The notes below the pieces were generated by a model that worked only from the letters and a program-made list of their open reading frames with translations, was not told where the DNA came from and ran no database searches. Source: Alphaproteobacteria bacterium (GTDB lineage: Bacteria; Pseudomonadota; Alphaproteobacteria; Bin95). Taken from it: a stretch of 64,000 bases of DNA. This document shows, piece after piece, positions 1 through 64,000 of this stretch (position 1 is the first letter of the stretch; the number at the start of each line of letters is the position of its first letter). The translations under genes were made by a program, and so were the position numbers. The stretch lies in NCBI GenBank assembly GCA_965205265.1, contig CBDBGH010000001.1, positions 96,001-160,000 on the forward strand, in the 5' to 3' direction.

Positions 1-820
1 CTGTGCGACCCTGCGCCTCAACAGACCGACGTGGAACATGATCGAGGCTGACCTCAGGTCGATCGACCTCTCACCTTGAAGGGACGTCGATCTGCTCTCG
101 GGCGGTCTGCCCTGTCCACCGTTTTCGGTGGCAGGTCAACAGCACGGCGCGGATGACGAGCGCGACCTCTTTCCCCGGATGCTTGATATCGTGCGGCAGG
201 TGAGACCACGCGCCGTTCTGGTCGAGAATGTCCGTGGCCTGCTGCATTCGGAGTTCGAGGAAGTCCGCCGCAGGGTCGCCGACGATCTTCTTGCCCAGGG
301 ATTCCGCACGTATTGGGCGATGCTGAAAGCCGCGGATTACGCCACCCCACAGAACCGCTACCGGGTGTTTCTGATCGGGCTCCGGCACGATGTTCAGGGC
401 GAACTGGTCTGGCCGTTCCCGAGTGACGGCGCACGTGTCACGGTCGGGAATTCGGTCGGTGATCTGATGGGCGCGAATGGGTGGAAGGGAACCAATGACT
501 GGATCCGGACCGCAGGTCGGGTAGCGCCTACCATAGTCGGTGGCTCGAAGAAGCATGGTGGCCCTGACCCTGGACCTACCCGGGCCCGTCGCGAGTGGGC
601 TGGGCTGGGGGTGGACGGTCCGGGAATCGCGGATGAAGCACCGGCGCCGGACTTTGAGGGGATGCCGATGCTGACGGCACGGATGGTCGCGCGCGTTCAG
701 GGTTTTCCCGATGTGTGGAGGTTCTTCGGCGGGAAGACCCAGCAATGCCGGCAGATCGGAAATGCGCTTCCACCCCCACTCGCCGCCGCGGTGGCAGGAT
801 CGATAGCGGTATGCCTTCGT
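1..820 (+). pseudogene. C5-cytosine DNA methyltransferase, M.NgoMIV/M.NaeI-like; 5' end outside window, in-frame TGA at 77-79
   Basis: Frame 2 reads CATLRLNRPTW...SP*RDVDLLSGGLPCPPFS (motif IV), VENVRGL (motif VI), APTIVGGSKKHGGPD and RQIGNALPP (motif X). The 3' end is approximate because the frame reads on to 994. Confidence 0.85.
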
Positions 821-1377
821 TGGCGGGTCGGGCCGGAATCGCGGATTTCCTCCGCAGAAACGTCGGTGTGGTGGTCACCACCGAGCGGATATACGAGGCG
901 AGTGGACGGCAGGGGCAGTATGGGCGGCGGCTACGGGAGCTGCGCAACCTGTTCGGATGGAAGATCAGCAGCCACAACGACCGTGCCGACCTGAAGCCAG
1001 GTGAGTATGTTCTCGAGGAACCGCCGCCGGAGAAACACACCTACAGATTTGGAAAGGGTATATCCAGCCGCCTTCGGGCACAGGTCCTGGAGCGCAATGG
1101 CTACACGTGCCGGATGTGCGGGGCAGGGGTTGGCGACACAATGGTCGACGGCCGCAGGGTGCGGCTTCACATCGGACATATCACGGACAGAAGCCATGGT
1201 GGTTCCGACACCCTCGGCAACCTGCGTGTTCCCTGCAGTGAATGCAATCAGGGCGCGAAGAATCTCGTTCAGGAGCCTCCCTCGTGCGTCTGGTTGATGA
1301 GTCAGGTTCGAAGGGCCAGGGAAGATGACCAACGCGCTGTACTGGACTGGCTGGCGCGCAGGATCGGGTCCATTTGA
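811..1377 (+). CDS. HNH endonuclease, probable partner of the upstream C5 MTase
   Basis: LRAQVLERNGYTCRMCG...LHIGHITDRSHGGSDTLGNLRVPCSECNQG; ATG at 811 overlaps the MTase end. Confidence 0.8.
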   Translation: MPSLAGRAGIADFLRRNVGVVVTTERIYEASGRQGQYGRRLRELRNLFGWKISSHNDRADLKPGEYVLEEPPPEKHTYRFGKGISSRLRAQVLERNGYTCRMCGAGVGDTMVDGRRVRLHIGHITDRSHGGSDTLGNLRVPCSECNQGAKNLVQEPPSCVWLMSQVRRAREDDQRAVLDWLARRIGSI

Positions 1378-1450
1378 GTGGACTGATGGACGTTCGCCGC
1401 GAAACGCTGAACCTGTCCATTCAGGGACCGGTGTCTCCATCCGTTGCCGC

Positions 1451-1494
1451 TTACCGCCGTAAAGCCCCGTTCTTCGGGGCGGGGATATGAGGCG
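1451..1494 (+). repeat. IS200/IS605-like subterminal hairpin, orphan end
   Basis: TTAC-CGCCGTAAAGCCCCGTTCTTCGGGGCGGGGATATGAGGCG resembles IS605-family end hairpins; no tnpA or tnpB nearby. Confidence 0.4.
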
Positions 1495-1717
1495 CAGGCA
1501 CCTTGGCGCTTCCCTGGCATCGACGGATGCCTGCGCAGGGAATCCCTGGACATTTCACTGCCCGGCCTTTGCCTGTTTGGCCGCAGTGAAGCCAATCCAG
1601 CGTGAAAAGTCCACGAAACGGAATTCGCGACGCCCGCGCAACAGACTGATAATGAACGAAAGGAATTTCTGGCGGGAATTGCTGCGACACCCTCGGCAAT
1701 CTGCGTGTTCTCTGCAG

Positions 1718-2989
1718 TCACTGTTCCAGACGGCTGACCGGAGCCAGCCCACCGGCCTTGAGGAGGAAGTTTCGGAACGAGGGGATGGGACAGTGAATGG
1801 TCCTGTCCGGCTTCATGTGCAGGGCACCCTGATGGATGAGATGGTTGAGGAAATCCTCCGCGTCCTTACCTTTGGGCAGCCGCTGGCCGGGACGGTCGGC
1901 GACATTGCCTTCGATGATTCCCTGTATTTCCCCGGGATGCATTCCGTCCTCTGACTCCGCCATCACCCGGGCCACAAGGATACTGGCGTTCATCATTTCC
2001 CGGCTCTGCTGGAGATGGTAATGGTTCCGCCGGCTTTCCGCTGATTCACGCATGGCTTCCAGCCAGTCGATTGTGGCCAGGTCGCCATCGGTCTTCAATA
2101 CACCCCGTCCCATGGCCTGCAGGGCGAAATGCAGGTGCCTTGGCCAGCCCTTGCAGGGCGCGGCCAGGGCCATGAGCCTGCTCTCCTGCCCGGTGGCTCC
2201 GATGCCGAAATGGTCGCAGAAGGAAAGCATGAGGTCCATGACCTCGACATAGCCACCCCGTTCCGGATCCGGTTCCGTGGACAGGGCCCCGATCTCCCTG
2301 ACGGACAGCCTTGTCAGGCCCAGCTCGGCGACCACGTCCGCCGTGTCGCCCAATCCACCGAGAACCAGCGACAGGGGCAGGGTTGAGCGGCCGTTATGGA
2401 GCGTACGCAGGAATACAGCATGAGGCATGCGTCTGTCCTCGGTCAGGTTCTGGGCCTCGTCGATGCAGACGATGACCGGCCCCTGCCATTTCCTCGCCGG
2501 GAATCTCTTCGCCAGGGACAGGACATTCTCCGGGCAGGTATTGTCGCGCACCGTCGATGACAGGGCCGCCTCAGCCTTGACGGCCTGCAGGTCCACGCCC
2601 AGGGCGGACTTCGAGGATATCCCTTTCCACATCTCCGGTGACAGCCCGCCAGCCAGTCCGATGAGTTCGATTACGTCAGGCAATCCATCCATCAGTTCCT
2701 CGCTGGAAAGGGTGACGACCCGCGACTGTTCCGGCAGGTGGGCGCGGGTGCCGACCGAGCGTTCCCTGAGTTCGTCGATGAGGGCGGTCTTGCCGGCGCC
2801 GGGTGCGCCCTGCACGACTGTGGTGGCCTTTCCCACGCCATGGATGTGGGCGCCCGGTCCTTTCCAGCTGGCGCTGGCGTAGCCCTTGATCCGGTTCAGG
2901 ATATCCCCGCGTCCGATGTAGACAGGGGGAGTGTCGCCATCGGTGGTGTTGACGAAGTCCTGCAGGGCCTCTCTCCTGAATTCCGTCAT
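1718..2989 (-). CDS. P-loop AAA-type ATPase, paralog 1
   Basis: YIGR motif, Walker A GAPGAGKT, Walker B VCIDEAQ; close paralog of 40407-41720. Confidence 0.8.
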   Translation of the reverse strand: MTEFRREALQDFVNTTDGDTPPVYIGRGDILNRIKGYASASWKGPGAHIHGVGKATTVVQGAPGAGKTALIDELRERSVGTRAHLPEQSRVVTLSSEELMDGLPDVIELIGLAGGLSPEMWKGISSKSALGVDLQAVKAEAALSSTVRDNTCPENVLSLAKRFPARKWQGPVIVCIDEAQNLTEDRRMPHAVFLRTLHNGRSTLPLSLVLGGLGDTADVVAELGLTRLSVREIGALSTEPDPERGGYVEVMDLMLSFCDHFGIGATGQESRLMALAAPCKGWPRHLHFALQAMGRGVLKTDGDLATIDWLEAMRESAESRRNHYHLQQSREMMNASILVARVMAESEDGMHPGEIQGIIEGNVADRPGQRLPKGKDAEDFLNHLIHQGALHMKPDRTIHCPIPSFRNFLLKAGGLAPVSRLEQ

Positions 2990-3157
2990 GGGAATGTCCT
3001 TCCGGGATGATCAGGCGTTTCCATCCTATTGCGGAAAACGGTCATTGTCCAAGGGATACGGAAAGGTGCGGCGACACCGCTCCATGAACCGCCGTCTGGC
3101 CGCACCGCCCGGCCACCCTCGCGGTGGTTGATTCGTGTCCGGCTTCCGGATACCGGA

Positions 3158-3767
3158 TCAGAAAGGGTTCTCCAGCGCCACCCCTGTGGGCGCGAAATCC
3201 CTGGTGTTCCGCGTGATCACCGTGGCGCCATGGCGCAGCGCCTTCGCCGCGGTCATGGGATCCGCGCCGGTGTGGCCGGTCTCCGCGCTGAGGCGTCCCC
3301 GGATGCGCGCGTCCTCCGCCCCGAAGTCCAGGATCCGGTCGGCGAACACCAGCAGGTCGCGGGCGAAGTCCGGATTCCGGCGCCTCTGCCGCTGGATGCC
3401 GCGCTCGACCCCGCCCACGGTGACGGCGCTGATGTAGAGGCTGTCCTCCGGCCTGCCGCGCGGGAACGCCGCGACCTGCGGTGCCCGTTCCGGCCTCCGC
3501 GCGGCCGGGGAGCACATCGGTGTCGGCCACATACACCCGGAACTCCACATCGCGGGGCGTGACCTGCGCCCGCTCCACCCCAGGGGCCGGGAATGCCGGC
3601 AGGTGCCCGGCGAAGCTCTCCCTGCGCTCCACCGCGCCGCCGATGAGATGTCGGTCATCGGTGGCGCCGGGAACCACCACCGCCGGCCTGCCGCGGCGGC
3701 TCACCTCCTGCGGCCTGCCGGCCAGCGCCGCCTCCACCACGGCGGAGAATCTGTTCTTCGCGTCCTG
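3158..3767 (-). pseudogene. Phd/YefM antitoxin plus VapC (PIN) toxin, copy A, degenerate and 5'-truncated
   Basis: QDAKNRFSAVVEAA...VSRRGRPAVVV, then frameshifted YVADTDVL...LYISAVTVG...VITRNTRDF; near-identical to 7937-8561. Confidence 0.75.
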
Positions 3768-5161
3768 GGGTCAATTAAGGCTCAGTGCCAAATCCTGCGT
3801 CAAGCCCTCTGGGTCCCTTGCAATGTGCGATAGACGGTTGCCCTCATTACCCATATAGGTCGTTGCCAATGGCACCGGTGTCGAAACGGTCCCCAAGGAC
3901 GAAGTCGAAGTCGAAATCCTCCGCAGTGATCTGCGACGCCCGTATCCCGACCAAGGTGACGGATCCGCTGTCCCAGGTGATCACGGTGTTCTCGCCCGAC
4001 TGACTGATCGTGAGATCCTCAAGCTTCGTCCTGAGCGCCTCCCCAACAATGGACGCCGGGACTGACTTGAACGCCAGAATGTCCGTCCCGTCCTCGAAAT
4101 CCTCGATCGTCGCATGGCCGCCGTAATCTCTCCAGGATTTTCTCGCGAGCAGGAAAATATCGTTGCCGTCGCCACCATGGAGCGTATCGTGGGCTGGGCC
4201 AACAGCGAGAATTTCGTTGCCCTCTTCGTCATAGTGCGTAAAATAGTCTGGGCCAACAGCGAGAATGTCGTTGCCCTCACCGCCATAGAGCGTGTCGTCG
4301 CCAAATCCGCCGATGAGCAGGTCGTTACCTGCACCTCCGTAAAGGGTGTCGTTGCCCCAGCTGCCCCAGAGCCCGTCCATGCCGTCGCCGCCTCTGAGCG
4401 TGTCGTTGCCGTCGCCGCCGTCGAGGTGATCATTGCCGTTGCCACCCTCCAACGTGTCGTCGCCGTCGCCACTATGGAGTTCGTCGTTGCCGTCGCCGCC
4501 GTACAGCCTGTCGTCGCCCTTGCCGCCATTCAGGTCGTCGTCGCCGCCACCGCCGTAGAGGGTGTCGTCGCCGTATTCGCCGGCCAGCCAGTCGTTGCGC
4601 TTGCCGCCGTACATCTTGTCGTTGCCGTCGCTGCCAAGGATGACGGCGTCGAAGTTGCTCCAGCCGCCGCCGATGCCTCCGTCAGTGTCGTAGTCGACAT
4701 GCCGGGTGAAGCCCCTGGGCAGCGCGAAGTCGCCCCCATCGAGGGTGTCCGCCGACACACCTGTCAGCCTGATGGTGTCGCCATCGCCGTAGCGAACAAG
4801 GGCATCGGCGCCATCCTGCTCGATGACCAGCCCCGCGAACCCGCCCGCCTCGCCATCGATGCGGATCGTGTCGCCGTCCTCGAAGTCGGCAATGGTGTCG
4901 TGGCCGTCCCCTGCCTTGAACACGAAGGTGTCGTCGCCCAGGCCGCCCCTCAGCCAGTCGTCACCCTCCCCGCCGTTAAGAGTGTCGTTGCCCTTGCCGC
5001 CCCTGAGCGTGTCGGCGCCCCTGCCGCCGTTAAGAATATCGTCACCTTTGCGGCCTATCAGGGTGTCGTCGCCGTCTCCGCCGTCGAGGGTATCGGCGCC
5101 ATTTTCGCCCTTCCGCGTCACTCCGGCGGTCTTCCGCTGGGCCGGGTCGGACCCTTCACCT

Positions 5162-6428
<1,267 letters not shown>

Positions 6429-7936
6429 CGCCGGGACGGACCGCGTCCGTCCGGCACCGGAACGAATCACCCGCGGGCCGGCCGGGGTCTCCCCGGCGGG
6501 CGTTTCCGGCGTGCCCGGACGGCACCCCCTGTGGGGAACGCTGTGGAAAGGTCCGGGACAGCCGCACACGGAACCCGGAAAAAACGGAAAAAAAGCCGGA
6601 TCCGGGCTTGATTTCCAACATGGATGCTTCCTCGCCTTCCGTCCGCGTCACCTGCTCCAGGACGGGGCCTTCCCCGTCGCCGTCACCCTCGCCGTTCGGG
6701 GCGTCGTCGTCATCGCCTTCCGTCTGCGTCACCTTCGCCAGGATAGGGCCGTCGCTCTCGGCGGGAGGAAACTCGAAGCGGTTCCTTCCAAGCGTCTCCG
6801 CCGACACGCCCGACAGCCTGATGGTGTCGCCGTCGCCGTAGCGGATGACGGTATCGGCGCCGTCCCGCTCGATGACCAGCGCCTCGAAGCCCCCGGATAC
6901 GCCGGTGATCCTGATGGTGTCGCCGTCCCCGAAGTCGGAGATCCTGTCGTGGCCGTCCCCGACCGCGAACGCGAAGGTGTCGGCGCCGATGCCGCCCGAC
7001 ATCCAGTCATCGCCCCGGCCGCCCCTCAGTGTGTCGTCGCCGCGCCCGCCCCACAGCGTGTCGACGCCCTCGCCGCCGTCGAGCGTGTCGTTGCCGTCGC
7101 CGCCGTAGAGGGTGTCGTCGCCCGCGTCGCCGTGCACGGTGTCATCGCCGGACCAGCCGTCGAGCGTGTCGCCGCCCGCGCCGCCATGGAGGGTGTCGTT
7201 GCCGTCGCCGCCCGTAAGCGTGTCCGCCGCCGCGCCGCCGCGCAGGGTGATGCCTTCAGCTGTCATCATTCATCCTCCCGTTGGTGAAAGCTGGTGAAAC
7301 CGGTCAGGCCGCCGCCCGAGGCCGGTCCAGCGCAGGACGGCCGCGGCGGTCTGGAATGTCGCGAAAGGGAAAAGGGGCGGGGAGGCGTCCGGACCCGGAC
7401 GCCCGGCGTCAGGCGGCGGAGGCGCGGATGCTCCCCCGGCTGCCCCTGACTTTTAGGGGGGGGGGAACTCCACTCTTCCTGCCATGCCGACACTCCCATG
7501 GTGCGTGGGCCGGTGCCCGTTCCGCCGCGCCACAATGGCACATGCCGGGGCTGGATGCAAGCCCACCGATGTGACCCCATGTCGCATATGGTGGTGAAAG
7601 GCTGAACAGCCGTCAGGGGCAATCCGGCACCTCGCCGTCCCCCTCCGGCGCGCGCGGCGCCACGGAGGTCGTCGGATCCGTCGCTGTCCATCGGCGGGCC
7701 ACCCCGGCGCCTCCGCCTCTCGATGGCGTGCCGCAGCTGATGGGCGAACGGTTGTTGGCCGTCCGGGATGATAGGGCGTTTCCATCCTATTGCGGAGAAC
7801 CGTCATTGTCCAAGGGATACGGAAAGGTGCGGCGACACCGCTCCATGAACCGCCGTCTGGCCGCACCGCTGATGCGTAGGTCTCCATCCGGCCACCCTCG
7901 CGGTGGTTGATTCGTGTCCGGCTTCCGGATACCGGA

Positions 7937-8561
7937 TCAGAAAGTGTTCTCCAGCGCCACCCCTGTGGGCGCGGGATCCCCGGTGTTCCGCGTGATCACC
8001 GTGGCGCCATGGCGCAGCGCCGTCGCCGCGGTCATGGGATCCGCGCCGGTGTGGCCGGTCTCCGCGCTGAGGCGTCCCCGGATGCGCGCGTCCTCCGCCC
8101 CGAAGTCCAGGATCCGGTCGGCGAACACCAGCAGGTCGCGGGCGAAGTCCGGATTCCGGCGCCTCTGCCGCTGGATGCCGCGCTCGACCCCGCCCACGGT
8201 GACGGCGCTGATGTAGAGGCTGTCCTCCGGCCTGCCGCGCAGGAACGCCGCGACCTGCGGCGCCCTTTCCGGCCTCCGGGCGGCCGGGGAGCACATCGGT
8301 GTCGGTCACCTACACCCGGAACTCCACATCGCGGGGCGTGACCTGCGCCCGCTCCACCCCAGGGGTCGGGAATGCCGGCAGATGCCCGGCGAAGCTCTCC
8401 CGGCGCTCCACCGCGCCATCGATGAGATGTCGGTCATCGGCGGCGCCGGGAACCACCACCGCCGGCCCGCCGCGGCGGCTCACCTCCTGCGGCCCGCCGG
8501 ACCACGCCGCCTCCACCACGGCGGAGAATCTGTTCTTCGCGTCCTGCAGGGTCCAGGTCAT
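7937..8561 (-). pseudogene. Phd/YefM antitoxin (8310-8561, open) plus frameshifted VapC, copy B
   Basis: MTWTLQDAKNRFSAVVEAA...; PIN remnants; upstream palindrome CTGGCCA-N6-TGGCCAG (8581-8600) is a possible operator. Confidence 0.75.
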
Positions 8562-8733
8562 GTTCACCTCCGAAATCCATCTGGCCATATGACTGGCCAG
8601 ACAGGCGACTGCAACCACATCCGGTCATGAGGATGGCGCGGGCGGCGTGGGAGAGCCGCTTCGGGGCTGCGATCACCTCTCCCTTCCGTATGGATGCTTG
8701 ACGGAAGGTCCGCCACCCCACTATCGGTGCAGG

Positions 8734-9990
8734 ATGGAGAGCGACCAGCGCAATGAAGCCAATTTCGCCAGCGGCACCGTCTGGACCGGGGACAACCTTC
8801 CGGTGCTGCGGGGTCTCAACTCCGCATGCGTTGACCTGATCTACCTTGACCCGCCGTTCAACTCGAACCGGCACTGCGAGGCCCCGATAGGGTCGAAGGC
8901 GGCCGGGGCGAGCTTCAAGGACGCATGGACACTGGACGACGTTGACGTGCACGAGCACGGCGATCTGGCGGACCGGAACCCGCTGGCCTATTCGGTCATC
9001 GAGTCCGCGAGGCAGGCGCATGGCAAGGGCATGCAGTCCTACCTGATCTTCATGGCCGTCCGGCTCATGGAGATGCGCCGCGTGCTTTAAGGACACCGGC
9101 TCGGTCTACCTCCACTGCGACGACACCGCCGGGCATTGGCTCCGGGTCTTGATGGACGGAATCTTCGGGCGGGCCGCCTTCCGCAATGAGATCGTGTGGA
9201 AGCGGATCGGCAACCACAACGACGCTGGCCGGTTCGGGCGCACCGGTGACCGTCTCCTGTTCTACGGTTCGGACATTCAGCGGGAAGGGGTGCGGATTCC
9301 GCTTTCCGGCAGCAACCTGCGCTCGAAGTACCGGTACCGCGACGGACGCGGACGGTACAGGAAGGGAGACCTGACAGGGGCAGGGACCAGTGACGGAGAG
9401 GCGGGAGCCGTGGCGTGGCTGGAATCCCTCTGACATCGGGCGGCACTGAAGCGTTCCCCGGCCCGGCGACTACGCGGCCTGGATCGAGACCGGCCCCATT
9501 CCCGGCTATCGGGCCGAGAAAGGCGTCCTGGCGCGGCTCGACATGCTGCATGACGCGGACCTGATCGCCTTCACGGCGAACGGCACGCCGGAACTGAAGC
9601 GCTACCTCGCCGCCAGTCCGGGTCAGGTGCCGCCCGATGTATGGACGGACATTCCCCCGGTGAACTCCCAGGCGAAGGAGCGGACGGGCTACCCGACACA
9701 GAAGCCGCTCGCGCTGCCTGACCGGATCATCCGGGCGTCCAGCGGTCCGGGTGACATGGTTCTCGACCCGTTCTGCGGCTGCGCCACCGCGCTTGTCGCC
9801 GCCGACAGGCTGCAGAGGCGTTGGGCCGGAATTGACCTTTCGGCGCTGGCGGTGAGTCTGGTGAACGAACGCATCGAGAGCGACAGGGCATCCGGCAGGC
9901 CGGGCCATCACATCGGCGGCAATCTCCGGGGCGGCGCCACGGCGCTGGAGATTCCGCCTGTGCGCACGGACCTTGGTGAGCTGGCCAGCT
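8734..9990 (+). pseudogene. N6/N4 site-specific DNA methyltransferase, frameshifted and truncated by an IS4-like element
   Basis: GDNL..LIYLDPPFN, VYLHCD, FRNEIVWKR, GYPTQKP, VLDPFCGCAT spread over several frames. Confidence 0.85.
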
Positions 9991-11710
9991 CTACCGTGTC
10001 ATGATAACTCTGCATGGCGACGTGCCATTCCGCTCCGCGCAGCGCATGCCTCCGGCCGGCCTCGAAGCCGATCCCGTGATCCAGCGCGGCGCTGGTCAGC
10101 CGCGTCTGGCCGTGCCACATGATCCGGTTTCCCGGCTCCGCGTCGGTGAACATCAGCTGCGGGCCGCGGTCGGGGACCTGGCGCCCGAGCAGGGTCATGG
10201 CCATGATCCGCAGGCGATGACCGCGTTGATGGCGACCGCCCGCCGCAGCCGTCCGGCGGTGCGGACCGGGATCACCCGCGTCCTTCCGCCGACCTCGCGG
10301 ACGGCGTCGGCGATGTCGTCGAAGCCCTCCAGCCAGCGCTCCGTCTTCCGACGCTCCTCCGCCTCCTCCGGCGTCCGGTCCGTCCCGTCCTTCGGGGACG
10401 CCTTCGCCGGGTCGAAGCCCAGCCGGGGCAGGCCGATGTCCGTCACCGCCAGCGTCGCGTGCATGTGCAGGCCCAGCGTCGAGGACGTGGCCCGGTTCCC
10501 GCCGATGGGCTCCAGGCCGTCGCAGCCGGGGCGGCGCGGGAGGTTCAGGTCCGTCCCGTCCTGGATGGCCAGGACCGTCCGCTGGCCCCGGATCCTCTGG
10601 ACGGTCCGCCCGCGGTGCGTCGCCAGGATGTTCGGCGCCGTCACCTCCGACCCGTCCGGCGACCCGGTCATGCGGTGGAAGCCGGCGACGTCGCTGTCCC
10701 CGCTGTCGCTGGAGGCGTTGATCCTCTGTCCGGGACACCCCGCCAGGAGGCCGGCGCTCCTGACCAGCCGTGCCGGGAGCCGTCCGTCGCCCAGGGGTGC
10801 CCCTCCGGACCCGTTCTCCGCCCGGACCGCCGCGTCCAGGCCCTCGCCGGGCCCAAGCGACGGCGCATGGTCCACATGCGGGACCCCCAGCCTGCGGCGC
10901 CAGGACCGCTCCAGACCGCGCATGAACACCGTCCTCACGGTCCTCTCCCGCCGGTGCTCCCGGTCCTGCCGGCCAAGCCCGGCCGTGGCGCCGAGGCACA
11001 GGAAGCCCGCCGCCCGCAGGCGGATCCCCTCATACCCCCCGTCGGCGAAGCTCCCAGCCAGCCAGGGACGGAATCCGTGGCGTTCCGCGAAGTCGTCCGG
11101 CAGGCGGCGCAGGATGCGGCTGGCAAGGTGCGGGCAGCGCACCGGGGGCCGGACCAGAAAGCGGCTCAGGCAGACGACGCGGGCGGGGTGCGCCCGCCGC
11201 CCCGCGTCGTCCCACGCGATCCAGCGGTCCCGCGCCGCGACCCGCAGCGCGGCGGCCGGGAACCCCGCCGCGCCGAGCCAGCCGTGGTCCGAGCCGACCA
11301 GATGGCGCACCTGGCGGCCCGCGAAGACCGCCATCCCGTGCGGGTGCTCCCGCGCCATCAGCGTGTTCCACCTCCGGGACCCCTGCGCCGGGCAGGCGCG
11401 GCCCGCCCGTCACCGCCGGCGCCTTCGGCGGCGGTAGCGCGATGCCCGGCTCGCGTTCGGCCAGGGCGGCCGTGCGCCTTCAGGCAGCCGGACAGCTGCG
11501 GGCGGCCGCGTGCGTCGACGAACGGGAACTCACCGCAGACGCGCCGGCCCAGCGCGCTCCGGGTGTCGAACCGCTCCCGCGACAGGATCTCCGTGACCCG
11601 CGCGACCGCCGCCGCGTCCCGCAGCGTGCGGCTGATCTGTGACTGTGCCATGCCGCATTCCTGGCCTGCGGAATTCACGTTGTTCAGAACTTTTTTTGTA
11701 GACATGGTAG
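9991..11710 (-). mobile_element. Decayed IS4/Tn5-like element with an N-terminal DUF4338 (DruA-like) domain on the transposase
   Basis: Inverted ends CTACCGTGTC (9991) and GACATGGTAG (11701); GRQVRHLV..WLGAAGF..RDRWIAW..SRFLVRP, then LGDGRL..RL, VLAIQDGTDL, GLHMHATLAV; frameshifts and internal deletion. Confidence 0.7.
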
Positions 11711-11908
11711 GGCGGGTCTGCGTCCTCACCGCCCGCACCCGCGACGCGCGGGAGAAGGCGTCACGTCCCAGGCCGGGCGTCTGCGAGGTCCCGCTCTCTG
11801 TGGTCCGCAGGCCGGCGGCGATGTGGCCGGGAGAGAAATGCCGGTCGGGCACGTAATCGGAAAGGGATTATGTAGGAAAGTGCCGAAATAGTTGTTGACG
11901 CGCCCGGC

Positions 11909-12082
11909 TCACCGATCCCGCCGATGCCGGGCAACGCGGACAACCTCGACCGGCTTTGCCAAGGCGCTCACCGCTTCCTCAAACGTCGCGTCAACCCGCG
12001 TGTCCGCTTCCAGTTCCTCTTTGGAGGGCTGGTAGCTGTCTCGCGCAATCTCAACCCGCACGGGCTTGGGCCTGTTGGTCAT
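11909..12082 (-). CDS. Small hypothetical passenger protein, 57 aa (MTNRPKPVRVEIARDSYQPSKEELEAD...)
   Basis: ATG overlaps the REase stop (ATGA); stop abuts the inverted repeat; below the ORF-track length cutoff. Confidence 0.55.
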   Translation of the reverse strand: MTNRPKPVRVEIARDSYQPSKEELEADTRVDATFEEAVSALAKPVEVVRVARHRRDR

Positions 12083-12906
12083 GGGGTAGCTCCGATCCGT
12101 TCCAGTTTCGCTCGCAGGGTGTCTTCAAACTCCTTGCGTTTCACGGTCTCCGCCGACAGCAGTCTGACGCTGGAGTCTTCTAACGACAACACCTCCCAAT
12201 GGTGCGGCTCCAGTGTGAAGTTGTCTGTCATGCGCGGGATCAGCCACGCAATGTCGCCGTCGTCCAGGTCGTGAGACGGCGCAGCGCTCGGTCCACCTAT
12301 TGCGGCGAAGAACGGCCAGTCAACGGACACCGCCAGCTTTGTGCCCCATCGTCTCAACGTCGGGGCCTTGATCTGGAGTTGAGGCATGAGCCGTTTCGCG
12401 CTGGACGACCGCCAGTCCGGTCTTCGTCTGCCTTGAGGTGCGGGAGGTTGCGCGTCGTTGTTGGTCAGCAAGGCCTCGAACTCGGGCACCATTCCGGCAC
12501 CCTGAAAGTAGACGGCCTGAATCTCCAACCCGAACCACGTTGCCGCCGTGTCCTCTCCCGCAACGACAAGATCAATGCGGCCGGCCGGTCGCCCGGTCGC
12601 GGGTGAGCGCATGAACGGAACCTCGCGGGCGAGAAAGACCTCCTGAAAGCCCACGATCCGCGCCAACCAGTTTGGAACGAGATTGCCTTCCTCGAAGCGG
12701 CTTGGGCAGGTAACGACAGGCCGACCTTCCGGTTCCTGTATCGAACACACGCCGCCTCTCTTGCCGCACGGCGGGTTGCCCCGCTGAAAGGGACACGGGG
12801 GCGGATCAACGCGTTGTAGAGCCGCCTCCGCCAATGCTTGTCGGCGGGCGGGCGGCATGGCCGAGAATGGCTCTCCGAACCATTCGGCAATCCCGTAGCC
12901 GCTCAC
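12079..12906 (-). CDS. NotI-family type II restriction endonuclease
   Basis: IAEWFG, Cys cluster CPF..CxKxGGVCS..VTCPSRF, RIDLV...LEIQAVY, RPDWRSSSAKRLMPQL. Confidence 0.8.
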   Translation of the reverse strand: MSGYGIAEWFGEPFSAMPPARRQALAEAALQRVDPPPCPFQRGNPPCGKRGGVCSIQEPEGRPVVTCPSRFEEGNLVPNWLARIVGFQEVFLAREVPFMRSPATGRPAGRIDLVVAGEDTAATWFGLEIQAVYFQGAGMVPEFEALLTNNDAQPPAPQGRRRPDWRSSSAKRLMPQLQIKAPTLRRWGTKLAVSVDWPFFAAIGGPSAAPSHDLDDGDIAWLIPRMTDNFTLEPHHWEVLSLEDSSVRLLSAETVKRKEFEDTLRAKLERIGATP

Positions 12907-13775
12907 GAGAACAACGGCTCCGACGTGATGACCAGCTCGTCAATCTGATTGTGATGTGTGTTCTTCATGGACAATGCCACCGCGTCGAAATCGTGGTGAC
13001 GGACAAGATCAACGATCTCCGGGGCCGGATCGTAGGTCATCAGGAAGTTGGAGTCGCATTCGGCCAGCAGGGAGAACAATGCCGCATGGTCAATGTCGGA
13101 GTGAACATACAGCCGTGACCCTGCCCGCTTGCCGCTCGCCGCCGTATAGGGCGGATCGAGGAACACTGCCGCCTTGCGACCCCACCCATACAGCAAGGCT
13201 GGCAGTATCTTCATGCCATCGCCTTCCAGAAAGGTGATTCGGTCTACGTATCGCGTGATCGCCGCAAGGCGGTCTGCCAGCGTGTCAGGATACCAGCGGG
13301 ACAGAATGCCCTTGCCGTTCTCTCCGTGACGGGTGAGGGAAGCGCCAGGGGCCAGGATGCCGCCGCGCCTGGTACGGTTCAGCACAAGTGTGCGGAAGCC
13401 ATGCTCCTGCACCGTAGACGGCGGCTTGCTCGCGATCGCGTTCACGCTTTCGCGCGTCGGCTCGAACTGCCTCACCCACTCCTGCAGTGTTGCACCGCTC
13501 TCCAGGGCAGAGCGCCAGAACGCTGCTACATCACGATCAATCTCCACCATCACCGCCTCTGGCACCAGATCCTCCATGACGGCAGTGAGGGACACGACTG
13601 CACCACCGGCAAACGGCTCAACAAGGATTTCCGGCTCTGTAGCAGTCAACCATTCCCGGATGTGTGGAATCAGCCACGTCTTCCCTCCCGGATAGCGCAA
13701 GGGACTGCGTTGCGGCACCTGCGCCACATTGACGACCGGGACGCGGGACGCGGGGAACGCGACAGCGGCGCTCAC
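12903..13775 (-). CDS. Dam-like (D12 class) amino-methyltransferase
   Basis: SPLRYPGGK, VEPFAGG, FLDPPY motifs in alpha-class order. Confidence 0.9.
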   Translation of the reverse strand: MSAAVAFPASRVPVVNVAQVPQRSPLRYPGGKTWLIPHIREWLTATEPEILVEPFAGGAVVSLTAVMEDLVPEAVMVEIDRDVAAFWRSALESGATLQEWVRQFEPTRESVNAIASKPPSTVQEHGFRTLVLNRTRRGGILAPGASLTRHGENGKGILSRWYPDTLADRLAAITRYVDRITFLEGDGMKILPALLYGWGRKAAVFLDPPYTAASGKRAGSRLYVHSDIDHAALFSLLAECDSNFLMTYDPAPEIVDLVRHHDFDAVALSMKNTHHNQIDELVITSEPLFS

Positions 13776-14758
13776 GACCGCGCTCCGGACTCAAGGCCGT
13801 TGTCGGCGATGAGGTCGTGGTACTTGAGCCGCTTTCCTGCCATGGCCCGGGCGGTCCCGGCCATCTGGTCAAGCGTGTCTTCGTCACGGATGTTGTGGCG
13901 AGTGGCAAACTCGCTCACGTAGCGGTCGAGGTGCCTGGCACTGATCTTGTGGAAGGTTCCCTTGTGCGCCCGCTTGAGCATCGACCACAGAGATTCGATT
14001 CCGTTGGTATGCGCCTGTCCCCGGACAAACTCGGAGACCGAGTGCCTGACGGCCTCGTGGCCGTAGTCTCGGGCCAGTCCGTTGTAGGCCCCTGCCTCAT
14101 CTGTGTAGACCATTGCGCCTTCCTCCGTGTTCTCACGGACGAAGCCTTGCAGGGTCTCTGCGGTGGTGTCATCAACTACCTTGGCACGAACGCGCTTCGT
14201 TCCACGGTCCTTCAACCCGGCAACCACAGACTTGCCAACAGAACCGCGTCCGGTGTCCGCCAGTTCCTTCCTCCTGACGTTGCTCATGTTGCGACGCCTG
14301 CCACCGAAGAACGTCTCGTCGGCCTCTACGGGACCGGAGAACTCGGTGCCGTCCTGTGCGAGTGCCGTGCGGAGACGATGGGCGAGGAACCATGCGCTAC
14401 GCGGGTTGATGTCGAGATCCCGATGGAGCTTCATGCTCGACACCGACCTGAGGCTTGTCGTCATGAGAGAGGTGGCGATCATCCACGTCTGGAGGCCCAG
14501 CTTCGAGCCTTCCATGACCGTGCCTGTCTTGGCGGAGAACCGCTTGTCGCAAGCCTTCTCCCGGCAACGGTAGGGCATGGTCTTGTGCTTACAGTCCGTC
14601 TTCACATTCAGCGAACCACAAACCGGGCAATCGATCCCATTCGGCCACCGCTTCCCGATGAACCATGCCTCGGCAGTCGCGTCGTCCGGAAACAGGCGGA
14701 ACAGTGCCTTGAGTGACAGTCCCTTGCGGAATGACTTGCCGGGTGCCTTCTTGGTCAT
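13772..14758 (-). CDS. IS1595 DDE transposase
   Basis: CPVCGS..YRC..C zinc ribbon, GPVEADETF, VYTDE, HTNGIES, YVSEFATRHN. Confidence 0.95.
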   Translation of the reverse strand: MTKKAPGKSFRKGLSLKALFRLFPDDATAEAWFIGKRWPNGIDCPVCGSLNVKTDCKHKTMPYRCREKACDKRFSAKTGTVMEGSKLGLQTWMIATSLMTTSLRSVSSMKLHRDLDINPRSAWFLAHRLRTALAQDGTEFSGPVEADETFFGGRRRNMSNVRRKELADTGRGSVGKSVVAGLKDRGTKRVRAKVVDDTTAETLQGFVRENTEEGAMVYTDEAGAYNGLARDYGHEAVRHSVSEFVRGQAHTNGIESLWSMLKRAHKGTFHKISARHLDRYVSEFATRHNIRDEDTLDQMAGTARAMAGKRLKYHDLIADNGLESGARS

Positions 14759-15399
14759 GACGTTCTCTATCCCTGTATTGCAGGGACAGATTATAGGAGA
14801 GTGCCGGGCTCGTCAACAACTGTTTCGGCACTTTCCTGCATAATTCCCAATCGGAAAGGTGCATGGCAACCCCGTCTTCAGTCACGCGGAATGCCGTCGG
14901 ATGATCTGGTTTTCAAGGTTGCTGGCGAGGATTCCATCGGCATTCTCACGCGCCCACGCGGGGTCATTCGATGCCGCCCCAGTCCCCCGCGGCGCGCTCG
15001 ATCATCTGCCTGTCGGTGCGGGCGAAGGCCCAGTCCAGCCCCCTGCCGCAGATCTGGAGCTCCTCGACGGCGAACCGCTGCCGCTCCGGTGCCAGGCCCC
15101 GCCACCACTCCAGTGCCTCGGGATGGACCGCCTCGCCCGGCTGCGCCAGAGCGTCTCCATATGTCTCGGGTCAAGGTGCGGATGCTCGCATCGGAACGTC
15201 TCCAGTGTCTTCGGCGTCAGGCGGCGGTCGCGAGGCTGGAACTCCTTCCTGACATGTCGGGGGCCGTCGGTGTAGCCGGTCACCGTCCTTATCTGGCGGC
15301 GGCTGTCGTCATCCGGGGCGCCCCGCAGGTCCGCGTCCATATTGTAACCCGTTGGATTCCACGCTTTGACATATGCCCGGTTGACTACTATAGTGTTCA

Positions 15400-15698
15400 C
15401 ATTATCGAAGTGATCCGAAGCGGTGTCTTTGACGAATGGCTGTCCGGCCTGCGGGACCGTCGCGCGATGGTCCGGATCGCGGTGCGGCTTGACCGTCTCG
15501 CTTCGGGAAATCCCGGCGACACGGCGCCGGTCGGTGGCGGCGTTTCCGAACTCCGCATCGACTACGGGCCGGGTTATCGTGTATATTTCCTGCGTCGTGG
15601 AACCATCCCGCGCCGTCCTGCCCTGCGGCGGGGAGAAGGCATCTCAGGGCCGCGACATCAGGAAAGCCAGGTCACTCGCCGGAAACTGGAAGGATTGA
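15400..15698 (+). pseudogene. RelE/HigB-like addiction module toxin, frameshifted near 15605
   Basis: FDEWLSGLRD...GNPGD..VGGGVSELRIDYGPGYRVYF, continuing as CGGEKASQGRDIRKA in another frame. Confidence 0.75.
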
Positions 15699-15701
15699 GC
15701 G

Positions 15702-16019
15702 ATGCATGAAGTGACGTTCGCCCGATACGACACGGCCGACTACCTCAGGACCGAGGAGGATGTGGCTGCCTATCTTGAAGCGGTGATGGAGGAAGGCGGC
15801 GATGATCCGGCCTTCGTTGCCCGTGCGCTCGGAACGGTGGCCCGGGCACGGAACATGACCGCCCTCGCGGAGGAGATCGGAATGAGCCGCACCGGGCTGA
15901 ACAGGGCGCTTTCGGGAGCGGGCAATCCCACCCTCGCCACGGTCCTGAAGGTTGCCGGGGCGCTCGGCCTCAGGGTCTCGTTCCAGCCACATGCCGCGGG
16001 AGCGCCCGGAGGAAGCTGA
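15702..16019 (+). CDS. HTH addiction-module antidote (HI1420-like)
   Basis: YDTADYLRTEED..AYL, ALGTVARARNMTALA, ALSGAGNPTLATVLKV. Confidence 0.85.
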   Translation: MHEVTFARYDTADYLRTEEDVAAYLEAVMEEGGDDPAFVARALGTVARARNMTALAEEIGMSRTGLNRALSGAGNPTLATVLKVAGALGLRVSFQPHAAGAPGGS

Positions 16020-16479
16020 ACCTGTTGTGTGGGTTCGTGTGCGTATGGCCCGCAGGACCTGCCCGAAGGAGGTTACGGATCATGGGCGGAACCGGAATCG
16101 GGACCGCCCCCGACGACGACCCCCCATAAGCGTCAACCTGTTTGCATCGGCCTTTTGCCGTGCCATTCTGCCGCATCCGACCTTTTGGGGAGCGGCAAAG
16201 CATGAACGGGGACTGGGATCCGCTGTTGGAGTTTTTCCCTCCCGGCCGGGAGGGGCTGGCGGCCGGGTCCGGTGCGCTGAAGGGACTGCGCAGGGACAGA
16301 TCGGCGGAGAATCCCCTGCGTACCCTGCCGCTGCATCCCGGCTGCGGCCATTCGCTGCGCGGGACCGCGCTCCGGTCCCGCCGGGACGGGCTGGCCGGTC
16401 TTTCGCCGGTGGCGTTGAGGAAGCGTGTCGCCAGGTCCGGTCCCTGGCCTCTTTCGCCTGGGAATTGCATACTGAAATT

Positions 16480-16589
16480 GACAAACACCACATGTTGTGT
16501 TTTATCAATCAAAATATGTGCGTCAATTCCCTTATATGGTATGCTGTAAAGTTGGGTATGCAATCCCCAAAAATATGGTTGTCACGACA
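16480..16589 (-). mobile_element. Orphan transposon end (TGT-type) with internal repeated motifs
   Basis: Reverse complement TGTCGTGACAACCATATTTTT matches 26633 and 22423; internal AAAATATG-N3-GTCA repeats; sits at the truncation point of TA copy C. Confidence 0.55.
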
Positions 16590-17121
16590 GCCGGTCTCCG
16601 CGCTGAGGCGTCCCCGGATGCGCGCGTCCTCCGCCCCGAAGTCCAGGATCCGGTCGGCGAACACCAGCAGGGTGCGGTCGAGCCGGAGCCGCAGGCCGCG
16701 GGCGGAGTCCCGATTCCGGCGCCTCTGCCGCTGGATGCCGCGCTCGACCCCGCCCACTGTGACGGCGCTGATGTAGAGGCTGTCCTCCGGCCTGTCGCGC
16801 AGGAACGCCGCGACCTGCGGCGCCCGTTCCGGCCTCTGCGCGGCCGGGGAGCACATCGGTGTCGGTCACATACACCCGGAACTCCACATCGCGGGGCGTG
16901 ACCTGCGCCCGCTCCACCCCAGGGGTCGGGAATGCCAGCAGGTGCCCGGCGAAGCTCTCCCTGCGCTCCACCGCGCCGTCCAGCAGCTGCCGGTAATCGG
17001 TGGTGCCGGGAACCACCACCGCCGGTCTGCCGCGGCGGCTCACCTACTGCGGCCCGCCGGCCAGCGCCGCCGCCGCCACGGCGGAGAATCTGTTCTTCGC
17101 GCCCTGCAGGGTCCAGGTCAT
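16590..17121 (-). pseudogene. Phd/YefM plus VapC, copy C, with premature stop in the antitoxin and 3'-truncated toxin
   Basis: Same module as copies A and B; retains a RLRLDRTL segment that A and B lack. Confidence 0.75.
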
Positions 17122-17148
17122 GTTCACCTCCGAAATCCATCTGGCTAT

Positions 17149-17186
17149 GTGACCGCTCCCCGTCCTTCAGGACGGGGAGCGGTCAC
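17149..17186. repeat. Perfect 18-bp-stem palindrome, IS605/REP-like
   Basis: GTGACCGCTCCCCGTCCT-TC-AGGACGGGGAGCGGTCAC. Confidence 0.8.
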
Positions 17187-17450
17187 TTCTGCTTCATCGC
17201 GGGAATTACGACAACCCGCAGCGGAGACCAGCGTTGGTTGACAATTCGCCTGGGCTTTACCGGATGCGCCGTCCGGTCGCGGGCTGACCGCGTCATCCCG
17301 GCATCAATGACCCTGTGCGCCGCCGACGCGGTCGATGCGAAGCGCCGTATGGCGCACCAGCACATCAAAATCGCTGTCGCGGTGAAGCACCTGCGCGTCC
17401 ACGCGGATCGCAACCGCGGCGATGGGACAGTCAACCAGCCTGCGAACGGT

Positions 17451-18919
<1,469 letters not shown>

Positions 18920-19155
18920 CTCCCCTGCGACGGCAAAGGCGATGGAGGGCGGCCGCCTCCTCATGGTCCGCCGGTCCAGTCGGAGCGGTCAGCGGAGGTC
19001 GCGCAGATGCCCCTCGTCCCTGGCACCGGCAAGAACCTCCATGCGAATGGCGTCACAGACGGCGATGTCCGCCCCAAGGACCTTTCCGACACGCTCACAT
19101 ACCGGTGAACCCGTGTCGCGGAGGAATTCGATCCATGCGGACGTGTCGACCGGTA

Positions 19156-19359
19156 TCACGCCGTCCGGCCAGTCCGCATCTCTTCGAGATCGCCTTCCCA
19201 GCCCGCTCCCCGCATGCCGCGGGCCCTGTCGAGGCCGAGCCGCTCAGCCGCCGCCGCCCGCAACGCGAAATTGATGGCATCCCGCTTTGTCTTCAGGCAG
19301 TAGCGATGCATGACCGCCGCGCAGGCGTCGTCGTCGATATTCACGTTTGTGCGGGCCAT
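19156..19359 (-). CDS. vapB: VapB antitoxin
   Basis: MARTNVNIDDD...KTKRDAINFALR...GAGWEGDLEEMR; GTGA overlap with vapC. Confidence 0.85.
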   Translation of the reverse strand: MARTNVNIDDDACAAVMHRYCLKTKRDAINFALRAAAAERLGLDRARGMRGAGWEGDLEEMRTGRTA

Positions 19360-19564
19360 GTGCCAAACATGCACACACGAGGCAACCGTGCAAGCCGTTT
19401 CGATCCTGCTTCAGGCATGCAAAGGTCCTCTGTCGTTTGCGAAGTCCGGGTCACTCCACCTGGATACTTCGGCATATTCCCGTGACCGGTCCGCCGACGA
19501 CTTCGGACCTGGGATCATTGAGATCAAGCGCCCCGGACACAGACCTGGTACAGCACCGCGGTGT

Positions 19565-20560
19565 CTACGCCGCGGCGACCGCGAGTCCGGCGGAGCGGGC
19601 CCGCTCAGGCCGCAGCGCCGCGCCGAGCGCCTCGTAGTGGCCGTACCAGGGGGCCGGCGTTCCCAGTCGGGCGCCGTGCAGTTCGGCGATGCCCGCGGCG
19701 ATCTCCCCGGCCTTCGGGCCGTGGGCGGCGCGGAACGCCGCCGTGACGCGGCCCTCGGGCTGCCCGGCCATGGCGCGGATCTCCGTCGCGGAGAACGCCC
19801 TGTAGAGCCTGGTGGCCGTCCGCTCCCTGTCGCCGTCCTCCAGCTGCCCGGGCGAGGCCATGCTCCTGATGAGTTCCTCCCGTTCCCGCTGGAGGTCGGC
19901 GGGCGCCAGCGGCGGCGAACCGTAGCCGAGCGCCTCGGCCATCGCCTTTCCCAGAAGCCTGTCCCGGTCGGTCGTGGCGGCGGCCTGGGCGGCGGCGGCA
20001 AGCCTCTCAAGCCCCGTGGGCTCCGCTTCCTTTCCGGCGGCGCGCCGGATCCCCTCGGCGTGCAGCGCCCGCCACTCGTCGAGTTTCCCGTGCTGGATGA
20101 AGAACGGTTCCCCCTGGAAGCGGGCCGTCTCCGCCGCGATGGCGTTGTCGGGATCGAGCCGGGTGACGGCGTCCACGCGGAGGTCGGCCGCCGCCCGGGC
20201 CGCCGCGATCCGCCTAGCCCCGTCCATCCCGCGCCCGTCCATCGGCCGCCCGTCTGAGGCGAGCACCCGGACCAGCTCGCTCTCGAGGTCCATGCCATGG
20301 ACCGGGTTCGCCGAATCCACCCGCTCGGTTACGAGGCACGCGAGCAGGCGGGCGGTGGTCCCGTATTCGCGGACCGCGTCGGCGCGCTGCCGCCGGCGTT
20401 GGGTTTCCGCATCGGGTTCCGCCAGCGCCGCCGTCCGACGCGGTGGAGGGGCAGGGGAGGCGCTGCGGCCCGCGCCGGTCCGTCCCTGCTCCCACCATCT
20501 TCCGGGAGGGACATCGGCCCAGGTGTGGATTTCCCGCCGCTCCCACTCCGCCTCCCGCAA
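19565..20560 (-). CDS. Hypothetical protein made mostly of the domain shared with the FIC protein C-terminus
   Basis: Colinear motif matches to 43094-43891; AGGAGG just upstream of the TTG start. Confidence 0.7.
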   Translation of the reverse strand: MREAEWERREIHTWADVPPGRWWEQGRTGAGRSASPAPPPRRTAALAEPDAETQRRRQRADAVREYGTTARLLACLVTERVDSANPVHGMDLESELVRVLASDGRPMDGRGMDGARRIAAARAAADLRVDAVTRLDPDNAIAAETARFQGEPFFIQHGKLDEWRALHAEGIRRAAGKEAEPTGLERLAAAAQAAATTDRDRLLGKAMAEALGYGSPPLAPADLQREREELIRSMASPGQLEDGDRERTATRLYRAFSATEIRAMAGQPEGRVTAAFRAAHGPKAGEIAAGIAELHGARLGTPAPWYGHYEALGAALRPERARSAGLAVAAA

Positions 20561-20566
20561 CGCCTC

Positions 20567-21037
20567 CTAGCGCTCGATCCAGCGGTTGAGCGCGGCCATC
20601 GCGCCCGGCAGGGACTGGGCGAGGAACCGGCCCTCGTCCCGCGACAGCGGCATCACCGTCAGCCCCCGACCCGGTGCCGCCGAGTGGAAGATCAGTTCGG
20701 GAGTCCCCTCGGCGACGGAAACGCACAGGCGCACCTTCGTCTGGCCAAGGTCGGCGTCGGTGTCCCATGGAAGGTCGGCTGGGCCGTCCGCCCGGGCGGA
20801 CCGGTCGCTGGCCTCCGCGCCGGGCTGGCTCCAGCTCCCGGCCGCCGCCACGGCGGCCGGCAGGGCGTCGGCGAGGAAGCCGGATTCCTCGAGCGACAGG
20901 GTAACCGACCGCTCGCCGCCGACAGCGGCCGAATCGAACGCCATCCCCGCCCCGCCGTCCCCATCGACGGCGCGGAGGCTAAGTCTGGTGCCGCCGATAC
21001 TGGCCTGTGTCTTCCATCTGAAGGTGTCCGCGTCCAC
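20567..21037 (-). CDS. Hypothetical protein with two tandem ~65-aa repeats
   Basis: W.T.A.(I/L)G.T...F.SAA.G...LS..E..FLA..LP.A.AA...W occurs twice; GGGAGGA precedes GTG at 21037. Confidence 0.65.
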   Translation of the reverse strand: MDADTFRWKTQASIGGTRLSLRAVDGDGGAGMAFDSAAVGGERSVTLSLEESGFLADALPAAVAAAGSWSQPGAEASDRSARADGPADLPWDTDADLGQTKVRLCVSVAEGTPELIFHSAAPGRGLTVMPLSRDEGRFLAQSLPGAMAALNRWIER

Positions 21038-21057
21038 CGCGTCCTCCCTTCCGTTCC

Positions 21058-21342
21058 CTACGCCGCTGCGCCGCCGGACTCCGGCGGCCGGTCGGGCCCC
21101 GTATGGACGGCCATCGCCTCCGCCAGCGCCTTCCCCCCCTCCACGAACATCTCGATCGTGAACCGGAGCGCCTCGGGTTCCGAGGACTCCACCGTGAAGG
21201 TGCATCTGTGGCAGGTGGCCTCCACACCGTCGAACGCCCCCCCATGGCCGATGGCCAGCGCCGTCTCGACGCCCTGGCCGTCGCAGATCGGGCACCGGCG
21301 CAGGTCCGCGGGCCACAGGGCGATTTCGTCCGGGTCGTTCAC
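21058..21342 (-). CDS. Small zinc-ribbon protein, Lar (restriction alleviation)-like
   Basis: DLRRCPICDG...ATCHRC; family call is tentative. Confidence 0.5.
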   Translation of the reverse strand: MNDPDEIALWPADLRRCPICDGQGVETALAIGHGGAFDGVEATCHRCTFTVESSEPEALRFTIEMFVEGGKALAEAMAVHTGPDRPPESGGAAA

Positions 21343-21459
21343 GATGTGTTCTCCGTTCCATTGGGTTCGTACACGTCGTGATCCCGGTCCGCAAGGCCCT
21401 CCGGCCGCGCGTTCCCGACCTGTCCTGCCTTCGCGATGGAAATGGCCGACCCCGCGCTT

Positions 21460-21675
21460 CGGGGCGAAATCCCGTGAGACCAGAAAATCCAGATTCTCCG
21501 ACAGCCGTGGCGAGCCCCAGGACAGGTGCAGGTTGGTGCCACCATGGAAGACGACATGGTCCAGCGACAGGGTGGCGGACATCGACAGGGCATCGATGAA
21601 CAGGACATGAAGCATGGAGGTCCAGTTCCGCGCCTCGTCCTCCTCCAACGGGCGCCGTTGTTTACGGATGGCCAT
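21460..21675 (-). pseudogene. AbiEii-type nucleotidyltransferase toxin, N-terminal fragment
   Basis: VVFHGGTNLHLSWGSPRLSENLDF matches the GGT...R.SEDLDF motif, then similarity ends. Confidence 0.65.
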
Positions 21676-21870
21676 GAAGCTTTTTTCCTAACATATAGGT
21701 TAGGTTATTGAGACCAGCGGGAACCGGAAATCCCCGCCGTCAGCTGGTCTGCCACAGGCCCTGCATCCGTGCTGCGGATATCCCCGGTCCCCGGCAACAG
21801 CCTGACCGACCGGTTCCTCTCCGCGTTGGTATGGGGAGTGGACGGCTTTGCGTTTCGGTGTGGAAATGGG

Positions 21871-22104
21871 CTATAGTTCCAGCGCCTTGCGCAGGAGCGC
21901 GTTCGCCCGTGTCTGCCATCCGCGGCCGTCGGCCTTAAGGTGATCGATGACGTCAGGGTCGAGCATCATGGTAACACGGCGCTTGCGCTGGCCGGGTGGC
22001 ATGGGAGGCCGCCCGGGGCGGATCGCATGCTTCAGGTCCGCTTCGGTGATCTCACGCACCTCGCCGTCCTCGCCGACCAGCGGCGCCCGTTCAGTGCCCT
22101 TCAT
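21871..22104 (-). CDS. brnA: BrnA antitoxin
   Basis: GRPP...KRRVTMMLDPDVIDHLKADGRGWQTRANALLR. Confidence 0.9.
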   Translation of the reverse strand: MKGTERAPLVGEDGEVREITEADLKHAIRPGRPPMPPGQRKRRVTMMLDPDVIDHLKADGRGWQTRANALLRKALEL

Positions 22105-22357
22105 GGATCTTCCTTTCCCGTCTGTTCGCCCTTCTCATGGAGATCACGCGAAGCGCGTCTCCCCGGAACGTGAACGCCACGACGACCACAAGGTCGTGCA
22201 GGCGGCCAAGGCAGACCTGACGCCTCTCGCCGTAGTCCTTCCGCCCATCGTCGAGGATGATCGCCGTTTCCCAGTCGATCAGCGCCACATCGGCGAAATC
22301 GAGGCCGCGCTCCCGCAGCGTCGCCTGCCGCTTCGTTTCGTCCCAGTCGAGCTTCAT
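22091..22357 (-). CDS. brnT: BrnT ribonuclease toxin
   Basis: MKLDWDETKR...RGLDFAD...DYGERR...RVISMRRANRRE. Confidence 0.9.
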   Translation of the reverse strand: MKLDWDETKRQATLRERGLDFADVALIDWETAIILDDGRKDYGERRQVCLGRLHDLVVVVAFTFRGDALRVISMRRANRRERKIHEGH

Positions 22358-22422
22358 GGAGTTGTTATATGCATATTAAATCAGGTCTGCAAGCGCCCAG
22401 GGAACCGCATGGCAACTCCAGG

Positions 22423-22560
22423 TGTTGCGTCACCCATATTTTTGCCACCCGCGGTTTTCAATCCCTTGATTCCGAGCAATAAAAAATATAGACTGGCCGA
22501 CCTGCTCTCCACCGGCACTCGCCCCGCTTTTCCACAGCTTTCCGACCGAATTCGCCAGTC
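22423..22560 (+). mobile_element. Orphan transposon end (TGT-type), diverged homolog of 26633
   Basis: TGTTGCGTCACCCATATTTTTGCCACCCGCGGTTTT aligns with TGTCGCGACAACCATATTTTTTCCACCTGCGGTTTT. Confidence 0.5.
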
Positions 22561-22784
22561 CGGCAGGAGATCCAGACCGGAACGTCCCGGTTTCTTGGCG
22601 CTTCACCCGCCCGCTCTGATCCCGGAAAGGATGTCCGGCGAATCAGTCCCGTCCCGGACAGCCCCTTGACGTCGGCGCATATCCTGTCCAGACTGGCGTC
22701 ATGATTTCGGTCGTATCTTTTCTTATTCCATCCCCGCTGCTATCGCGGGCCGCGGCTCGCGCTTCAGTGACGGAGACACCTGAC

Positions 22785-23030
22785 ATGCGCCGTCCGCGCA
22801 TCCTGGCGATGGTTTTGCCACTGGCTCTGGCACTGGCGACGGGTGCCGCCCGGGCGGATCTCAACCGGCTGGAACGTCTGGCGGTATATCAGTCCGGCTA
22901 TGTCCTCGACCACGACCATCTGCGGGCGGTGTTCTACGCCCCTCAGGGCATGTTCTGGATACTGCCTCCGGAGGGGACACAGGCTTCCCACAGGTTCTTC
23001 GAGGTGCTCCGAACGGAACGCTCGTTGTGA
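22785..23030 (+). CDS. Small hypothetical exported protein or fragment
   Basis: Signal-peptide-like MRRPRILAMVLPLALALATGAARA; GGAG upstream. Confidence 0.4.
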   Translation: MRRPRILAMVLPLALALATGAARADLNRLERLAVYQSGYVLDHDHLRAVFYAPQGMFWILPPEGTQASHRFFEVLRTERSL

Positions 23031-23322
23031 CAAAGCGGCGTTCCGCGATCCAGGCGCGAGCCAACGCGGCAGGATCGGGTCAACACTGATGGATGTGTTC
23101 GCCCTCCTTGTCGGTCTGGTCGCTGGAGGGCTGGCTTTGCGCAGCGACGACAACGGGTCAGTGCCGGATAGAGCTTCAAGTGAGCCGACGGAGGCACCAA
23201 TCCCCGCCACGCGGCGGCGTGATCAACCAACTTGGGCTACACCCATTTGCGAATGGCGGCTTGACCCCCCCCCCCAATAGTGCAGCACTGGGATCGCTGA
23301 CTAGGGTAAGGGGCGAGATATT

Positions 23323-25365
23323 ATGGATTTCCGAATGGCATTCGCGGGGTTTGTCCGCAAGGCCGCCGCGGCGGCCTTCGTGGTGGCGGTGGCGGCAGTA
23401 TTGTCATCTTGCGGCGGCGGGGGAGACCTGCCGACCCCACAAATCGATTCTCAGCGCGCTTCGGCACAAGCTCAGCTGACTGCCTTGCGGAGCGCCCACG
23501 GAGAGGCCGTCCGGGCTTTGGCCCGGCTGAAGACCGGCACAGGCGCCGCCACCCGAGCGGAAATCGCGGCCGCCGAAGCGGCGGTCCGGGCGCTGGACGC
23601 CGCGCTCGCGGCGGCCGTGGATGTCGCTGGCGCGGACCGCGCTCGGTACGGATCGACCCAGCTCAAGGCCGATCTGGCGGCGGTGAAAGCCGAGGCGCGG
23701 GAAAACATCCGGGGGCAAGAGGATGAGAGGCGACGCCAGAGACAGGCGGCGGCAGTTGATGCGGCCGCGGAGGCATTGAGTGATGCGTCTGAGCGTCTGC
23801 GCAGCCTTGGCGACAATGCGAGTTATGCGGAGATCACTGATGTCGAAACCGCGTTGGCATACCTGGAGACTCAAATCACCGCCGCCGCCGATTGGTCAGA
23901 TGACGCAAAGGATAGTTGGCGCGCGCCATTAGCAGGTGTAAGGCCCCGGCTTTCACGTCAAAGAGCGGCGTTGCTGGCAAGAACGCGCGCAAGAGACAGC
24001 TCTCGGAACTTTCGTCCAAGGGAGCGAGGGTGGTCCTATGGTCCGGCTTGGCAGCATAAGTCACCCGCAATCGACGACTTGTCCAGAGTTTCCAGTCGCG
24101 GTGGCATTGAGATCCGATCAGGTCGTTGGCGCGACCGGCAAGGTCGGGACGGCAGCGTCAGCGCCGCCCGATTGGCCGAATATTTCAACTCGGTTGCGCG
24201 GGTTGAACTTCGGGAAGAAGGTGATGTGATCAGGGCTAGGGATTTCGGCTCCTACAGGCGTGTCCGAGTGAACGACAATGCCACATCAGAGCAGCGTGCC
24301 GCTCTCGATAGAGCGATACAAAACATCAACGAAGTGCTGCCGTATGAAAAAGAGCTACGGCGGGGTTCGGATATCCCACGATTAATCGGCCCGATCAGCG
24401 GCGACGATTTGTATGACAGCCTCAAGGATGGAGAGATTCATATACACTTTACGGACGGACAACGGAACTGGCCGTACGATTGGGACAATTACGATGCCGC
24501 GGGCTTCGGCGGCGTGCAGACCACCTGTTTGGACCAGGATTGTTTGCAGACAAGGATCAAGACGGGCTATGCCTTAATTGACTGGAGCACTCGAAACGAC
24601 AAGGACGATCTTGTCACGCATGAGCTGCTCCATGCTCTCGGGATCTCAGGTCATGTCGAAGTCAGCCGCTTTCCCGACGCGATCCTCGCGCACCAAAACC
24701 AGGACGGCACCACATTGGATGTTTCCAGCACCGTGGAAGGAAAGGTCCTATTGGCCATCGCGACGAACCGGGTGGCGAACGGCACCCGATGGGCCGATGT
24801 CACTCCATCCAGCTTCGGGAATTGGGAGCGGGATGCGTTCCATCTCCTCGGCTGGGCGGACACCGGCAACGGGAGCGGAGACATCCAGTTCGGGGTCAGC
24901 TGGGCGAACGGACTCGCAACACCCTGGGCATTCGGCCATGCGAGACCGACTCGGCGGCTGCAAGACAATGCCGCATTCGGCGGCCGCGCCACATGGAACG
25001 GCGTTTTGCTGGCCGTCGACACCAAGGGTGAAGGTTCGGGCCGTACTGTGGCTGGCGACACCGAGATTTCGATTGAATTTTCGTCCCTCCAAGGCCGGGC
25101 GGATTTCACCGGGTTGGAATCCTGGTCCCCAGGAAGCCATCCGGGAACAGCCGCCAACGGCGAAATCTGGGGAGACGGCGACCTCGGATATTCCATCGAA
25201 GTACGCAATCAGGGTGATTTACAGTTCTTTTCCAGCACCAACGTTTCGTCAGCGGATGACCCGGGCGTTGTCAGCGGTTTGTTTGTTGGAACATCCCACC
25301 AAGGCACGACGGGAACCCTCGAGCATCCCGGGCTGATTGGCGCCTTCGGAGCTCTTCGGGAGTGA
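23323..25365 (+). CDS. Surface lipoprotein: helical stalk, zinc metallopeptidase and C-terminal TbpB-like beta-barrel
   Basis: Lipobox LSSC-GGGG, HELLHALGISGH, ATWNG...G.F.G...GAFGALRE C-terminus. Confidence 0.75.
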   Translation: MDFRMAFAGFVRKAAAAAFVVAVAAVLSSCGGGGDLPTPQIDSQRASAQAQLTALRSAHGEAVRALARLKTGTGAATRAEIAAAEAAVRALDAALAAAVDVAGADRARYGSTQLKADLAAVKAEARENIRGQEDERRRQRQAAAVDAAAEALSDASERLRSLGDNASYAEITDVETALAYLETQITAAADWSDDAKDSWRAPLAGVRPRLSRQRAALLARTRARDSSRNFRPRERGWSYGPAWQHKSPAIDDLSRVSSRGGIEIRSGRWRDRQGRDGSVSAARLAEYFNSVARVELREEGDVIRARDFGSYRRVRVNDNATSEQRAALDRAIQNINEVLPYEKELRRGSDIPRLIGPISGDDLYDSLKDGEIHIHFTDGQRNWPYDWDNYDAAGFGGVQTTCLDQDCLQTRIKTGYALIDWSTRNDKDDLVTHELLHALGISGHVEVSRFPDAILAHQNQDGTTLDVSSTVEGKVLLAIATNRVANGTRWADVTPSSFGNWERDAFHLLGWADTGNGSGDIQFGVSWANGLATPWAFGHARPTRRLQDNAAFGGRATWNGVLLAVDTKGEGSGRTVAGDTEISIEFSSLQGRADFTGLESWSPGSHPGTAANGEIWGDGDLGYSIEVRNQGDLQFFSSTNVSSADDPGVVSGLFVGTSHQGTTGTLEHPGLIGAFGALRE

Positions 25366-25599
25366 CTCGATAGTCGATCAATGGCTGGGCCCAGGTCGGA
25401 ATCTTTGGTCGGGGCAAAGTGTATCATTCCGAGTCCCATTGGAAGAACCCAGCCCAGCGGCCGTTCCCGACAGGCGTTGACGAGACAGAGCAGCATCCGC
25501 GTCCGCAGCCTGTCCGCGATTGCCGGGACAGCCGAGACGCACGAACCCAAACCGTCCTTGCCCCCATATCTCAAGCATCGGCAGGACAAACTCGCGGCG

Positions 25600-25845
25600 A
25601 ACAGGCACCGCCCCAATGATTCTGACGTGTACCCCCTTTCCAACCTTGATGCGCGCCGCAGCCTCGCGAACGGCAAGACCTTTTTCGATCGGCGTCTTCG
25701 CCCGTGCCAGTCTTTCAGCCGTGACGACAGCCTTGCGTCCACCTTTTCTTTCGCGCACGGCGGCGGCACCCAGGCCAGCGCGAGTTCTCTCCCGGATGAG
25801 GTCGCGTTCGAACCGGGCAAGGGCACCGAACAGGTGACCCATGCC
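25600..25845 (-). pseudogene. Serine resolvase/invertase C-terminal fragment
   Basis: HLFGALARFERDLIRERTRAGL.AA..R.RKGGR followed by an HTH-like segment. Confidence 0.75.
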
Positions 25846-26632
25846 GCGGTCCGGGAGACCGGCGGTGGTGGGTATTCCGAGGCCAGGGCACAGTTCGAGG
25901 GGAACCCGGACTATCCGGAGATGGATCGCCAGGACGCCTACGAGGCTGCCATCCGGGACGGCCTTCGCCGCCTCGACGAAACTGTACCCGTTCCCTCGGA
26001 GACCGAGCGTCGCGTGGCGCGCGCCGTGGTCGCGACACGGGGCACCGGGCGGCACGGGCTGGCGCTGGCCCCTGCGCAGGCGCTGGAGCGTGGGACGCCG
26101 CCGACCGCGGACAGCATCCGTAGGGAGCGGGATGCCGTCATGGGGCAGCTGCGGGATGGCACGGAGATTGTTGACCCATACGAGGGGCGGCCGTTCCTGC
26201 GACGGGTCTACCGCAGCTACATTGCCGCGGAGACCATCGAGATGTCGGAGGGGAGGGGACAGCTCCTCCGGCGCCTGGCCGACGGCGCGTCGCGGACGCG
26301 GGTCCGGGATAGGCTGTTGAGCCTGCACCGCGACGTCACCTATCCGGAGGCGTCTCCCTGGCGCCGACACCACGATGCCATCGCCCGCGCGGCCGGACTG
26401 GACCACCGCCACGAACGCGGCCTCGGCGTGGAGACCGACCTCTGAGGAGCGTTCGCGCCTCCTGTCGCCAAGGCCATACCTTTCTGCGGCTGTCGTTCGA
26501 TCATGAGGCGGCTGGCATCCGAATGGCGCAAGAACCAAGTGGAAAGGGGAGCACCACGATGGATGAATCGAAAGTTCGTTGCGCTGGCTCTCCTTTGCCG
26601 CATCGGATAGTGTTTGAGTAGGATCACGCCGG
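25842..26632 (+). repeat. About 790-bp near-identical duplicate of 43288-44078 (3' part of the FIC fusion gene plus downstream DNA)
   Basis: Direct sequence comparison; bounded by the resolvase fragment and the TGT transposon end. Confidence 0.9.
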
Positions 26633-26770
26633 TGTCGCGACAACCATATTTTTTCCACCTGCGGTTTTTCCACCCCGTTGATTTTACGAGACAAAAAATA
26701 TGGGCCGGTTGACCAGCCCTCCACCGCCATCCGCCTTGGGTTTTCCACAGAAAACCGCTTTTTCCACAGA
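26633..26770 (+). mobile_element. Orphan transposon end (TGT-type)
   Basis: TGTCGCGACAACCATATTTTT starts exactly where the 790-bp duplication stops. Confidence 0.55.
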
Positions 26771-26936
26771 TTCCCGACCAAATCTGCCCGTTCGGCAGGA
26801 GGATTCTGGCCGGAACGCTCCGATTTTCCTGGAATCACCCGCCTGCATCGGTTCCGGAAAGGATGCCCGGCGACTTACCTATGCCCGGCAAAACGCCTGA
26901 CTTCAATCCATACCCTGTTCAGGGAAGGGACGGCGG

Positions 26937-29930
26937 TCAAGCGGCTTCCCGGGCCTGCCGCAATGCGCGGTTGAAGAAGTGGCATGTCGCCTTCTCGCGC
27001 GCTTCCTGATCCGACAGCACGATGTTCCGCATCTCGCTGTCGCGCTGGAACAGGCGGATCGCTCCCTGCAGGAACGCATCCGCGAACGCCGAATACACCA
27101 CGTCCGGGGGGTTCCTGCGCAGCATTTCGGAAAGCTCCCCGTCGAGGATATCGCGGTTGACCTGCTCGAAGCGGATCATGTCGCCCTCGGTGAACCGGGT
27201 GCCGTGCCGTTCGTTGAACGCCTTCACGAGTTCCGACAGATCCTTTCTCTCGTCCTCCGTGTAGGGCTTCGCGCCGAACGCGCTGATGGGATCAAGCCCT
27301 TCCGTGTCACCGGCGGACAGGGAGGCGCTTCCCTCTTCCTTGCGGTCGACCCTGAACGCCTGCAGGCTGAGCATGTCCTCCGTGACCTCGATATCCGGTG
27401 GAATCCCGCGGTTCGGCAGCAGACGGGACAGCCAGCCGCCGTAGCAGGCCAGCTTCTCGAGTTCCGTGTCCTCCAGCGAGACGACCTGGGCGATGAAGGC
27501 GTAGAAGCGGCCGTAGCTCCCCAGGAGCTGGCGGAACCCCTCCTGCCGACCTTCGTCATCGTCGGCCTGGAACCGGTTGACCGCCTCCCGCACGAGTCCC
27601 TCGAGGCGCGGGCGGTCGGCGGCGCGGAGCGCTCCCCCGAAAAAGGTCCGGGCGAAGCGCTCGATATCGTCCCTGTCGAGGTAGCCGGAAGCGAAGAGCC
27701 GCCTTTCCAGGTCATATATCTGGTTGGGATCGGACATCGCATCGATGGCGGTTGCCTCATAGTACGGCCTGAAGGCTTCCTGGATGTCCTCGATGGTGTT
27801 CTGGAAGTCGAGGATGAAGGTTCGCTCCTTGCCCGGACAGGTCCTGTTCAGCCGGGAGAGCGTCTGCACCGCCTGGAGTCCGGAGAGCCTGCGGTCGACA
27901 TACATGGCGCACAGCCTGGGCTGGTCGAAGCCCGTCTGGTATTTCTCGGCCACGATCAGGATGTGGTAGGTATCGGGATACGGCGTCCCATCCACCCTGA
28001 GACCGTCGAAGCGTCCGGGAAGCTCGGTCTCGGCGAACCCGTTGAGCGACGTTTCGGTGAAGGTCTCCCCATCAAGCCTGAGATCGCCGGAGAAGGCGAC
28101 CAGCGCGTTCATGTCGTCATAGCCGTGGTTCCTGAGGTATTCCCTCACGGCGAGGAAATACCTGAGCGCATGCTCACGGCTCTGGGTGACGACCATCGCC
28201 TTCGCCTGTCCGTCCAGTTCGTGCAGGACGTGGCGGCGGAAATGCTCGACGATGATCCCGACCTTCTGGCCGATGGCCGTCGGGTGCAGGCTGGCGAAAC
28301 GTGCCACCGCTTTCTGGCCCCTGCGCCTGTACAGTTCAGGATCGTCCGCGATCGTCTTTTCCAGCTGGTAGTACGCCTCGTAGGTCATGTAGTTCCGCAG
28401 CACATCGAGAATGAACCCTTCCCCGATCGCCTGCCGCATCGAGTAGAGGTGGAACGGTTCGGGAAGCCCGTCCTCTCCGGTCATGCCAAAGCGTTCCAGG
28501 GTGACGTTGCGTGGCGTTGCGGTGAATGCGAGGAAGCTGATGTTCGCCTGCGGACCGCGCGCCTTCTGGTAGGCTGCGATCAGATCCTCGATGTCGTCGC
28601 TCGAACCGGCCTCCCGCGTCAGCGCGTCGGTCATGGCCTGGGCGCTCCTGCCCGACTGGCTCGAATGGGCCTCGTCCACGATGACGGCGAAATTGCGGTG
28701 TCCCTGCCCCGACAGTTCGGCCAGATGATCGGTGGAGAATTTCTGGATGGTGGTTACGATGATCCTTGCGCCGCCGGCGATGGCCTCCTTCAGCTGGCGG
28801 GATGTGCCGTCGATCCTCCTGACGACACCGGCTGTCCGCTCGAACTGCGACACCGTCTCCTGGAGCTGCCTGTCGAGGACAACCCGGTCGGTCACGATGA
28901 CCGCGGTGTCGAAGACCGCCCGGTCCCCGGCGTCATGCAGGTTGACCGCGTGATGCGCCAGCCAGGCGATGGTGTTGGATTTCCCGGAGCCTGCGGAGTG
29001 CTGGACCAGATAGTTCGAGCCGGTGCCGTGCTTGCCGGCATGGGCCATGATCCTGCGGACCGCGTCGAGCTGGTGGTAGCGCGGGAAGATCATCGCCGCT
29101 TTCCGGCCGCGGCCCTCAAGGTGCATGAACCGCCAGATGACGTCGAGCAGCACCGGGCGGGACAGGACCGCTTCGCCCCACGGGCCCGCCCTGTAGAGGT
29201 AGGCGATGCGGTGCTCATCCGGGATGTCCGCGTTACCGGCTCCTCCGTCACGTCCCCGGTTGAAGGGCAGGAAACGGGTCCGTCCGTTCATGAGCCGCGT
29301 CGTCATCGAGACATTGTCTTCGTCGAGCGCGAAATGGACAAGCGCACCGCGCCTGAAGGTCAGGAGAGGCTCGCCGGCCGGGGAGCGGTCGGTCCGGTAC
29401 TGCCTCTCGGCGTGCCGGAAGGTCGTGCCCGTCGGGATGTTCTTGACCTCCATCGTCACGACGGGCAGGCCGTTCAGGAAGAGCACCACGTCGATCCGGT
29501 TGCCGCACCGGGTGCTGTATTCGACCTCCTTCATGACCGAGAGGATGTTGGATTCGTATTCACGGATGCGTTCAGGAACCAGAGCGCTCGCTGGACGGGG
29601 AAAGCAGAGCTGGAACCTGATATTGGGTACGATCGTGATGCCGTTGCGGAGCACGTCGAGCGGCCCGCGTTCCCTGAGGTTCAGGTTCCGTTCCAGCTGT
29701 TTGAGGAAATACTCCCCGGCATTGCCTTTCTGTTGCCTGTAAAGTCTGTCCCATGCGTCCGGCTGCGATTCCTGGACGAAACGCAGCGTGAGCGCCCTGT
29801 CCATCGCGAGGGCGCGGTCGTAATCGGTCGTGGGGTCTCGTGGCTCATAGCCCTCGCCTGCAACCAGCTGCGCAACCATGTGGTCCTGAAGCATGCGCTC
29901 CTGATGGAGATTCCGGGCGGAAACGGTCAT
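26937..29930 (-). CDS. hsdR: Type I restriction subunit R
   Basis: RIDVVLFLNGLP..EVK nuclease motif, QHSAGSGKS, DEAH, FTATP, TGFDQP, QTLSRLNR. Confidence 0.95.
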   Translation of the reverse strand: MTVSARNLHQERMLQDHMVAQLVAGEGYEPRDPTTDYDRALAMDRALTLRFVQESQPDAWDRLYRQQKGNAGEYFLKQLERNLNLRERGPLDVLRNGITIVPNIRFQLCFPRPASALVPERIREYESNILSVMKEVEYSTRCGNRIDVVLFLNGLPVVTMEVKNIPTGTTFRHAERQYRTDRSPAGEPLLTFRRGALVHFALDEDNVSMTTRLMNGRTRFLPFNRGRDGGAGNADIPDEHRIAYLYRAGPWGEAVLSRPVLLDVIWRFMHLEGRGRKAAMIFPRYHQLDAVRRIMAHAGKHGTGSNYLVQHSAGSGKSNTIAWLAHHAVNLHDAGDRAVFDTAVIVTDRVVLDRQLQETVSQFERTAGVVRRIDGTSRQLKEAIAGGARIIVTTIQKFSTDHLAELSGQGHRNFAVIVDEAHSSQSGRSAQAMTDALTREAGSSDDIEDLIAAYQKARGPQANISFLAFTATPRNVTLERFGMTGEDGLPEPFHLYSMRQAIGEGFILDVLRNYMTYEAYYQLEKTIADDPELYRRRGQKAVARFASLHPTAIGQKVGIIVEHFRRHVLHELDGQAKAMVVTQSREHALRYFLAVREYLRNHGYDDMNALVAFSGDLRLDGETFTETSLNGFAETELPGRFDGLRVDGTPYPDTYHILIVAEKYQTGFDQPRLCAMYVDRRLSGLQAVQTLSRLNRTCPGKERTFILDFQNTIEDIQEAFRPYYEATAIDAMSDPNQIYDLERRLFASGYLDRDDIERFARTFFGGALRAADRPRLEGLVREAVNRFQADDDEGRQEGFRQLLGSYGRFYAFIAQVVSLEDTELEKLACYGGWLSRLLPNRGIPPDIEVTEDMLSLQAFRVDRKEEGSASLSAGDTEGLDPISAFGAKPYTEDERKDLSELVKAFNERHGTRFTEGDMIRFEQVNRDILDGELSEMLRRNPPDVVYSAFADAFLQGAIRLFQRDSEMRNIVLSDQEAREKATCHFFNRALRQAREAA

Positions 29931-31165
29931 TCGCGACCCTCCGGTTTCGAGTGCGTCCGGAGGTCGGTTTGCCTGGCCTCAGCCCAGGTCGCAACGTCGA
30001 TCTGGCCGGTGACCGCGGCGGTGATCAAAGCGGAACGGAACTCTCGAAGGAGAACGATCGACCGTTGCGTTTTTTCGACAATCTGCACAATCGTCGAGCG
30101 CCACGAGCGAAACTCATCAACAAAGCCGCACTGAAATTCCTTGGAAGGAAGCGGTATCTTGAAGCTGTAGAAGGCCTCAGTGCCTAAAGATGGCACAGCA
30201 CCAGGTTGAACCATTGATTTCATGTTTGCTTGTGACAAGCCAAGCAGGGCGAAATCCGGCTCGATCAGCCTGCCATTCGGAACGAACGCTGACATGTTGT
30301 TGTCAATGCAGGCAGCGCGGCCAAGCATTGAGAACCTTCCCAAGAGAACCGCGGCGCCGATTTTGGCGAAAACGATAGTGCCTTTGGGAAAGACTGTTGC
30401 TCGCAACGATCGTGCGATGTCTTCGGAAACCGTATCGTCTGTGTCGGTGATCGTTGCGTCAAGACCGTGAATCGCGAGATGTTTCACCTTGAAGAAGGCG
30501 ATGTCATTGGATGGGTCACCTTGAAGATTAACGGGAAATCCCGCGCCGTTCTTCAGCTTGCCGAGCAGACGAACACGCCATGCACGAGCATCTATCTGCG
30601 AAAACTTGTGCGCGATGTACGAATTCTCCCATTCCTGTACGAGTTCCGTCAAGCGCCGCTTCCTCTCGACCAGCCGGTCGATGCGGGCGGTCTCGCGGTC
30701 GAGGAAATCGGCGATGCGGCGCTGGGTGGTGAGGTCGGGCAAGTCGATTCCCATCGACAGAAAGGCATCTGGATATAAGCGAAGGCGTGACTCGATGATT
30801 CCCTTTGAACGCGCTTTGAAGACCGTATGCATATGTGCGGAGCGCAAGTAGTGGTGAATGAATCGCTGATCTGCGTAGAGCGGGTTCACCTGATAGACGG
30901 CATATGCTGGGCTAACAATTCCATCGTAGTCAGATACGCCGTACGCGCCTTTCCAAGCCAGCATATAGTTCATTACCAAGTCGCCTGCGTATACCCTACG
31001 GTATCCTTCCAATGACTCTGCGCGACTTTCGGCAGCATCTTCGCCAAAGACTTCGGCGCGTGGTTTCACGCCAAAGTATTCAGAGACTGACAATAGCGTC
31101 TCCTGACCTGTGGCGGAAAACTCAATTCGTTCGGGCATGAAATGCTTGAAACGCCTACGGCTCAC
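29927..31165 (-). CDS. hsdS: Type I specificity subunit S
   Basis: Two AT-richer TRDs; conserved P..TQRRIADFLDRETARID and EFRSALITAAVTGQIDV; GTG overlaps the hsdM stop. Confidence 0.9.
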   Translation of the reverse strand: MSRRRFKHFMPERIEFSATGQETLLSVSEYFGVKPRAEVFGEDAAESRAESLEGYRRVYAGDLVMNYMLAWKGAYGVSDYDGIVSPAYAVYQVNPLYADQRFIHHYLRSAHMHTVFKARSKGIIESRLRLYPDAFLSMGIDLPDLTTQRRIADFLDRETARIDRLVERKRRLTELVQEWENSYIAHKFSQIDARAWRVRLLGKLKNGAGFPVNLQGDPSNDIAFFKVKHLAIHGLDATITDTDDTVSEDIARSLRATVFPKGTIVFAKIGAAVLLGRFSMLGRAACIDNNMSAFVPNGRLIEPDFALLGLSQANMKSMVQPGAVPSLGTEAFYSFKIPLPSKEFQCGFVDEFRSWRSTIVQIVEKTQRSIVLLREFRSALITAAVTGQIDVATWAEARQTDLRTHSKPEGRE

Positions 31166-33177
31166 CCCGCCACTTCCTTCAGCAGCCCCGCGATTTCCGC
31201 TTCCAGCGCCTTCAGCTCGGCGTCTATCTCCTCCAGCGGGCGCGGGGGCACGTAGCTGTAGAAGTAACGGTTGAAGTTGATCTCGTAACCGACGCGGCCG
31301 ACCTGCCGGTCCCGGGAATCCACGTAGCTCCCGTCGACCCATGCGTCCGGCACGAAGGGCAGGACCTCGCGCTCCATGTAGTCCCGCCAGTCCTCGCCCA
31401 GGGGCACGCGCTCGTGGTCGCGCAGCTCGGTGTCCGGCTCCGGTCCGCCGTCCTTCCCGATGCAGACGTCCGCCGTTTCGTCCCGCTCGGAGAGCGCGGC
31501 CAGGATCGCCTTCCTGACCGGTGCGCCGGTCTTCAGGCCGCTGGCATCCAGCGCTTCCGACAGGGCCTTCCCGAAGGCGTCCCGATTGGTGAAGGTACCG
31601 TCACCCATGGTGCGGAGCGCGGCCTCGATGGCGGCCCTGCTGGCCCCGTCCTGCCGCGCATAGGCCCTCTGGCCGGAAAGGCGGGCAAGGCGTTCGGCAT
31701 CGACCCGGAAGTTCAGCCTCAGCGGACGCTCGACGCGGATCTCGCGGTAGCCGAAGTCGGCGGTGTCGAAGACGCGTGAAACCTCGTCCTCCCCCTCGCC
31801 GCCGCTCAGGAAGCCCGCGTGGATGCGCACGATCCCGGCCCGCGCCTCTTCCGGGATCTCCCGGCGCTTGCTGCCCAGGGACTTCCGCATGGATTTCCAG
31901 AAACGCTCGCCGCTCGCGTCGACCAGCTGCACCTTGCCCCGCCGGCTCTCGGGCTTGCGGTTGGTCAGCAGCCACACATAGGTCTGGATGCCGGTGTTGT
32001 GGAAGAGGTCGGTCGGCAGCGCCACGATGGCCTCGACCCAGTCGCTCTCCAGCATCCAGCGGCGGATCCCGCTCTCGCCCGAACCCGCCCCGCCGGTGAA
32101 GAGCGGCGAGCCGTTCATCACGATCCCGATGCGCGAGCCGGTCCCGTCGTCGCGCATCTTCGAGATCATGTGCTGCAGGAACAGGAGCTGGCCGTCCGAG
32201 ATCCTCGGCGTCCCGGCCCCGAAGCGCCCGTCCATCCCAAGGTTCGCGGCCTCGGCCTCGATCGGCCCCCGGTATTTCTTCCAGTCCACGCCGTAGGGCG
32301 GATTGGACAGCATGTAGTGGAACCTCCGTCCCGCGTGGGCGTCCCGGGTCAGCGTGTTGCCGAAGGCGATCCGCTCGGGGTCGTGTCCGGTCATCAGCAT
32401 GTCGGACCTGCAGATGCCGAAGGACTCGCCGTTGATCTCCTGCCCGAACAGCTCGACGCGGATCCCGGGGTTGAACCCCTTCAGGGCCTCCTCGGCCAGC
32501 GCCAGCATGCCGCCGGTTCCGCAGGCTGGGTCGTAGACCTGCCGGATGACTCCGCGGCCGGTCAGCCTTTCGTCGTCGTTGGCGATGAGCAGGTCCACGA
32601 TGAGGCGGATCACCTCGCGGGGGGTGAAGTGCTCCCCGGCCGTCTCGTTGGAGATTTCGGAGAAGCGGCGGATCAGCTCCTCGAAGAGATGGCCCATCGC
32701 GATGTTCGGGACTTTGTCCGGATGAAGGTCGATCCCGGCGAAGCGCTCGAACACGTTCCACAGGATGCCGCAGTCGTTCAGGCGCCTGAGCTGGTCGGCG
32801 AAGAGGAACCTGTCGAGCAGGATGTCACGGACGTTGCCCGAGAACCCGGTGACGTAGTCCAGCAGGTTGTCGTGAAGCTGGCCGGCGTCCTGGCCGCGCA
32901 GCCTGCCGAAGGTGAGGCTGGACAGGTTGTAGACCTTCACGTCGCCGCCGACCGCGCCGAAAAGGATCATGTCACGGGTGGCGTCATCCACGCCGTCGGG
33001 CAGGTCCCTGGCGGCGGCCAGGACAGCCTCCCTCGAGCCTTCCAGGATGCAGTCGAGGCGGCGCAGCACGACGAAGGGCAGGATGACCCGTCCGTATTCG
33101 GACTGCTTGAAGTCGCCGCGCAGGATCTCGGCGACCGACCAGACGAAACCGCCCAGGTCCCTGATTTCCACCGCCAT
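31162..33177 (-). CDS. hsdM: Type I methyltransferase subunit M
   Basis: AGEHFTPREV, YDPACGTGGML, LSNPPYG, VGYEINFNRYFY. Confidence 0.95.
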   Translation of the reverse strand: MAVEIRDLGGFVWSVAEILRGDFKQSEYGRVILPFVVLRRLDCILEGSREAVLAAARDLPDGVDDATRDMILFGAVGGDVKVYNLSSLTFGRLRGQDAGQLHDNLLDYVTGFSGNVRDILLDRFLFADQLRRLNDCGILWNVFERFAGIDLHPDKVPNIAMGHLFEELIRRFSEISNETAGEHFTPREVIRLIVDLLIANDDERLTGRGVIRQVYDPACGTGGMLALAEEALKGFNPGIRVELFGQEINGESFGICRSDMLMTGHDPERIAFGNTLTRDAHAGRRFHYMLSNPPYGVDWKKYRGPIEAEAANLGMDGRFGAGTPRISDGQLLFLQHMISKMRDDGTGSRIGIVMNGSPLFTGGAGSGESGIRRWMLESDWVEAIVALPTDLFHNTGIQTYVWLLTNRKPESRRGKVQLVDASGERFWKSMRKSLGSKRREIPEEARAGIVRIHAGFLSGGEGEDEVSRVFDTADFGYREIRVERPLRLNFRVDAERLARLSGQRAYARQDGASRAAIEAALRTMGDGTFTNRDAFGKALSEALDASGLKTGAPVRKAILAALSERDETADVCIGKDGGPEPDTELRDHERVPLGEDWRDYMEREVLPFVPDAWVDGSYVDSRDRQVGRVGYEINFNRYFYSYVPPRPLEEIDAELKALEAEIAGLLKEVAG

Positions 33178-33640
33178 CCGCGCCTCCGTCCGTCCGTTTC
33201 CCCGCGCGGATGTGCCCGCGTCCGCGCCGTGATACCCGTGAAGAATGAACAGATTCCCGGTGAGTGGTATCAGTAGCAGACCCGCATGGTCACTGTCCAC
33301 TGACTGCGGCAGGCGGATCGAATTCGATGGGATGGAGGGCGCTCACAGCGTCCTGTGGAAGAAAGGTGGGCTGGCCACCGACGGTAACCTGCGGCTGCTT
33401 TGCAAACCCTGCGACCGGGAAAAGGACAGTCGGTGATCGGTTTCAATGACCCAAATGGTCAAATGGTCCAGTGGAACATAAACCAGTGGAATGACCGTAT
33501 TGGTTATGGTGGTCGACTTCTGACATTTGGAACGACAGAAGTCGTTCCTGACGGTTCCTCTGCTGGTGCAACACTCATTGACTTCATTGTGTCGGCACCG
33601 CACTTGCTGGCCGCCTCAAACACGGACGGAAAGCCTCCGG

Positions 33641-34159
33641 ATGACCGGTGTGATATGTGAAGTCCTGAAGGATTTCCAGACCGCCATTGTAGGCGTGGTT
33701 GGTTTTGCCGGTGTGATCCTGACCCTGTCCGCCAACGCCTGCCTGACCCGCAGACAGCACGAGAGGGAACAGGCAGGGCGTCGCAGAGTGGTTGAGACTG
33801 GCCTGCATGAAGAGCTCGGAGCGTTTCCTGGAATGGTCGAACGGAACCTGGAACACATTGATTCAATCAAGGATAACGACCGCAGCGACCTGAACATCCT
33901 GCGTGTTCGCCCCATCGTTTCCGACCACCTGATCTTGGATGTTGGAATGCTTGAAAGGAACAGGGCACAGGCCGCACTGCGGGGCGTGATGACGGTGCAT
34001 GAGCTGAACAGGAAACTGGTTCTGTTCGCGGATGGAATATCGGAAGACTACATCCGTGTGAAAAGGGAAAAGACCGCTTGTCTGACAGCGGCGTACCAAA
34101 GCGCATTGCCTGGACTGCGTAAAGCTGTCGAAGCGCCTGCGCCCAATGAAAGACGATGA
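33641..34159 (+). CDS. Hypothetical protein with an N-terminal membrane segment
   Basis: FQTAIVGVVGFAGVILTL followed by a charged helical region. Confidence 0.5.
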   Translation: MTGVICEVLKDFQTAIVGVVGFAGVILTLSANACLTRRQHEREQAGRRRVVETGLHEELGAFPGMVERNLEHIDSIKDNDRSDLNILRVRPIVSDHLILDVGMLERNRAQAALRGVMTVHELNRKLVLFADGISEDYIRVKREKTACLTAAYQSALPGLRKAVEAPAPNERR

Positions 34160-34422
34160 ACGATGGGCCGGCAGGCCTATATGGTCAAGCCCACTCGTGT
34201 CCAGACAGCTTCCCGTAACCTGGCTGTCCGGCCTGTGCCGGACGGTTGACAGCTTCGCCGGAAAAAACGCCGCCCGCGGCCTGGCCGCGGGCGGACTTTA
34301 CCATGGTGGATCCCCTCATCCTGATCAGGGAAAGCACCACACTTGCCCCACAGCTGTCGCTTCCGTATGACTGACGCATGAAAAACGAATCGCCAGACGC
34401 CGCGGATTGTGGTAAGCTGAAG

Positions 34423-34578
34423 AAGCGGCCAAGCGGCCAAGCGGCCAAGCGGCCAAGCGGCCAAGCGGCCAAGCGGCCAAGCGGCCAAGCGGCCAAGCGG
34501 CCAAGCGGCCAAGCGGCCAAGCGGCCAAGCGGCCAAGCGGCCAAGCGGCCAAGCGGCCAAGCGGCCAAGCGGCCAAGC
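34423..34578 (+). repeat. Simple sequence repeat (AAGCGGCC)x19 plus AAGC
   Basis: Counted directly: 152 nt of perfect octamers at the 5' end of the MTase-HNH gene. Confidence 0.95.
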
Positions 34579-35890
34579 ATGAAGCCAACTGGCTGAACCG
34601 GACGCTGTTCCACGGCGATAACCTGACGTTTCTCCGCGCGATGAACTCCGAATCGGTGGACCTGATCGCCACCGACCCCCCGTTCAACAAGGGCCGCGAC
34701 TTCCACGCCACACCCGACAGCTTGGCCGCCGGAGCCAGGTTCCAGGACCGCTGGTCCTGGGAGCGTGATGTCCATACGGAGTGGGTGGATCAGCTGACCG
34801 ACGACCAACCGAAACTGATGGCGGCCATCAACGCCGCCCGGGCCACCCAAAGCGACGGCATGGGCGCCTATCTGTGCTTCATGTCTGTGCGGCTGCTGGA
34901 GATGCGGCGGGTACTGAAGAAGACGGGCAGCATCTACCTGCATTGCGACCCCACCGCCAGCCATTACCTCAAGGCGGTCATGGACGCCATCTTCGGGTGG
35001 CGGAATTTCTGCAACGAGATTGTCTGGTGTTACACAAGCGGCGGCGTGAGCGATCATATTTCGAAAAGAAGCATGATTTGATCATGTCTTATGCCAAATC
35101 ACACAAAAGCTATACATTCAACACTCAATATCGTCCTTATTCAGCAGGAACGATGCAAAGAGGACTGACCCAATATAAGAAGAATCTGAATGAAGCTTAT
35201 CAATTGAGCAAAAAGGGTGCTGTGCAGAATGACTGGTGGACCGATATACAACCGATCCTAAGCCCTACCGCTAAAGAGCAGACTGGCTACCCGACCCAAA
35301 AGCCGTTAGCGCTCTATTCGCGCATCATCAAGGCGTCACCCAACGAAAACGATATTGTCCTGGACCCATTCGCAGGCTGCGCCATCACGCTGGTGGCGGC
35401 GGAAATTGTGGGAAGAAAATGGGTTGGCATGGACATTTGGGAAAATGCCAAATCCGTAATAGTCGAACGAATGGAACGTGAAGGGTTGATTCAGAAGGGA
35501 CGACAGGCGAAACAGGGAAACCTGTTCGCACGGGACATACACTTTACCGACCGGCCCCCGGAACGAACCGATGAAGGCGACGAGGCTGTGCTTTTCCTCC
35601 GCGTCAGGGAGCGGGTCAGGGAACCTGACGGCCCGCGTTGGACGCGTAGGGAGATGTATGAGTATCTTCTGACGCAGTACGGCTATCAATGCATGGGCTG
35701 TAACCGGACATCCGACGACGACCCGCGCTGTCTTGAGCTTGACCACAACACGCCGCGTTCCGACGGCGGGCTGAACCACATATCCAACCGCATCCTGCTG
35801 TGCGGGCCGTGCAACCGGCTCAAGAGCAACACCTTCACGCTCAGCGGACTGCGGCGGGAAAACAGGAAGCTTGGACATATGAAACGAAGC
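34578..35890 (+). pseudogene. N6/N4 DNA methyltransferase fused to a C-terminal HNH nuclease; frameshift near 35050
   Basis: NRTLFHGDNL, IATDPPFN, IYLHCD, GYPTQKP, VLDPFAGC; then CMGC...LELDHNTPRSDGG...NRILLCGPCNRLKS. The 3' limit is approximate. Confidence 0.85.
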
Positions 35891-35981
35891 CAGACGGCGA
35901 GCGCAAAGGCGAATTTTTCAGATACAGCCAATGTTCAGGTCCGGCCCCCGCCGGGCGGTTCAGCAACCAGGGAGAGAACAA

Positions 35982-36971
35982 TTGGGATACAGCAACCATT
36001 CACATCCGGCGCCTCTGGCCATCCTGGCCATCGCGGCATCGGGACTTCTGGCCGCCTGCGGTGGCGGCTCGGGGACCGCGACCGGATCGCAACCAGCCTA
36101 TTCGGAAGATCCGCCCCAGGAAACGGTCGCCGAAATTTCGGTCAGGCTGGCCGGGCTGGATTCACGGTCGGATTCCCGTTTCCTGTCCGCTCTTTACGTA
36201 GAGGACATTGACAAACGTCCATTTATACCTGTCTGTGAGGGAGACGTGAGCCTCTCCGAGTCGATGTGCTATTTTCATTCAAGTCCGGATGCAGCTTCCC
36301 CATATACGCATAGAGGTCTGCAAGGATTCCCCTTTACGGCTTCCGGGCTGGAAGCCAGAACAGCTTTCAGCAGGCATGGCATCACCATTGTCGCTCAGGA
36401 ACACGACAACGAAGCTGGTGACGTGGACTTTCTCAGGTACGGAGCCGTCATGAATCACAGCGCGTTCGCTGCTCAAGGCGTCGGCGAATTGGTTTATCTA
36501 GAGGTATTCGGCCAGTACCTTCCACTCAGATTGGATGACATCTCTCCTCCTTTCGGATGGAGACGGCGTTCCTACGCATTCGGTGACCTGACGGGATCAG
36601 GTCCGGACGGTTCGGCCACATGGACCGGACTCATGGTCGGCGTTCCGATCAGTGACAGAGCCGAAGACCGCTCCAACTTCCTGCAGGGGGACGCTTCACT
36701 CACATACGACTTCGCGGATACATCTCTGGACGCATCGTTCACCGGCATAAGGAACATCGTCACGAAAGCGGACCACTCGGTCCGGCGCCTCCGGTTCGAT
36801 GACATTCCGGTTTCCGACGACGGGAGGTTTCATGGATACGAACTGGAGCCAGGTATCAGAAAGGAGATCGCCGGCGGCTTCTACGGTCCCGGACAGGCGG
36901 AAACCGCTGGCATTCTCGAGTACGTCGAGGCGGGGGAGGGAATTGTCGGATCATTCGGAGCCAGGCGGTAG
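35982..36971 (+). CDS. Surface lipoprotein with a C-terminal TbpB-like barrel and no protease motif
   Basis: AGGGAG then TTG; LAAC-GGGSG; SATWTGLMVG...IAGGFYGPGQAETAG...VGSFGARR. Confidence 0.75.
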   Translation: MGYSNHSHPAPLAILAIAASGLLAACGGGSGTATGSQPAYSEDPPQETVAEISVRLAGLDSRSDSRFLSALYVEDIDKRPFIPVCEGDVSLSESMCYFHSSPDAASPYTHRGLQGFPFTASGLEARTAFSRHGITIVAQEHDNEAGDVDFLRYGAVMNHSAFAAQGVGELVYLEVFGQYLPLRLDDISPPFGWRRRSYAFGDLTGSGPDGSATWTGLMVGVPISDRAEDRSNFLQGDASLTYDFADTSLDASFTGIRNIVTKADHSVRRLRFDDIPVSDDGRFHGYELEPGIRKEIAGGFYGPGQAETAGILEYVEAGEGIVGSFGARR

Positions 36972-37228
36972 ACAGCGCAGGTGTTGACGGCGGATTGTAA
37001 GGGCGGGATTCCGGCGGTTCCGGACACGAGGTGGCCGGTGGCGGTTTCGGGACGCCCGACATGGCGGACTTTTTCGGCGCAACGCGGCCGTAGCGTGTGG
37101 ACAGCGTCCGGCCGGTTTCAGGCCGTATCAGGCGCAGGAGCGGCGCTTTCTCGCCCAGCGCACTGAGACCTGACCGCCAATCCCAGGGTCCGGCATCCAC
37201 CGGAGGTCCATCAACCAGGGAGAGAGAC

Positions 37229-38596
37229 ATGGAATCCGAAACACGATCAGGCCCAGCACCATTGACCCTACCGGTCCTTGTGGCCGCGGCTTTCCTGACC
37301 GCCTGCGGCGGCGGAGGAGAGGGCGGCGGAACCGCGCCCGGGATGGCGGGGCTGGGCGACCATACGCGGCGCCCCGGCGACACCGTCCGCCTGGGCGGGG
37401 AGCGCCTGTCGGTCCAGAATAGCGTGACGTTCCGTTCGGGGACGCTGCGCGACCCCAACGCCCGGAGCGCGGCGACCGTGGCGGCCTATCTCAACAATGT
37501 CGGTTATGACGAGGATGAAGCAACCACATACCTGGTGCCAACCGGACCGGTCACCCTCCGGGTCCACGGCGGGACGGCCGGTGAGGTCGCGATGGTCAGG
37601 AGGATCGCCGCCGACATGAACCGGGTGCTGCCGCGCAGCCACCGGGTGTCCGTCGGCACCGGAACCCTCGACGTGTCGGAATTCGGGGCGGGGAGTACCC
37701 GGGACGTGATCGATATCTGGATCACGTCGGGCAGGGCCGACTGGCCGCGGGATCTGGTTGAAAGGCATCCTACCGCTCTGGGGATCGGCGGCCCGTTACG
37801 AATATGGAGCCGAATCGAGGGTCATTCATGGAAGGCCGGACGGGTTCTCCTCAACCGGAACACACGCGACCTCCATCCACTCACAATCCACGAGATACTG
37901 CATGCCTACGGGATAACGGGCCATGTCAGTAACGCACGGTTCCCGTCCAGCTTCATGGATCGCATACCGGCGCGATCGACAGCGGGGTCGCTTACGACCT
38001 CGATCGACGGCGAGGCGCTCGTCGCCCTGACGCGGATGATGCAACGCAGGCCGTTCCGTCCGGGAGCCGGGATCAAGGCAGGTCAGGTCAGGCCCGACCA
38101 TTTCGGTCCCTGGACCGAGACCGTCTTCCACATCGCCGGGACGGCCGGTCCCGCCGGTTTCGGCGCCTCCTGGCGCAACGGCGTGGCGCGGAGCTGGGTC
38201 CTTGGCACGAAACCCGCAGGCCCCGTCTCCGGCACCCTGTCCGGAAGCGCGGTCTGGGAGGGCGCCCTGGCGGGCTTCACCGCTGCCGGCGCGACGGTGA
38301 CCGGCGACGCGGCCATAGGTGTGGACTTCGCCGCCATGTCCGGGCGGGCGGAATTCGACCGGCTGGAAAGCTGGGGCGACGGGGGACATCCCGGGCCGCG
38401 CGGAACCGGCGCCGTCTGGGGCGACGGCGATCTGGGCTACACGCTCGGGGTCTCCGCCGACGGTCTCGGGTTCAGGTCGACCGGCGGCGATCCGGGGAGC
38501 GTCGAAGGAGCCTTTCTGGGCGCGGGCCACGAGGGCGTCGGCGGAACGCTGGACCACCCGGATCTGGTGGCCGCGTTCGGCGCGGTCCGTGAATGA
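37229..38596 (+). CDS. Surface lipoprotein: zinc metallopeptidase plus TbpB-like barrel, paralog of 23323-25365
   Basis: LTAC-GGGG, HEILHAYGITGH, WGDGDLGY, GTLDHPDLVAAFGAVRE. Confidence 0.78.
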   Translation: MESETRSGPAPLTLPVLVAAAFLTACGGGGEGGGTAPGMAGLGDHTRRPGDTVRLGGERLSVQNSVTFRSGTLRDPNARSAATVAAYLNNVGYDEDEATTYLVPTGPVTLRVHGGTAGEVAMVRRIAADMNRVLPRSHRVSVGTGTLDVSEFGAGSTRDVIDIWITSGRADWPRDLVERHPTALGIGGPLRIWSRIEGHSWKAGRVLLNRNTRDLHPLTIHEILHAYGITGHVSNARFPSSFMDRIPARSTAGSLTTSIDGEALVALTRMMQRRPFRPGAGIKAGQVRPDHFGPWTETVFHIAGTAGPAGFGASWRNGVARSWVLGTKPAGPVSGTLSGSAVWEGALAGFTAAGATVTGDAAIGVDFAAMSGRAEFDRLESWGDGGHPGPRGTGAVWGDGDLGYTLGVSADGLGFRSTGGDPGSVEGAFLGAGHEGVGGTLDHPDLVAAFGAVRE

Positions 38597-38773
38597 ACGG
38601 CTCCGGGCTGGAACCAAGCCGTTACAGGATATCTGCCCGAAAGCGGGCAGGCCTTTCCATGTGGGGGAAACCGCTGGAACCGGATCCCGCGCCGTATGGT
38701 TCCCCGCTCACGTCTGGTGTGGTTTCAGTCGCTTCCGCATGCTGGCAGCATCCCTTTCATCCGGTTGGCCCGA

Positions 38774-39004
38774 TCAGGTCTCCCCATCGGCGGCCGGCGC
38801 GGGGGCGCCGTTGTCCCTGGGAATTCTCGCCAGTTGCCTGAAGAGATGTGGATGGCCACGCTTCAAGGACGGATCCCCCCGCACGGTGGTGATCAGGTGG
38901 CTGCCGTCCGGCTTGGATCGCAGCTCCATCATGCCCCTTCTGGCGTCATACCAGACAGCCAACTTGAAATAGACTGTGTTGCCAGGTTCTGATTTCTCGA
39001 ACAT
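38774..39004 (-). CDS. Small hypothetical protein (MFEKSEPGNTVYFKLAVWYD...)
   Basis: Protein-like composition and purine-rich upstream sequence only. Confidence 0.45.
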   Translation of the reverse strand: MFEKSEPGNTVYFKLAVWYDARRGMMELRSKPDGSHLITTVRGDPSLKRGHPHLFRQLARIPRDNGAPAPAADGET

Positions 39005-40406
39005 TCCGTCTTCCCTTGGTTCCGTTTGGCATCGGCTTCGTGTCGATGTCATGGCTGGTCTCCCCTGTGCTGCCCTTTGGCATGTTGGCACAAAGGCGGG
39101 AAACGGGCCATCCTGCGCTTCGCCGACCCCATAAAGCTGGCGGCGTGATCGGATAGGCGCGGCCCGAGCCGAAGTCAAACTACTGCAGGCGGTCCGCGTG
39201 GCAAATGCCGACGCGTGCGGAAGCACTCACCAAGCTTGATTCATGCATTGCCTGGGATACGCACCATGTTCCAGAACCCGACATACTGGACGGCCCGAAC
39301 CTGCTGGAACGCGCCGCAACTCGCTTCCTCGTGGATGGCGTTGATCGGCAGGACATTCCTAAGCTCCCCTTTGCGATGCTGTTAGGCTTTGGCCTTCAAC
39401 CTCATTTGAGGTCTGTCCTGGGTGTTTTTCGATGTTATCCTCTTCCATTAGCCCGGACAGGAAACCTCTGACGCATGAACCGCTCAATTCTGCGGCCATT
39501 GTCGTGGTTCATTCCAAGAACAAGACCGCATTCAGACAGTTGCATCACAGGAATTGAGTGATTGATGCGATAGCGGTTCTGTCGGGCGTACCATTTTCCA
39601 TAGTCCGTGTAGAGATGCTGAATAGGTGGTGGCCCGGCGCGACCCTAGCGAAGTGGATTTCCGCTCTAGCGGCGGGCATCGCCAAATATGTGGCTACGAT
39701 CCGTGGGAGGCCCTCTGATGTCCATCAACGCCTCGGCCATCGTTGCGACCCTGAACCACGAACCGGGATACGAGTAAATCGTGAGACATGCCGCGGATCA
39801 GGAACGTGGCTGTCACGTCTCGCCTCCGGTTCGCTTCGAGGCCCCCGCCGCCCTCGGTCGCGTTCGGAAGCGCGGCGCCCCGACTTTGACCAGCGCGAAC
39901 TGGCCGAACGGCCCGTCGGCACCTTCTGCGACGAAATCGAGGCACGGAACACCGACATTGCGCGGGCGGTCGGTCAACAGACCAATCTCGCGGCGCGGCC
40001 CTACGGCAAAATGGTCGGTCATGAGGCCGACCTGAACTCGGGGACTGCTTCGCCTACGCCTGTGCGCGGGCCTGCGGCGACCAGCTATCCACAGGGGCGA
40101 TGACTTCGCCGGAACGGATATGGCATGAGTGCGGAAGGGCGGCGGGTGAAGTGCCCGCGCCCCCGAAATATCGCGCAATAACTGGTTTTTCTGGTCTGAA
40201 TCCGCCTCCACCGGTCCGCCCCTCGGCAGATCCGACCCCTGGCGGTTTCCCCTTACGCAGGGGCCGAACGCGGAGGTGCCGGTGGGACCCTGACGCCCGG
40301 GCGAGGTCCCTCCGTGCGTTTTCTTCGGAAACCTGTTGATTCCCTCCCGGATATGGTAAGGTGTCTCACGTGTCAGGTATATGGTTCCCGGAAAAAGGAT
40401 GGCGCC

Positions 40407-41720
40407 ATGGCCGAATTCAGACGGGAGGCCCTGCAGGATTTCGTCGACACCACCGATGGGGACACACCCCCAGTCTACATCGGGCGGCAGGATATCCTCA
40501 GGAAGGTCGAAGGCTACGCCAGCAGCACGTGGAAAGGGCCAGGCGCCGATGTCCATGGCGTCGGCAAGGCCACCAGTGTCGTGCAGGGCGCTCCCGGGGC
40601 CGGCAAGAGCGCCCTCATCGACGAACTCCGGGAAAGGGCGGCGACCAGCGCCCATCTGCCGGAGCGGTCGCGGGTCCTCACCCTTTCCAGCAGGGATCTG
40701 GTCATCGGACTGCCGGACGTACTTGAACTCATCGGTCTGGCCGGAGGTGTTTCCGCCAGCATATGGGAAAAACTGTCAACCGGTCTTTCGCTGGGAGTCG
40801 ACCTGGAGGCCGTCAAGGCCCGTGCCAACCTGTCATGGTCGGCGCCCGGCAGCTCCCATCCCGAAAATATCCTGTCCCTGGCAAGGAAGTTTCCGGCGGG
40901 GAAATGGCAGGGACCGGTCATCGTCTGCGTCGACGAGACCCAGAACCTGACCGGAGGGAAGGACACCCCCCACGCCTCTTTCCTGCAGGCTGTGCACGAG
41001 GGCCGCTCGAGCCTGCCGCTCTCGCTGGTTGCGGTCGGGTTGAGCGACACGGCGGATGTACTCGATGGCATGGGCCTGACACGGCTGTCCGTCCATCCCC
41101 TGGGCGGGTTATCCACCCAGCCGGACCCGGACCGGGACGGATACACCGAGGTCATGGACCTCATGCTGTCGTTCTGCGACCATTTCGGCATCGGACGCGA
41201 AGGCGAGACCGCAAGGCTCATGGCCCTGGCCGCACCCTGCGAGGGCTGGCCACGGCACCTGCATTACGCCCTGCAGGCCCTGGGACGCGGTGTCCTGGAG
41301 ACCGCCGGCGACCTGGCCACCGTCGACTGGCCCACAATCCTGCGGGAGGCCGCCGACAGCCGTCAGGAATACTACCGGATACAGCAGAATCGGGATATGA
41401 AGGACAGCCATATGCTCGTGGCCCGCATCCTGCGGGATTTCCGCGATGGCATGGCAGGCAGTGCCGTCACGGACCTGATCCAGCGCTCCGTGGATGACCG
41501 TCCGGGGCTGCGGCTGCCCGAAGACGGAACCCCTCTGGGGTTTCGCAGCCTTCTGGTCCACCGCGGCGCCCTGCACATGGACCTGGACGGCGCCTATCAT
41601 TGCCCCATCCCCTCGTTCCGCAGCTTCCTCGTCAGGGCCGGGGGGCTGGGTCCGGAGAGGTTTCCGGAACGGAACCCCACGGAAAGGGACATTGACCGGG
41701 ATATGGACTTCAGCCCCTGA
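40407..41720 (+). CDS. P-loop AAA-type ATPase, paralog 2
   Basis: GAPGAGKS, VCVDETQ; extra C-terminal tail ERDIDRDMDFSP. Confidence 0.8.
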   Translation: MAEFRREALQDFVDTTDGDTPPVYIGRQDILRKVEGYASSTWKGPGADVHGVGKATSVVQGAPGAGKSALIDELRERAATSAHLPERSRVLTLSSRDLVIGLPDVLELIGLAGGVSASIWEKLSTGLSLGVDLEAVKARANLSWSAPGSSHPENILSLARKFPAGKWQGPVIVCVDETQNLTGGKDTPHASFLQAVHEGRSSLPLSLVAVGLSDTADVLDGMGLTRLSVHPLGGLSTQPDPDRDGYTEVMDLMLSFCDHFGIGREGETARLMALAAPCEGWPRHLHYALQALGRGVLETAGDLATVDWPTILREAADSRQEYYRIQQNRDMKDSHMLVARILRDFRDGMAGSAVTDLIQRSVDDRPGLRLPEDGTPLGFRSLLVHRGALHMDLDGAYHCPIPSFRSFLVRAGGLGPERFPERNPTERDIDRDMDFSP

Positions 41721-42088
41721 TTCCGCCAGACCGGCATCATGGAACGTGGATGGCCCTCGGACGTTCCGCAGCCTCGCCGTCCTCTGCGCCGTGCGTACGG
41801 TCGCCGAGGTCAGGGCCCCGCCGCCGCGGCGGGCGGCTGCCCGGGGACATGCCGGAGCTGCCGGTCGGGTCCGTCATGGTCGGGCGGTGGACACATATGG
41901 CCCGGGGTCTTCAGGTTTCGGTATTGACGCCTGACGGGCAGCTGTTCTTTCCATCCACCCGCCACCGCCGGCCGTCAAGCGTTCACGGATATGCCGGGTG
42001 GGTAGTGCATTCGCGGCGCGGACAGGATAGGATTGCCTCCGGGGCGGGGAAGTCGGCGGCGTGCCGCCCCGCCCGCCGGAGATGGAAT

Positions 42089-43891
42089 ATGGACGAAAAG
42101 CCGATCGGGGCCGTCTGGAGGCCGGTGCGCGACCTGGCGCCGGAGCATCGGGGCCTTGCGCATGAGCCTGCGCGGCAGGCCGCGGCCCGCTGGAGGGAGG
42201 CCCGCCGGAGGCTGGAGGATCCGGGGATCGACCGGTCCTCCATGGATCTCTGGCTCCAGTCGCAGAGGCGGGCGTTTGCCATCGAGACCGGCCAGATCGA
42301 GGGTCTTTACCTGCTGCGCCGGGGCGTGACCGAGACACTGATCGCCGAAGGCTTCGAGAACGTGCGCGGCGCGCATTCGGTGAGCGACATCGGCGACGAC
42401 ACCCTGAGGGGTCTGCTGCAGGACCAGGAGGCGGCCCTTGAGATGATGTTCGCGCATGTGACGGACGAGCGCCCGCTGACGACATCCGCCATCAAGGAAT
42501 GGCACGCGCTCCTGACGCGTCACCAGGACACCGCGACCGGTATCGACATCTTCGGGAAACGGGTCGAGATACCGCTGCTCAAGGGACAGTGGAAGATATG
42601 TCCCAACAATCCCCGCCGGGACGACGGGCACGTCCACGAATACTGCCCGCCGGAGCAGGTGGCGGCGGAGATGGATCGGTTCCTGGAGTTTCACGAGGGG
42701 CATGCCGGGATGGGCCTCGCGCCCGAGACGGAGGCGGCATGGCTGCACCATGAGTTCGTGCGCATACATCCCTTCCAGGACGGCAACGGCCGGATTTCCC
42801 GGCTGCTGATGGCCTACGCCTACGCAAAGGCGGGAGAGTTCCTGCCGGTGATTCCCGCCCAGGGCAAACTGGACTACATCGAAGCTCTCGACGCGGCGGA
42901 CGAAGGCAGGTTCACCGCGTTCGTTGAATATCTCGGACTTCTGGCGACGGCGCGTTCCCAGGCGGCGGCTGTCCGCGCCGAAGGCATCCTCGCTGGCCGG
43001 ACGAACTTCCGCCACGGCAATGGCGGCGTCACATCGAACGGGGTCTACCATCCGCCGGAGGAACTGGCTCCGGGCCCCGACCCGCGTATCGCCGACGACG
43101 CTGTCGTTCTCACCTGCGCGGTCTCCGAACGTATCGACTCCGCCTCTCCCGTTCACCGGAGTGCGCTACCCGTGGACGTGGCGGAGGTACTGGAGGTATC
43201 GATCCAGGCTGGAGACGTTCCGGAGGACGAGGTCGATGGTGTCGCCCGCGGAATCGCGCGGAAGCGTGCCGAGACCGACCTGCGGGTTGCCACGGTCCGG
43301 GAGACCGGCGGTGGTGGGTATTCCGAGGCCAGGGCACAGTTCGAGGGGAACCCGGACTATCCGGAGATGGATCGCCAGGACGCCTACGAGGCTGCCATCC
43401 GGGACGGCCTTCGCCGCCTCGACGAAACTGTACCCGTTCCCTCGGAGACCGAGCGTCGCGTGGCGTGCGCCGTGGTCGCGACACGGGGCACCGGGCGGCA
43501 CGGGCTGGCGCTGGCCCTTGCGCAGGCGCTGGAGCGTGGGACGCCGCCGACCGCGGACAGCATCCGTAGGGAGCGGGATGCCGTCATGGGGCAGCTGCGG
43601 GATGGCACGGAGATCGTTGACCCATACGAGGCGCGGCTGTTCCTGCGACGGGTCTACCGCAGCTACACCGCCGCGGAGATCATCGAGATGTCTGAGGGGA
43701 GGGGACAGCTCCTCCAGCGCCTGGCCGACGACGCGTCGCGGACGCGGGTCCGGGATAGGCTGTTGAGCCTGCACCGCGACGTCACCTATCCGGAGGCGTC
43801 TCCCTGGCGCGGACACCACGATGCCATCGCCCGCGCGGCCGGACTGGACCACCGCCACGAACGCGGCCTCGGCGTGGAGGTCGACATCTGA
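42089..43891 (+). CDS. FIC-domain protein fused to a ~265-aa unrecognised C-terminal domain
   Basis: Canonical HPFQDGNGRISR and inhibitory-helix-like TGQIEG; C-terminal part homologous to 19565-20560. Confidence 0.88.
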   Translation: MDEKPIGAVWRPVRDLAPEHRGLAHEPARQAAARWREARRRLEDPGIDRSSMDLWLQSQRRAFAIETGQIEGLYLLRRGVTETLIAEGFENVRGAHSVSDIGDDTLRGLLQDQEAALEMMFAHVTDERPLTTSAIKEWHALLTRHQDTATGIDIFGKRVEIPLLKGQWKICPNNPRRDDGHVHEYCPPEQVAAEMDRFLEFHEGHAGMGLAPETEAAWLHHEFVRIHPFQDGNGRISRLLMAYAYAKAGEFLPVIPAQGKLDYIEALDAADEGRFTAFVEYLGLLATARSQAAAVRAEGILAGRTNFRHGNGGVTSNGVYHPPEELAPGPDPRIADDAVVLTCAVSERIDSASPVHRSALPVDVAEVLEVSIQAGDVPEDEVDGVARGIARKRAETDLRVATVRETGGGGYSEARAQFEGNPDYPEMDRQDAYEAAIRDGLRRLDETVPVPSETERRVACAVVATRGTGRHGLALALAQALERGTPPTADSIRRERDAVMGQLRDGTEIVDPYEARLFLRRVYRSYTAAEIIEMSEGRGQLLQRLADDASRTRVRDRLLSLHRDVTYPEASPWRGHHDAIARAAGLDHRHERGLGVEVDI

Positions 43892-44423
43892 GGAGCGTTC
43901 GCGCCTCCTGTCGCCAAGGCCATACCTTTCTGCGGCTGTCGTTCGATCATGAGGCGGCTGGCATCCGAATGGCGCAAGAACCAAGTGGAAAGGGGAGCAC
44001 CACGATGGATGAATCGAAAGTTCGTTGCACTGGCTCTCCTTTGCCGCATCGGATAGTGTTTGAGCAGGATCACGCCGGGAAGGAACGGACACCGGCATTA
44101 TGGACGGTTACTGCAGACGCACTTTCTGCCGTTTTCTTTGGCGTCACAGACGGTTCGCATGGGCTCTGCCTGGTGCGTCCACGGTGTGGCTGGCCTTCCT
44201 CATCGGTGGCTTCAACATGTTGCCTTCCGACAAAGTGGACTTCATTTTCAGAGCATTCGGGGTGGACAGGAATGATGTCGCCGCGCTGCCGCTGAAGGCA
44301 TGGCCGAGTCTGCCGATTCCTGTTGCGATTGTATCTGGCGATCACGATATTGGTGGCATCCGGCATTCTACCGATTGTTGAAATGCTCGATTTCTGGAGA
44401 TCCCAGGAACTGTGCTGGCAGAC

Positions 44424-45212
44424 ATGAAGTATATCAGGCCCGTCCTTGTGTCGACGTTGGCTGTGGCCAACGTGGTGACTGGGAGCCCGGCACTATCCTG
44501 GACGAGGCATCTTTGCCCCGACCAGCCAACAGGAGACGAGACACTCCATGCAATAGGGTTCCAGTCACCTGCGAAATTCGAGGAAGTCACTTATTTCGGA
44601 GAGTACGGAGCCGTCCTGAGGGCACTGGTGAACTTCTGGGCGACCCCCAGTGAGGATGTTGTCTATGCGTACCCTCTAGCCGTCTTCGATGATTTGGTCC
44701 AGTATCCGACAGCTCAAGGCCCAAACTACACAATGGAGGGGAGTGAGGGCGGCTCGAAGCCAGTCGTCTCCTATGGTGACTATATGGCCTGGCTCGAGGA
44801 TCCAGGAAAAACCGCCATCGTCAGCGGGGTTCCCGGGGAGCACTATGTTGGGACGCCAGTGGAGTGGTCCCCGATGGTCATCGGTTCTTTCAAGGCAGTC
44901 GGTCCCTTGTCGGAGGCCGCTTCCCAGGTGGCGGATTTTTCAGACATTGCGCTGAAAGTGAGCCTCGCCAGCGGCGTCTACAATTATGGATCTCCGTCAT
45001 CCAGCATTGTTGAAGCGGTGAGGATCGAAAACCTCGACCTTGGCAACGATATCAACTGCATTGCTGCAATGATTGAGGACGAAGAGGTTTACGCGAATCT
45101 GAGAGAATCGATGAGTGCCGACAGCTACCTGGCCGCCACCGAGCCCATCCCGGGACTGGAACCAATGAACCGGTTGATCGTCTCGCGAGATTTCTGGCCT
45201 GAAGAAGGCTGA
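44424..45212 (+). CDS. Hypothetical exported protein, lower GC
   Basis: Signal-peptide-like MKYIRPVLVSTLAVANVV; acidic globular composition. Confidence 0.55.
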   Translation: MKYIRPVLVSTLAVANVVTGSPALSWTRHLCPDQPTGDETLHAIGFQSPAKFEEVTYFGEYGAVLRALVNFWATPSEDVVYAYPLAVFDDLVQYPTAQGPNYTMEGSEGGSKPVVSYGDYMAWLEDPGKTAIVSGVPGEHYVGTPVEWSPMVIGSFKAVGPLSEAASQVADFSDIALKVSLASGVYNYGSPSSSIVEAVRIENLDLGNDINCIAAMIEDEEVYANLRESMSADSYLAATEPIPGLEPMNRLIVSRDFWPEEG

Positions 45213-45273
45213 AAGTGGACTTCCCTGCCCGCCCGCGAAGCGTCCGTCCCGAAATCACCGGACGCTACGGGAA

Positions 45274-46742
45274 AGCATCCATGTTGGAAATCAAGCCCGG
45301 ATCCGGCTTTTTTTCCGTTTTTTCCGGGTTCCGGATCCGGCTGTCCCGGACCTTTCCACAGCGTTCCCCACAGGCGGCGCCGTCCGGGCACGCCGGAAGC
45401 GCCCGCCGGGGAGACCCCGGCCGGCCCGAAGGTGATTCGTTTCCGTGCCGGACCGCGGCGGTCCGTCCGTGCGTCAGGCGGCGGTGGCCGCCGTCCGGTC
45501 CTCCCAGACGCGCCGGTCGCGGAGAAGGGCGTTGGCGGTCACGACCAGCCTGCGCATGACTGCCACGAGGGCGACCCTGTGTGGCCTGCCCCTCTCCCGG
45601 AGCCGTTGGTACAGCTCCCCCATGTCCGGGGAGCACCTGCTAGCCGACATCGCCGCCATGTAGACGACGTCCCTCGGCCGCCTCCTTCCGCCGCCGATGT
45701 GGCGCCCGCCCCTGATGGTGCCGCTGTCGCGGGCGAAGGGGGCCACGCCCAGCAGGGAGGCGGCCTGCCGGTTGCCGATGGCGCCCAGCTCCGCCATCCA
45801 CGCGATCAGGGCCGCGGCGGTGACGGGGCCGATGCCCGGCACCGAGGTCAGGATGCGGTGGCTTTCGGCGAACTCCGGCGATCCGGCGACCGTCACGCCG
45901 ATCCGCCGCTCCAGGGCCGCGATGGCGGCGTCGATGTCCTCGAGGACCCTGCCGACCTCCGCGCCGGGCGTCCCCCCGTCGATCTCCGACAGGACGGTCC
46001 TCAGCTCGGCCCGCTGGTCCACAAGTTTCTCCCGCAGCACCAGCATGTCGCGGAGCAGGTCGATGGCGGCGCTGGCCGGCTCCGTGGCCTGCATGTCCGG
46101 GAACGCGGCCCCGAAGGCCGCCAGTATCCTGGCGTCCACCCTGTCCGTCCTCCCCAGCGCCCCGGCGGCCTTCGCGAAGTCCCGGGCCTGGCGGGGGTTC
46201 ACCACGAGGGTGGCGAAACCCCTGGCGTGCAGCGACTGCAGCAGCGCCCGGTGCATGCGCCCCGTCGCCTCCATGACGGCCTTCACGGCGCCAGCCTCCC
46301 TGAGGAGGCGGGCGACCCTGCGCAGGCCGTCGCTGTCGTTGGTGGCCGTGAAGTCCCGCCCGTTGACGTGGATGTTGAGTGTACGCTTGCTTACGTCGAT
46401 TCCGGCGATTACTGTGGTCATGCTCTCCCGCTCCTATCCTCGCGATGATCCGGTTCTGAAAACCCAGGCATCCATCCAGGACCCGGGAGACGGACGGGAG
46501 GACGGGCCGACCACGCTTCCCCACGGATCCGCTGTCGCGATCCAAGGCGGTATCGGTCCAACCCGTCCTGCGGGGCCAGCCCCGCACCGACGCCGCCGGG
46601 TGGGACCCGGCGGCGTCGGCCCCGACACAGGAATGAACCGGAGGGACGGCGGAAGGCAACCGGCATGTTTTCCACAGGAAAGCGCGCCAGATTTTTCCAC
46701 AGCCACCTCCTCCTTTCATTTCTGATTCTCTGAACATACGAG
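45274..46742 (-). mobile_element. IS110-family element, copy 3, 1469 bp
   Basis: AG cores at 45274-45275 and 46741-46742; guide segments ATACCGCCT (complement of 46545-46553) and GGGGAAG. Confidence 0.92.
45474..46421 (-). CDS. IS110 DEDD transposase/recombinase
   Basis: 315 aa paralog of the other two copies. Confidence 0.95.
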   Translation of the reverse strand: MTTVIAGIDVSKRTLNIHVNGRDFTATNDSDGLRRVARLLREAGAVKAVMEATGRMHRALLQSLHARGFATLVVNPRQARDFAKAAGALGRTDRVDARILAAFGAAFPDMQATEPASAAIDLLRDMLVLREKLVDQRAELRTVLSEIDGGTPGAEVGRVLEDIDAAIAALERRIGVTVAGSPEFAESHRILTSVPGIGPVTAAALIAWMAELGAIGNRQAASLLGVAPFARDSGTIRGGRHIGGGRRRPRDVVYMAAMSASRCSPDMGELYQRLRERGRPHRVALVAVMRRLVVTANALLRDRRVWEDRTAATAA

Positions 46743-46926
46743 GTGTCCTGTCTTGCCGCGTCCCGCGTTGGCGCGCCGCTCGACATCATCCGCGAATATT
46801 GCCCGGAAAGGCCGTCCAGCTCTGCGAGGGAGCCGTGCCGGGTGGATTCCTGAACTGAAGGCGGAAAGGCGCTCGCCAACGGCAGGATGGCTGCGGCGGG
46901 AGGTGTCCCGATCGACAACCAGCGGC

Positions 46927-47820
46927 CTAGCCCCAAAGGTCGATTCCCGTCCCCCGCACGGCGGTCCTGACGGCATCGTGGTATCTCGCCTCCGTGCTCC
47001 GTGCCATTTCCGGGAGCTGGGCGGACGTGCGTTCGCAGAGCGCGGTGAAGTCGTCCATCCTGATTTCCCGGAAGGCCTGTCTCAGGTGAAGCACAAGCTC
47101 GTTCTCCTCTGGCTGCCTCGCTGCGCCCCTGCCTTCCGAGACCGCAAGGTTGTCGGCGAATATCTGGCACGAAACCAGGACGTCCCTTGATTTCGCCTGG
47201 GTCCACCGCCTGGGAATGACGGCCCCGAGCACCGCCTCCAACGCGACGTCGGACACCGTCCGCCGCTCCTCCCTGGCAATGGCGGCCGTGTGGTCGAGCA
47301 GACCCTTGACCGTCACCGGCGGCGCCTGGAGGCCCCTTTCGGTGAAATGGGCCTCCAGGCGGTCCCTCAGGATCGTGTTCCGGTTCCTGCTGGCCAGGAC
47401 GTCAATCCCATGCGCCCATGCCTGGGCATAGATCTGGCGGTCGCTGTCATTGTCGTCGGTGAACGCCGCCTCCGGGAGGACCGCCGATCGCCGGACGTAT
47501 TCCTGTTTGCCCAGATCGTGCAGGTGCGTGTAGGTCGAGGTGTTGCGCAGGCGCTCCTGATCCCACCATTCGGCCGCGGCCCGGGCCGCGGCTCCCGCAG
47601 CCCTATCCACGTTGTCCGGGCCCGCGATCCGGTCGCTCCTGCAGAGTCGCTGGATATACGTCGCCGCCTGCATCGGCAGGTTACTCTCCAGTTCGGCGTC
47701 CACCATGGGGAGAATGGCGACCCGCCGCCCGCGCATTCCCTCGATGGACGTGAGATAGCGCCTCGGAGTGGGATGGCGGATCAGGTTGGTGTCGGCCGCG
47801 ACGGCCACCGCCGCTGTCAT
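46927..47820 (-). CDS. PIN-like domain protein with a C-terminal extension
   Basis: VAADTNL, ILPMVDAEL, DNDSDRQIYAQA, VLASRN follow PIN acidic-residue spacing. Confidence 0.55.
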   Translation of the reverse strand: MTAAVAVAADTNLIRHPTPRRYLTSIEGMRGRRVAILPMVDAELESNLPMQAATYIQRLCRSDRIAGPDNVDRAAGAAARAAAEWWDQERLRNTSTYTHLHDLGKQEYVRRSAVLPEAAFTDDNDSDRQIYAQAWAHGIDVLASRNRNTILRDRLEAHFTERGLQAPPVTVKGLLDHTAAIAREERRTVSDVALEAVLGAVIPRRWTQAKSRDVLVSCQIFADNLAVSEGRGAARQPEENELVLHLRQAFREIRMDDFTALCERTSAQLPEMARSTEARYHDAVRTAVRGTGIDLWG

Positions 47821-48083
47821 CGCGCCGCCTCCGCCAGCGCATGGAGCCGGGCGTCGTCCGCCAGCGCCCGCTCACAGAGTTCCGCGTCGCCCCTTCGCCA
47901 GGCGGCCATGGCGGTCAGGAGGGGTGACCGCTCCCCATATTCCCAGAGGGATTCGATCGCCGCCCCGCACCATTCCGCCCGCTCCGGCGTCGTGCCGAGA
48001 TGGGGGATCACGGCGTCCCGGAAGGCTGTCCGGTATTCCTCCTCGCCCGTGCGGGCGGTTCCGAGCGTCACAGGTACCGCCAT
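47817..48083 (-). CDS. Small hypothetical protein coupled to the PIN-like gene, possible antitoxin
   Basis: ATGA overlap with the downstream gene; acidic and helical. Confidence 0.5.
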   Translation of the reverse strand: MAVPVTLGTARTGEEEYRTAFRDAVIPHLGTTPERAEWCGAAIESLWEYGERSPLLTAMAAWRRGDAELCERALADDARLHALAEAAR

Positions 48084-48252
48084 TGTCCCGTCTCTCCGCC
48101 GCCAGGGCTGCATCCTACCACAGGCAGGCCAGTGAGCAACAGCCGATGCGGATTCGGGTGTGCGCCATCGCTCACGGTCGCTCCGCAGTGCGACAACGGG
48201 AAACCCCGGCCCGGTATCCGCCGCGTAGTCGCGGCCCCTCCAGGCCGGGCGG

Positions 48253-49668
48253 TCACGAGGGAAGTCCGGGTGACCCGGCGGGCAGCCCCCTCGGCTGGCG
48301 TCCGGCGCGTTCCCGATCCCAGATGCCGTTCACCGATCTGGTGAGGTTGAGGCGTCCCTCGGCCGCCAGGGCGGTGAATCTCCGCAGTGTGCCTCCCGGC
48401 GAGCGGACGGGGCTCGTCGGATGGAACCGGTTCCGGTCGATGACGAGCAGGGCGACGAAGGCGGCGGTCTGGCCCATGACCTCGACCGCGTCCTCGTAGG
48501 CGGACGCGGCGATGCCGAGCTCGCGCAGGATCAGCGGGACGGCGTCCCGCCAGTCGGCGAAGGCGTCGAGGTAGAGTTCGGCATCACGGGAGGCCAGCGA
48601 CCGCAGCGTCGCGACGGTCAGCCTGGCGGCCATCTTCAGGCTGATGAGGTCGCCGTCGACAGCCGTCCCGGTGCTTTCGCTCCCGTCCCTCCCGGCTTCG
48701 GAAACGGGTTCCCTGACAGGGGGGGAACCTCCCGATCCACCCTCATCCCCGGTTTCACCGGACCCAGCTGGGTTACAGGATTCATTCCCGGTTTCGGTTG
48801 TAGGTTGTATATGGCGCCGGACACCAATGTCCGGTGCGGCGGACATATCCGCCTGAATCCGCGTGATTTCCTGCGGCCCGGATCCGGAACATTCCGCCGG
48901 ATCCCCGGACGCGGCGGCCCGCTCCGGCGCGGTTCCGGGGGACGGCGCGGCCTCCGCAGGCCCCCCGGCCGCCGCCACCTGCCGCTCCAGACCGAGGATG
49001 GCGTCCAGCCAGGCCGCAAGGGACTCGTGCGTGGCCGTCCTGAGGCAGGCGGGCTTCAGCCGCCGTTCGGTTTCCCCGAGGCGCTCCGTGAGTTCGGCTT
49101 TCCGGTCCGGATCCTTGACGGCCCCGATGCCCTGGCCGAGCCTGCGCCGGGCCATGCTTGCCCTGAGCCGGGTGTCCTGCCGCTCCCGCTCGGCGGTCTC
49201 CGCCTGCCGGAGCAGCGCGGTGACCGCGGCGTGGTTGGCGATGCAGGGCTCCAGGGAGATTCCGGCCACCGGGGCCGCCGCGCCGGACCTCCGTCCCCTG
49301 TAGCCGTTGGCGGCCGTGGTCCTCGCGACCACGCCGAAGGCCTGGAGGCTGGTCTCGATCCTGCGGAACTGCCGCTCGCCGATCCCGACCTCGCGCGCCA
49401 TGTCGGCCTGACGGCGGAAGTTCACCGCCGCCTCGGTTGTGGAGTGCCACGCGGCGCGGCCGGTGGTGTCGGCGATCTGCCTGAAGACGAGGATTTCGGT
49501 GGCGTTCGCCCCGAACAGCCGCAGCGCCGCCTCGGCGTTCCGGATCGCCCGGGCCTTCGTGACATCCCCGGGCAGGGAGAAGCGCTCGTCCTCGGAGGGA
49601 AGGAACGCCTGGACCGTCGTGGCCCGGTGCGGATCGTAGCCTGATTTGAGTTCTGTCTGGATCGTCAT
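48253..49668 (-). CDS. repC: Plasmid replication initiator RepC
   Basis: wHTH-like ERQFRRIETSL..FGVVAR..AANGYRG..GISLEP; C-terminal LGI..SAYEDAVEVMG...VRSPGGTLR...GRLNL. Confidence 0.85.
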   Translation of the reverse strand: MTIQTELKSGYDPHRATTVQAFLPSEDERFSLPGDVTKARAIRNAEAALRLFGANATEILVFRQIADTTGRAAWHSTTEAAVNFRRQADMAREVGIGERQFRRIETSLQAFGVVARTTAANGYRGRRSGAAAPVAGISLEPCIANHAAVTALLRQAETAERERQDTRLRASMARRRLGQGIGAVKDPDRKAELTERLGETERRLKPACLRTATHESLAAWLDAILGLERQVAAAGGPAEAAPSPGTAPERAAASGDPAECSGSGPQEITRIQADMSAAPDIGVRRHIQPTTETGNESCNPAGSGETGDEGGSGGSPPVREPVSEAGRDGSESTGTAVDGDLISLKMAARLTVATLRSLASRDAELYLDAFADWRDAVPLILRELGIAASAYEDAVEVMGQTAAFVALLVIDRNRFHPTSPVRSPGGTLRRFTALAAEGRLNLTRSVNGIWDRERAGRQPRGLPAGSPGLPS

Positions 49669-50051
49669 CTCGGAACTTCCTCTGTTGGGAGCTGTCCGGG
49701 GATCCGACCGTGGCGGCGGTGCGGGAAAGACGCGAATCCGCCGATTCCCTCCCTCACGCCGCCCGCATCCATCTGATACCAAAACGCCGATGGTGCGCGC
49801 CCGCTGGCGCCATTTCCGGTGCGTTGTCTGAGGTCTGGATCCTCGGCCACCAGCTCTGTGGTGGATGGCACGGGGTCGCTCCCCGGCCCGACTTCACCGC
49901 CGGTCCGTGGGGCGACACCGCGTCTGGAGGCGGATCCACAGCCGCGGCCAGGTTGCCATAGCAAGGCCTCCGGCGTTGCCGGAGGAAACCCCTTGATCCC
50001 CGGGGATTTCGGCGCTAGCTTCGCAGCGCCATGGTTTTGAAGAGGATCATA

Positions 50052-50077
50052 CCCCCCCCCCCCCCCCCCCCCCCCCC
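50052..50077 (+). repeat. Poly-C tract (26 nt) between divergent repC and pil operon
   Basis: Counted directly. Confidence 0.85.
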
Positions 50078-50184
50078 GCAATTTCCGGGGAGCGGACGGC
50101 GGTGAACCGCGTGCGGCGATAGGTCTCCGCCGGGTATCCGGCCAGCTTCAGCGCTGCCGTACCGAGGGATCCTGCCGGACGGGC

Positions 50185-51060
50185 GTGGATGCGACTCGCG
50201 GATTCCATGCCTCCAGCTTACGGGCGATCGGCGCCTTTGCCACATCCTTGATTCTGGCCTGCCTTTCCGGCCCTGCCGCCGCCACGGTCGATCCGGTGAT
50301 CCGCTGCCCGGACTGGCAGCGCCATGCGCCGCCGGTCCGGCTGGCCGACGCCTCGGCTGGCCAGACACGCAGGGACTTCGAAACCCGCTCGTCTCCTCCC
50401 GGCGGGTCGGCGGCCGCGGTGGACCCATCCATCGTTCAATCCACCGCGGCCGCCGTTTGCCCCACCCACACCGTCCGGTCCGGCGACACACTGTCGGGGA
50501 TCGCGGCCGCCCGGCTGGGCAGCGCCGGACGCTGGGGCGAGATCGCCGCGGCGAACGGCGGGCTGGATCCGGTCAGGCTCCGGGTCGGGGCCGTGCTGGA
50601 CATTCCCTGCGGGGACAGCGGGGCGACCGCTGGAAACGGACGGCTGGCCGCGGACGGCGGCCCGCCGCCGGCCGCGTCGGGGGGCTTCCTGGCCCGGCTG
50701 TTCGGCATCGCCCGGACACCTCCGGCGGATCCCGGGGATACGTCCGGGAACGGTCGGGCGGGGCAGGGGACCCACCCGCCGTCGGACGCGGCCGTTCCTG
50801 AGCCCAAGCCACCGCCGCCGGTCTGGCAGGCCCGGAAGGGCGAGTATTTCGCCGATGTCCTCAGGCGCTGGGGCGGGGAGGCGGGCTACACGGTCATCGC
50901 CGACAGCGTGGACGTCTGGCGGCTGGGCGTGCCGGTTCGCATCCGGGCGGCGTTCGAGGACGCGGTCGCGGAACTGGTGCGCGGCCTGGGCCACGGCGGC
51001 GTCGCGCCCCGCGTCCGCATCCATCCGAACGGGGTCATCCGACTCGGAGGGCCGGTCTGA
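50185..51060 (+). CDS. LysM plus TcpQ/PilL-like domain protein; start uncertain
   Basis: HTVRSGDTLSGIA...IAAANG...LRVGAVLDIP (LysM); WQARKGE...LRRWG.EAGY...FEDAVAELV (TcpQ-like). Confidence 0.75.
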   Translation: MDATRGFHASSLRAIGAFATSLILACLSGPAAATVDPVIRCPDWQRHAPPVRLADASAGQTRRDFETRSSPPGGSAAAVDPSIVQSTAAAVCPTHTVRSGDTLSGIAAARLGSAGRWGEIAAANGGLDPVRLRVGAVLDIPCGDSGATAGNGRLAADGGPPPAASGGFLARLFGIARTPPADPGDTSGNGRAGQGTHPPSDAAVPEPKPPPPVWQARKGEYFADVLRRWGGEAGYTVIADSVDVWRLGVPVRIRAAFEDAVAELVRGLGHGGVAPRVRIHPNGVIRLGGPV

Positions 51061-52538
51061 TGGCGGGCCGGACAGCTGCCGCCCTCCTGCTTTGCGCGGC
51101 CACGCTGGCCGGGGGCTGCGACGGCATCCGCAGGGACGCCGCCACCGGCGTGGCGGAGGGCCGCCGGCTGACCGCCGCCGAGATCGGCAGGCAGCGCGCG
51201 GTGCAGCGCGGGGAGATCATCCGCGAGGAGCGGCCGTTCTACGGCGCCGCGGTCGAGGCCGAACGCGGCTCCCGGTCGGGCGATCCGCTCCCGGCCGCCG
51301 TCGACGGTGCGCGTGGCTTCCGCATCGCGCTGGCGGGACAGGCCGATGTCCGCACGGTCGCGGAAGCGGTCACGGCGGCGACCGGCATCCCGGTGAACAT
51401 ACGGACCCGCTACGTGCTTGGGTCGGGGGTCGTCGACGTTCCCATCGGAACCCGCATGGCGGCGCGGTTCGAGGGCCCGCTCTCCGCCTTCCTCGACCGG
51501 CTCGGCTCCCGGATGGACGTGGCCTGGTCCTACGACGGCCGCGCCATCACCATCGACCGCATGGTCCGGCGGACCTGGAGGGTTCCGCTGCCGTTCGGCG
51601 CCACCGACATATCGGACAGCGCCGCGACCGAGGCGGGGGCCAGCGTCTCTACCACGCGGTCGCTCGATCCCTGGGCGGAGCTCGGCGACCGCCTCTTGCC
51701 CCTCGCGCCGCCTCCCGCTCAGATCAGCCTCTCGCCGCAGACCGGACGGGTCGAGGTCCTTGGCCCGCCCTCGGTGATCGACTCCGTCACCCGGGTTCTC
51801 GAGGATGTGGTGACGACCGCCTCGGTGCGCATCGGACTGGAGATCGGGGTGTATTTCGTCGACACTGACAGGGCCGACAGCTTCGGCGTCGCCCTGGACC
51901 TCGAGGCCCGGGCCGGGGACCTCACCGCGTCGCTGGCCGCCGCGGCCACCGGCGCCGCCGCCGGGAGCCTGGTGATAGGACGTCCGGGGACCCGGGAATC
52001 CGCCATCGACTTTCGGGCGCTGGCGCGCGACAGCGCCGTCGTCGACTACAGGCTCGCCTCCACCGTCGCCCAGTCGGGCGTGATCTCGCCGATCGCCTTG
52101 ACCCGGGAGACCCGGTACATCGAGCGGATCACGACGGTCACGGCCGAGAACGGGACCAACACGACGGCCTACGAGCCCGGCGAGTTCGAGACCGGTCTGT
52201 CGATCTCGGCGCTCCCCCGGCTGGTCGACCGCCGCCGGGTCCAGCTCGCCCTGACCCTGACGCAGCGTGAACTGGTGGACTTCCTGCGGCGGGGCGGCAC
52301 GACCGGGGCCATCGGGCTGCCGTCGATCGAGAACCGTTCCATCCGCAACGAATCGGTGCTGGTCCCCGGGGAGACCCTGGTCCTGTCGGGATACGAGAGC
52401 GAGCGCTCCGAGCGCGGAAACCAGGGGATCGGGTTCCTCCGGCTTCTGGGGATCGGGGGCAGCAGCGAAGCCAGGCGCCGCAAGGTCAGGATGGTCGTCC
52501 TCGTGCGGCCGACCCTGATACCGGCGGGGAGGGCATGA
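51060..52538 (+). CDS. pilN: Type IVb pilus secretin lipoprotein, PilN/BfpB-like
   Basis: LAGGC lipobox; ETGLSISALPR, NESVLVPGETLVLSGYE, VVLVRP secretin C-terminus. Confidence 0.8.
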   Translation: MAGRTAAALLLCAATLAGGCDGIRRDAATGVAEGRRLTAAEIGRQRAVQRGEIIREERPFYGAAVEAERGSRSGDPLPAAVDGARGFRIALAGQADVRTVAEAVTAATGIPVNIRTRYVLGSGVVDVPIGTRMAARFEGPLSAFLDRLGSRMDVAWSYDGRAITIDRMVRRTWRVPLPFGATDISDSAATEAGASVSTTRSLDPWAELGDRLLPLAPPPAQISLSPQTGRVEVLGPPSVIDSVTRVLEDVVTTASVRIGLEIGVYFVDTDRADSFGVALDLEARAGDLTASLAAAATGAAAGSLVIGRPGTRESAIDFRALARDSAVVDYRLASTVAQSGVISPIALTRETRYIERITTVTAENGTNTTAYEPGEFETGLSISALPRLVDRRRVQLALTLTQRELVDFLRRGGTTGAIGLPSIENRSIRNESVLVPGETLVLSGYESERSERGNQGIGFLRLLGIGGSSEARRRKVRMVVLVRPTLIPAGRA

Positions 52539-53911
52539 CGGTGACGGACAGGCCCGAGCGGATCGGCTACGTCGGGACCGACGGCGGGCTCCGGCTCGCG
52601 GCCGGGCTCTCCTGGAGGGCGGTGGCGACGGATCCGACCTGGCGGATCGGCGCGACCGGACTCGCGCTTGTCCACGCGGAAGGGGGGTCGGCGGAGGAGG
52701 GCCGCTACGCGCGGACCCAGGACATGGCGGCCGAGGGTGCGTCGTCGCTGCTCCTTGCGCTTGCCCGGTGCCTCACGGAGGCGGGCGATGGCGGCCCGCT
52801 GGCGGAGGGGGGCGACTGGCTGTTCGTCGCCCGCACCGATCCTGACAGCGCACATCCCGAAGGCCGCCACTGGCTGGCCCAGGCGAGCGTCTCGGTGACG
52901 GGGGACGCGACCGTCACCGCGGTTCCGCTCGCCCGTCCGGAGGAGTGCCACGATTCGTTCGACGGCCTCATGCAGGCGGTGACCGAGATCTCCTCCGTCT
53001 GGATCGTGGCGGGTCTGGCGGTCATGGACACCGATCCGTTCGCCGACCGGGTCACGGAGGCGCTGGTGGCGGCGGGCGTGTTCGACGCCGCCCGCATCCG
53101 TCGCGTGTCGCCGAGGGCTGACGGCCTTCCGGTCTTCACGAGGTTCAGGCGCATGCCCGTCGCCACTGTGGCGGTGGCCATGTCCGCGGCGGGGGCCGCG
53201 CTTGTGGCGGCTCTGTTGCTGCCGGGCCTGCTCTCCTCCCTGATGGCGGCCGCGCCGCCGCCGCCGGTGCAGCTGGCCCGCGCCACCGTCGCCGACGGCG
53301 CGTTCCGTTCGGCGTGTTCCGGCAGCCTGTCGGACTGGTGGCCGCGTGTGGTCGGCTGGCGGACGCGCTCCTCGGGCTGCGCCCTCGCCGGCCACGTCCC
53401 TGCCCGGATCGGGATTGCCCCGCCACGGATCTCCCCTGCGGAGCCCGGGGCCGCGATGCTGTCCTGGCGGCGGCTGGAGCTCGAGGACAGCGCGAATCCG
53501 GTGCTTGCGGCGGGCGCCGCCGAGCGGGTCCTGGCCGACTGGCCGCATGGCTACATCCGGGAGGCGCGGGCGGTCACGCTCTGGCGTCCGTTCACGTTGC
53601 CGCTGGTGGCGGAGTCCCCGCCGGAACACGCTCCGGAGGACGTCCCGTCCGCCCGTCTACGGAAGCTCTGGGCGGACACGCCCGGCGCCGTACGGGAAGG
53701 GCAGGGGGGATTCACGGTCACCGCGCCCGGAGCGCCGGATGACCTGCTCGCCCGGGCCTCGCGGGTCCCCGATCTGGCGCCCGTCCTGCTCGATGTGCCT
53801 GAGACGGGTCCCGCCACCATGGTGCTGCGCCCGCCCCAATCCCGGAACCTTCCCGCCGCCCTTCTCGCCGGACCCCGGGCGGCCACCGTCAACGAAAGGA
53901 ACGGACCATGA
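52535..53911 (+). CDS. PilO-like pilus accessory protein
   Basis: AAGLSW near the N-terminus, single TM, C..L...GW....C periplasmic motif; position after the secretin. Confidence 0.55.
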   Translation: MTVTDRPERIGYVGTDGGLRLAAGLSWRAVATDPTWRIGATGLALVHAEGGSAEEGRYARTQDMAAEGASSLLLALARCLTEAGDGGPLAEGGDWLFVARTDPDSAHPEGRHWLAQASVSVTGDATVTAVPLARPEECHDSFDGLMQAVTEISSVWIVAGLAVMDTDPFADRVTEALVAAGVFDAARIRRVSPRADGLPVFTRFRRMPVATVAVAMSAAGAALVAALLLPGLLSSLMAAAPPPPVQLARATVADGAFRSACSGSLSDWWPRVVGWRTRSSGCALAGHVPARIGIAPPRISPAEPGAAMLSWRRLELEDSANPVLAAGAAERVLADWPHGYIREARAVTLWRPFTLPLVAESPPEHAPEDVPSARLRKLWADTPGAVREGQGGFTVTAPGAPDDLLARASRVPDLAPVLLDVPETGPATMVLRPPQSRNLPAALLAGPRAATVNERNGP

Positions 53912-55401
53912 GAAAGACGGCGCGCGGTGCGCTTCTCGCGACCACGGCGCTGGCCGCGCTTCCGGCGCTTCCGGCGACGGCCCTCCAGGGGATCGACTGC
54001 GAGCGCATTCCGGCCCGGTACAGCGGGCGGGCGCTGTGCGAGGCGGACCGGGCGACGGCGCTTCACTACGCACGGCAGCTGGAGGCGGTGCGCGACAGGG
54101 TCCTGCGCGCCCTCGCGACGCTTCCGGCGGCGGAGAGGGCGTCGCTGGTGGCCCATCTTGAGACCGACGACCGGATCGGTGACTGGCGTCCGCCGCCCGG
54201 CGCCCCGGCCTGGGTGTGGTCGGAATACTCCCGGGGGCTGCTGGACACGCTGGGGATCGACGCCTCCGCATGGGACATTCGCGTACGTGGCTGCGGCGGA
54301 CGGCTGGGCTGGATGGCGGCCTACTACGGATCCGGGGCGCTGAAGGCCCGCTGGGATGGTGGCCGCATCCAGCGCGCGGCGGAGGAATGGACGGCGACCC
54401 GCCTCGTGGATCCGGAGGGCGTTCCCCGGACGGTCTCCGGCGCGGTGGGCTCCCCGGCGGCCCGGCGGCCGGACGGGACGGCGCAGGCGCTGGACGGCTG
54501 CCTGGATTCGGTGTCGGCGTACGGCTCCCCGATGCCCCGCGGCGCGGCCGCGCTGCACGGCGTGATGGTGTGGCCGCTGGAGGTCGCGCGGGCCTCGGCG
54601 CGCGATCCGTCGACGCTCGACTGCGGCTGGAACCTCTTCCCGGTGCCTGACAGGTGTCGGCCACCCCCACCCCCGCCGCCTCCTCCGGACCCATGGTGGA
54701 CGTGGTGGCGGCCAACTCCTCCGCCACCGCCGCCTCCACCCGCCCCGAAGGAACCGCCAGCGCCGGCCCCGAAGGAGCCACCGGAGACGGGGACGGAAGA
54801 CCCGCCCACCCCTCCGCCGCCGAGGAAGCCGCCGCCCGTCGACCGCCGCCCGCCCGAGCGGCAGGGCGATGACAGCCGCGACGAGCCGGACAGAAGCTTC
54901 GACGTGGACGGTGACGGCCGCGGCGACTACCGCACCAGCGGCGATGCCAGAAGGGCCGGTTACTCGAGCAGGGAGATACGGACGGTCGAGAGCGACTGCC
55001 AGAGCTGCAACGGGCCGTCGCGGCGATCAGACAGGGATGACGGCGACGATGACCGTGGCGGGGGCGGCTGCTTCCTGACCACGGCGGTGACCTCGATGCG
55101 CGGCGAACCCGACGACGGACCGACGCTCACCCTGCTCAGGGCGTTCCGCGATGGCTGGCTCTCGCGCCGGCCCGACGGTCCGGCGCTGCTCGCCGCCTAC
55201 TACGACATCGCCCCGCGCATCGTGGCTGCCATCCCGCCCGGCCATCCTGAATGGGAGCGGATCGCGGCGGATGTGGATCTCGCGGCGTTCCTGATCGCCG
55301 CCGGGGAACCCGCGTCCGCATTCGCCGTCTACCGCTCCATGGTGGTCCGCCTGATTCGCGGCTGGCTGCCCGGGACGGCGCCCGGTCGCAAGGGAAAATG
55401 G
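53908..55401 (+). CDS. Exported Pro-rich protein ending in a CFI-box-CTERM-like domain; likely stop read as TGG at 55399
   Basis: Signal peptide, poly-Pro linker, DVDGDGRGDY, CQSC, GGGGCFLTTA...LRAFRD.WL...YY..AP. Confidence 0.6.
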
Positions 55402-55414
55402 AAGGAGTCCGGAC

Positions 55415-56068
55415 ATGAGGATCATGAAAGTCCTGGCGGCGGCGCTGTCACTCTCCGCCTGCGCAATGGCGCAGCCGACCAGCCATGCCGAGTGGCGCGG
55501 GATCGACGGGACCCATCGCCAGCGCCCGAGCTGGCCGCACCCGCCGGTGAACCTGACCCCGGATGGCCATCTGGAACTGTTCCGGGACGCGGTGTTCGTG
55601 CACGACATGTGGGGGTACCCCCCTGTCCAGGTGCAGTTTTACGGACGCGACGGAAGGTACCTCCGGTGCAATACCGACGACGACGGCTACTTCTGGAGGG
55701 AGAACACCTGGAAACCGGTCGTGGAGGCTCGGAGGAACGGGGTGACGCCGCTGCTCCACGCGCCGGGTGGCGGCGCGGAGGGTCACCCGCGGCTGGGCCA
55801 TCTCTACGACGGCCACACCGGCGAGCTGGCGTCGTTCACCGAATGGCGGCGGCGCTGGTGGGACTGGCAGACGGGCCATCTGCAGAGACGGCTGCCGGCG
55901 GCGGTCCGGGATCTCTGCCCGGGGTTCCCGTCGGCGGAGGAACTCGGGATCGGGATCAACCACGCGCAGACCGCCCTGTCCTACGACGAACTGGTGGCGC
56001 AGGATCCCGGCGACAGGATCCTCCGCCCGGACCTCATGGCGCCGGACGCGGTCAGACCCTACGAGTGA
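55415..56068 (+). CDS. Hypothetical lipoprotein
   Basis: AAGGAG RBS, LSLSAC lipobox, Trp-rich body. Confidence 0.65.
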   Translation: MRIMKVLAAALSLSACAMAQPTSHAEWRGIDGTHRQRPSWPHPPVNLTPDGHLELFRDAVFVHDMWGYPPVQVQFYGRDGRYLRCNTDDDGYFWRENTWKPVVEARRNGVTPLLHAPGGGAEGHPRLGHLYDGHTGELASFTEWRRRWWDWQTGHLQRRLPAAVRDLCPGFPSAEELGIGINHAQTALSYDELVAQDPGDRILRPDLMAPDAVRPYE

Positions 56069-56670
56069 CGCTCTCCGCGCTCGCCGCCGCGGCTCTGCTG
56101 GCGGCGGCGGCGGACGCCCGGGATGTCGTGACGCAGGCCACCCCGTCCGACGCGGCGCGGTGGCTCGCGGCGTACGGTGCCCTGATGCGCCTGCACAGCG
56201 GACGGCAGGTCCGCCTCGCCGGCGGCGCCGACCTCGTTCCCTACGCCCCGCTTTCGGCGGTGTGGGCGGTCGCTAAGGGAAGACCGGAATCGCCGGTCGT
56301 CTCGGCGGGGGCCATCCGCGTCGGAGGGACGGATGACGTGCCGACCATCACCGTCGAATGGGAGGACGGATCGTCGACCGGCCTCGCATGGCCTGAACCT
56401 CCACCGGAGGTCGTCCATGTCGGGGCCGTGCATCCGGTCGCCCTGTTCCATGACCGCCTGCTGGCGCTGCCGCTGGGACGGGACATCGGCGGAATTCCGG
56501 CCGGTGGCCGCTTCGCCGTCGACGGAACGGTGATCCTCCCCGGCGGGAAGCTCTCCGTTCCGCTGCGCTGGTCGAGCTTCGGGGACATGATCGTGGTCAC
56601 CGGTGCCGACGGAACGCGGCGGTCGCTGCCATGGACCGAGGTCGACAGGGCGCTCGGAGGTACGGGATGA
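56065..56670 (+). CDS. Hypothetical exported protein
   Basis: GTGA overlap with the previous stop; signal peptide VTLSALAAAALLAAAADA. Confidence 0.55.
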   Translation: MTLSALAAAALLAAAADARDVVTQATPSDAARWLAAYGALMRLHSGRQVRLAGGADLVPYAPLSAVWAVAKGRPESPVVSAGAIRVGGTDDVPTITVEWEDGSSTGLAWPEPPPEVVHVGAVHPVALFHDRLLALPLGRDIGGIPAGGRFAVDGTVILPGGKLSVPLRWSSFGDMIVVTGADGTRRSLPWTEVDRALGGTG

Positions 56671-56747
56671 CGGGTGTGGGCGTTCCGTTCGGGGGAAAAG
56701 CCGCCGCCAGCGGAGCGTCGGCGCGCGCCGTTCCGGTCCAGGTGTCC

Positions 56748-57107
56748 CTAGCCGAGATACTGGACGGCGGCGATGATGCCCGCCAGAACGGTCATCCAGA
56801 CGCCGAGACGCACAGTGACGGTGTTCGCCAGCGCGGCGATCTCCGTCCGGATTTCGGCTGCGACCCTGTCGATTTTCGCGTCCAGTCGGACCATTTCCTC
56901 CCGCAGCCCGGCGATGCTTCCGTCGAGGCGGTTCGCCTCCTGCGTGATCCGGGCATCGAGCGTGTTCCGCACCCGCTCGAGGTCGAAGGCTGTGGCGGCG
57001 GCGGGGCTGGCCGTCTCGACAACCGTCCCGCCGGTCCCGCGCTCCATCCCTTCGGTGGCGCTGCGGTCACGGGCCCTGTGGTTTTCAGTTTGGGCGACGT
57101 CAGCCAT
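56748..57107 (-). CDS. Coiled-coil protein with a C-terminal membrane anchor (DUF1640/CCDC90-like), antisense to the pil operon
   Basis: GAAGGA upstream; heptad LDARITQE..LREEMVRLDAKIDRV; TVRLGVWMTVLAGIIAAVQYLG. Confidence 0.6.
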   Translation of the reverse strand: MADVAQTENHRARDRSATEGMERGTGGTVVETASPAAATAFDLERVRNTLDARITQEANRLDGSIAGLREEMVRLDAKIDRVAAEIRTEIAALANTVTVRLGVWMTVLAGIIAAVQYLG

Positions 57108-57188
57108 GGTTCGGATTCCTTCACTGCGCACTATAGCCCATTCCGGCTCGGAGACGCAAGCCCCGTCCGCCGCGGATCCGGCCCGGTC

Positions 57189-57968
57189 GTGGTGGCCCTT
57201 GCGGCCGCCATGGCGCTATCGGCGGCCGCCGTGCATGCCCAGGGCATCGCCACACTCGGGCAGGAGGACGGCTTCCGTGCGCGTCTCGGTGACTGCCCGG
57301 TCGAGCAGCTCCGCGCGGCGTGGGGAGGGATGTCGACCCTGGAGGCCGCCGCCGTCGAGGCGGAGGTCCTGCGCCTGTGCACCGAGCGGGCGGAGGCGAT
57401 CAACCGTTTCATCCGTTCGCAGGACGAGCTCGACGTCGCGATCGGGGGTCTCGTGGCCAGACAGGCCACAGCCAAGGCACCCCCCGCCGCCAGCGACATC
57501 CTGGCCAACCCACCGGTTGACCCGGACCCGGACCGGGCGGGTGATCGGATGCCCGCCAGGTCCCCGGATTTCCCGCCCCCCGCCGCCGACGGCGTCACCA
57601 TGGCCGCCCCTCCCCCTGACCGGGGAACCCCCGTCTGGCTGGTCAGCTACACCGTGCAGGCGGGAGGCGGGCCGTGGCTCGCGATGCTCCGGGGAGAGAC
57701 CTGCCGCACCATCACACTGCCACCCGCCGAACCCGGCGCTCCGGCGGAAGTCCGGACGCTGTGCGATCCCACCCACGGACTTTACGGCGTCGGTGACCCG
57801 CTTCCCGACGGCTGGCGGGTCGGGAGGATCTCGGCGGAGTCGGTCGATCTGCGGCCGCCGGAGGGGCAGGGCGATGGCATGGAGCGCATCTCCTGGAGCC
57901 GGCCGGGGGACGGCAGCAGGGCCGCCGAGGTGACGTGGAACGCGGTGCCGGAGGAAGTGTGGCAATGA
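57189..57968 (+). CDS. PilP-like pilus assembly protein; start uncertain (frame open from 56667)
   Basis: Signal peptide, helical segment, Pro linker, VGDPLPDGWRVGRISAESV beta-domain. Confidence 0.55.
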   Translation: MVALAAAMALSAAAVHAQGIATLGQEDGFRARLGDCPVEQLRAAWGGMSTLEAAAVEAEVLRLCTERAEAINRFIRSQDELDVAIGGLVARQATAKAPPAASDILANPPVDPDPDRAGDRMPARSPDFPPPAADGVTMAAPPPDRGTPVWLVSYTVQAGGGPWLAMLRGETCRTITLPPAEPGAPAEVRTLCDPTHGLYGVGDPLPDGWRVGRISAESVDLRPPEGQGDGMERISWSRPGDGSRAAEVTWNAVPEEVWQ

Positions 57969-59614
57969 GGGCCGCGGACCGGCGGCCGACCCCGATGCTG
58001 AAGCTGTTCGGGGCGCTGGCGCGGCGTATGGCCGGCGGACGCCGCGTCCAGCCGCCGTCGAACGACCGGGGCGTCCTGCTTGTCGGAAGCGAACGGTTCA
58101 GGGAGGCCTGCGCGCTGACCATCGACGGGGTCCACCACATCGTGCCCGAATACAACCTGCCCGGGCTCTGGCTGGAGATGGCGGAGATCGGCGAGCGCTA
58201 CGAGCTGCCGGACTTCAAGGGCTACGCCCCGGCCACCCTTGCCGGCATCGCCGCCATGTACGGGCGCGACAGTTCCGGCAGGATCGCGACCGCCACAGGG
58301 CTCACCGACGGCGCCCGGCGCATGATGAGGGTCATCGACGAGGCGGCCGGGCTGCGGGCGAGCGACATCAAGATCTATGTCCGGGCCAGCCACGCCGACC
58401 TTCGCCTGAAGCTCGGCCACGCGGAACACAGCCATGGGGCCCAGTGGCAGGTCGGGGAGGCCATGGAGGCCATCGCGTGGCTCTACGACCGCAGGGACTT
58501 CGGTGACGGCGCGAGCGCGCAGCAGCTCGGGCGGCATCAGGGATTCTCGATCGGCGCGGAGCGGCGCGTGCCGCTGCCGAGGTCCGTCGCGGCCCTGCGC
58601 GGGCAGCGCGGCTTCCACGGCGAGGGCCGGGACTTCATGGCCCTTCGCCTGATCTATCGGGAGGAGGACTGCGACGCGGGACGCATCGAGGATCTGGGCT
58701 TCGACGATGACGTCCTTGAGCAGCTCGCCGTCGAGCGCGCCAGTGACACCGGCCTTGTCATCATCGGCGGATCGACGGGCGACGGCAAGTCCACCACCCT
58801 GGTCCGGGAACTCGAGAGGCTCTACCAGGAGCGGCAGGGGCGTGTCTCCATCGTCACGATCGAGGATCCGGTCGAGTATCCGGTGGCCGGTGCCGGAATC
58901 CTGCAGATTCCCGTGCCGGTGTCGGCGGCGGGGGGGCAGAGGACGGCGGCCTTCTCCGAGACGCTCCGCTGCTTCGTCCGGATCAACCCGGACATCGGAA
59001 TGGTGTCGGAGGTCCGGTCGGCCGACGACGCCCGCGAGATCCTGCAGTTCGTGATCTCCGGCCACAAGATATTCACCACGGTCCACTCCTTCAGCGCGAA
59101 CGCGGTGCTGTTCAGGCTGGTCTCGCTCGGCGTGGATCCGAAGGAACTGGCCGAGCCGGGTGTCGTCAACCTCGTCATGCGCCAGCGCCTCGTTCCCGTC
59201 CTGTGCCCCGGATGTGCCCGCCCGGCCGAAGGCGAGGCGCGCGAGAGCGTCGCCCAATGGACGGGCAATCCGTTCGGCCGCCCGATGGTCCGCCGCCGCG
59301 AGGGCTGCTCCGACTGCCTTGCGGGAAGGGCCAGCGAGACCGCCCGGGCCGCCTGGGGCGGGCTGTCGCGGAAGAGGGCGGTCGCCGAATTCATCAGGCC
59401 CGACGACCGCTACCGCGCCCTTGTCGAGGCCCGCGACCCGCGCGGCGCCTTCGCCTACTGGCTCACGCCGGAGTCCGACGGTGGTCTGGGCGGGCGTACG
59501 GTCGACGACCGCGTCCGGGACATGGTCGCCCGGGGGGAGGTCGATTTCGAGGCGGTGACGCATACCCACCTTTCCCGCCGGTCCGGCCCCTCCAGCGGGA
59601 GGGCGGCGGCATGA
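57965..59614 (+). CDS. pilQ: Type IV pilus assembly ATPase, PilQ/BfpD-like (GspE family)
   Basis: ASDIKI, GSTGDGKSTT, TIEDPVEY, NPDIGMVSEVR, SGHKIFTTVH, CPGC/CSDC. Confidence 0.88.
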   Translation: MRAADRRPTPMLKLFGALARRMAGGRRVQPPSNDRGVLLVGSERFREACALTIDGVHHIVPEYNLPGLWLEMAEIGERYELPDFKGYAPATLAGIAAMYGRDSSGRIATATGLTDGARRMMRVIDEAAGLRASDIKIYVRASHADLRLKLGHAEHSHGAQWQVGEAMEAIAWLYDRRDFGDGASAQQLGRHQGFSIGAERRVPLPRSVAALRGQRGFHGEGRDFMALRLIYREEDCDAGRIEDLGFDDDVLEQLAVERASDTGLVIIGGSTGDGKSTTLVRELERLYQERQGRVSIVTIEDPVEYPVAGAGILQIPVPVSAAGGQRTAAFSETLRCFVRINPDIGMVSEVRSADDAREILQFVISGHKIFTTVHSFSANAVLFRLVSLGVDPKELAEPGVVNLVMRQRLVPVLCPGCARPAEGEARESVAQWTGNPFGRPMVRRREGCSDCLAGRASETARAAWGGLSRKRAVAEFIRPDDRYRALVEARDPRGAFAYWLTPESDGGLGGRTVDDRVRDMVARGEVDFEAVTHTHLSRRSGPSSGRAAA

Positions 59615-60786
59615 GCCGCCCGGTCACCTCCCTCCCCGCGCGGGCCGCCGCGGTGATCGAAGGTCTCCGCCGGATCGACGCGGCGCTCGGGTCGGCGCTG
59701 CGGGGAGCGGCCAGAGAGCCCGGCGCACCGCTCCATGGCCCGGCCCGTCTCTGGCGCAGGATCAGGTTCCCGAAGCGGGTCAGGGCCGAGACCTGGCAGA
59801 TTCTCGCCGATGCCATGGCCGGAGGCTCCGACGCGGGCCGGATGATCGAGGCGCTCGCCGAGGGCTACCGGCTCTCCGGGCAGGGAGCGGTCGCCGATGT
59901 GCTCCTTGAGATACGGGTGGGGATCGGCGAGGCGCGGCTGTCCGAGCGGATGGAGCCGTATGTCGGCACGGCCGAGCGGCTGGTGTTCGAGGGTTTCGGC
60001 GCCCATGATCCGGCCAGGATTTGCGCCAGCGCGGCCCGGGTCCTCCGCATGGAACTGGCGTTCCGGAAAGCCGTGGGCGCCGCCGTGGCCCTTCCGGCCG
60101 TGCTGCTCGCGGGCCTGCTCGGCCTGTTCTACTTCTTCGGCCTCCAGCTGCTTCCCGCGCTGGAGGAACTGGTGGACTTCGACCTGCTGCCCGGCTTTCC
60201 GGGCGCCGTCGTCGGCCTGGCGCTCGGGTTCGCCGAGCGACCGCTCGTTCCCGCGTTCGCCGTGGCGGGCGTCGTGGCGGCGGTCGCCCTGCTGATGCGG
60301 TACTGGACAGGGTTCGGCCGGCGGGTCGCTGACCGGTTCCCGCCGTTCTCGATGCAGCGGCTGCAGGCCGGGGCGGGCTTCCTGTTCGCCGTCACCGAAT
60401 ACGGCAGGTCCGGGCAGGCTGTCACGACCCGGGTGCTGGAGCGCATGGCGGCGGAGGCGCCGCCCTACGCGGCCTCCAGGATCCGCGCCCTTGCGGCGGA
60501 GTTCGTTCCGGCCGGCAGCAACCTCGGCGCCGCGGCGCTTCGGGCAGGGCAGGGGTTCCCGGCCGTCGAGCTCATGGCGGTGCTCCGGGCGCTGTGGAAC
60601 GAACCTGACGGGATCCAGCGCTGCGGCGGTTTCATCGAGCGGTGGATGGAGCGCGTCGAGACGACGGTGCGGGCCCGTATGGCGGTCCTCAACGGCGTTC
60701 TGCTGACGGCCGTCGCCGTCGCCCTTCTCGCCCTCATGTCGATCGCCCTGCCGATCGTCGACCAGATCAGCCGGGGGACCCTCTGA
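59611..60786 (+). CDS. pilR: Inner-membrane platform protein, PilR/BfpE-like (GspF family)
   Basis: Three TM segments, GFGRRVADRFPPFS, G..FP motif; follows the ATPase. Confidence 0.75.
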   Translation: MSRPVTSLPARAAAVIEGLRRIDAALGSALRGAAREPGAPLHGPARLWRRIRFPKRVRAETWQILADAMAGGSDAGRMIEALAEGYRLSGQGAVADVLLEIRVGIGEARLSERMEPYVGTAERLVFEGFGAHDPARICASAARVLRMELAFRKAVGAAVALPAVLLAGLLGLFYFFGLQLLPALEELVDFDLLPGFPGAVVGLALGFAERPLVPAFAVAGVVAAVALLMRYWTGFGRRVADRFPPFSMQRLQAGAGFLFAVTEYGRSGQAVTTRVLERMAAEAPPYAASRIRALAAEFVPAGSNLGAAALRAGQGFPAVELMAVLRALWNEPDGIQRCGGFIERWMERVETTVRARMAVLNGVLLTAVAVALLALMSIALPIVDQISRGTL

Positions 60787-60825
60787 TGGGCCGCCCGCAG
60801 CCTAAACCGGAAAGGGAGTCTTTCA

Positions 60826-61452
60826 ATGCCTACACCCATCCTTAACCGCCTTGGCCGCGCGAGGGTCTCCGTCGTCCGCCTCCCCGGCCGTCCGTCACAC
60901 CCCGCCCGGCTTCCCCGGCGGGCCCGTCGCGGTCTCATCAACGTGCTGCTGACGGTCGCGGTCATCGCCGCCGCGATGATCGGCATCCTCGCCATATACA
61001 ACCAGGTGAACACCTCGATATCGACCAGCTCGGTCCAGAACCTGGTGACCACGATGGAGGCCGAGATCCGGCGGGCCTACGCCAGCGCTCCGCAGTACAC
61101 CGGCGACATCGACGAGTTCATCGAGGCCTCCCTGCCGTCCTCGGCCCTCAACGGCGAAGGCGCCGACCGCGAGATCGTCACGCCGTGGGGCGGCGCTGTC
61201 CAGGCTGGCGGCGGCACCACGCCCGGCACCGACACTGACAGCCCCAACAGGTTCTGGATCCTTGTGGCGGGCCTGCCGGAGCGGGCCTGCGAATCGCTGG
61301 CGAACGCGTTTCTCGACCTGAGCTCGGTCCAGGCGATCCAGACGGGCACCGGCCGGCGCGGCAACCTCGCCGCCCGGACCGATTCCGACGAGATCTCGGA
61401 CGGATGTGCCGCTGCGGACAACAACCGTGTCGCGGTCATCTTCAGGGGCTGA
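60826..61452 (+). CDS. pilS: Type IVb major prepilin, PilS-like
   Basis: Long basic leader ending RRG, hydrophobic helix, IVTPWGGAV, GLPERACESLA and a second Cys. Confidence 0.75.
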   Translation: MPTPILNRLGRARVSVVRLPGRPSHPARLPRRARRGLINVLLTVAVIAAAMIGILAIYNQVNTSISTSSVQNLVTTMEAEIRRAYASAPQYTGDIDEFIEASLPSSALNGEGADREIVTPWGGAVQAGGGTTPGTDTDSPNRFWILVAGLPERACESLANAFLDLSSVQAIQTGTGRRGNLAARTDSDEISDGCAAADNNRVAVIFRG

Positions 61453-61457
61453 TACGG

Positions 61458-62111
61458 ATGCGCCGCCCCTGCGCCTGTCCGACGGCCGTGCGGGCCTCCC
61501 GCGCGCGGAGGGGCCTGGCGGCGCTGTCGGCGGTGGCGATGGTCACCGTCATCGCCGCGCTGGCGGTGGTGACCCTGCAGGTCCGGGAAGGCCGCGGCCG
61601 CATGGAGGGCCGGGCGTTCCTGGTCGCCGATGTCGCCGCCGCCGAGGGCCGGGCGCTGCATCACTGGCTCCATCAGGCGCAGGCCGGAGCGGCGTTCGCC
61701 CTGCCGGCGACCGGGTCGGCACGGCGGCTTTCCCCCGCCGAAACGGCAGCGGCGGAGGCCGATCCCTCCGGCGCTCCCTGGCGGACGCCTCCGCGTGGCT
61801 GGACAGCCATCCGGCTGGTCGCGACACCCTCCGGGCAGGGAGGGCCGGAACGCGCGTTCGGAATACTCGTTCTCCGGCCCGCCGCGCGGGTCACCGACCC
61901 TCAGCGGACCAAGGCCGTCTCGCGGCTGCGGGAAGCGGTGGACGGGGGCGCGGCCGCGCTGGCCGCGACGGTGCCTGGACTGGCGTTCAACGACGCCCGC
62001 GACATCGCGGTCTTCGCGCATCCCTTCTGGCAGCTGGACACCGGGTGGATCCTCAGGGAGCCGCGGTCGGGCCACCCGCCAGAGGCCATGGTCACCCGGG
62101 GCGTTCCGTGA
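61458..62111 (+). CDS. Minor pilin-like protein
   Basis: RARRG-LAALSAVAMVTVIAALAVV class III signal-like start. Confidence 0.55.
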   Translation: MRRPCACPTAVRASRARRGLAALSAVAMVTVIAALAVVTLQVREGRGRMEGRAFLVADVAAAEGRALHHWLHQAQAGAAFALPATGSARRLSPAETAAAEADPSGAPWRTPPRGWTAIRLVATPSGQGGPERAFGILVLRPAARVTDPQRTKAVSRLREAVDGGAAALAATVPGLAFNDARDIAVFAHPFWQLDTGWILREPRSGHPPEAMVTRGVP

Positions 62112-63016
62112 GCCGCGCCGTCCGCCGCTCCCGCCGGGGTCTGGGCCTCGCCGAGGCGCTCCTTGCGGTCGCCGCGCTCACCGCGGCGGCATACTGGGGA
62201 ACCGGGGTGCTCGGGGAAATGGCCGCCCGGCACCTTCTGGGGCGGGAGGCGCGCGCCGTCTCCGCCGCCGCGCTGGCCACCCGGCTGTGGGTCGAGGGCG
62301 ATCCGGCGGCCAGGGCCCCGACGGGCCCCGCGCCAGTCGCGGTCACATTCGCGCAGCTGCGGACGGAGGGGCTCTGGGGCGTGGCCACGCCGGAGACCAC
62401 ACCGGGACGGCGGCGCGACATGACCATCTGGCTCTGGCGCCAGTCGGCGGCGCGGACGCTGGTGTTCGTCCGCGCCAGGGGAGAGGCGGCGAACATACCT
62501 CCGGGCATTCCCGGGGCTTCCGACAGTGCCGCCGCGGTCGGCGTGATTCCCGATGTGGCCGGTGAGACGGCCATCCGGGGGGCCGACGTTCTCTTCGACA
62601 CGACCGATGTCGTTTCGGCGCCCGCGGGCTGGGCCGGGCGGGGAGACATGTTCGCGATCGAATCGGTCCGGACGGATCCAGCGGGCTGCACCCCGTTCCT
62701 GCACCGCGAGCCGGTCCCCGGCTGCGCCGTCGCCAACACGATGGCGGCGGATTTCACGGTCGCCGGCGACTTCAGTTCCGACGGCGACCTCACGGTGGGC
62801 GGCGACGCGGGTGTCACCGGGGCGCTTGACGTCGCCGGTGGACTTACGGTCGACGGGGGGCTCCTTTCGACGTCGGCCAGCGAGGCCGTCGAGGTCCTGG
62901 CCAGCATGTCCGTCGGCCAGAACCTTGACGTGGCCGGCAGCCTCGTCGTCAGCGGCAGCATCACCGCGGCCAGCGTCTCGGCCGGTGGGTCGGTCGTCTG
63001 CACGGGTGGGGGCTAG
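62108..63016 (+). CDS. Minor pilin/adhesin, PilV-like
   Basis: RSRRG-LGLAEALLAV with Glu+5; FLHR..VPG...NTM motif; repetitive L.V.G C-terminus. Confidence 0.65.
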   Translation: MSRAVRRSRRGLGLAEALLAVAALTAAAYWGTGVLGEMAARHLLGREARAVSAAALATRLWVEGDPAARAPTGPAPVAVTFAQLRTEGLWGVATPETTPGRRRDMTIWLWRQSAARTLVFVRARGEAANIPPGIPGASDSAAAVGVIPDVAGETAIRGADVLFDTTDVVSAPAGWAGRGDMFAIESVRTDPAGCTPFLHREPVPGCAVANTMAADFTVAGDFSSDGDLTVGGDAGVTGALDVAGGLTVDGGLLSTSASEAVEVLASMSVGQNLDVAGSLVVSGSITAASVSAGGSVVCTGGG

Positions 63017-63018
63017 CC

Positions 63019-63426
63019 GTGGCCGCGCGTCTCGCCATCGTTTCCCTTGCGGCGTTCGCCGCGCTGGCAGTCCCGGCGGCGGGAGACCGCCATGGTGCTC
63101 CCGTCGCCGGGGGAGGTTCGGTTGGGGCGTCGGAGGCGGGCCAGCGGGACGGGGTCGGGCCGGAGACCCGGAGGCTGGGCAGGGAGATCGCCCGGCTCAG
63201 GCGCGAGATCGCCGATCTCGAGCGTCTTGCGGTCTGGCAGCGTGAGCTGCTCAGGGCGGCGAAGAGCGATCCGCCGGCGGCGATGCGCCAGAGGCGTCCC
63301 ATGGCGGACTGCCTTTCCTCGGCGTTCGCGCCGGTCTGCGACAGGCTCACGGCGATGTTCGCCCCGCCGGAACGGCCGCCGGTGATGGAAGGCCGGACGC
63401 CGGGTCTGGAGGCGGGACCGAGATGA
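63019..63426 (+). CDS. Hypothetical exported coiled-coil protein
   Basis: Signal peptide, heptad repeat, Cys pair. Confidence 0.5.
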   Translation: MAARLAIVSLAAFAALAVPAAGDRHGAPVAGGGSVGASEAGQRDGVGPETRRLGREIARLRREIADLERLAVWQRELLRAAKSDPPAAMRQRRPMADCLSSAFAPVCDRLTAMFAPPERPPVMEGRTPGLEAGPR

Positions 63427-64000
63427 CCGGACAGGTGGCCTTCCTCCTCGCCGCGGCTGTGGCGCTCTGCGCGGTGGCCCTCTCCATGGCGTCCATGGCG
63501 GCCGTCGCGTGCCGGGACATGCGGAGTTTCGAGATCGATCCCGACCCGCTTCTGGCCGCCACCCTTGCGGCCCTCGCGGCCGTCGCGGCGGCCGAGGGTC
63601 TCCACGGCCTGCCCGATTCGCTGCTTGCCGCCTCGGTCGGATGGGCCGCGGTCCGGGTTGTGGCCCGCCTGCTGCCCGGACGGATCGGACAGGGCGATGT
63701 ATGGCTCTTCGCCGCCATGGGAGCCATCGCGGGAACCGGACTGCTGCCACTGCTTCTGGCCCTGTTCGCCGTCTTCGCGGTGGCTGCCGCCGCGGCGTAC
63801 AGCTGGATGCGGGGCCGGAGGATGTTCCGCTCGATGGTTCCCGCGGCGCTGCCCGGAATGGCCGCCGCCGCCATCGTCCTGGCGCTGCGTGTCGGCGAGC
63901 CGCTCGTCCGGGGTGTCCCGCGCGACGCGGGGACCGCCCTGGCCGGCCCGAACGCCGTCTCCGTGCTGCTGCTGCTGACGGCATGGACCGTCGCGGCCCG
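63423..64000 (+). CDS. Prepilin peptidase (A24, PilU-like), runs off the window
   Basis: ATGA overlap; multi-TM; RDMRSFEI and IGQGDVWLF aspartate motifs. Confidence 0.75.
   Translation, partial: MTGQVAFLLAAAVALCAVALSMASMAAVACRDMRSFEIDPDPLLAATLAALAAVAAAEGLHGLPDSLLAASVGWAAVRVVARLLPGRIGQGDVWLFAAMGAIAGTGLLPLLLALFAVFAVAAAAAYSWMRGRRMFRSMVPAALPGMAAAAIVLALRVGEPLVRGVPRDAGTALAGPNAVSVLLLLTAWTVAA

Follow-up and report, generated by a model that had tools for sequence, protein, structure and literature searches.

[quoted passage not shown] The question arises from a stretch of 64,000 nucleotides (hereafter the window), for which the original prediction proposed an unrecognised secretion-signal or effector-delivery domain on a plasmid. 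The plasmid location holds, as the window falls within a 193-kb RepC plasmid contig. To our knowledge few folded T4SS signal domains have been described, namely BID, XVIPCD and the TSA and TSB domains of TraI, and each of them opened the way to sequence-based listing of effectors and to engineered protein delivery.

The FIC-module gene and other copies on the plasmid

The FIC-module gene lies on the forward strand at 42089..43891 within an open frame from 41750, and its product of 600 aa likely starts at MDEKPIG; homology to a chromosomal FIC paralog, in both DNA and protein, begins at this start codon. The FIC domain (42473..42817, forward strand), called canonical from its motif in the original prediction, scores 66.7 bits against Pfam Fic/DOC (PF02661; cut-off 24) and contains HPFQDGNGRISR at residues 227–238, matching the definition HxFx(D/E)GNGRxxR. 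The class II auto-inhibition motif of FIC enzymes is (S/T)xxxE(G/N), a pattern that TGQIEG, at residues 67–72 in the N-terminal part of the protein, presumably fits; we take this internal inhibitory-type motif to set the enzyme apart from the VbhT type, with its separate VbhA-like antitoxin. Judged by its sequence, the plasmid enzyme looks like a housekeeping-type, self-inhibited FIC protein. The module itself (43103..43888, forward strand; 262 aa, 13 predicted helices) ends in a disordered Arg-rich tail with the last letters RGLGVEVDI. The chromosomal paralog is 79% identical across the FIC part, lacks the module and stops where the module starts; the FIC enzyme may have gained the module and would then be a candidate interbacterial effector.

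BLASTP joins the FIC open frame (41750–43891, residues 451–699) and the ORF at 19565–20560 (residues 70–326) in one collinear alignment with 82 of 262 identities (31%) and an E value of 2e-15 under composition-based statistics. All of the motif pairs originally quoted for an in-order match between the two fall inside this alignment, which defines a module of about 260 aa common to both. The second of these ORFs, described as an unrelated ORF, was wrongly delimited because it is the 3' part of an interrupted gene of about 489 aa (19565..21037, reverse strand), whose family includes metagenomic proteins of 488 and 473 aa. Translation places a single in-frame TAG at 20567..20569 on this strand, splitting the gene into ORFs of 275 aa and 331 aa. 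In tblastn the joined reading frame (about 21037–19568) matches the 488-aa metagenomic protein over residues 1–488 in a single frame at 63.6% identity, and in contigs of three further sequencing runs, at about 99% identity, base 20569 differs and yields a sense codon. The gene comprises an N-terminal part of about 215 aa, which matched no known family, followed by the C-terminal module (19568..20347, reverse strand), which shares 29–33% identity with the FIC module and falls in the subfamily of the relaxase module described below. An ESM Atlas search with the first 175 aa of the 488-aa relative gave no usable match.

The third copy (25842..26445, forward strand), described as recent and partial, is both: the duplicated DNA extends to 26632 and is 97.7% identical to FIC-gene DNA across 791 bases (25842–26632 against 43288–44078). 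At the protein level it is 93% identical and covers module residues 63–265 only; it therefore duplicates the last two-thirds of the FIC module, truncated at the 5' end, with a chance fusion upstream to an unrelated open frame. The fourth copy is on the TraA relaxase of the plasmid and the fifth, degenerate and with internal stops, is at contig position 22552–23389; the other two contigs of the source genome have no copy, all five lying on this one 193-kb plasmid.

The original prediction found no T4SS genes, which is correct for the window but not for the contig, where a Trb-like T4SS (homologs of TrbB, TrbC, TrbG, TrbE, TrbL, TrbF and TrbI) and a TraG coupling protein occupy the region 2–18 kb beyond the window's right edge, beginning at about 2.3 kb. 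The plasmid relaxase is a Ti-type TraA (TIGR02768; 639 bits, cut-off 590.45) with the Pfam domains MobA_MobL and AAA_30 helicase, and it ends in the module. Its gene is frame-split into a 1512-aa relaxase ORF and a 509-aa module ORF, and a 1976-aa relative with a single ORF spans the junction (68% to the former, 55% to the latter). Relaxase and T4SS genes, suggested originally as the neighbours to look for, are thus present on this plasmid, the relaxase itself bearing the module. The system nevertheless looks decayed, with a split traA, the TAG in the 489-aa gene and two fragment copies of the module. The FIC module and that of the resident TraA share only about 33% identity and fall in different subfamilies; the FIC module may therefore have another cognate coupling protein than the resident one.

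Relatives of the module and their partner domains

A profile search with the module across 1.84 billion proteins gave 115 relatives, and in 73 of the 76 that reach the end of the model the match ends no more than 40 aa from the C-terminus (median 3 aa). The idea that a module HMM would bring up varied N-terminal partners is borne out by a Pfam scan of 60 relatives, each of at least 300 aa, with relaxases of two MOB families, primases, ArdC and toxins of toxin–antitoxin systems among them. Relaxases or relaxase-helicases make up 10 of the 60 (seven with MobA_MobL, of which four are 3.5–3.7 kaa long, one with TrwC and two with AAA_30 only), and there are two DnaG-type primases and two ArdC proteins. 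AbiEii is found in four, HepT in two and NTP_transf_2 in one, and Fic, a YhgA-like nuclease, ankyrin and AAA_16 occur once each; for 35 relatives, all among the 56 of 300–2000 aa, the partner region matched no Pfam family. Relaxases, primases, ArdC and toxin–antitoxin toxins are the classic cargo of conjugative T4SS.

Relaxase and cargo modules are interleaved in a maximum-likelihood tree of 68 modules, in which the relaxase label changes 8 times, at least 5 of these changes being forced by well-supported branches. The FIC module falls with three relaxases in a clade with 100/100 support, the module of the interrupted gene groups with that of the resident TraA, and every subfamily in the tree has a relaxase beside cargo proteins. 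This last pattern, together with the one to five copies counted per genome in four MAGs, would also be in keeping with a module that docks or oligomerises, binding the relaxase or an accessory protein of the relaxosome rather than the coupling protein, and so recruits cargo indirectly. We regard such indirect recruitment as quite improbable, since in the usual view T4SS substrates travel unfolded and one at a time, as Trokter and Waksman reportedly discussed in 2018, and since the co-clustering is equally expected if module and coupling protein co-evolve.

A search for related loci with a three-sequence alignment gave four loci. A Boseongicola MAG has a syntenic T4SS whose coupling protein is 51% identical to that of the plasmid, with an AbiEii-module gene 2.5 kb downstream, and a module-bearing TrwC relaxase elsewhere in the genome. 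Among the wider relatives, homologs of the coupling protein and module proteins have 'longest contig' lengths of 108,283 and 18,708 in common, a hint of possible further linkage. In two Paracoccaceae MAGs the AbiEii-module genes are situated amid chromosomal housekeeping genes with no T4SS genes within 10 kb, and these genomes gave only weak matches to the T4CP family (about 40 bits). Each of these chromosomal genes has upstream an ORF of 282–287 aa, a candidate antitoxin. By tblastn the module is absent from 72,556 PLSDB plasmids, and in a sample of 400 other genomes of the same class it occurs in none and BID in two.

The chromosomal AbiEii-module genes, far from any T4SS and with a possible antitoxin ORF upstream, are what one might expect of a module with no part in secretion, such as a regulatory, auto-inhibitory or antitoxin-binding appendage, or a domain that is simply mobile among plasmid genes, and no family or fold match gives it a function. 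We consider this very improbable all the same, as it leaves unexplained that MOBQ and MOBF relaxases, primases and ArdC all end in this one domain, and that the resident relaxase has it beside a T4SS.

Fold and comparison with known translocation domains

The AlphaFold2 model of the FIC module (pLDDT 92.4, pTM 0.89) is all-alpha, with 13 helices over 245 aa, no strands and a disordered tail; an earlier fold from the three-sequence alignment had a pLDDT of 49 and was unusable. With a pLDDT of 92 the module is therefore ready for structural and transfer assays. No match to the module was obtained in Pfam or NCBIfam, and PHROGs and PADLOC returned 0 families for 7 proteins each. A sequence profile search of the PDB gave only noise (best, ribosomal L23, E 0.09), and the ESM Atlas no usable match (best 0.88, unnamed clusters). 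Foldseek against the PDB with the module model found no chain at E up to 0.001, the top one having an E value of 0.7 and a TM score below 0.25. Compared with 48,161 chains by VIA-align, the model reached a Z of 5.4 at best (7nb6_A, rmsd 7.0 over 100 aligned residues) and a Z of at least 5 with only two chains; most of the matches listed there span residues 31–135, so that the C-terminal half of the module is less well tested; a second VIA comparison, with 994 chains, had a best Z of 4.1. The matches listed by Foldseek and by both VIA comparisons include no BID, XVIPCD or relaxase chain. The earlier statement that the module could not be assigned to a known family therefore stands for Pfam, NCBIfam, PHROGs, PADLOC and the PDB, and a known non-secretion family, which was named as grounds for rejecting a delivery role, was looked for and none matched. 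The module is a helical domain of about 260 residues, new to the databases, for which no family was found.

A length of 245 aa is big for a mere signal, and the module may have another role. It might act in the recipient by binding the incoming single strand, the relaxase–DNA complex or a conserved target, and thus co-locate cargo after transfer, with export left to the short tail or to other signals. Relaxase, primase and ArdC all work on transferred DNA, the module is large and well folded in the model, and secondary functions are reported for BID domains in the available part of PMC6509941. We nevertheless think a role in the recipient unlikely: the RNA- or protein-directed toxins HepT, AbiEii and Fic, and the ankyrin protein, have no evident need to be targeted to a DNA end, the fold searches found no DNA-binding fold for the module, and its strictly C-terminal position fits T4SS signals.

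The module had been predicted to be analogous to BID rather than a BID domain, and both the Pfam profile and hhalign agree that it is not a member. PF17841 (BID) gives nothing on the plasmid at E up to 10, only three weak matches in the source genome at this threshold (E 0.24–1.4, all chromosomal), and none among the 60 scanned relatives at E up to 1e-4; as a positive control, it finds TraA of p1METDI (27.8 bits, E 3e-7). Against 39 BID-bearing TraA C-termini hhalign gives the module a probability of 0.2% as a whole and 0.2–0.3% for each half, while two BID subsets compared with each other reach 100%. Two tandem BID-like units are also rejected, as the N-terminal and C-terminal halves match each other with a probability of 0.2%.

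The likeness to BID lies in the placement at the C-terminus of relaxases and toxins that belong to conjugative systems, and in the disordered tail that follows the domain both in the module and in BID (PF17841, Bep_C_terminal; Bartonella Beps, VbhT and alphaproteobacterial TraA). In overall build the two differ, as BID has about 100 aa in an antiparallel four-helix bundle with a hook on top and the module 13 helices over about 245 aa, although a sub-domain of the module may resemble BID. The partners of the module go beyond those of BID to TrwC relaxases, primases, ArdC, AbiEii and HepT. As far as the available parts of PMC5675462 and PMC6509941 describe it, BID is common to Ti-type TraA relaxases and to toxin–antitoxin toxins on conjugative plasmids, and the BID-toxins coexist with paralogs that lack it. 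The module-bearing FIC enzyme and its module-free chromosomal paralog repeat the pattern of VbhT as against FicT set out in the accessible part of Harms et al. 2017 (PMC5675462), where VbhT and the FicT toxin of Methylorubrum extorquens p1METDI are likewise FIC proteins encoded on conjugative plasmids of Alphaproteobacteria, each with a BID-like extension of relaxase type at the C-terminus. A search of p1METDI with the module profile had no match at E up to 1.

TSA and TSB lie in the interior of TraI, and we know of no instance of them as portable modules on toxins. They are described, in the parts of PMC3912908 and PMC6509941 that we have, as folded translocation signals inside the conjugative relaxase TraI of F/R1, and the module is likewise a folded domain within conjugative relaxases, although no PDB chain gave a fold match to it. 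XVIPCD of the Xanthomonas-type X-Tfes is, in the available text of PMC8740702, a modular C-terminal mark of diverse toxins with a folded part, which binds the VirD4 all-alpha domain, and a flexible tail; it has about 120 aa, an alpha-alpha-beta-beta-beta order, conserved motifs and a Gln-rich tail, and that text does not report it on relaxases. The module resembles XVIPCD as a C-terminal domain on diverse toxins with a folded part and a tail, but is also present on relaxases, and it is not an XVIPCD, as the model is all-alpha without strands and the tails are Arg-rich, not Gln-rich. Word searches of the literature, to which a nameless domain hardly lends itself, turned up neither a description of such a C-terminal signal other than BID on relaxases or toxins nor one linking AbiEii to T4SS signals.

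A candidate signal for conjugative transfer

From its sequence relatives and their partners, we think that the module is probably a relaxase-derived translocation-signal domain, other than BID, that is read by the coupling protein. The machine addressed would be a conjugative T4SS of the Trb/VirB type, and the job would be that of BID on the relaxases and toxins of Bartonella and rhizobia, done here by an all-alpha fold of about 245 residues that appears unrelated to BID, with a short disordered Arg-rich tail ending G-h-x-h. The folded domain, the tail or both would dock the protein on the TraG/VirD4 coupling protein and so bring it to the channel; the relaxase would pilot the DNA strand by this module-directed route, and primases, ArdC and toxins that bear the module would be delivered to the recipient alongside it. 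We infer coupling-protein binding, translocation and effects in the recipient from these comparisons.

A bolder form of this proposal, to which we would give roughly even chances, is that the module is a coupling-protein docking domain of a previously unseen fold and marks an unrecognised class of conjugation-coupled delivery in Alphaproteobacteria, seen in Paracoccaceae MAGs and on this plasmid. The module would then have been swapped repeatedly among MOBQ and MOBF relaxases, primases, ArdC and at least four families of toxin–antitoxin toxins (AbiEii, HepT, MNT-like and Fic), and whole sets of 'addiction' toxins would therefore be injected with the plasmid into recipients. If true, the cargo that these plasmids send into recipients becomes enumerable, the idea from VbhT that toxins of toxin–antitoxin systems turn into interbacterial effectors widens to AbiEii, HepT and other families, and there would be a clean system in which to test how substrates are recognised by coupling proteins.

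On the same proposal, the conserved terminal R-G-x-G-h-x-h(-E-P-F) tail would enter the channel. In the 41 tails listed, an Arg-rich stretch is followed by G-x-(G/S)-h-x-h at the extreme C-terminus, often ending in EPF. Over their last 30 aa the net charge lies anywhere from -3 to +6, as the tails are Arg-rich but also acidic, and the module tail is thus not clearly basic, in contrast to the positively charged tail of BID and of the VirB paradigm.

Copies of the module on the plasmid

The FIC protein encoded at 42089–43891 (plus strand) and ORF 19565–20560 (minus strand) share a C-terminal module, as originally predicted: BLASTP returns a single collinear alignment of 262 columns (31% identity, E 2e-15), within which all of the motif pairs listed in that prediction fall. 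The contig, of which the window covers bases 96,001–160,000, is a plasmid (193,076 bp, 65.7% G+C; the rest of the genome is one 43-kb contig and one 5.46-Mb contig). A Pfam scan of 113 ORFs, called with a heuristic third-position G+C filter that may miss genes, identifies RepC (48256–49782), a ParA-type ATPase, DnaB, many IS and Tn3 copies, toxin-antitoxin pairs, restriction-modification genes and a type IVb pilus cluster. By tblastn the module occurs at five places in the whole genome, every one on this plasmid: in the FIC gene, as a partial copy at 25834–26442 (93% identity, module residues 63–265), in ORF 19565–20560, in a 509-aa ORF at contig 65234–66763, and as a degenerate copy with internal stops at contig 22.5–23.4 kb. 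The third, recent partial copy had been placed at 25842–26445, and indeed 25842–26632 is 97.7% identical in DNA to 43288–44078, while the degenerate copy, compared as DNA, duplicates the 3' end of the region with the 509-aa ORF (86%). Of the module genes on the plasmid, only the FIC gene is intact.

The likely start of the FIC gene is 42089 (MDEKPIG...), because a chromosomal FIC paralog is homologous from that codon onwards (80% identical in DNA over 951 bases and 79% in protein over about 335 residues). This paralog stops a few residues short of the point at which the module begins, and the plasmid protein therefore consists of a FIC part (residues 1–332), a short linker and the module (residues 339–600). 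Its FIC motif, HPFQDGNGRISR, is canonical, as had been claimed, and it has an N-terminal TGQIEG, which fits the class II inhibitory pattern.

ORF 19565–20560 is in frame with its upstream ORF, and the sole separator is a TAG at 20567–20569. The joined reading (about 21037–19568) is 63.6% identical to a 488-aa metagenomic protein over residues 1–488 and 47% identical to a 473-aa protein, and three other public runs contain contigs, about 99% identical, with a different letter at 20569, giving a sense codon. Close relatives keep the gene intact; in this assembly it is interrupted or mis-assembled. A 1512-aa ORF, encoding a Ti-type TraA relaxase (TIGR02768 at 639 bits, cut-off 590; MobA_MobL and AAA_30), overlaps at its end with the 509-aa ORF. 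A single-ORF relative of 1976 aa spans both, with 68% identity to the 1512-aa ORF up to residue ~1455 and 55% identity to the 509-aa ORF from residue 1464; the plasmid traA is therefore one gene, frame-split at the junction, and the module is the C-terminal domain of the relaxase itself. The frame change lies outside the window in a G+C-rich run at contig 66748–66763 (about 2990–3040 on the minus strand of locus L003), between codons for ...IPDA and VLGEV..., where the 1976-aa relative is continuous; it may be either a genuine lesion or an artefact of assembly. With a split traA, the TAG and two fragments, the module system on the plasmid looks partly decayed, and the current activity of the FIC gene is uncertain.

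Partners and ancestry of the module

Among 1.84 billion representative proteins, a profile built from the three intact modules (alignment A1) finds 115 relatives at E up to 1e-3, of which 74 pass a threshold of 1e-10 and 36 one of 1e-30. When these are re-scored with an HMM from a 42-row alignment, the match reaches to within 20 positions of the model end in 76 of the 115, and in 73 of those 76 it ends no more than 40 aa from the C-terminus (median 3), the three exceptions ending 80–99 aa short. The match starts at the model beginning in 72 relatives, 48 of which have at least 100 aa upstream. The N-terminal partners, which the original prediction had suggested listing, prove to be varied and include relaxases, primases, ArdC and toxins. 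Among 60 relatives of at least 300 aa scanned with Pfam there are seven MobA_MobL relaxases (four being giants of 3.5–3.7 kaa that contain multiple helicase modules and, in two cases, Toprim as well), one TrwC (MOBF) relaxase, two AAA_30-only relaxase-helicase fragments, two DnaG-type primases, two ArdC proteins (ArdcN plus zincin peptidase), four AbiEii, two HepT, and one each of NTP_transf_2, Fic, YhgA-like nuclease, Ankyrin and AAA_16; in the other 35 the partner lacks a Pfam family. Relaxases, plasmid primases and ArdC are textbook cargo of conjugative type IV secretion systems (T4SSs). Harms et al. (2017, PMC5675462) described toxin-antitoxin toxins fused to a relaxase-type signal (VbhT, a Methylorubrum FicT and a Chelativorans PezT), and primase transfer is among the topics of the references cited there.

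A careful maximum-likelihood analysis of 68 full-length modules, made without one row identical to the ORF of the window itself, gives a tree in which relaxases and cargo are interleaved. The relaxase label requires 8 changes (bootstrap range 7–9), and well-supported branches force at least 5 of them. Two MOBF relaxase rows, HepT proteins and a giant MOBQ relaxase share a 100/100 clade of 21 rows with the FIC module, the module of the interrupted gene groups (94/91) with the resident TraA, the 1976-aa relaxase and a 1917-aa relaxase, and the ArdC modules group with three other relaxases. Each module subfamily therefore holds a relaxase beside cargo, a pattern also described for BID classes in PMC6509941, and the placement means that the FIC module does not derive from the resident TraA.

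The best-supported reading is that the module is the relaxase domain recognized by the TraG coupling protein and has been copied onto other proteins. In this model proteins with an acquired copy would then travel to the recipient, and in the FIC protein the fusion would have converted a self-inhibited AMP-transferase into an interbacterial effector. Observed are the module's homology, position, partners and linkage, together with its failure to match BID; we infer TraG binding, transfer and an effect in the recipient.

Relation to known signal domains

The original prediction proposed a translocation domain analogous to BID (PF17841), the C-terminal T4SS signal of Bartonella Beps, VbhT and TraA relaxases, and could assign the module to no known family. 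Searches of Pfam (E up to 1), NCBIfam, PHROGs and PADLOC likewise give no family. The BID profile has no match on the plasmid at E up to 10 but does match TraA of p1METDI (27.8 bits), on which the module profile in turn has no match. By hhalign, too, no relation to BID is seen: the module, whole or in halves, reaches a probability of 0.2–0.3% against 39 BID-bearing Methylobacterium-type TraA C-termini, whereas in a control two subsets of the same tails score 100% against each other. AlphaFold2 with the 42-row alignment gives a confident helical model (pLDDT 92.4, pTM 0.89) of 13 helices and a disordered end, for which Foldseek finds no match in the PDB (best E 0.7). VIA-align against 48,161 chains tops out at Z 5.4, and at 4.1 on a second look, values that are low even among helical models. 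Neither search listed a BID chain, but sub-domain likeness may escape such whole-model comparisons. The N- and C-terminal halves are not repeats of one another.

The Arg-rich tail followed by GL(G/A)V, noted in the original prediction, holds as a family feature, in that 41 full-length tails frequently end R-G-x-(G/S)-h-x-h, commonly ...EPF. However, it is not plainly basic as in BID substrates: the last 30 residues are Arg-rich yet also acidic, with a net charge of -3 to +6. In its proposed function the module resembles BID (PMC5675462; PMC6509941) and the XVIPCD (PMC8740702). It fails the sequence tests for BID, and its model is all-alpha whereas the XVIPCD fold is alpha-alpha-beta-beta-beta. 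We rate the module as a further, unrelated family of putative T4SS signal domains. A literature search found no description of the module, which is weak evidence as the domain is nameless.

Linkage to type IV secretion

The original prediction noted no T4SS genes, which holds for the window but not for the plasmid: by an accident of the boundary, a Trb-like T4SS lies just past the right edge (contig ~162.3–177.9 kb). Pfam and NCBIfam identify there homologs of TrbB/VirB11, TrbC pilin, TrbG/VirB9, TrbE/VirB4, TrbL/VirB6, TrbF/VirB8, TrbI/VirB10 and a 732-aa TraG/VirD4 coupling protein, every one scoring under its curated cut-off, and the system is therefore divergent. Just upstream of the trbE homolog are three tandem paralogous small ORFs (contig 165541–166850, minus strand; about 100–140 aa, 78–80% DNA identity), for which family searches give no match. 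The type IVb pilus cluster (51060–64000, extending to contig ~160037) is immediately upstream of the T4SS and comprises a PilN-family secretin (51060–52535), a GspE/PilB-like ATPase (57935–59611), a PilS/bundlin-like pilin (60826–61452) and, just beyond the window end, a prepilin peptidase; in IncI-type plasmids the thin pilus is likewise placed directly upstream of the T4SS.

Neither tblastn in 72,556 PLSDB plasmids nor the module profile in a further 400 genomes from the same class recovers a copy of the module. A word-index search returns 20 proteins, one being the window's own 354-aa partial-copy ORF and all others unnamed ENA (metagenome) entries. Metagenomic TraG homologs and module-bearing proteins report the same longest-contig sizes (108,283 and 18,708 bases), which suggests that the same contigs encode both. 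Four module-bearing loci are found in species genomes, whose MAGs each hold 1 to 5 copies, one in an open frame of 3842 aa. A second case of linkage is a Boseongicola MAG, which encodes a TrwC relaxase of 1822 aa with the module at its end, as well as two coupling proteins that share 55% and 51% identity with TraG of the plasmid; one of these two lies on a contig with a cluster of VirB4-like, TrbL, VirB8 and coupling-protein genes, with an AbiEii-module gene, preceded by a 282-aa ORF, 2.5 kb downstream. In two Paracoccaceae MAGs, however, the neighbours of AbiEii-module genes are housekeeping genes, T4SS genes are absent within 10 kb, and T4CP-family matches reach only ~40 bits; this counts against the export-signal reading.

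The module-gene region of the plasmid is flanked by three IS110-family copies (5481–6428, 17772–18719 and 45474–46421), mutually 93–94% identical over ~1.47 kb, and identical 3.7-kb Tn3-family copies lie one at either contig end. Directly upstream of the FIC gene is a 468-aa P-loop ORF without a Pfam family (40314–41720), which has a paralog of 423 aa (AAA_22/AAA_16) in opposite orientation at 1718–2989 (75% DNA identity). Uma2-family ORFs adjoin two module copies on the plasmid (loci L003:567–1319 and L005:443–1195), and their termini (...SPSPFD and ...APSPFD) have a motif in common with that of the chromosomal FIC paralog (locus L014:3396–4565; ...PPSPSPFDDD). Two loci of Paracoccaceae MAGs (L020 and L021) also have Uma2 genes close to their module genes.
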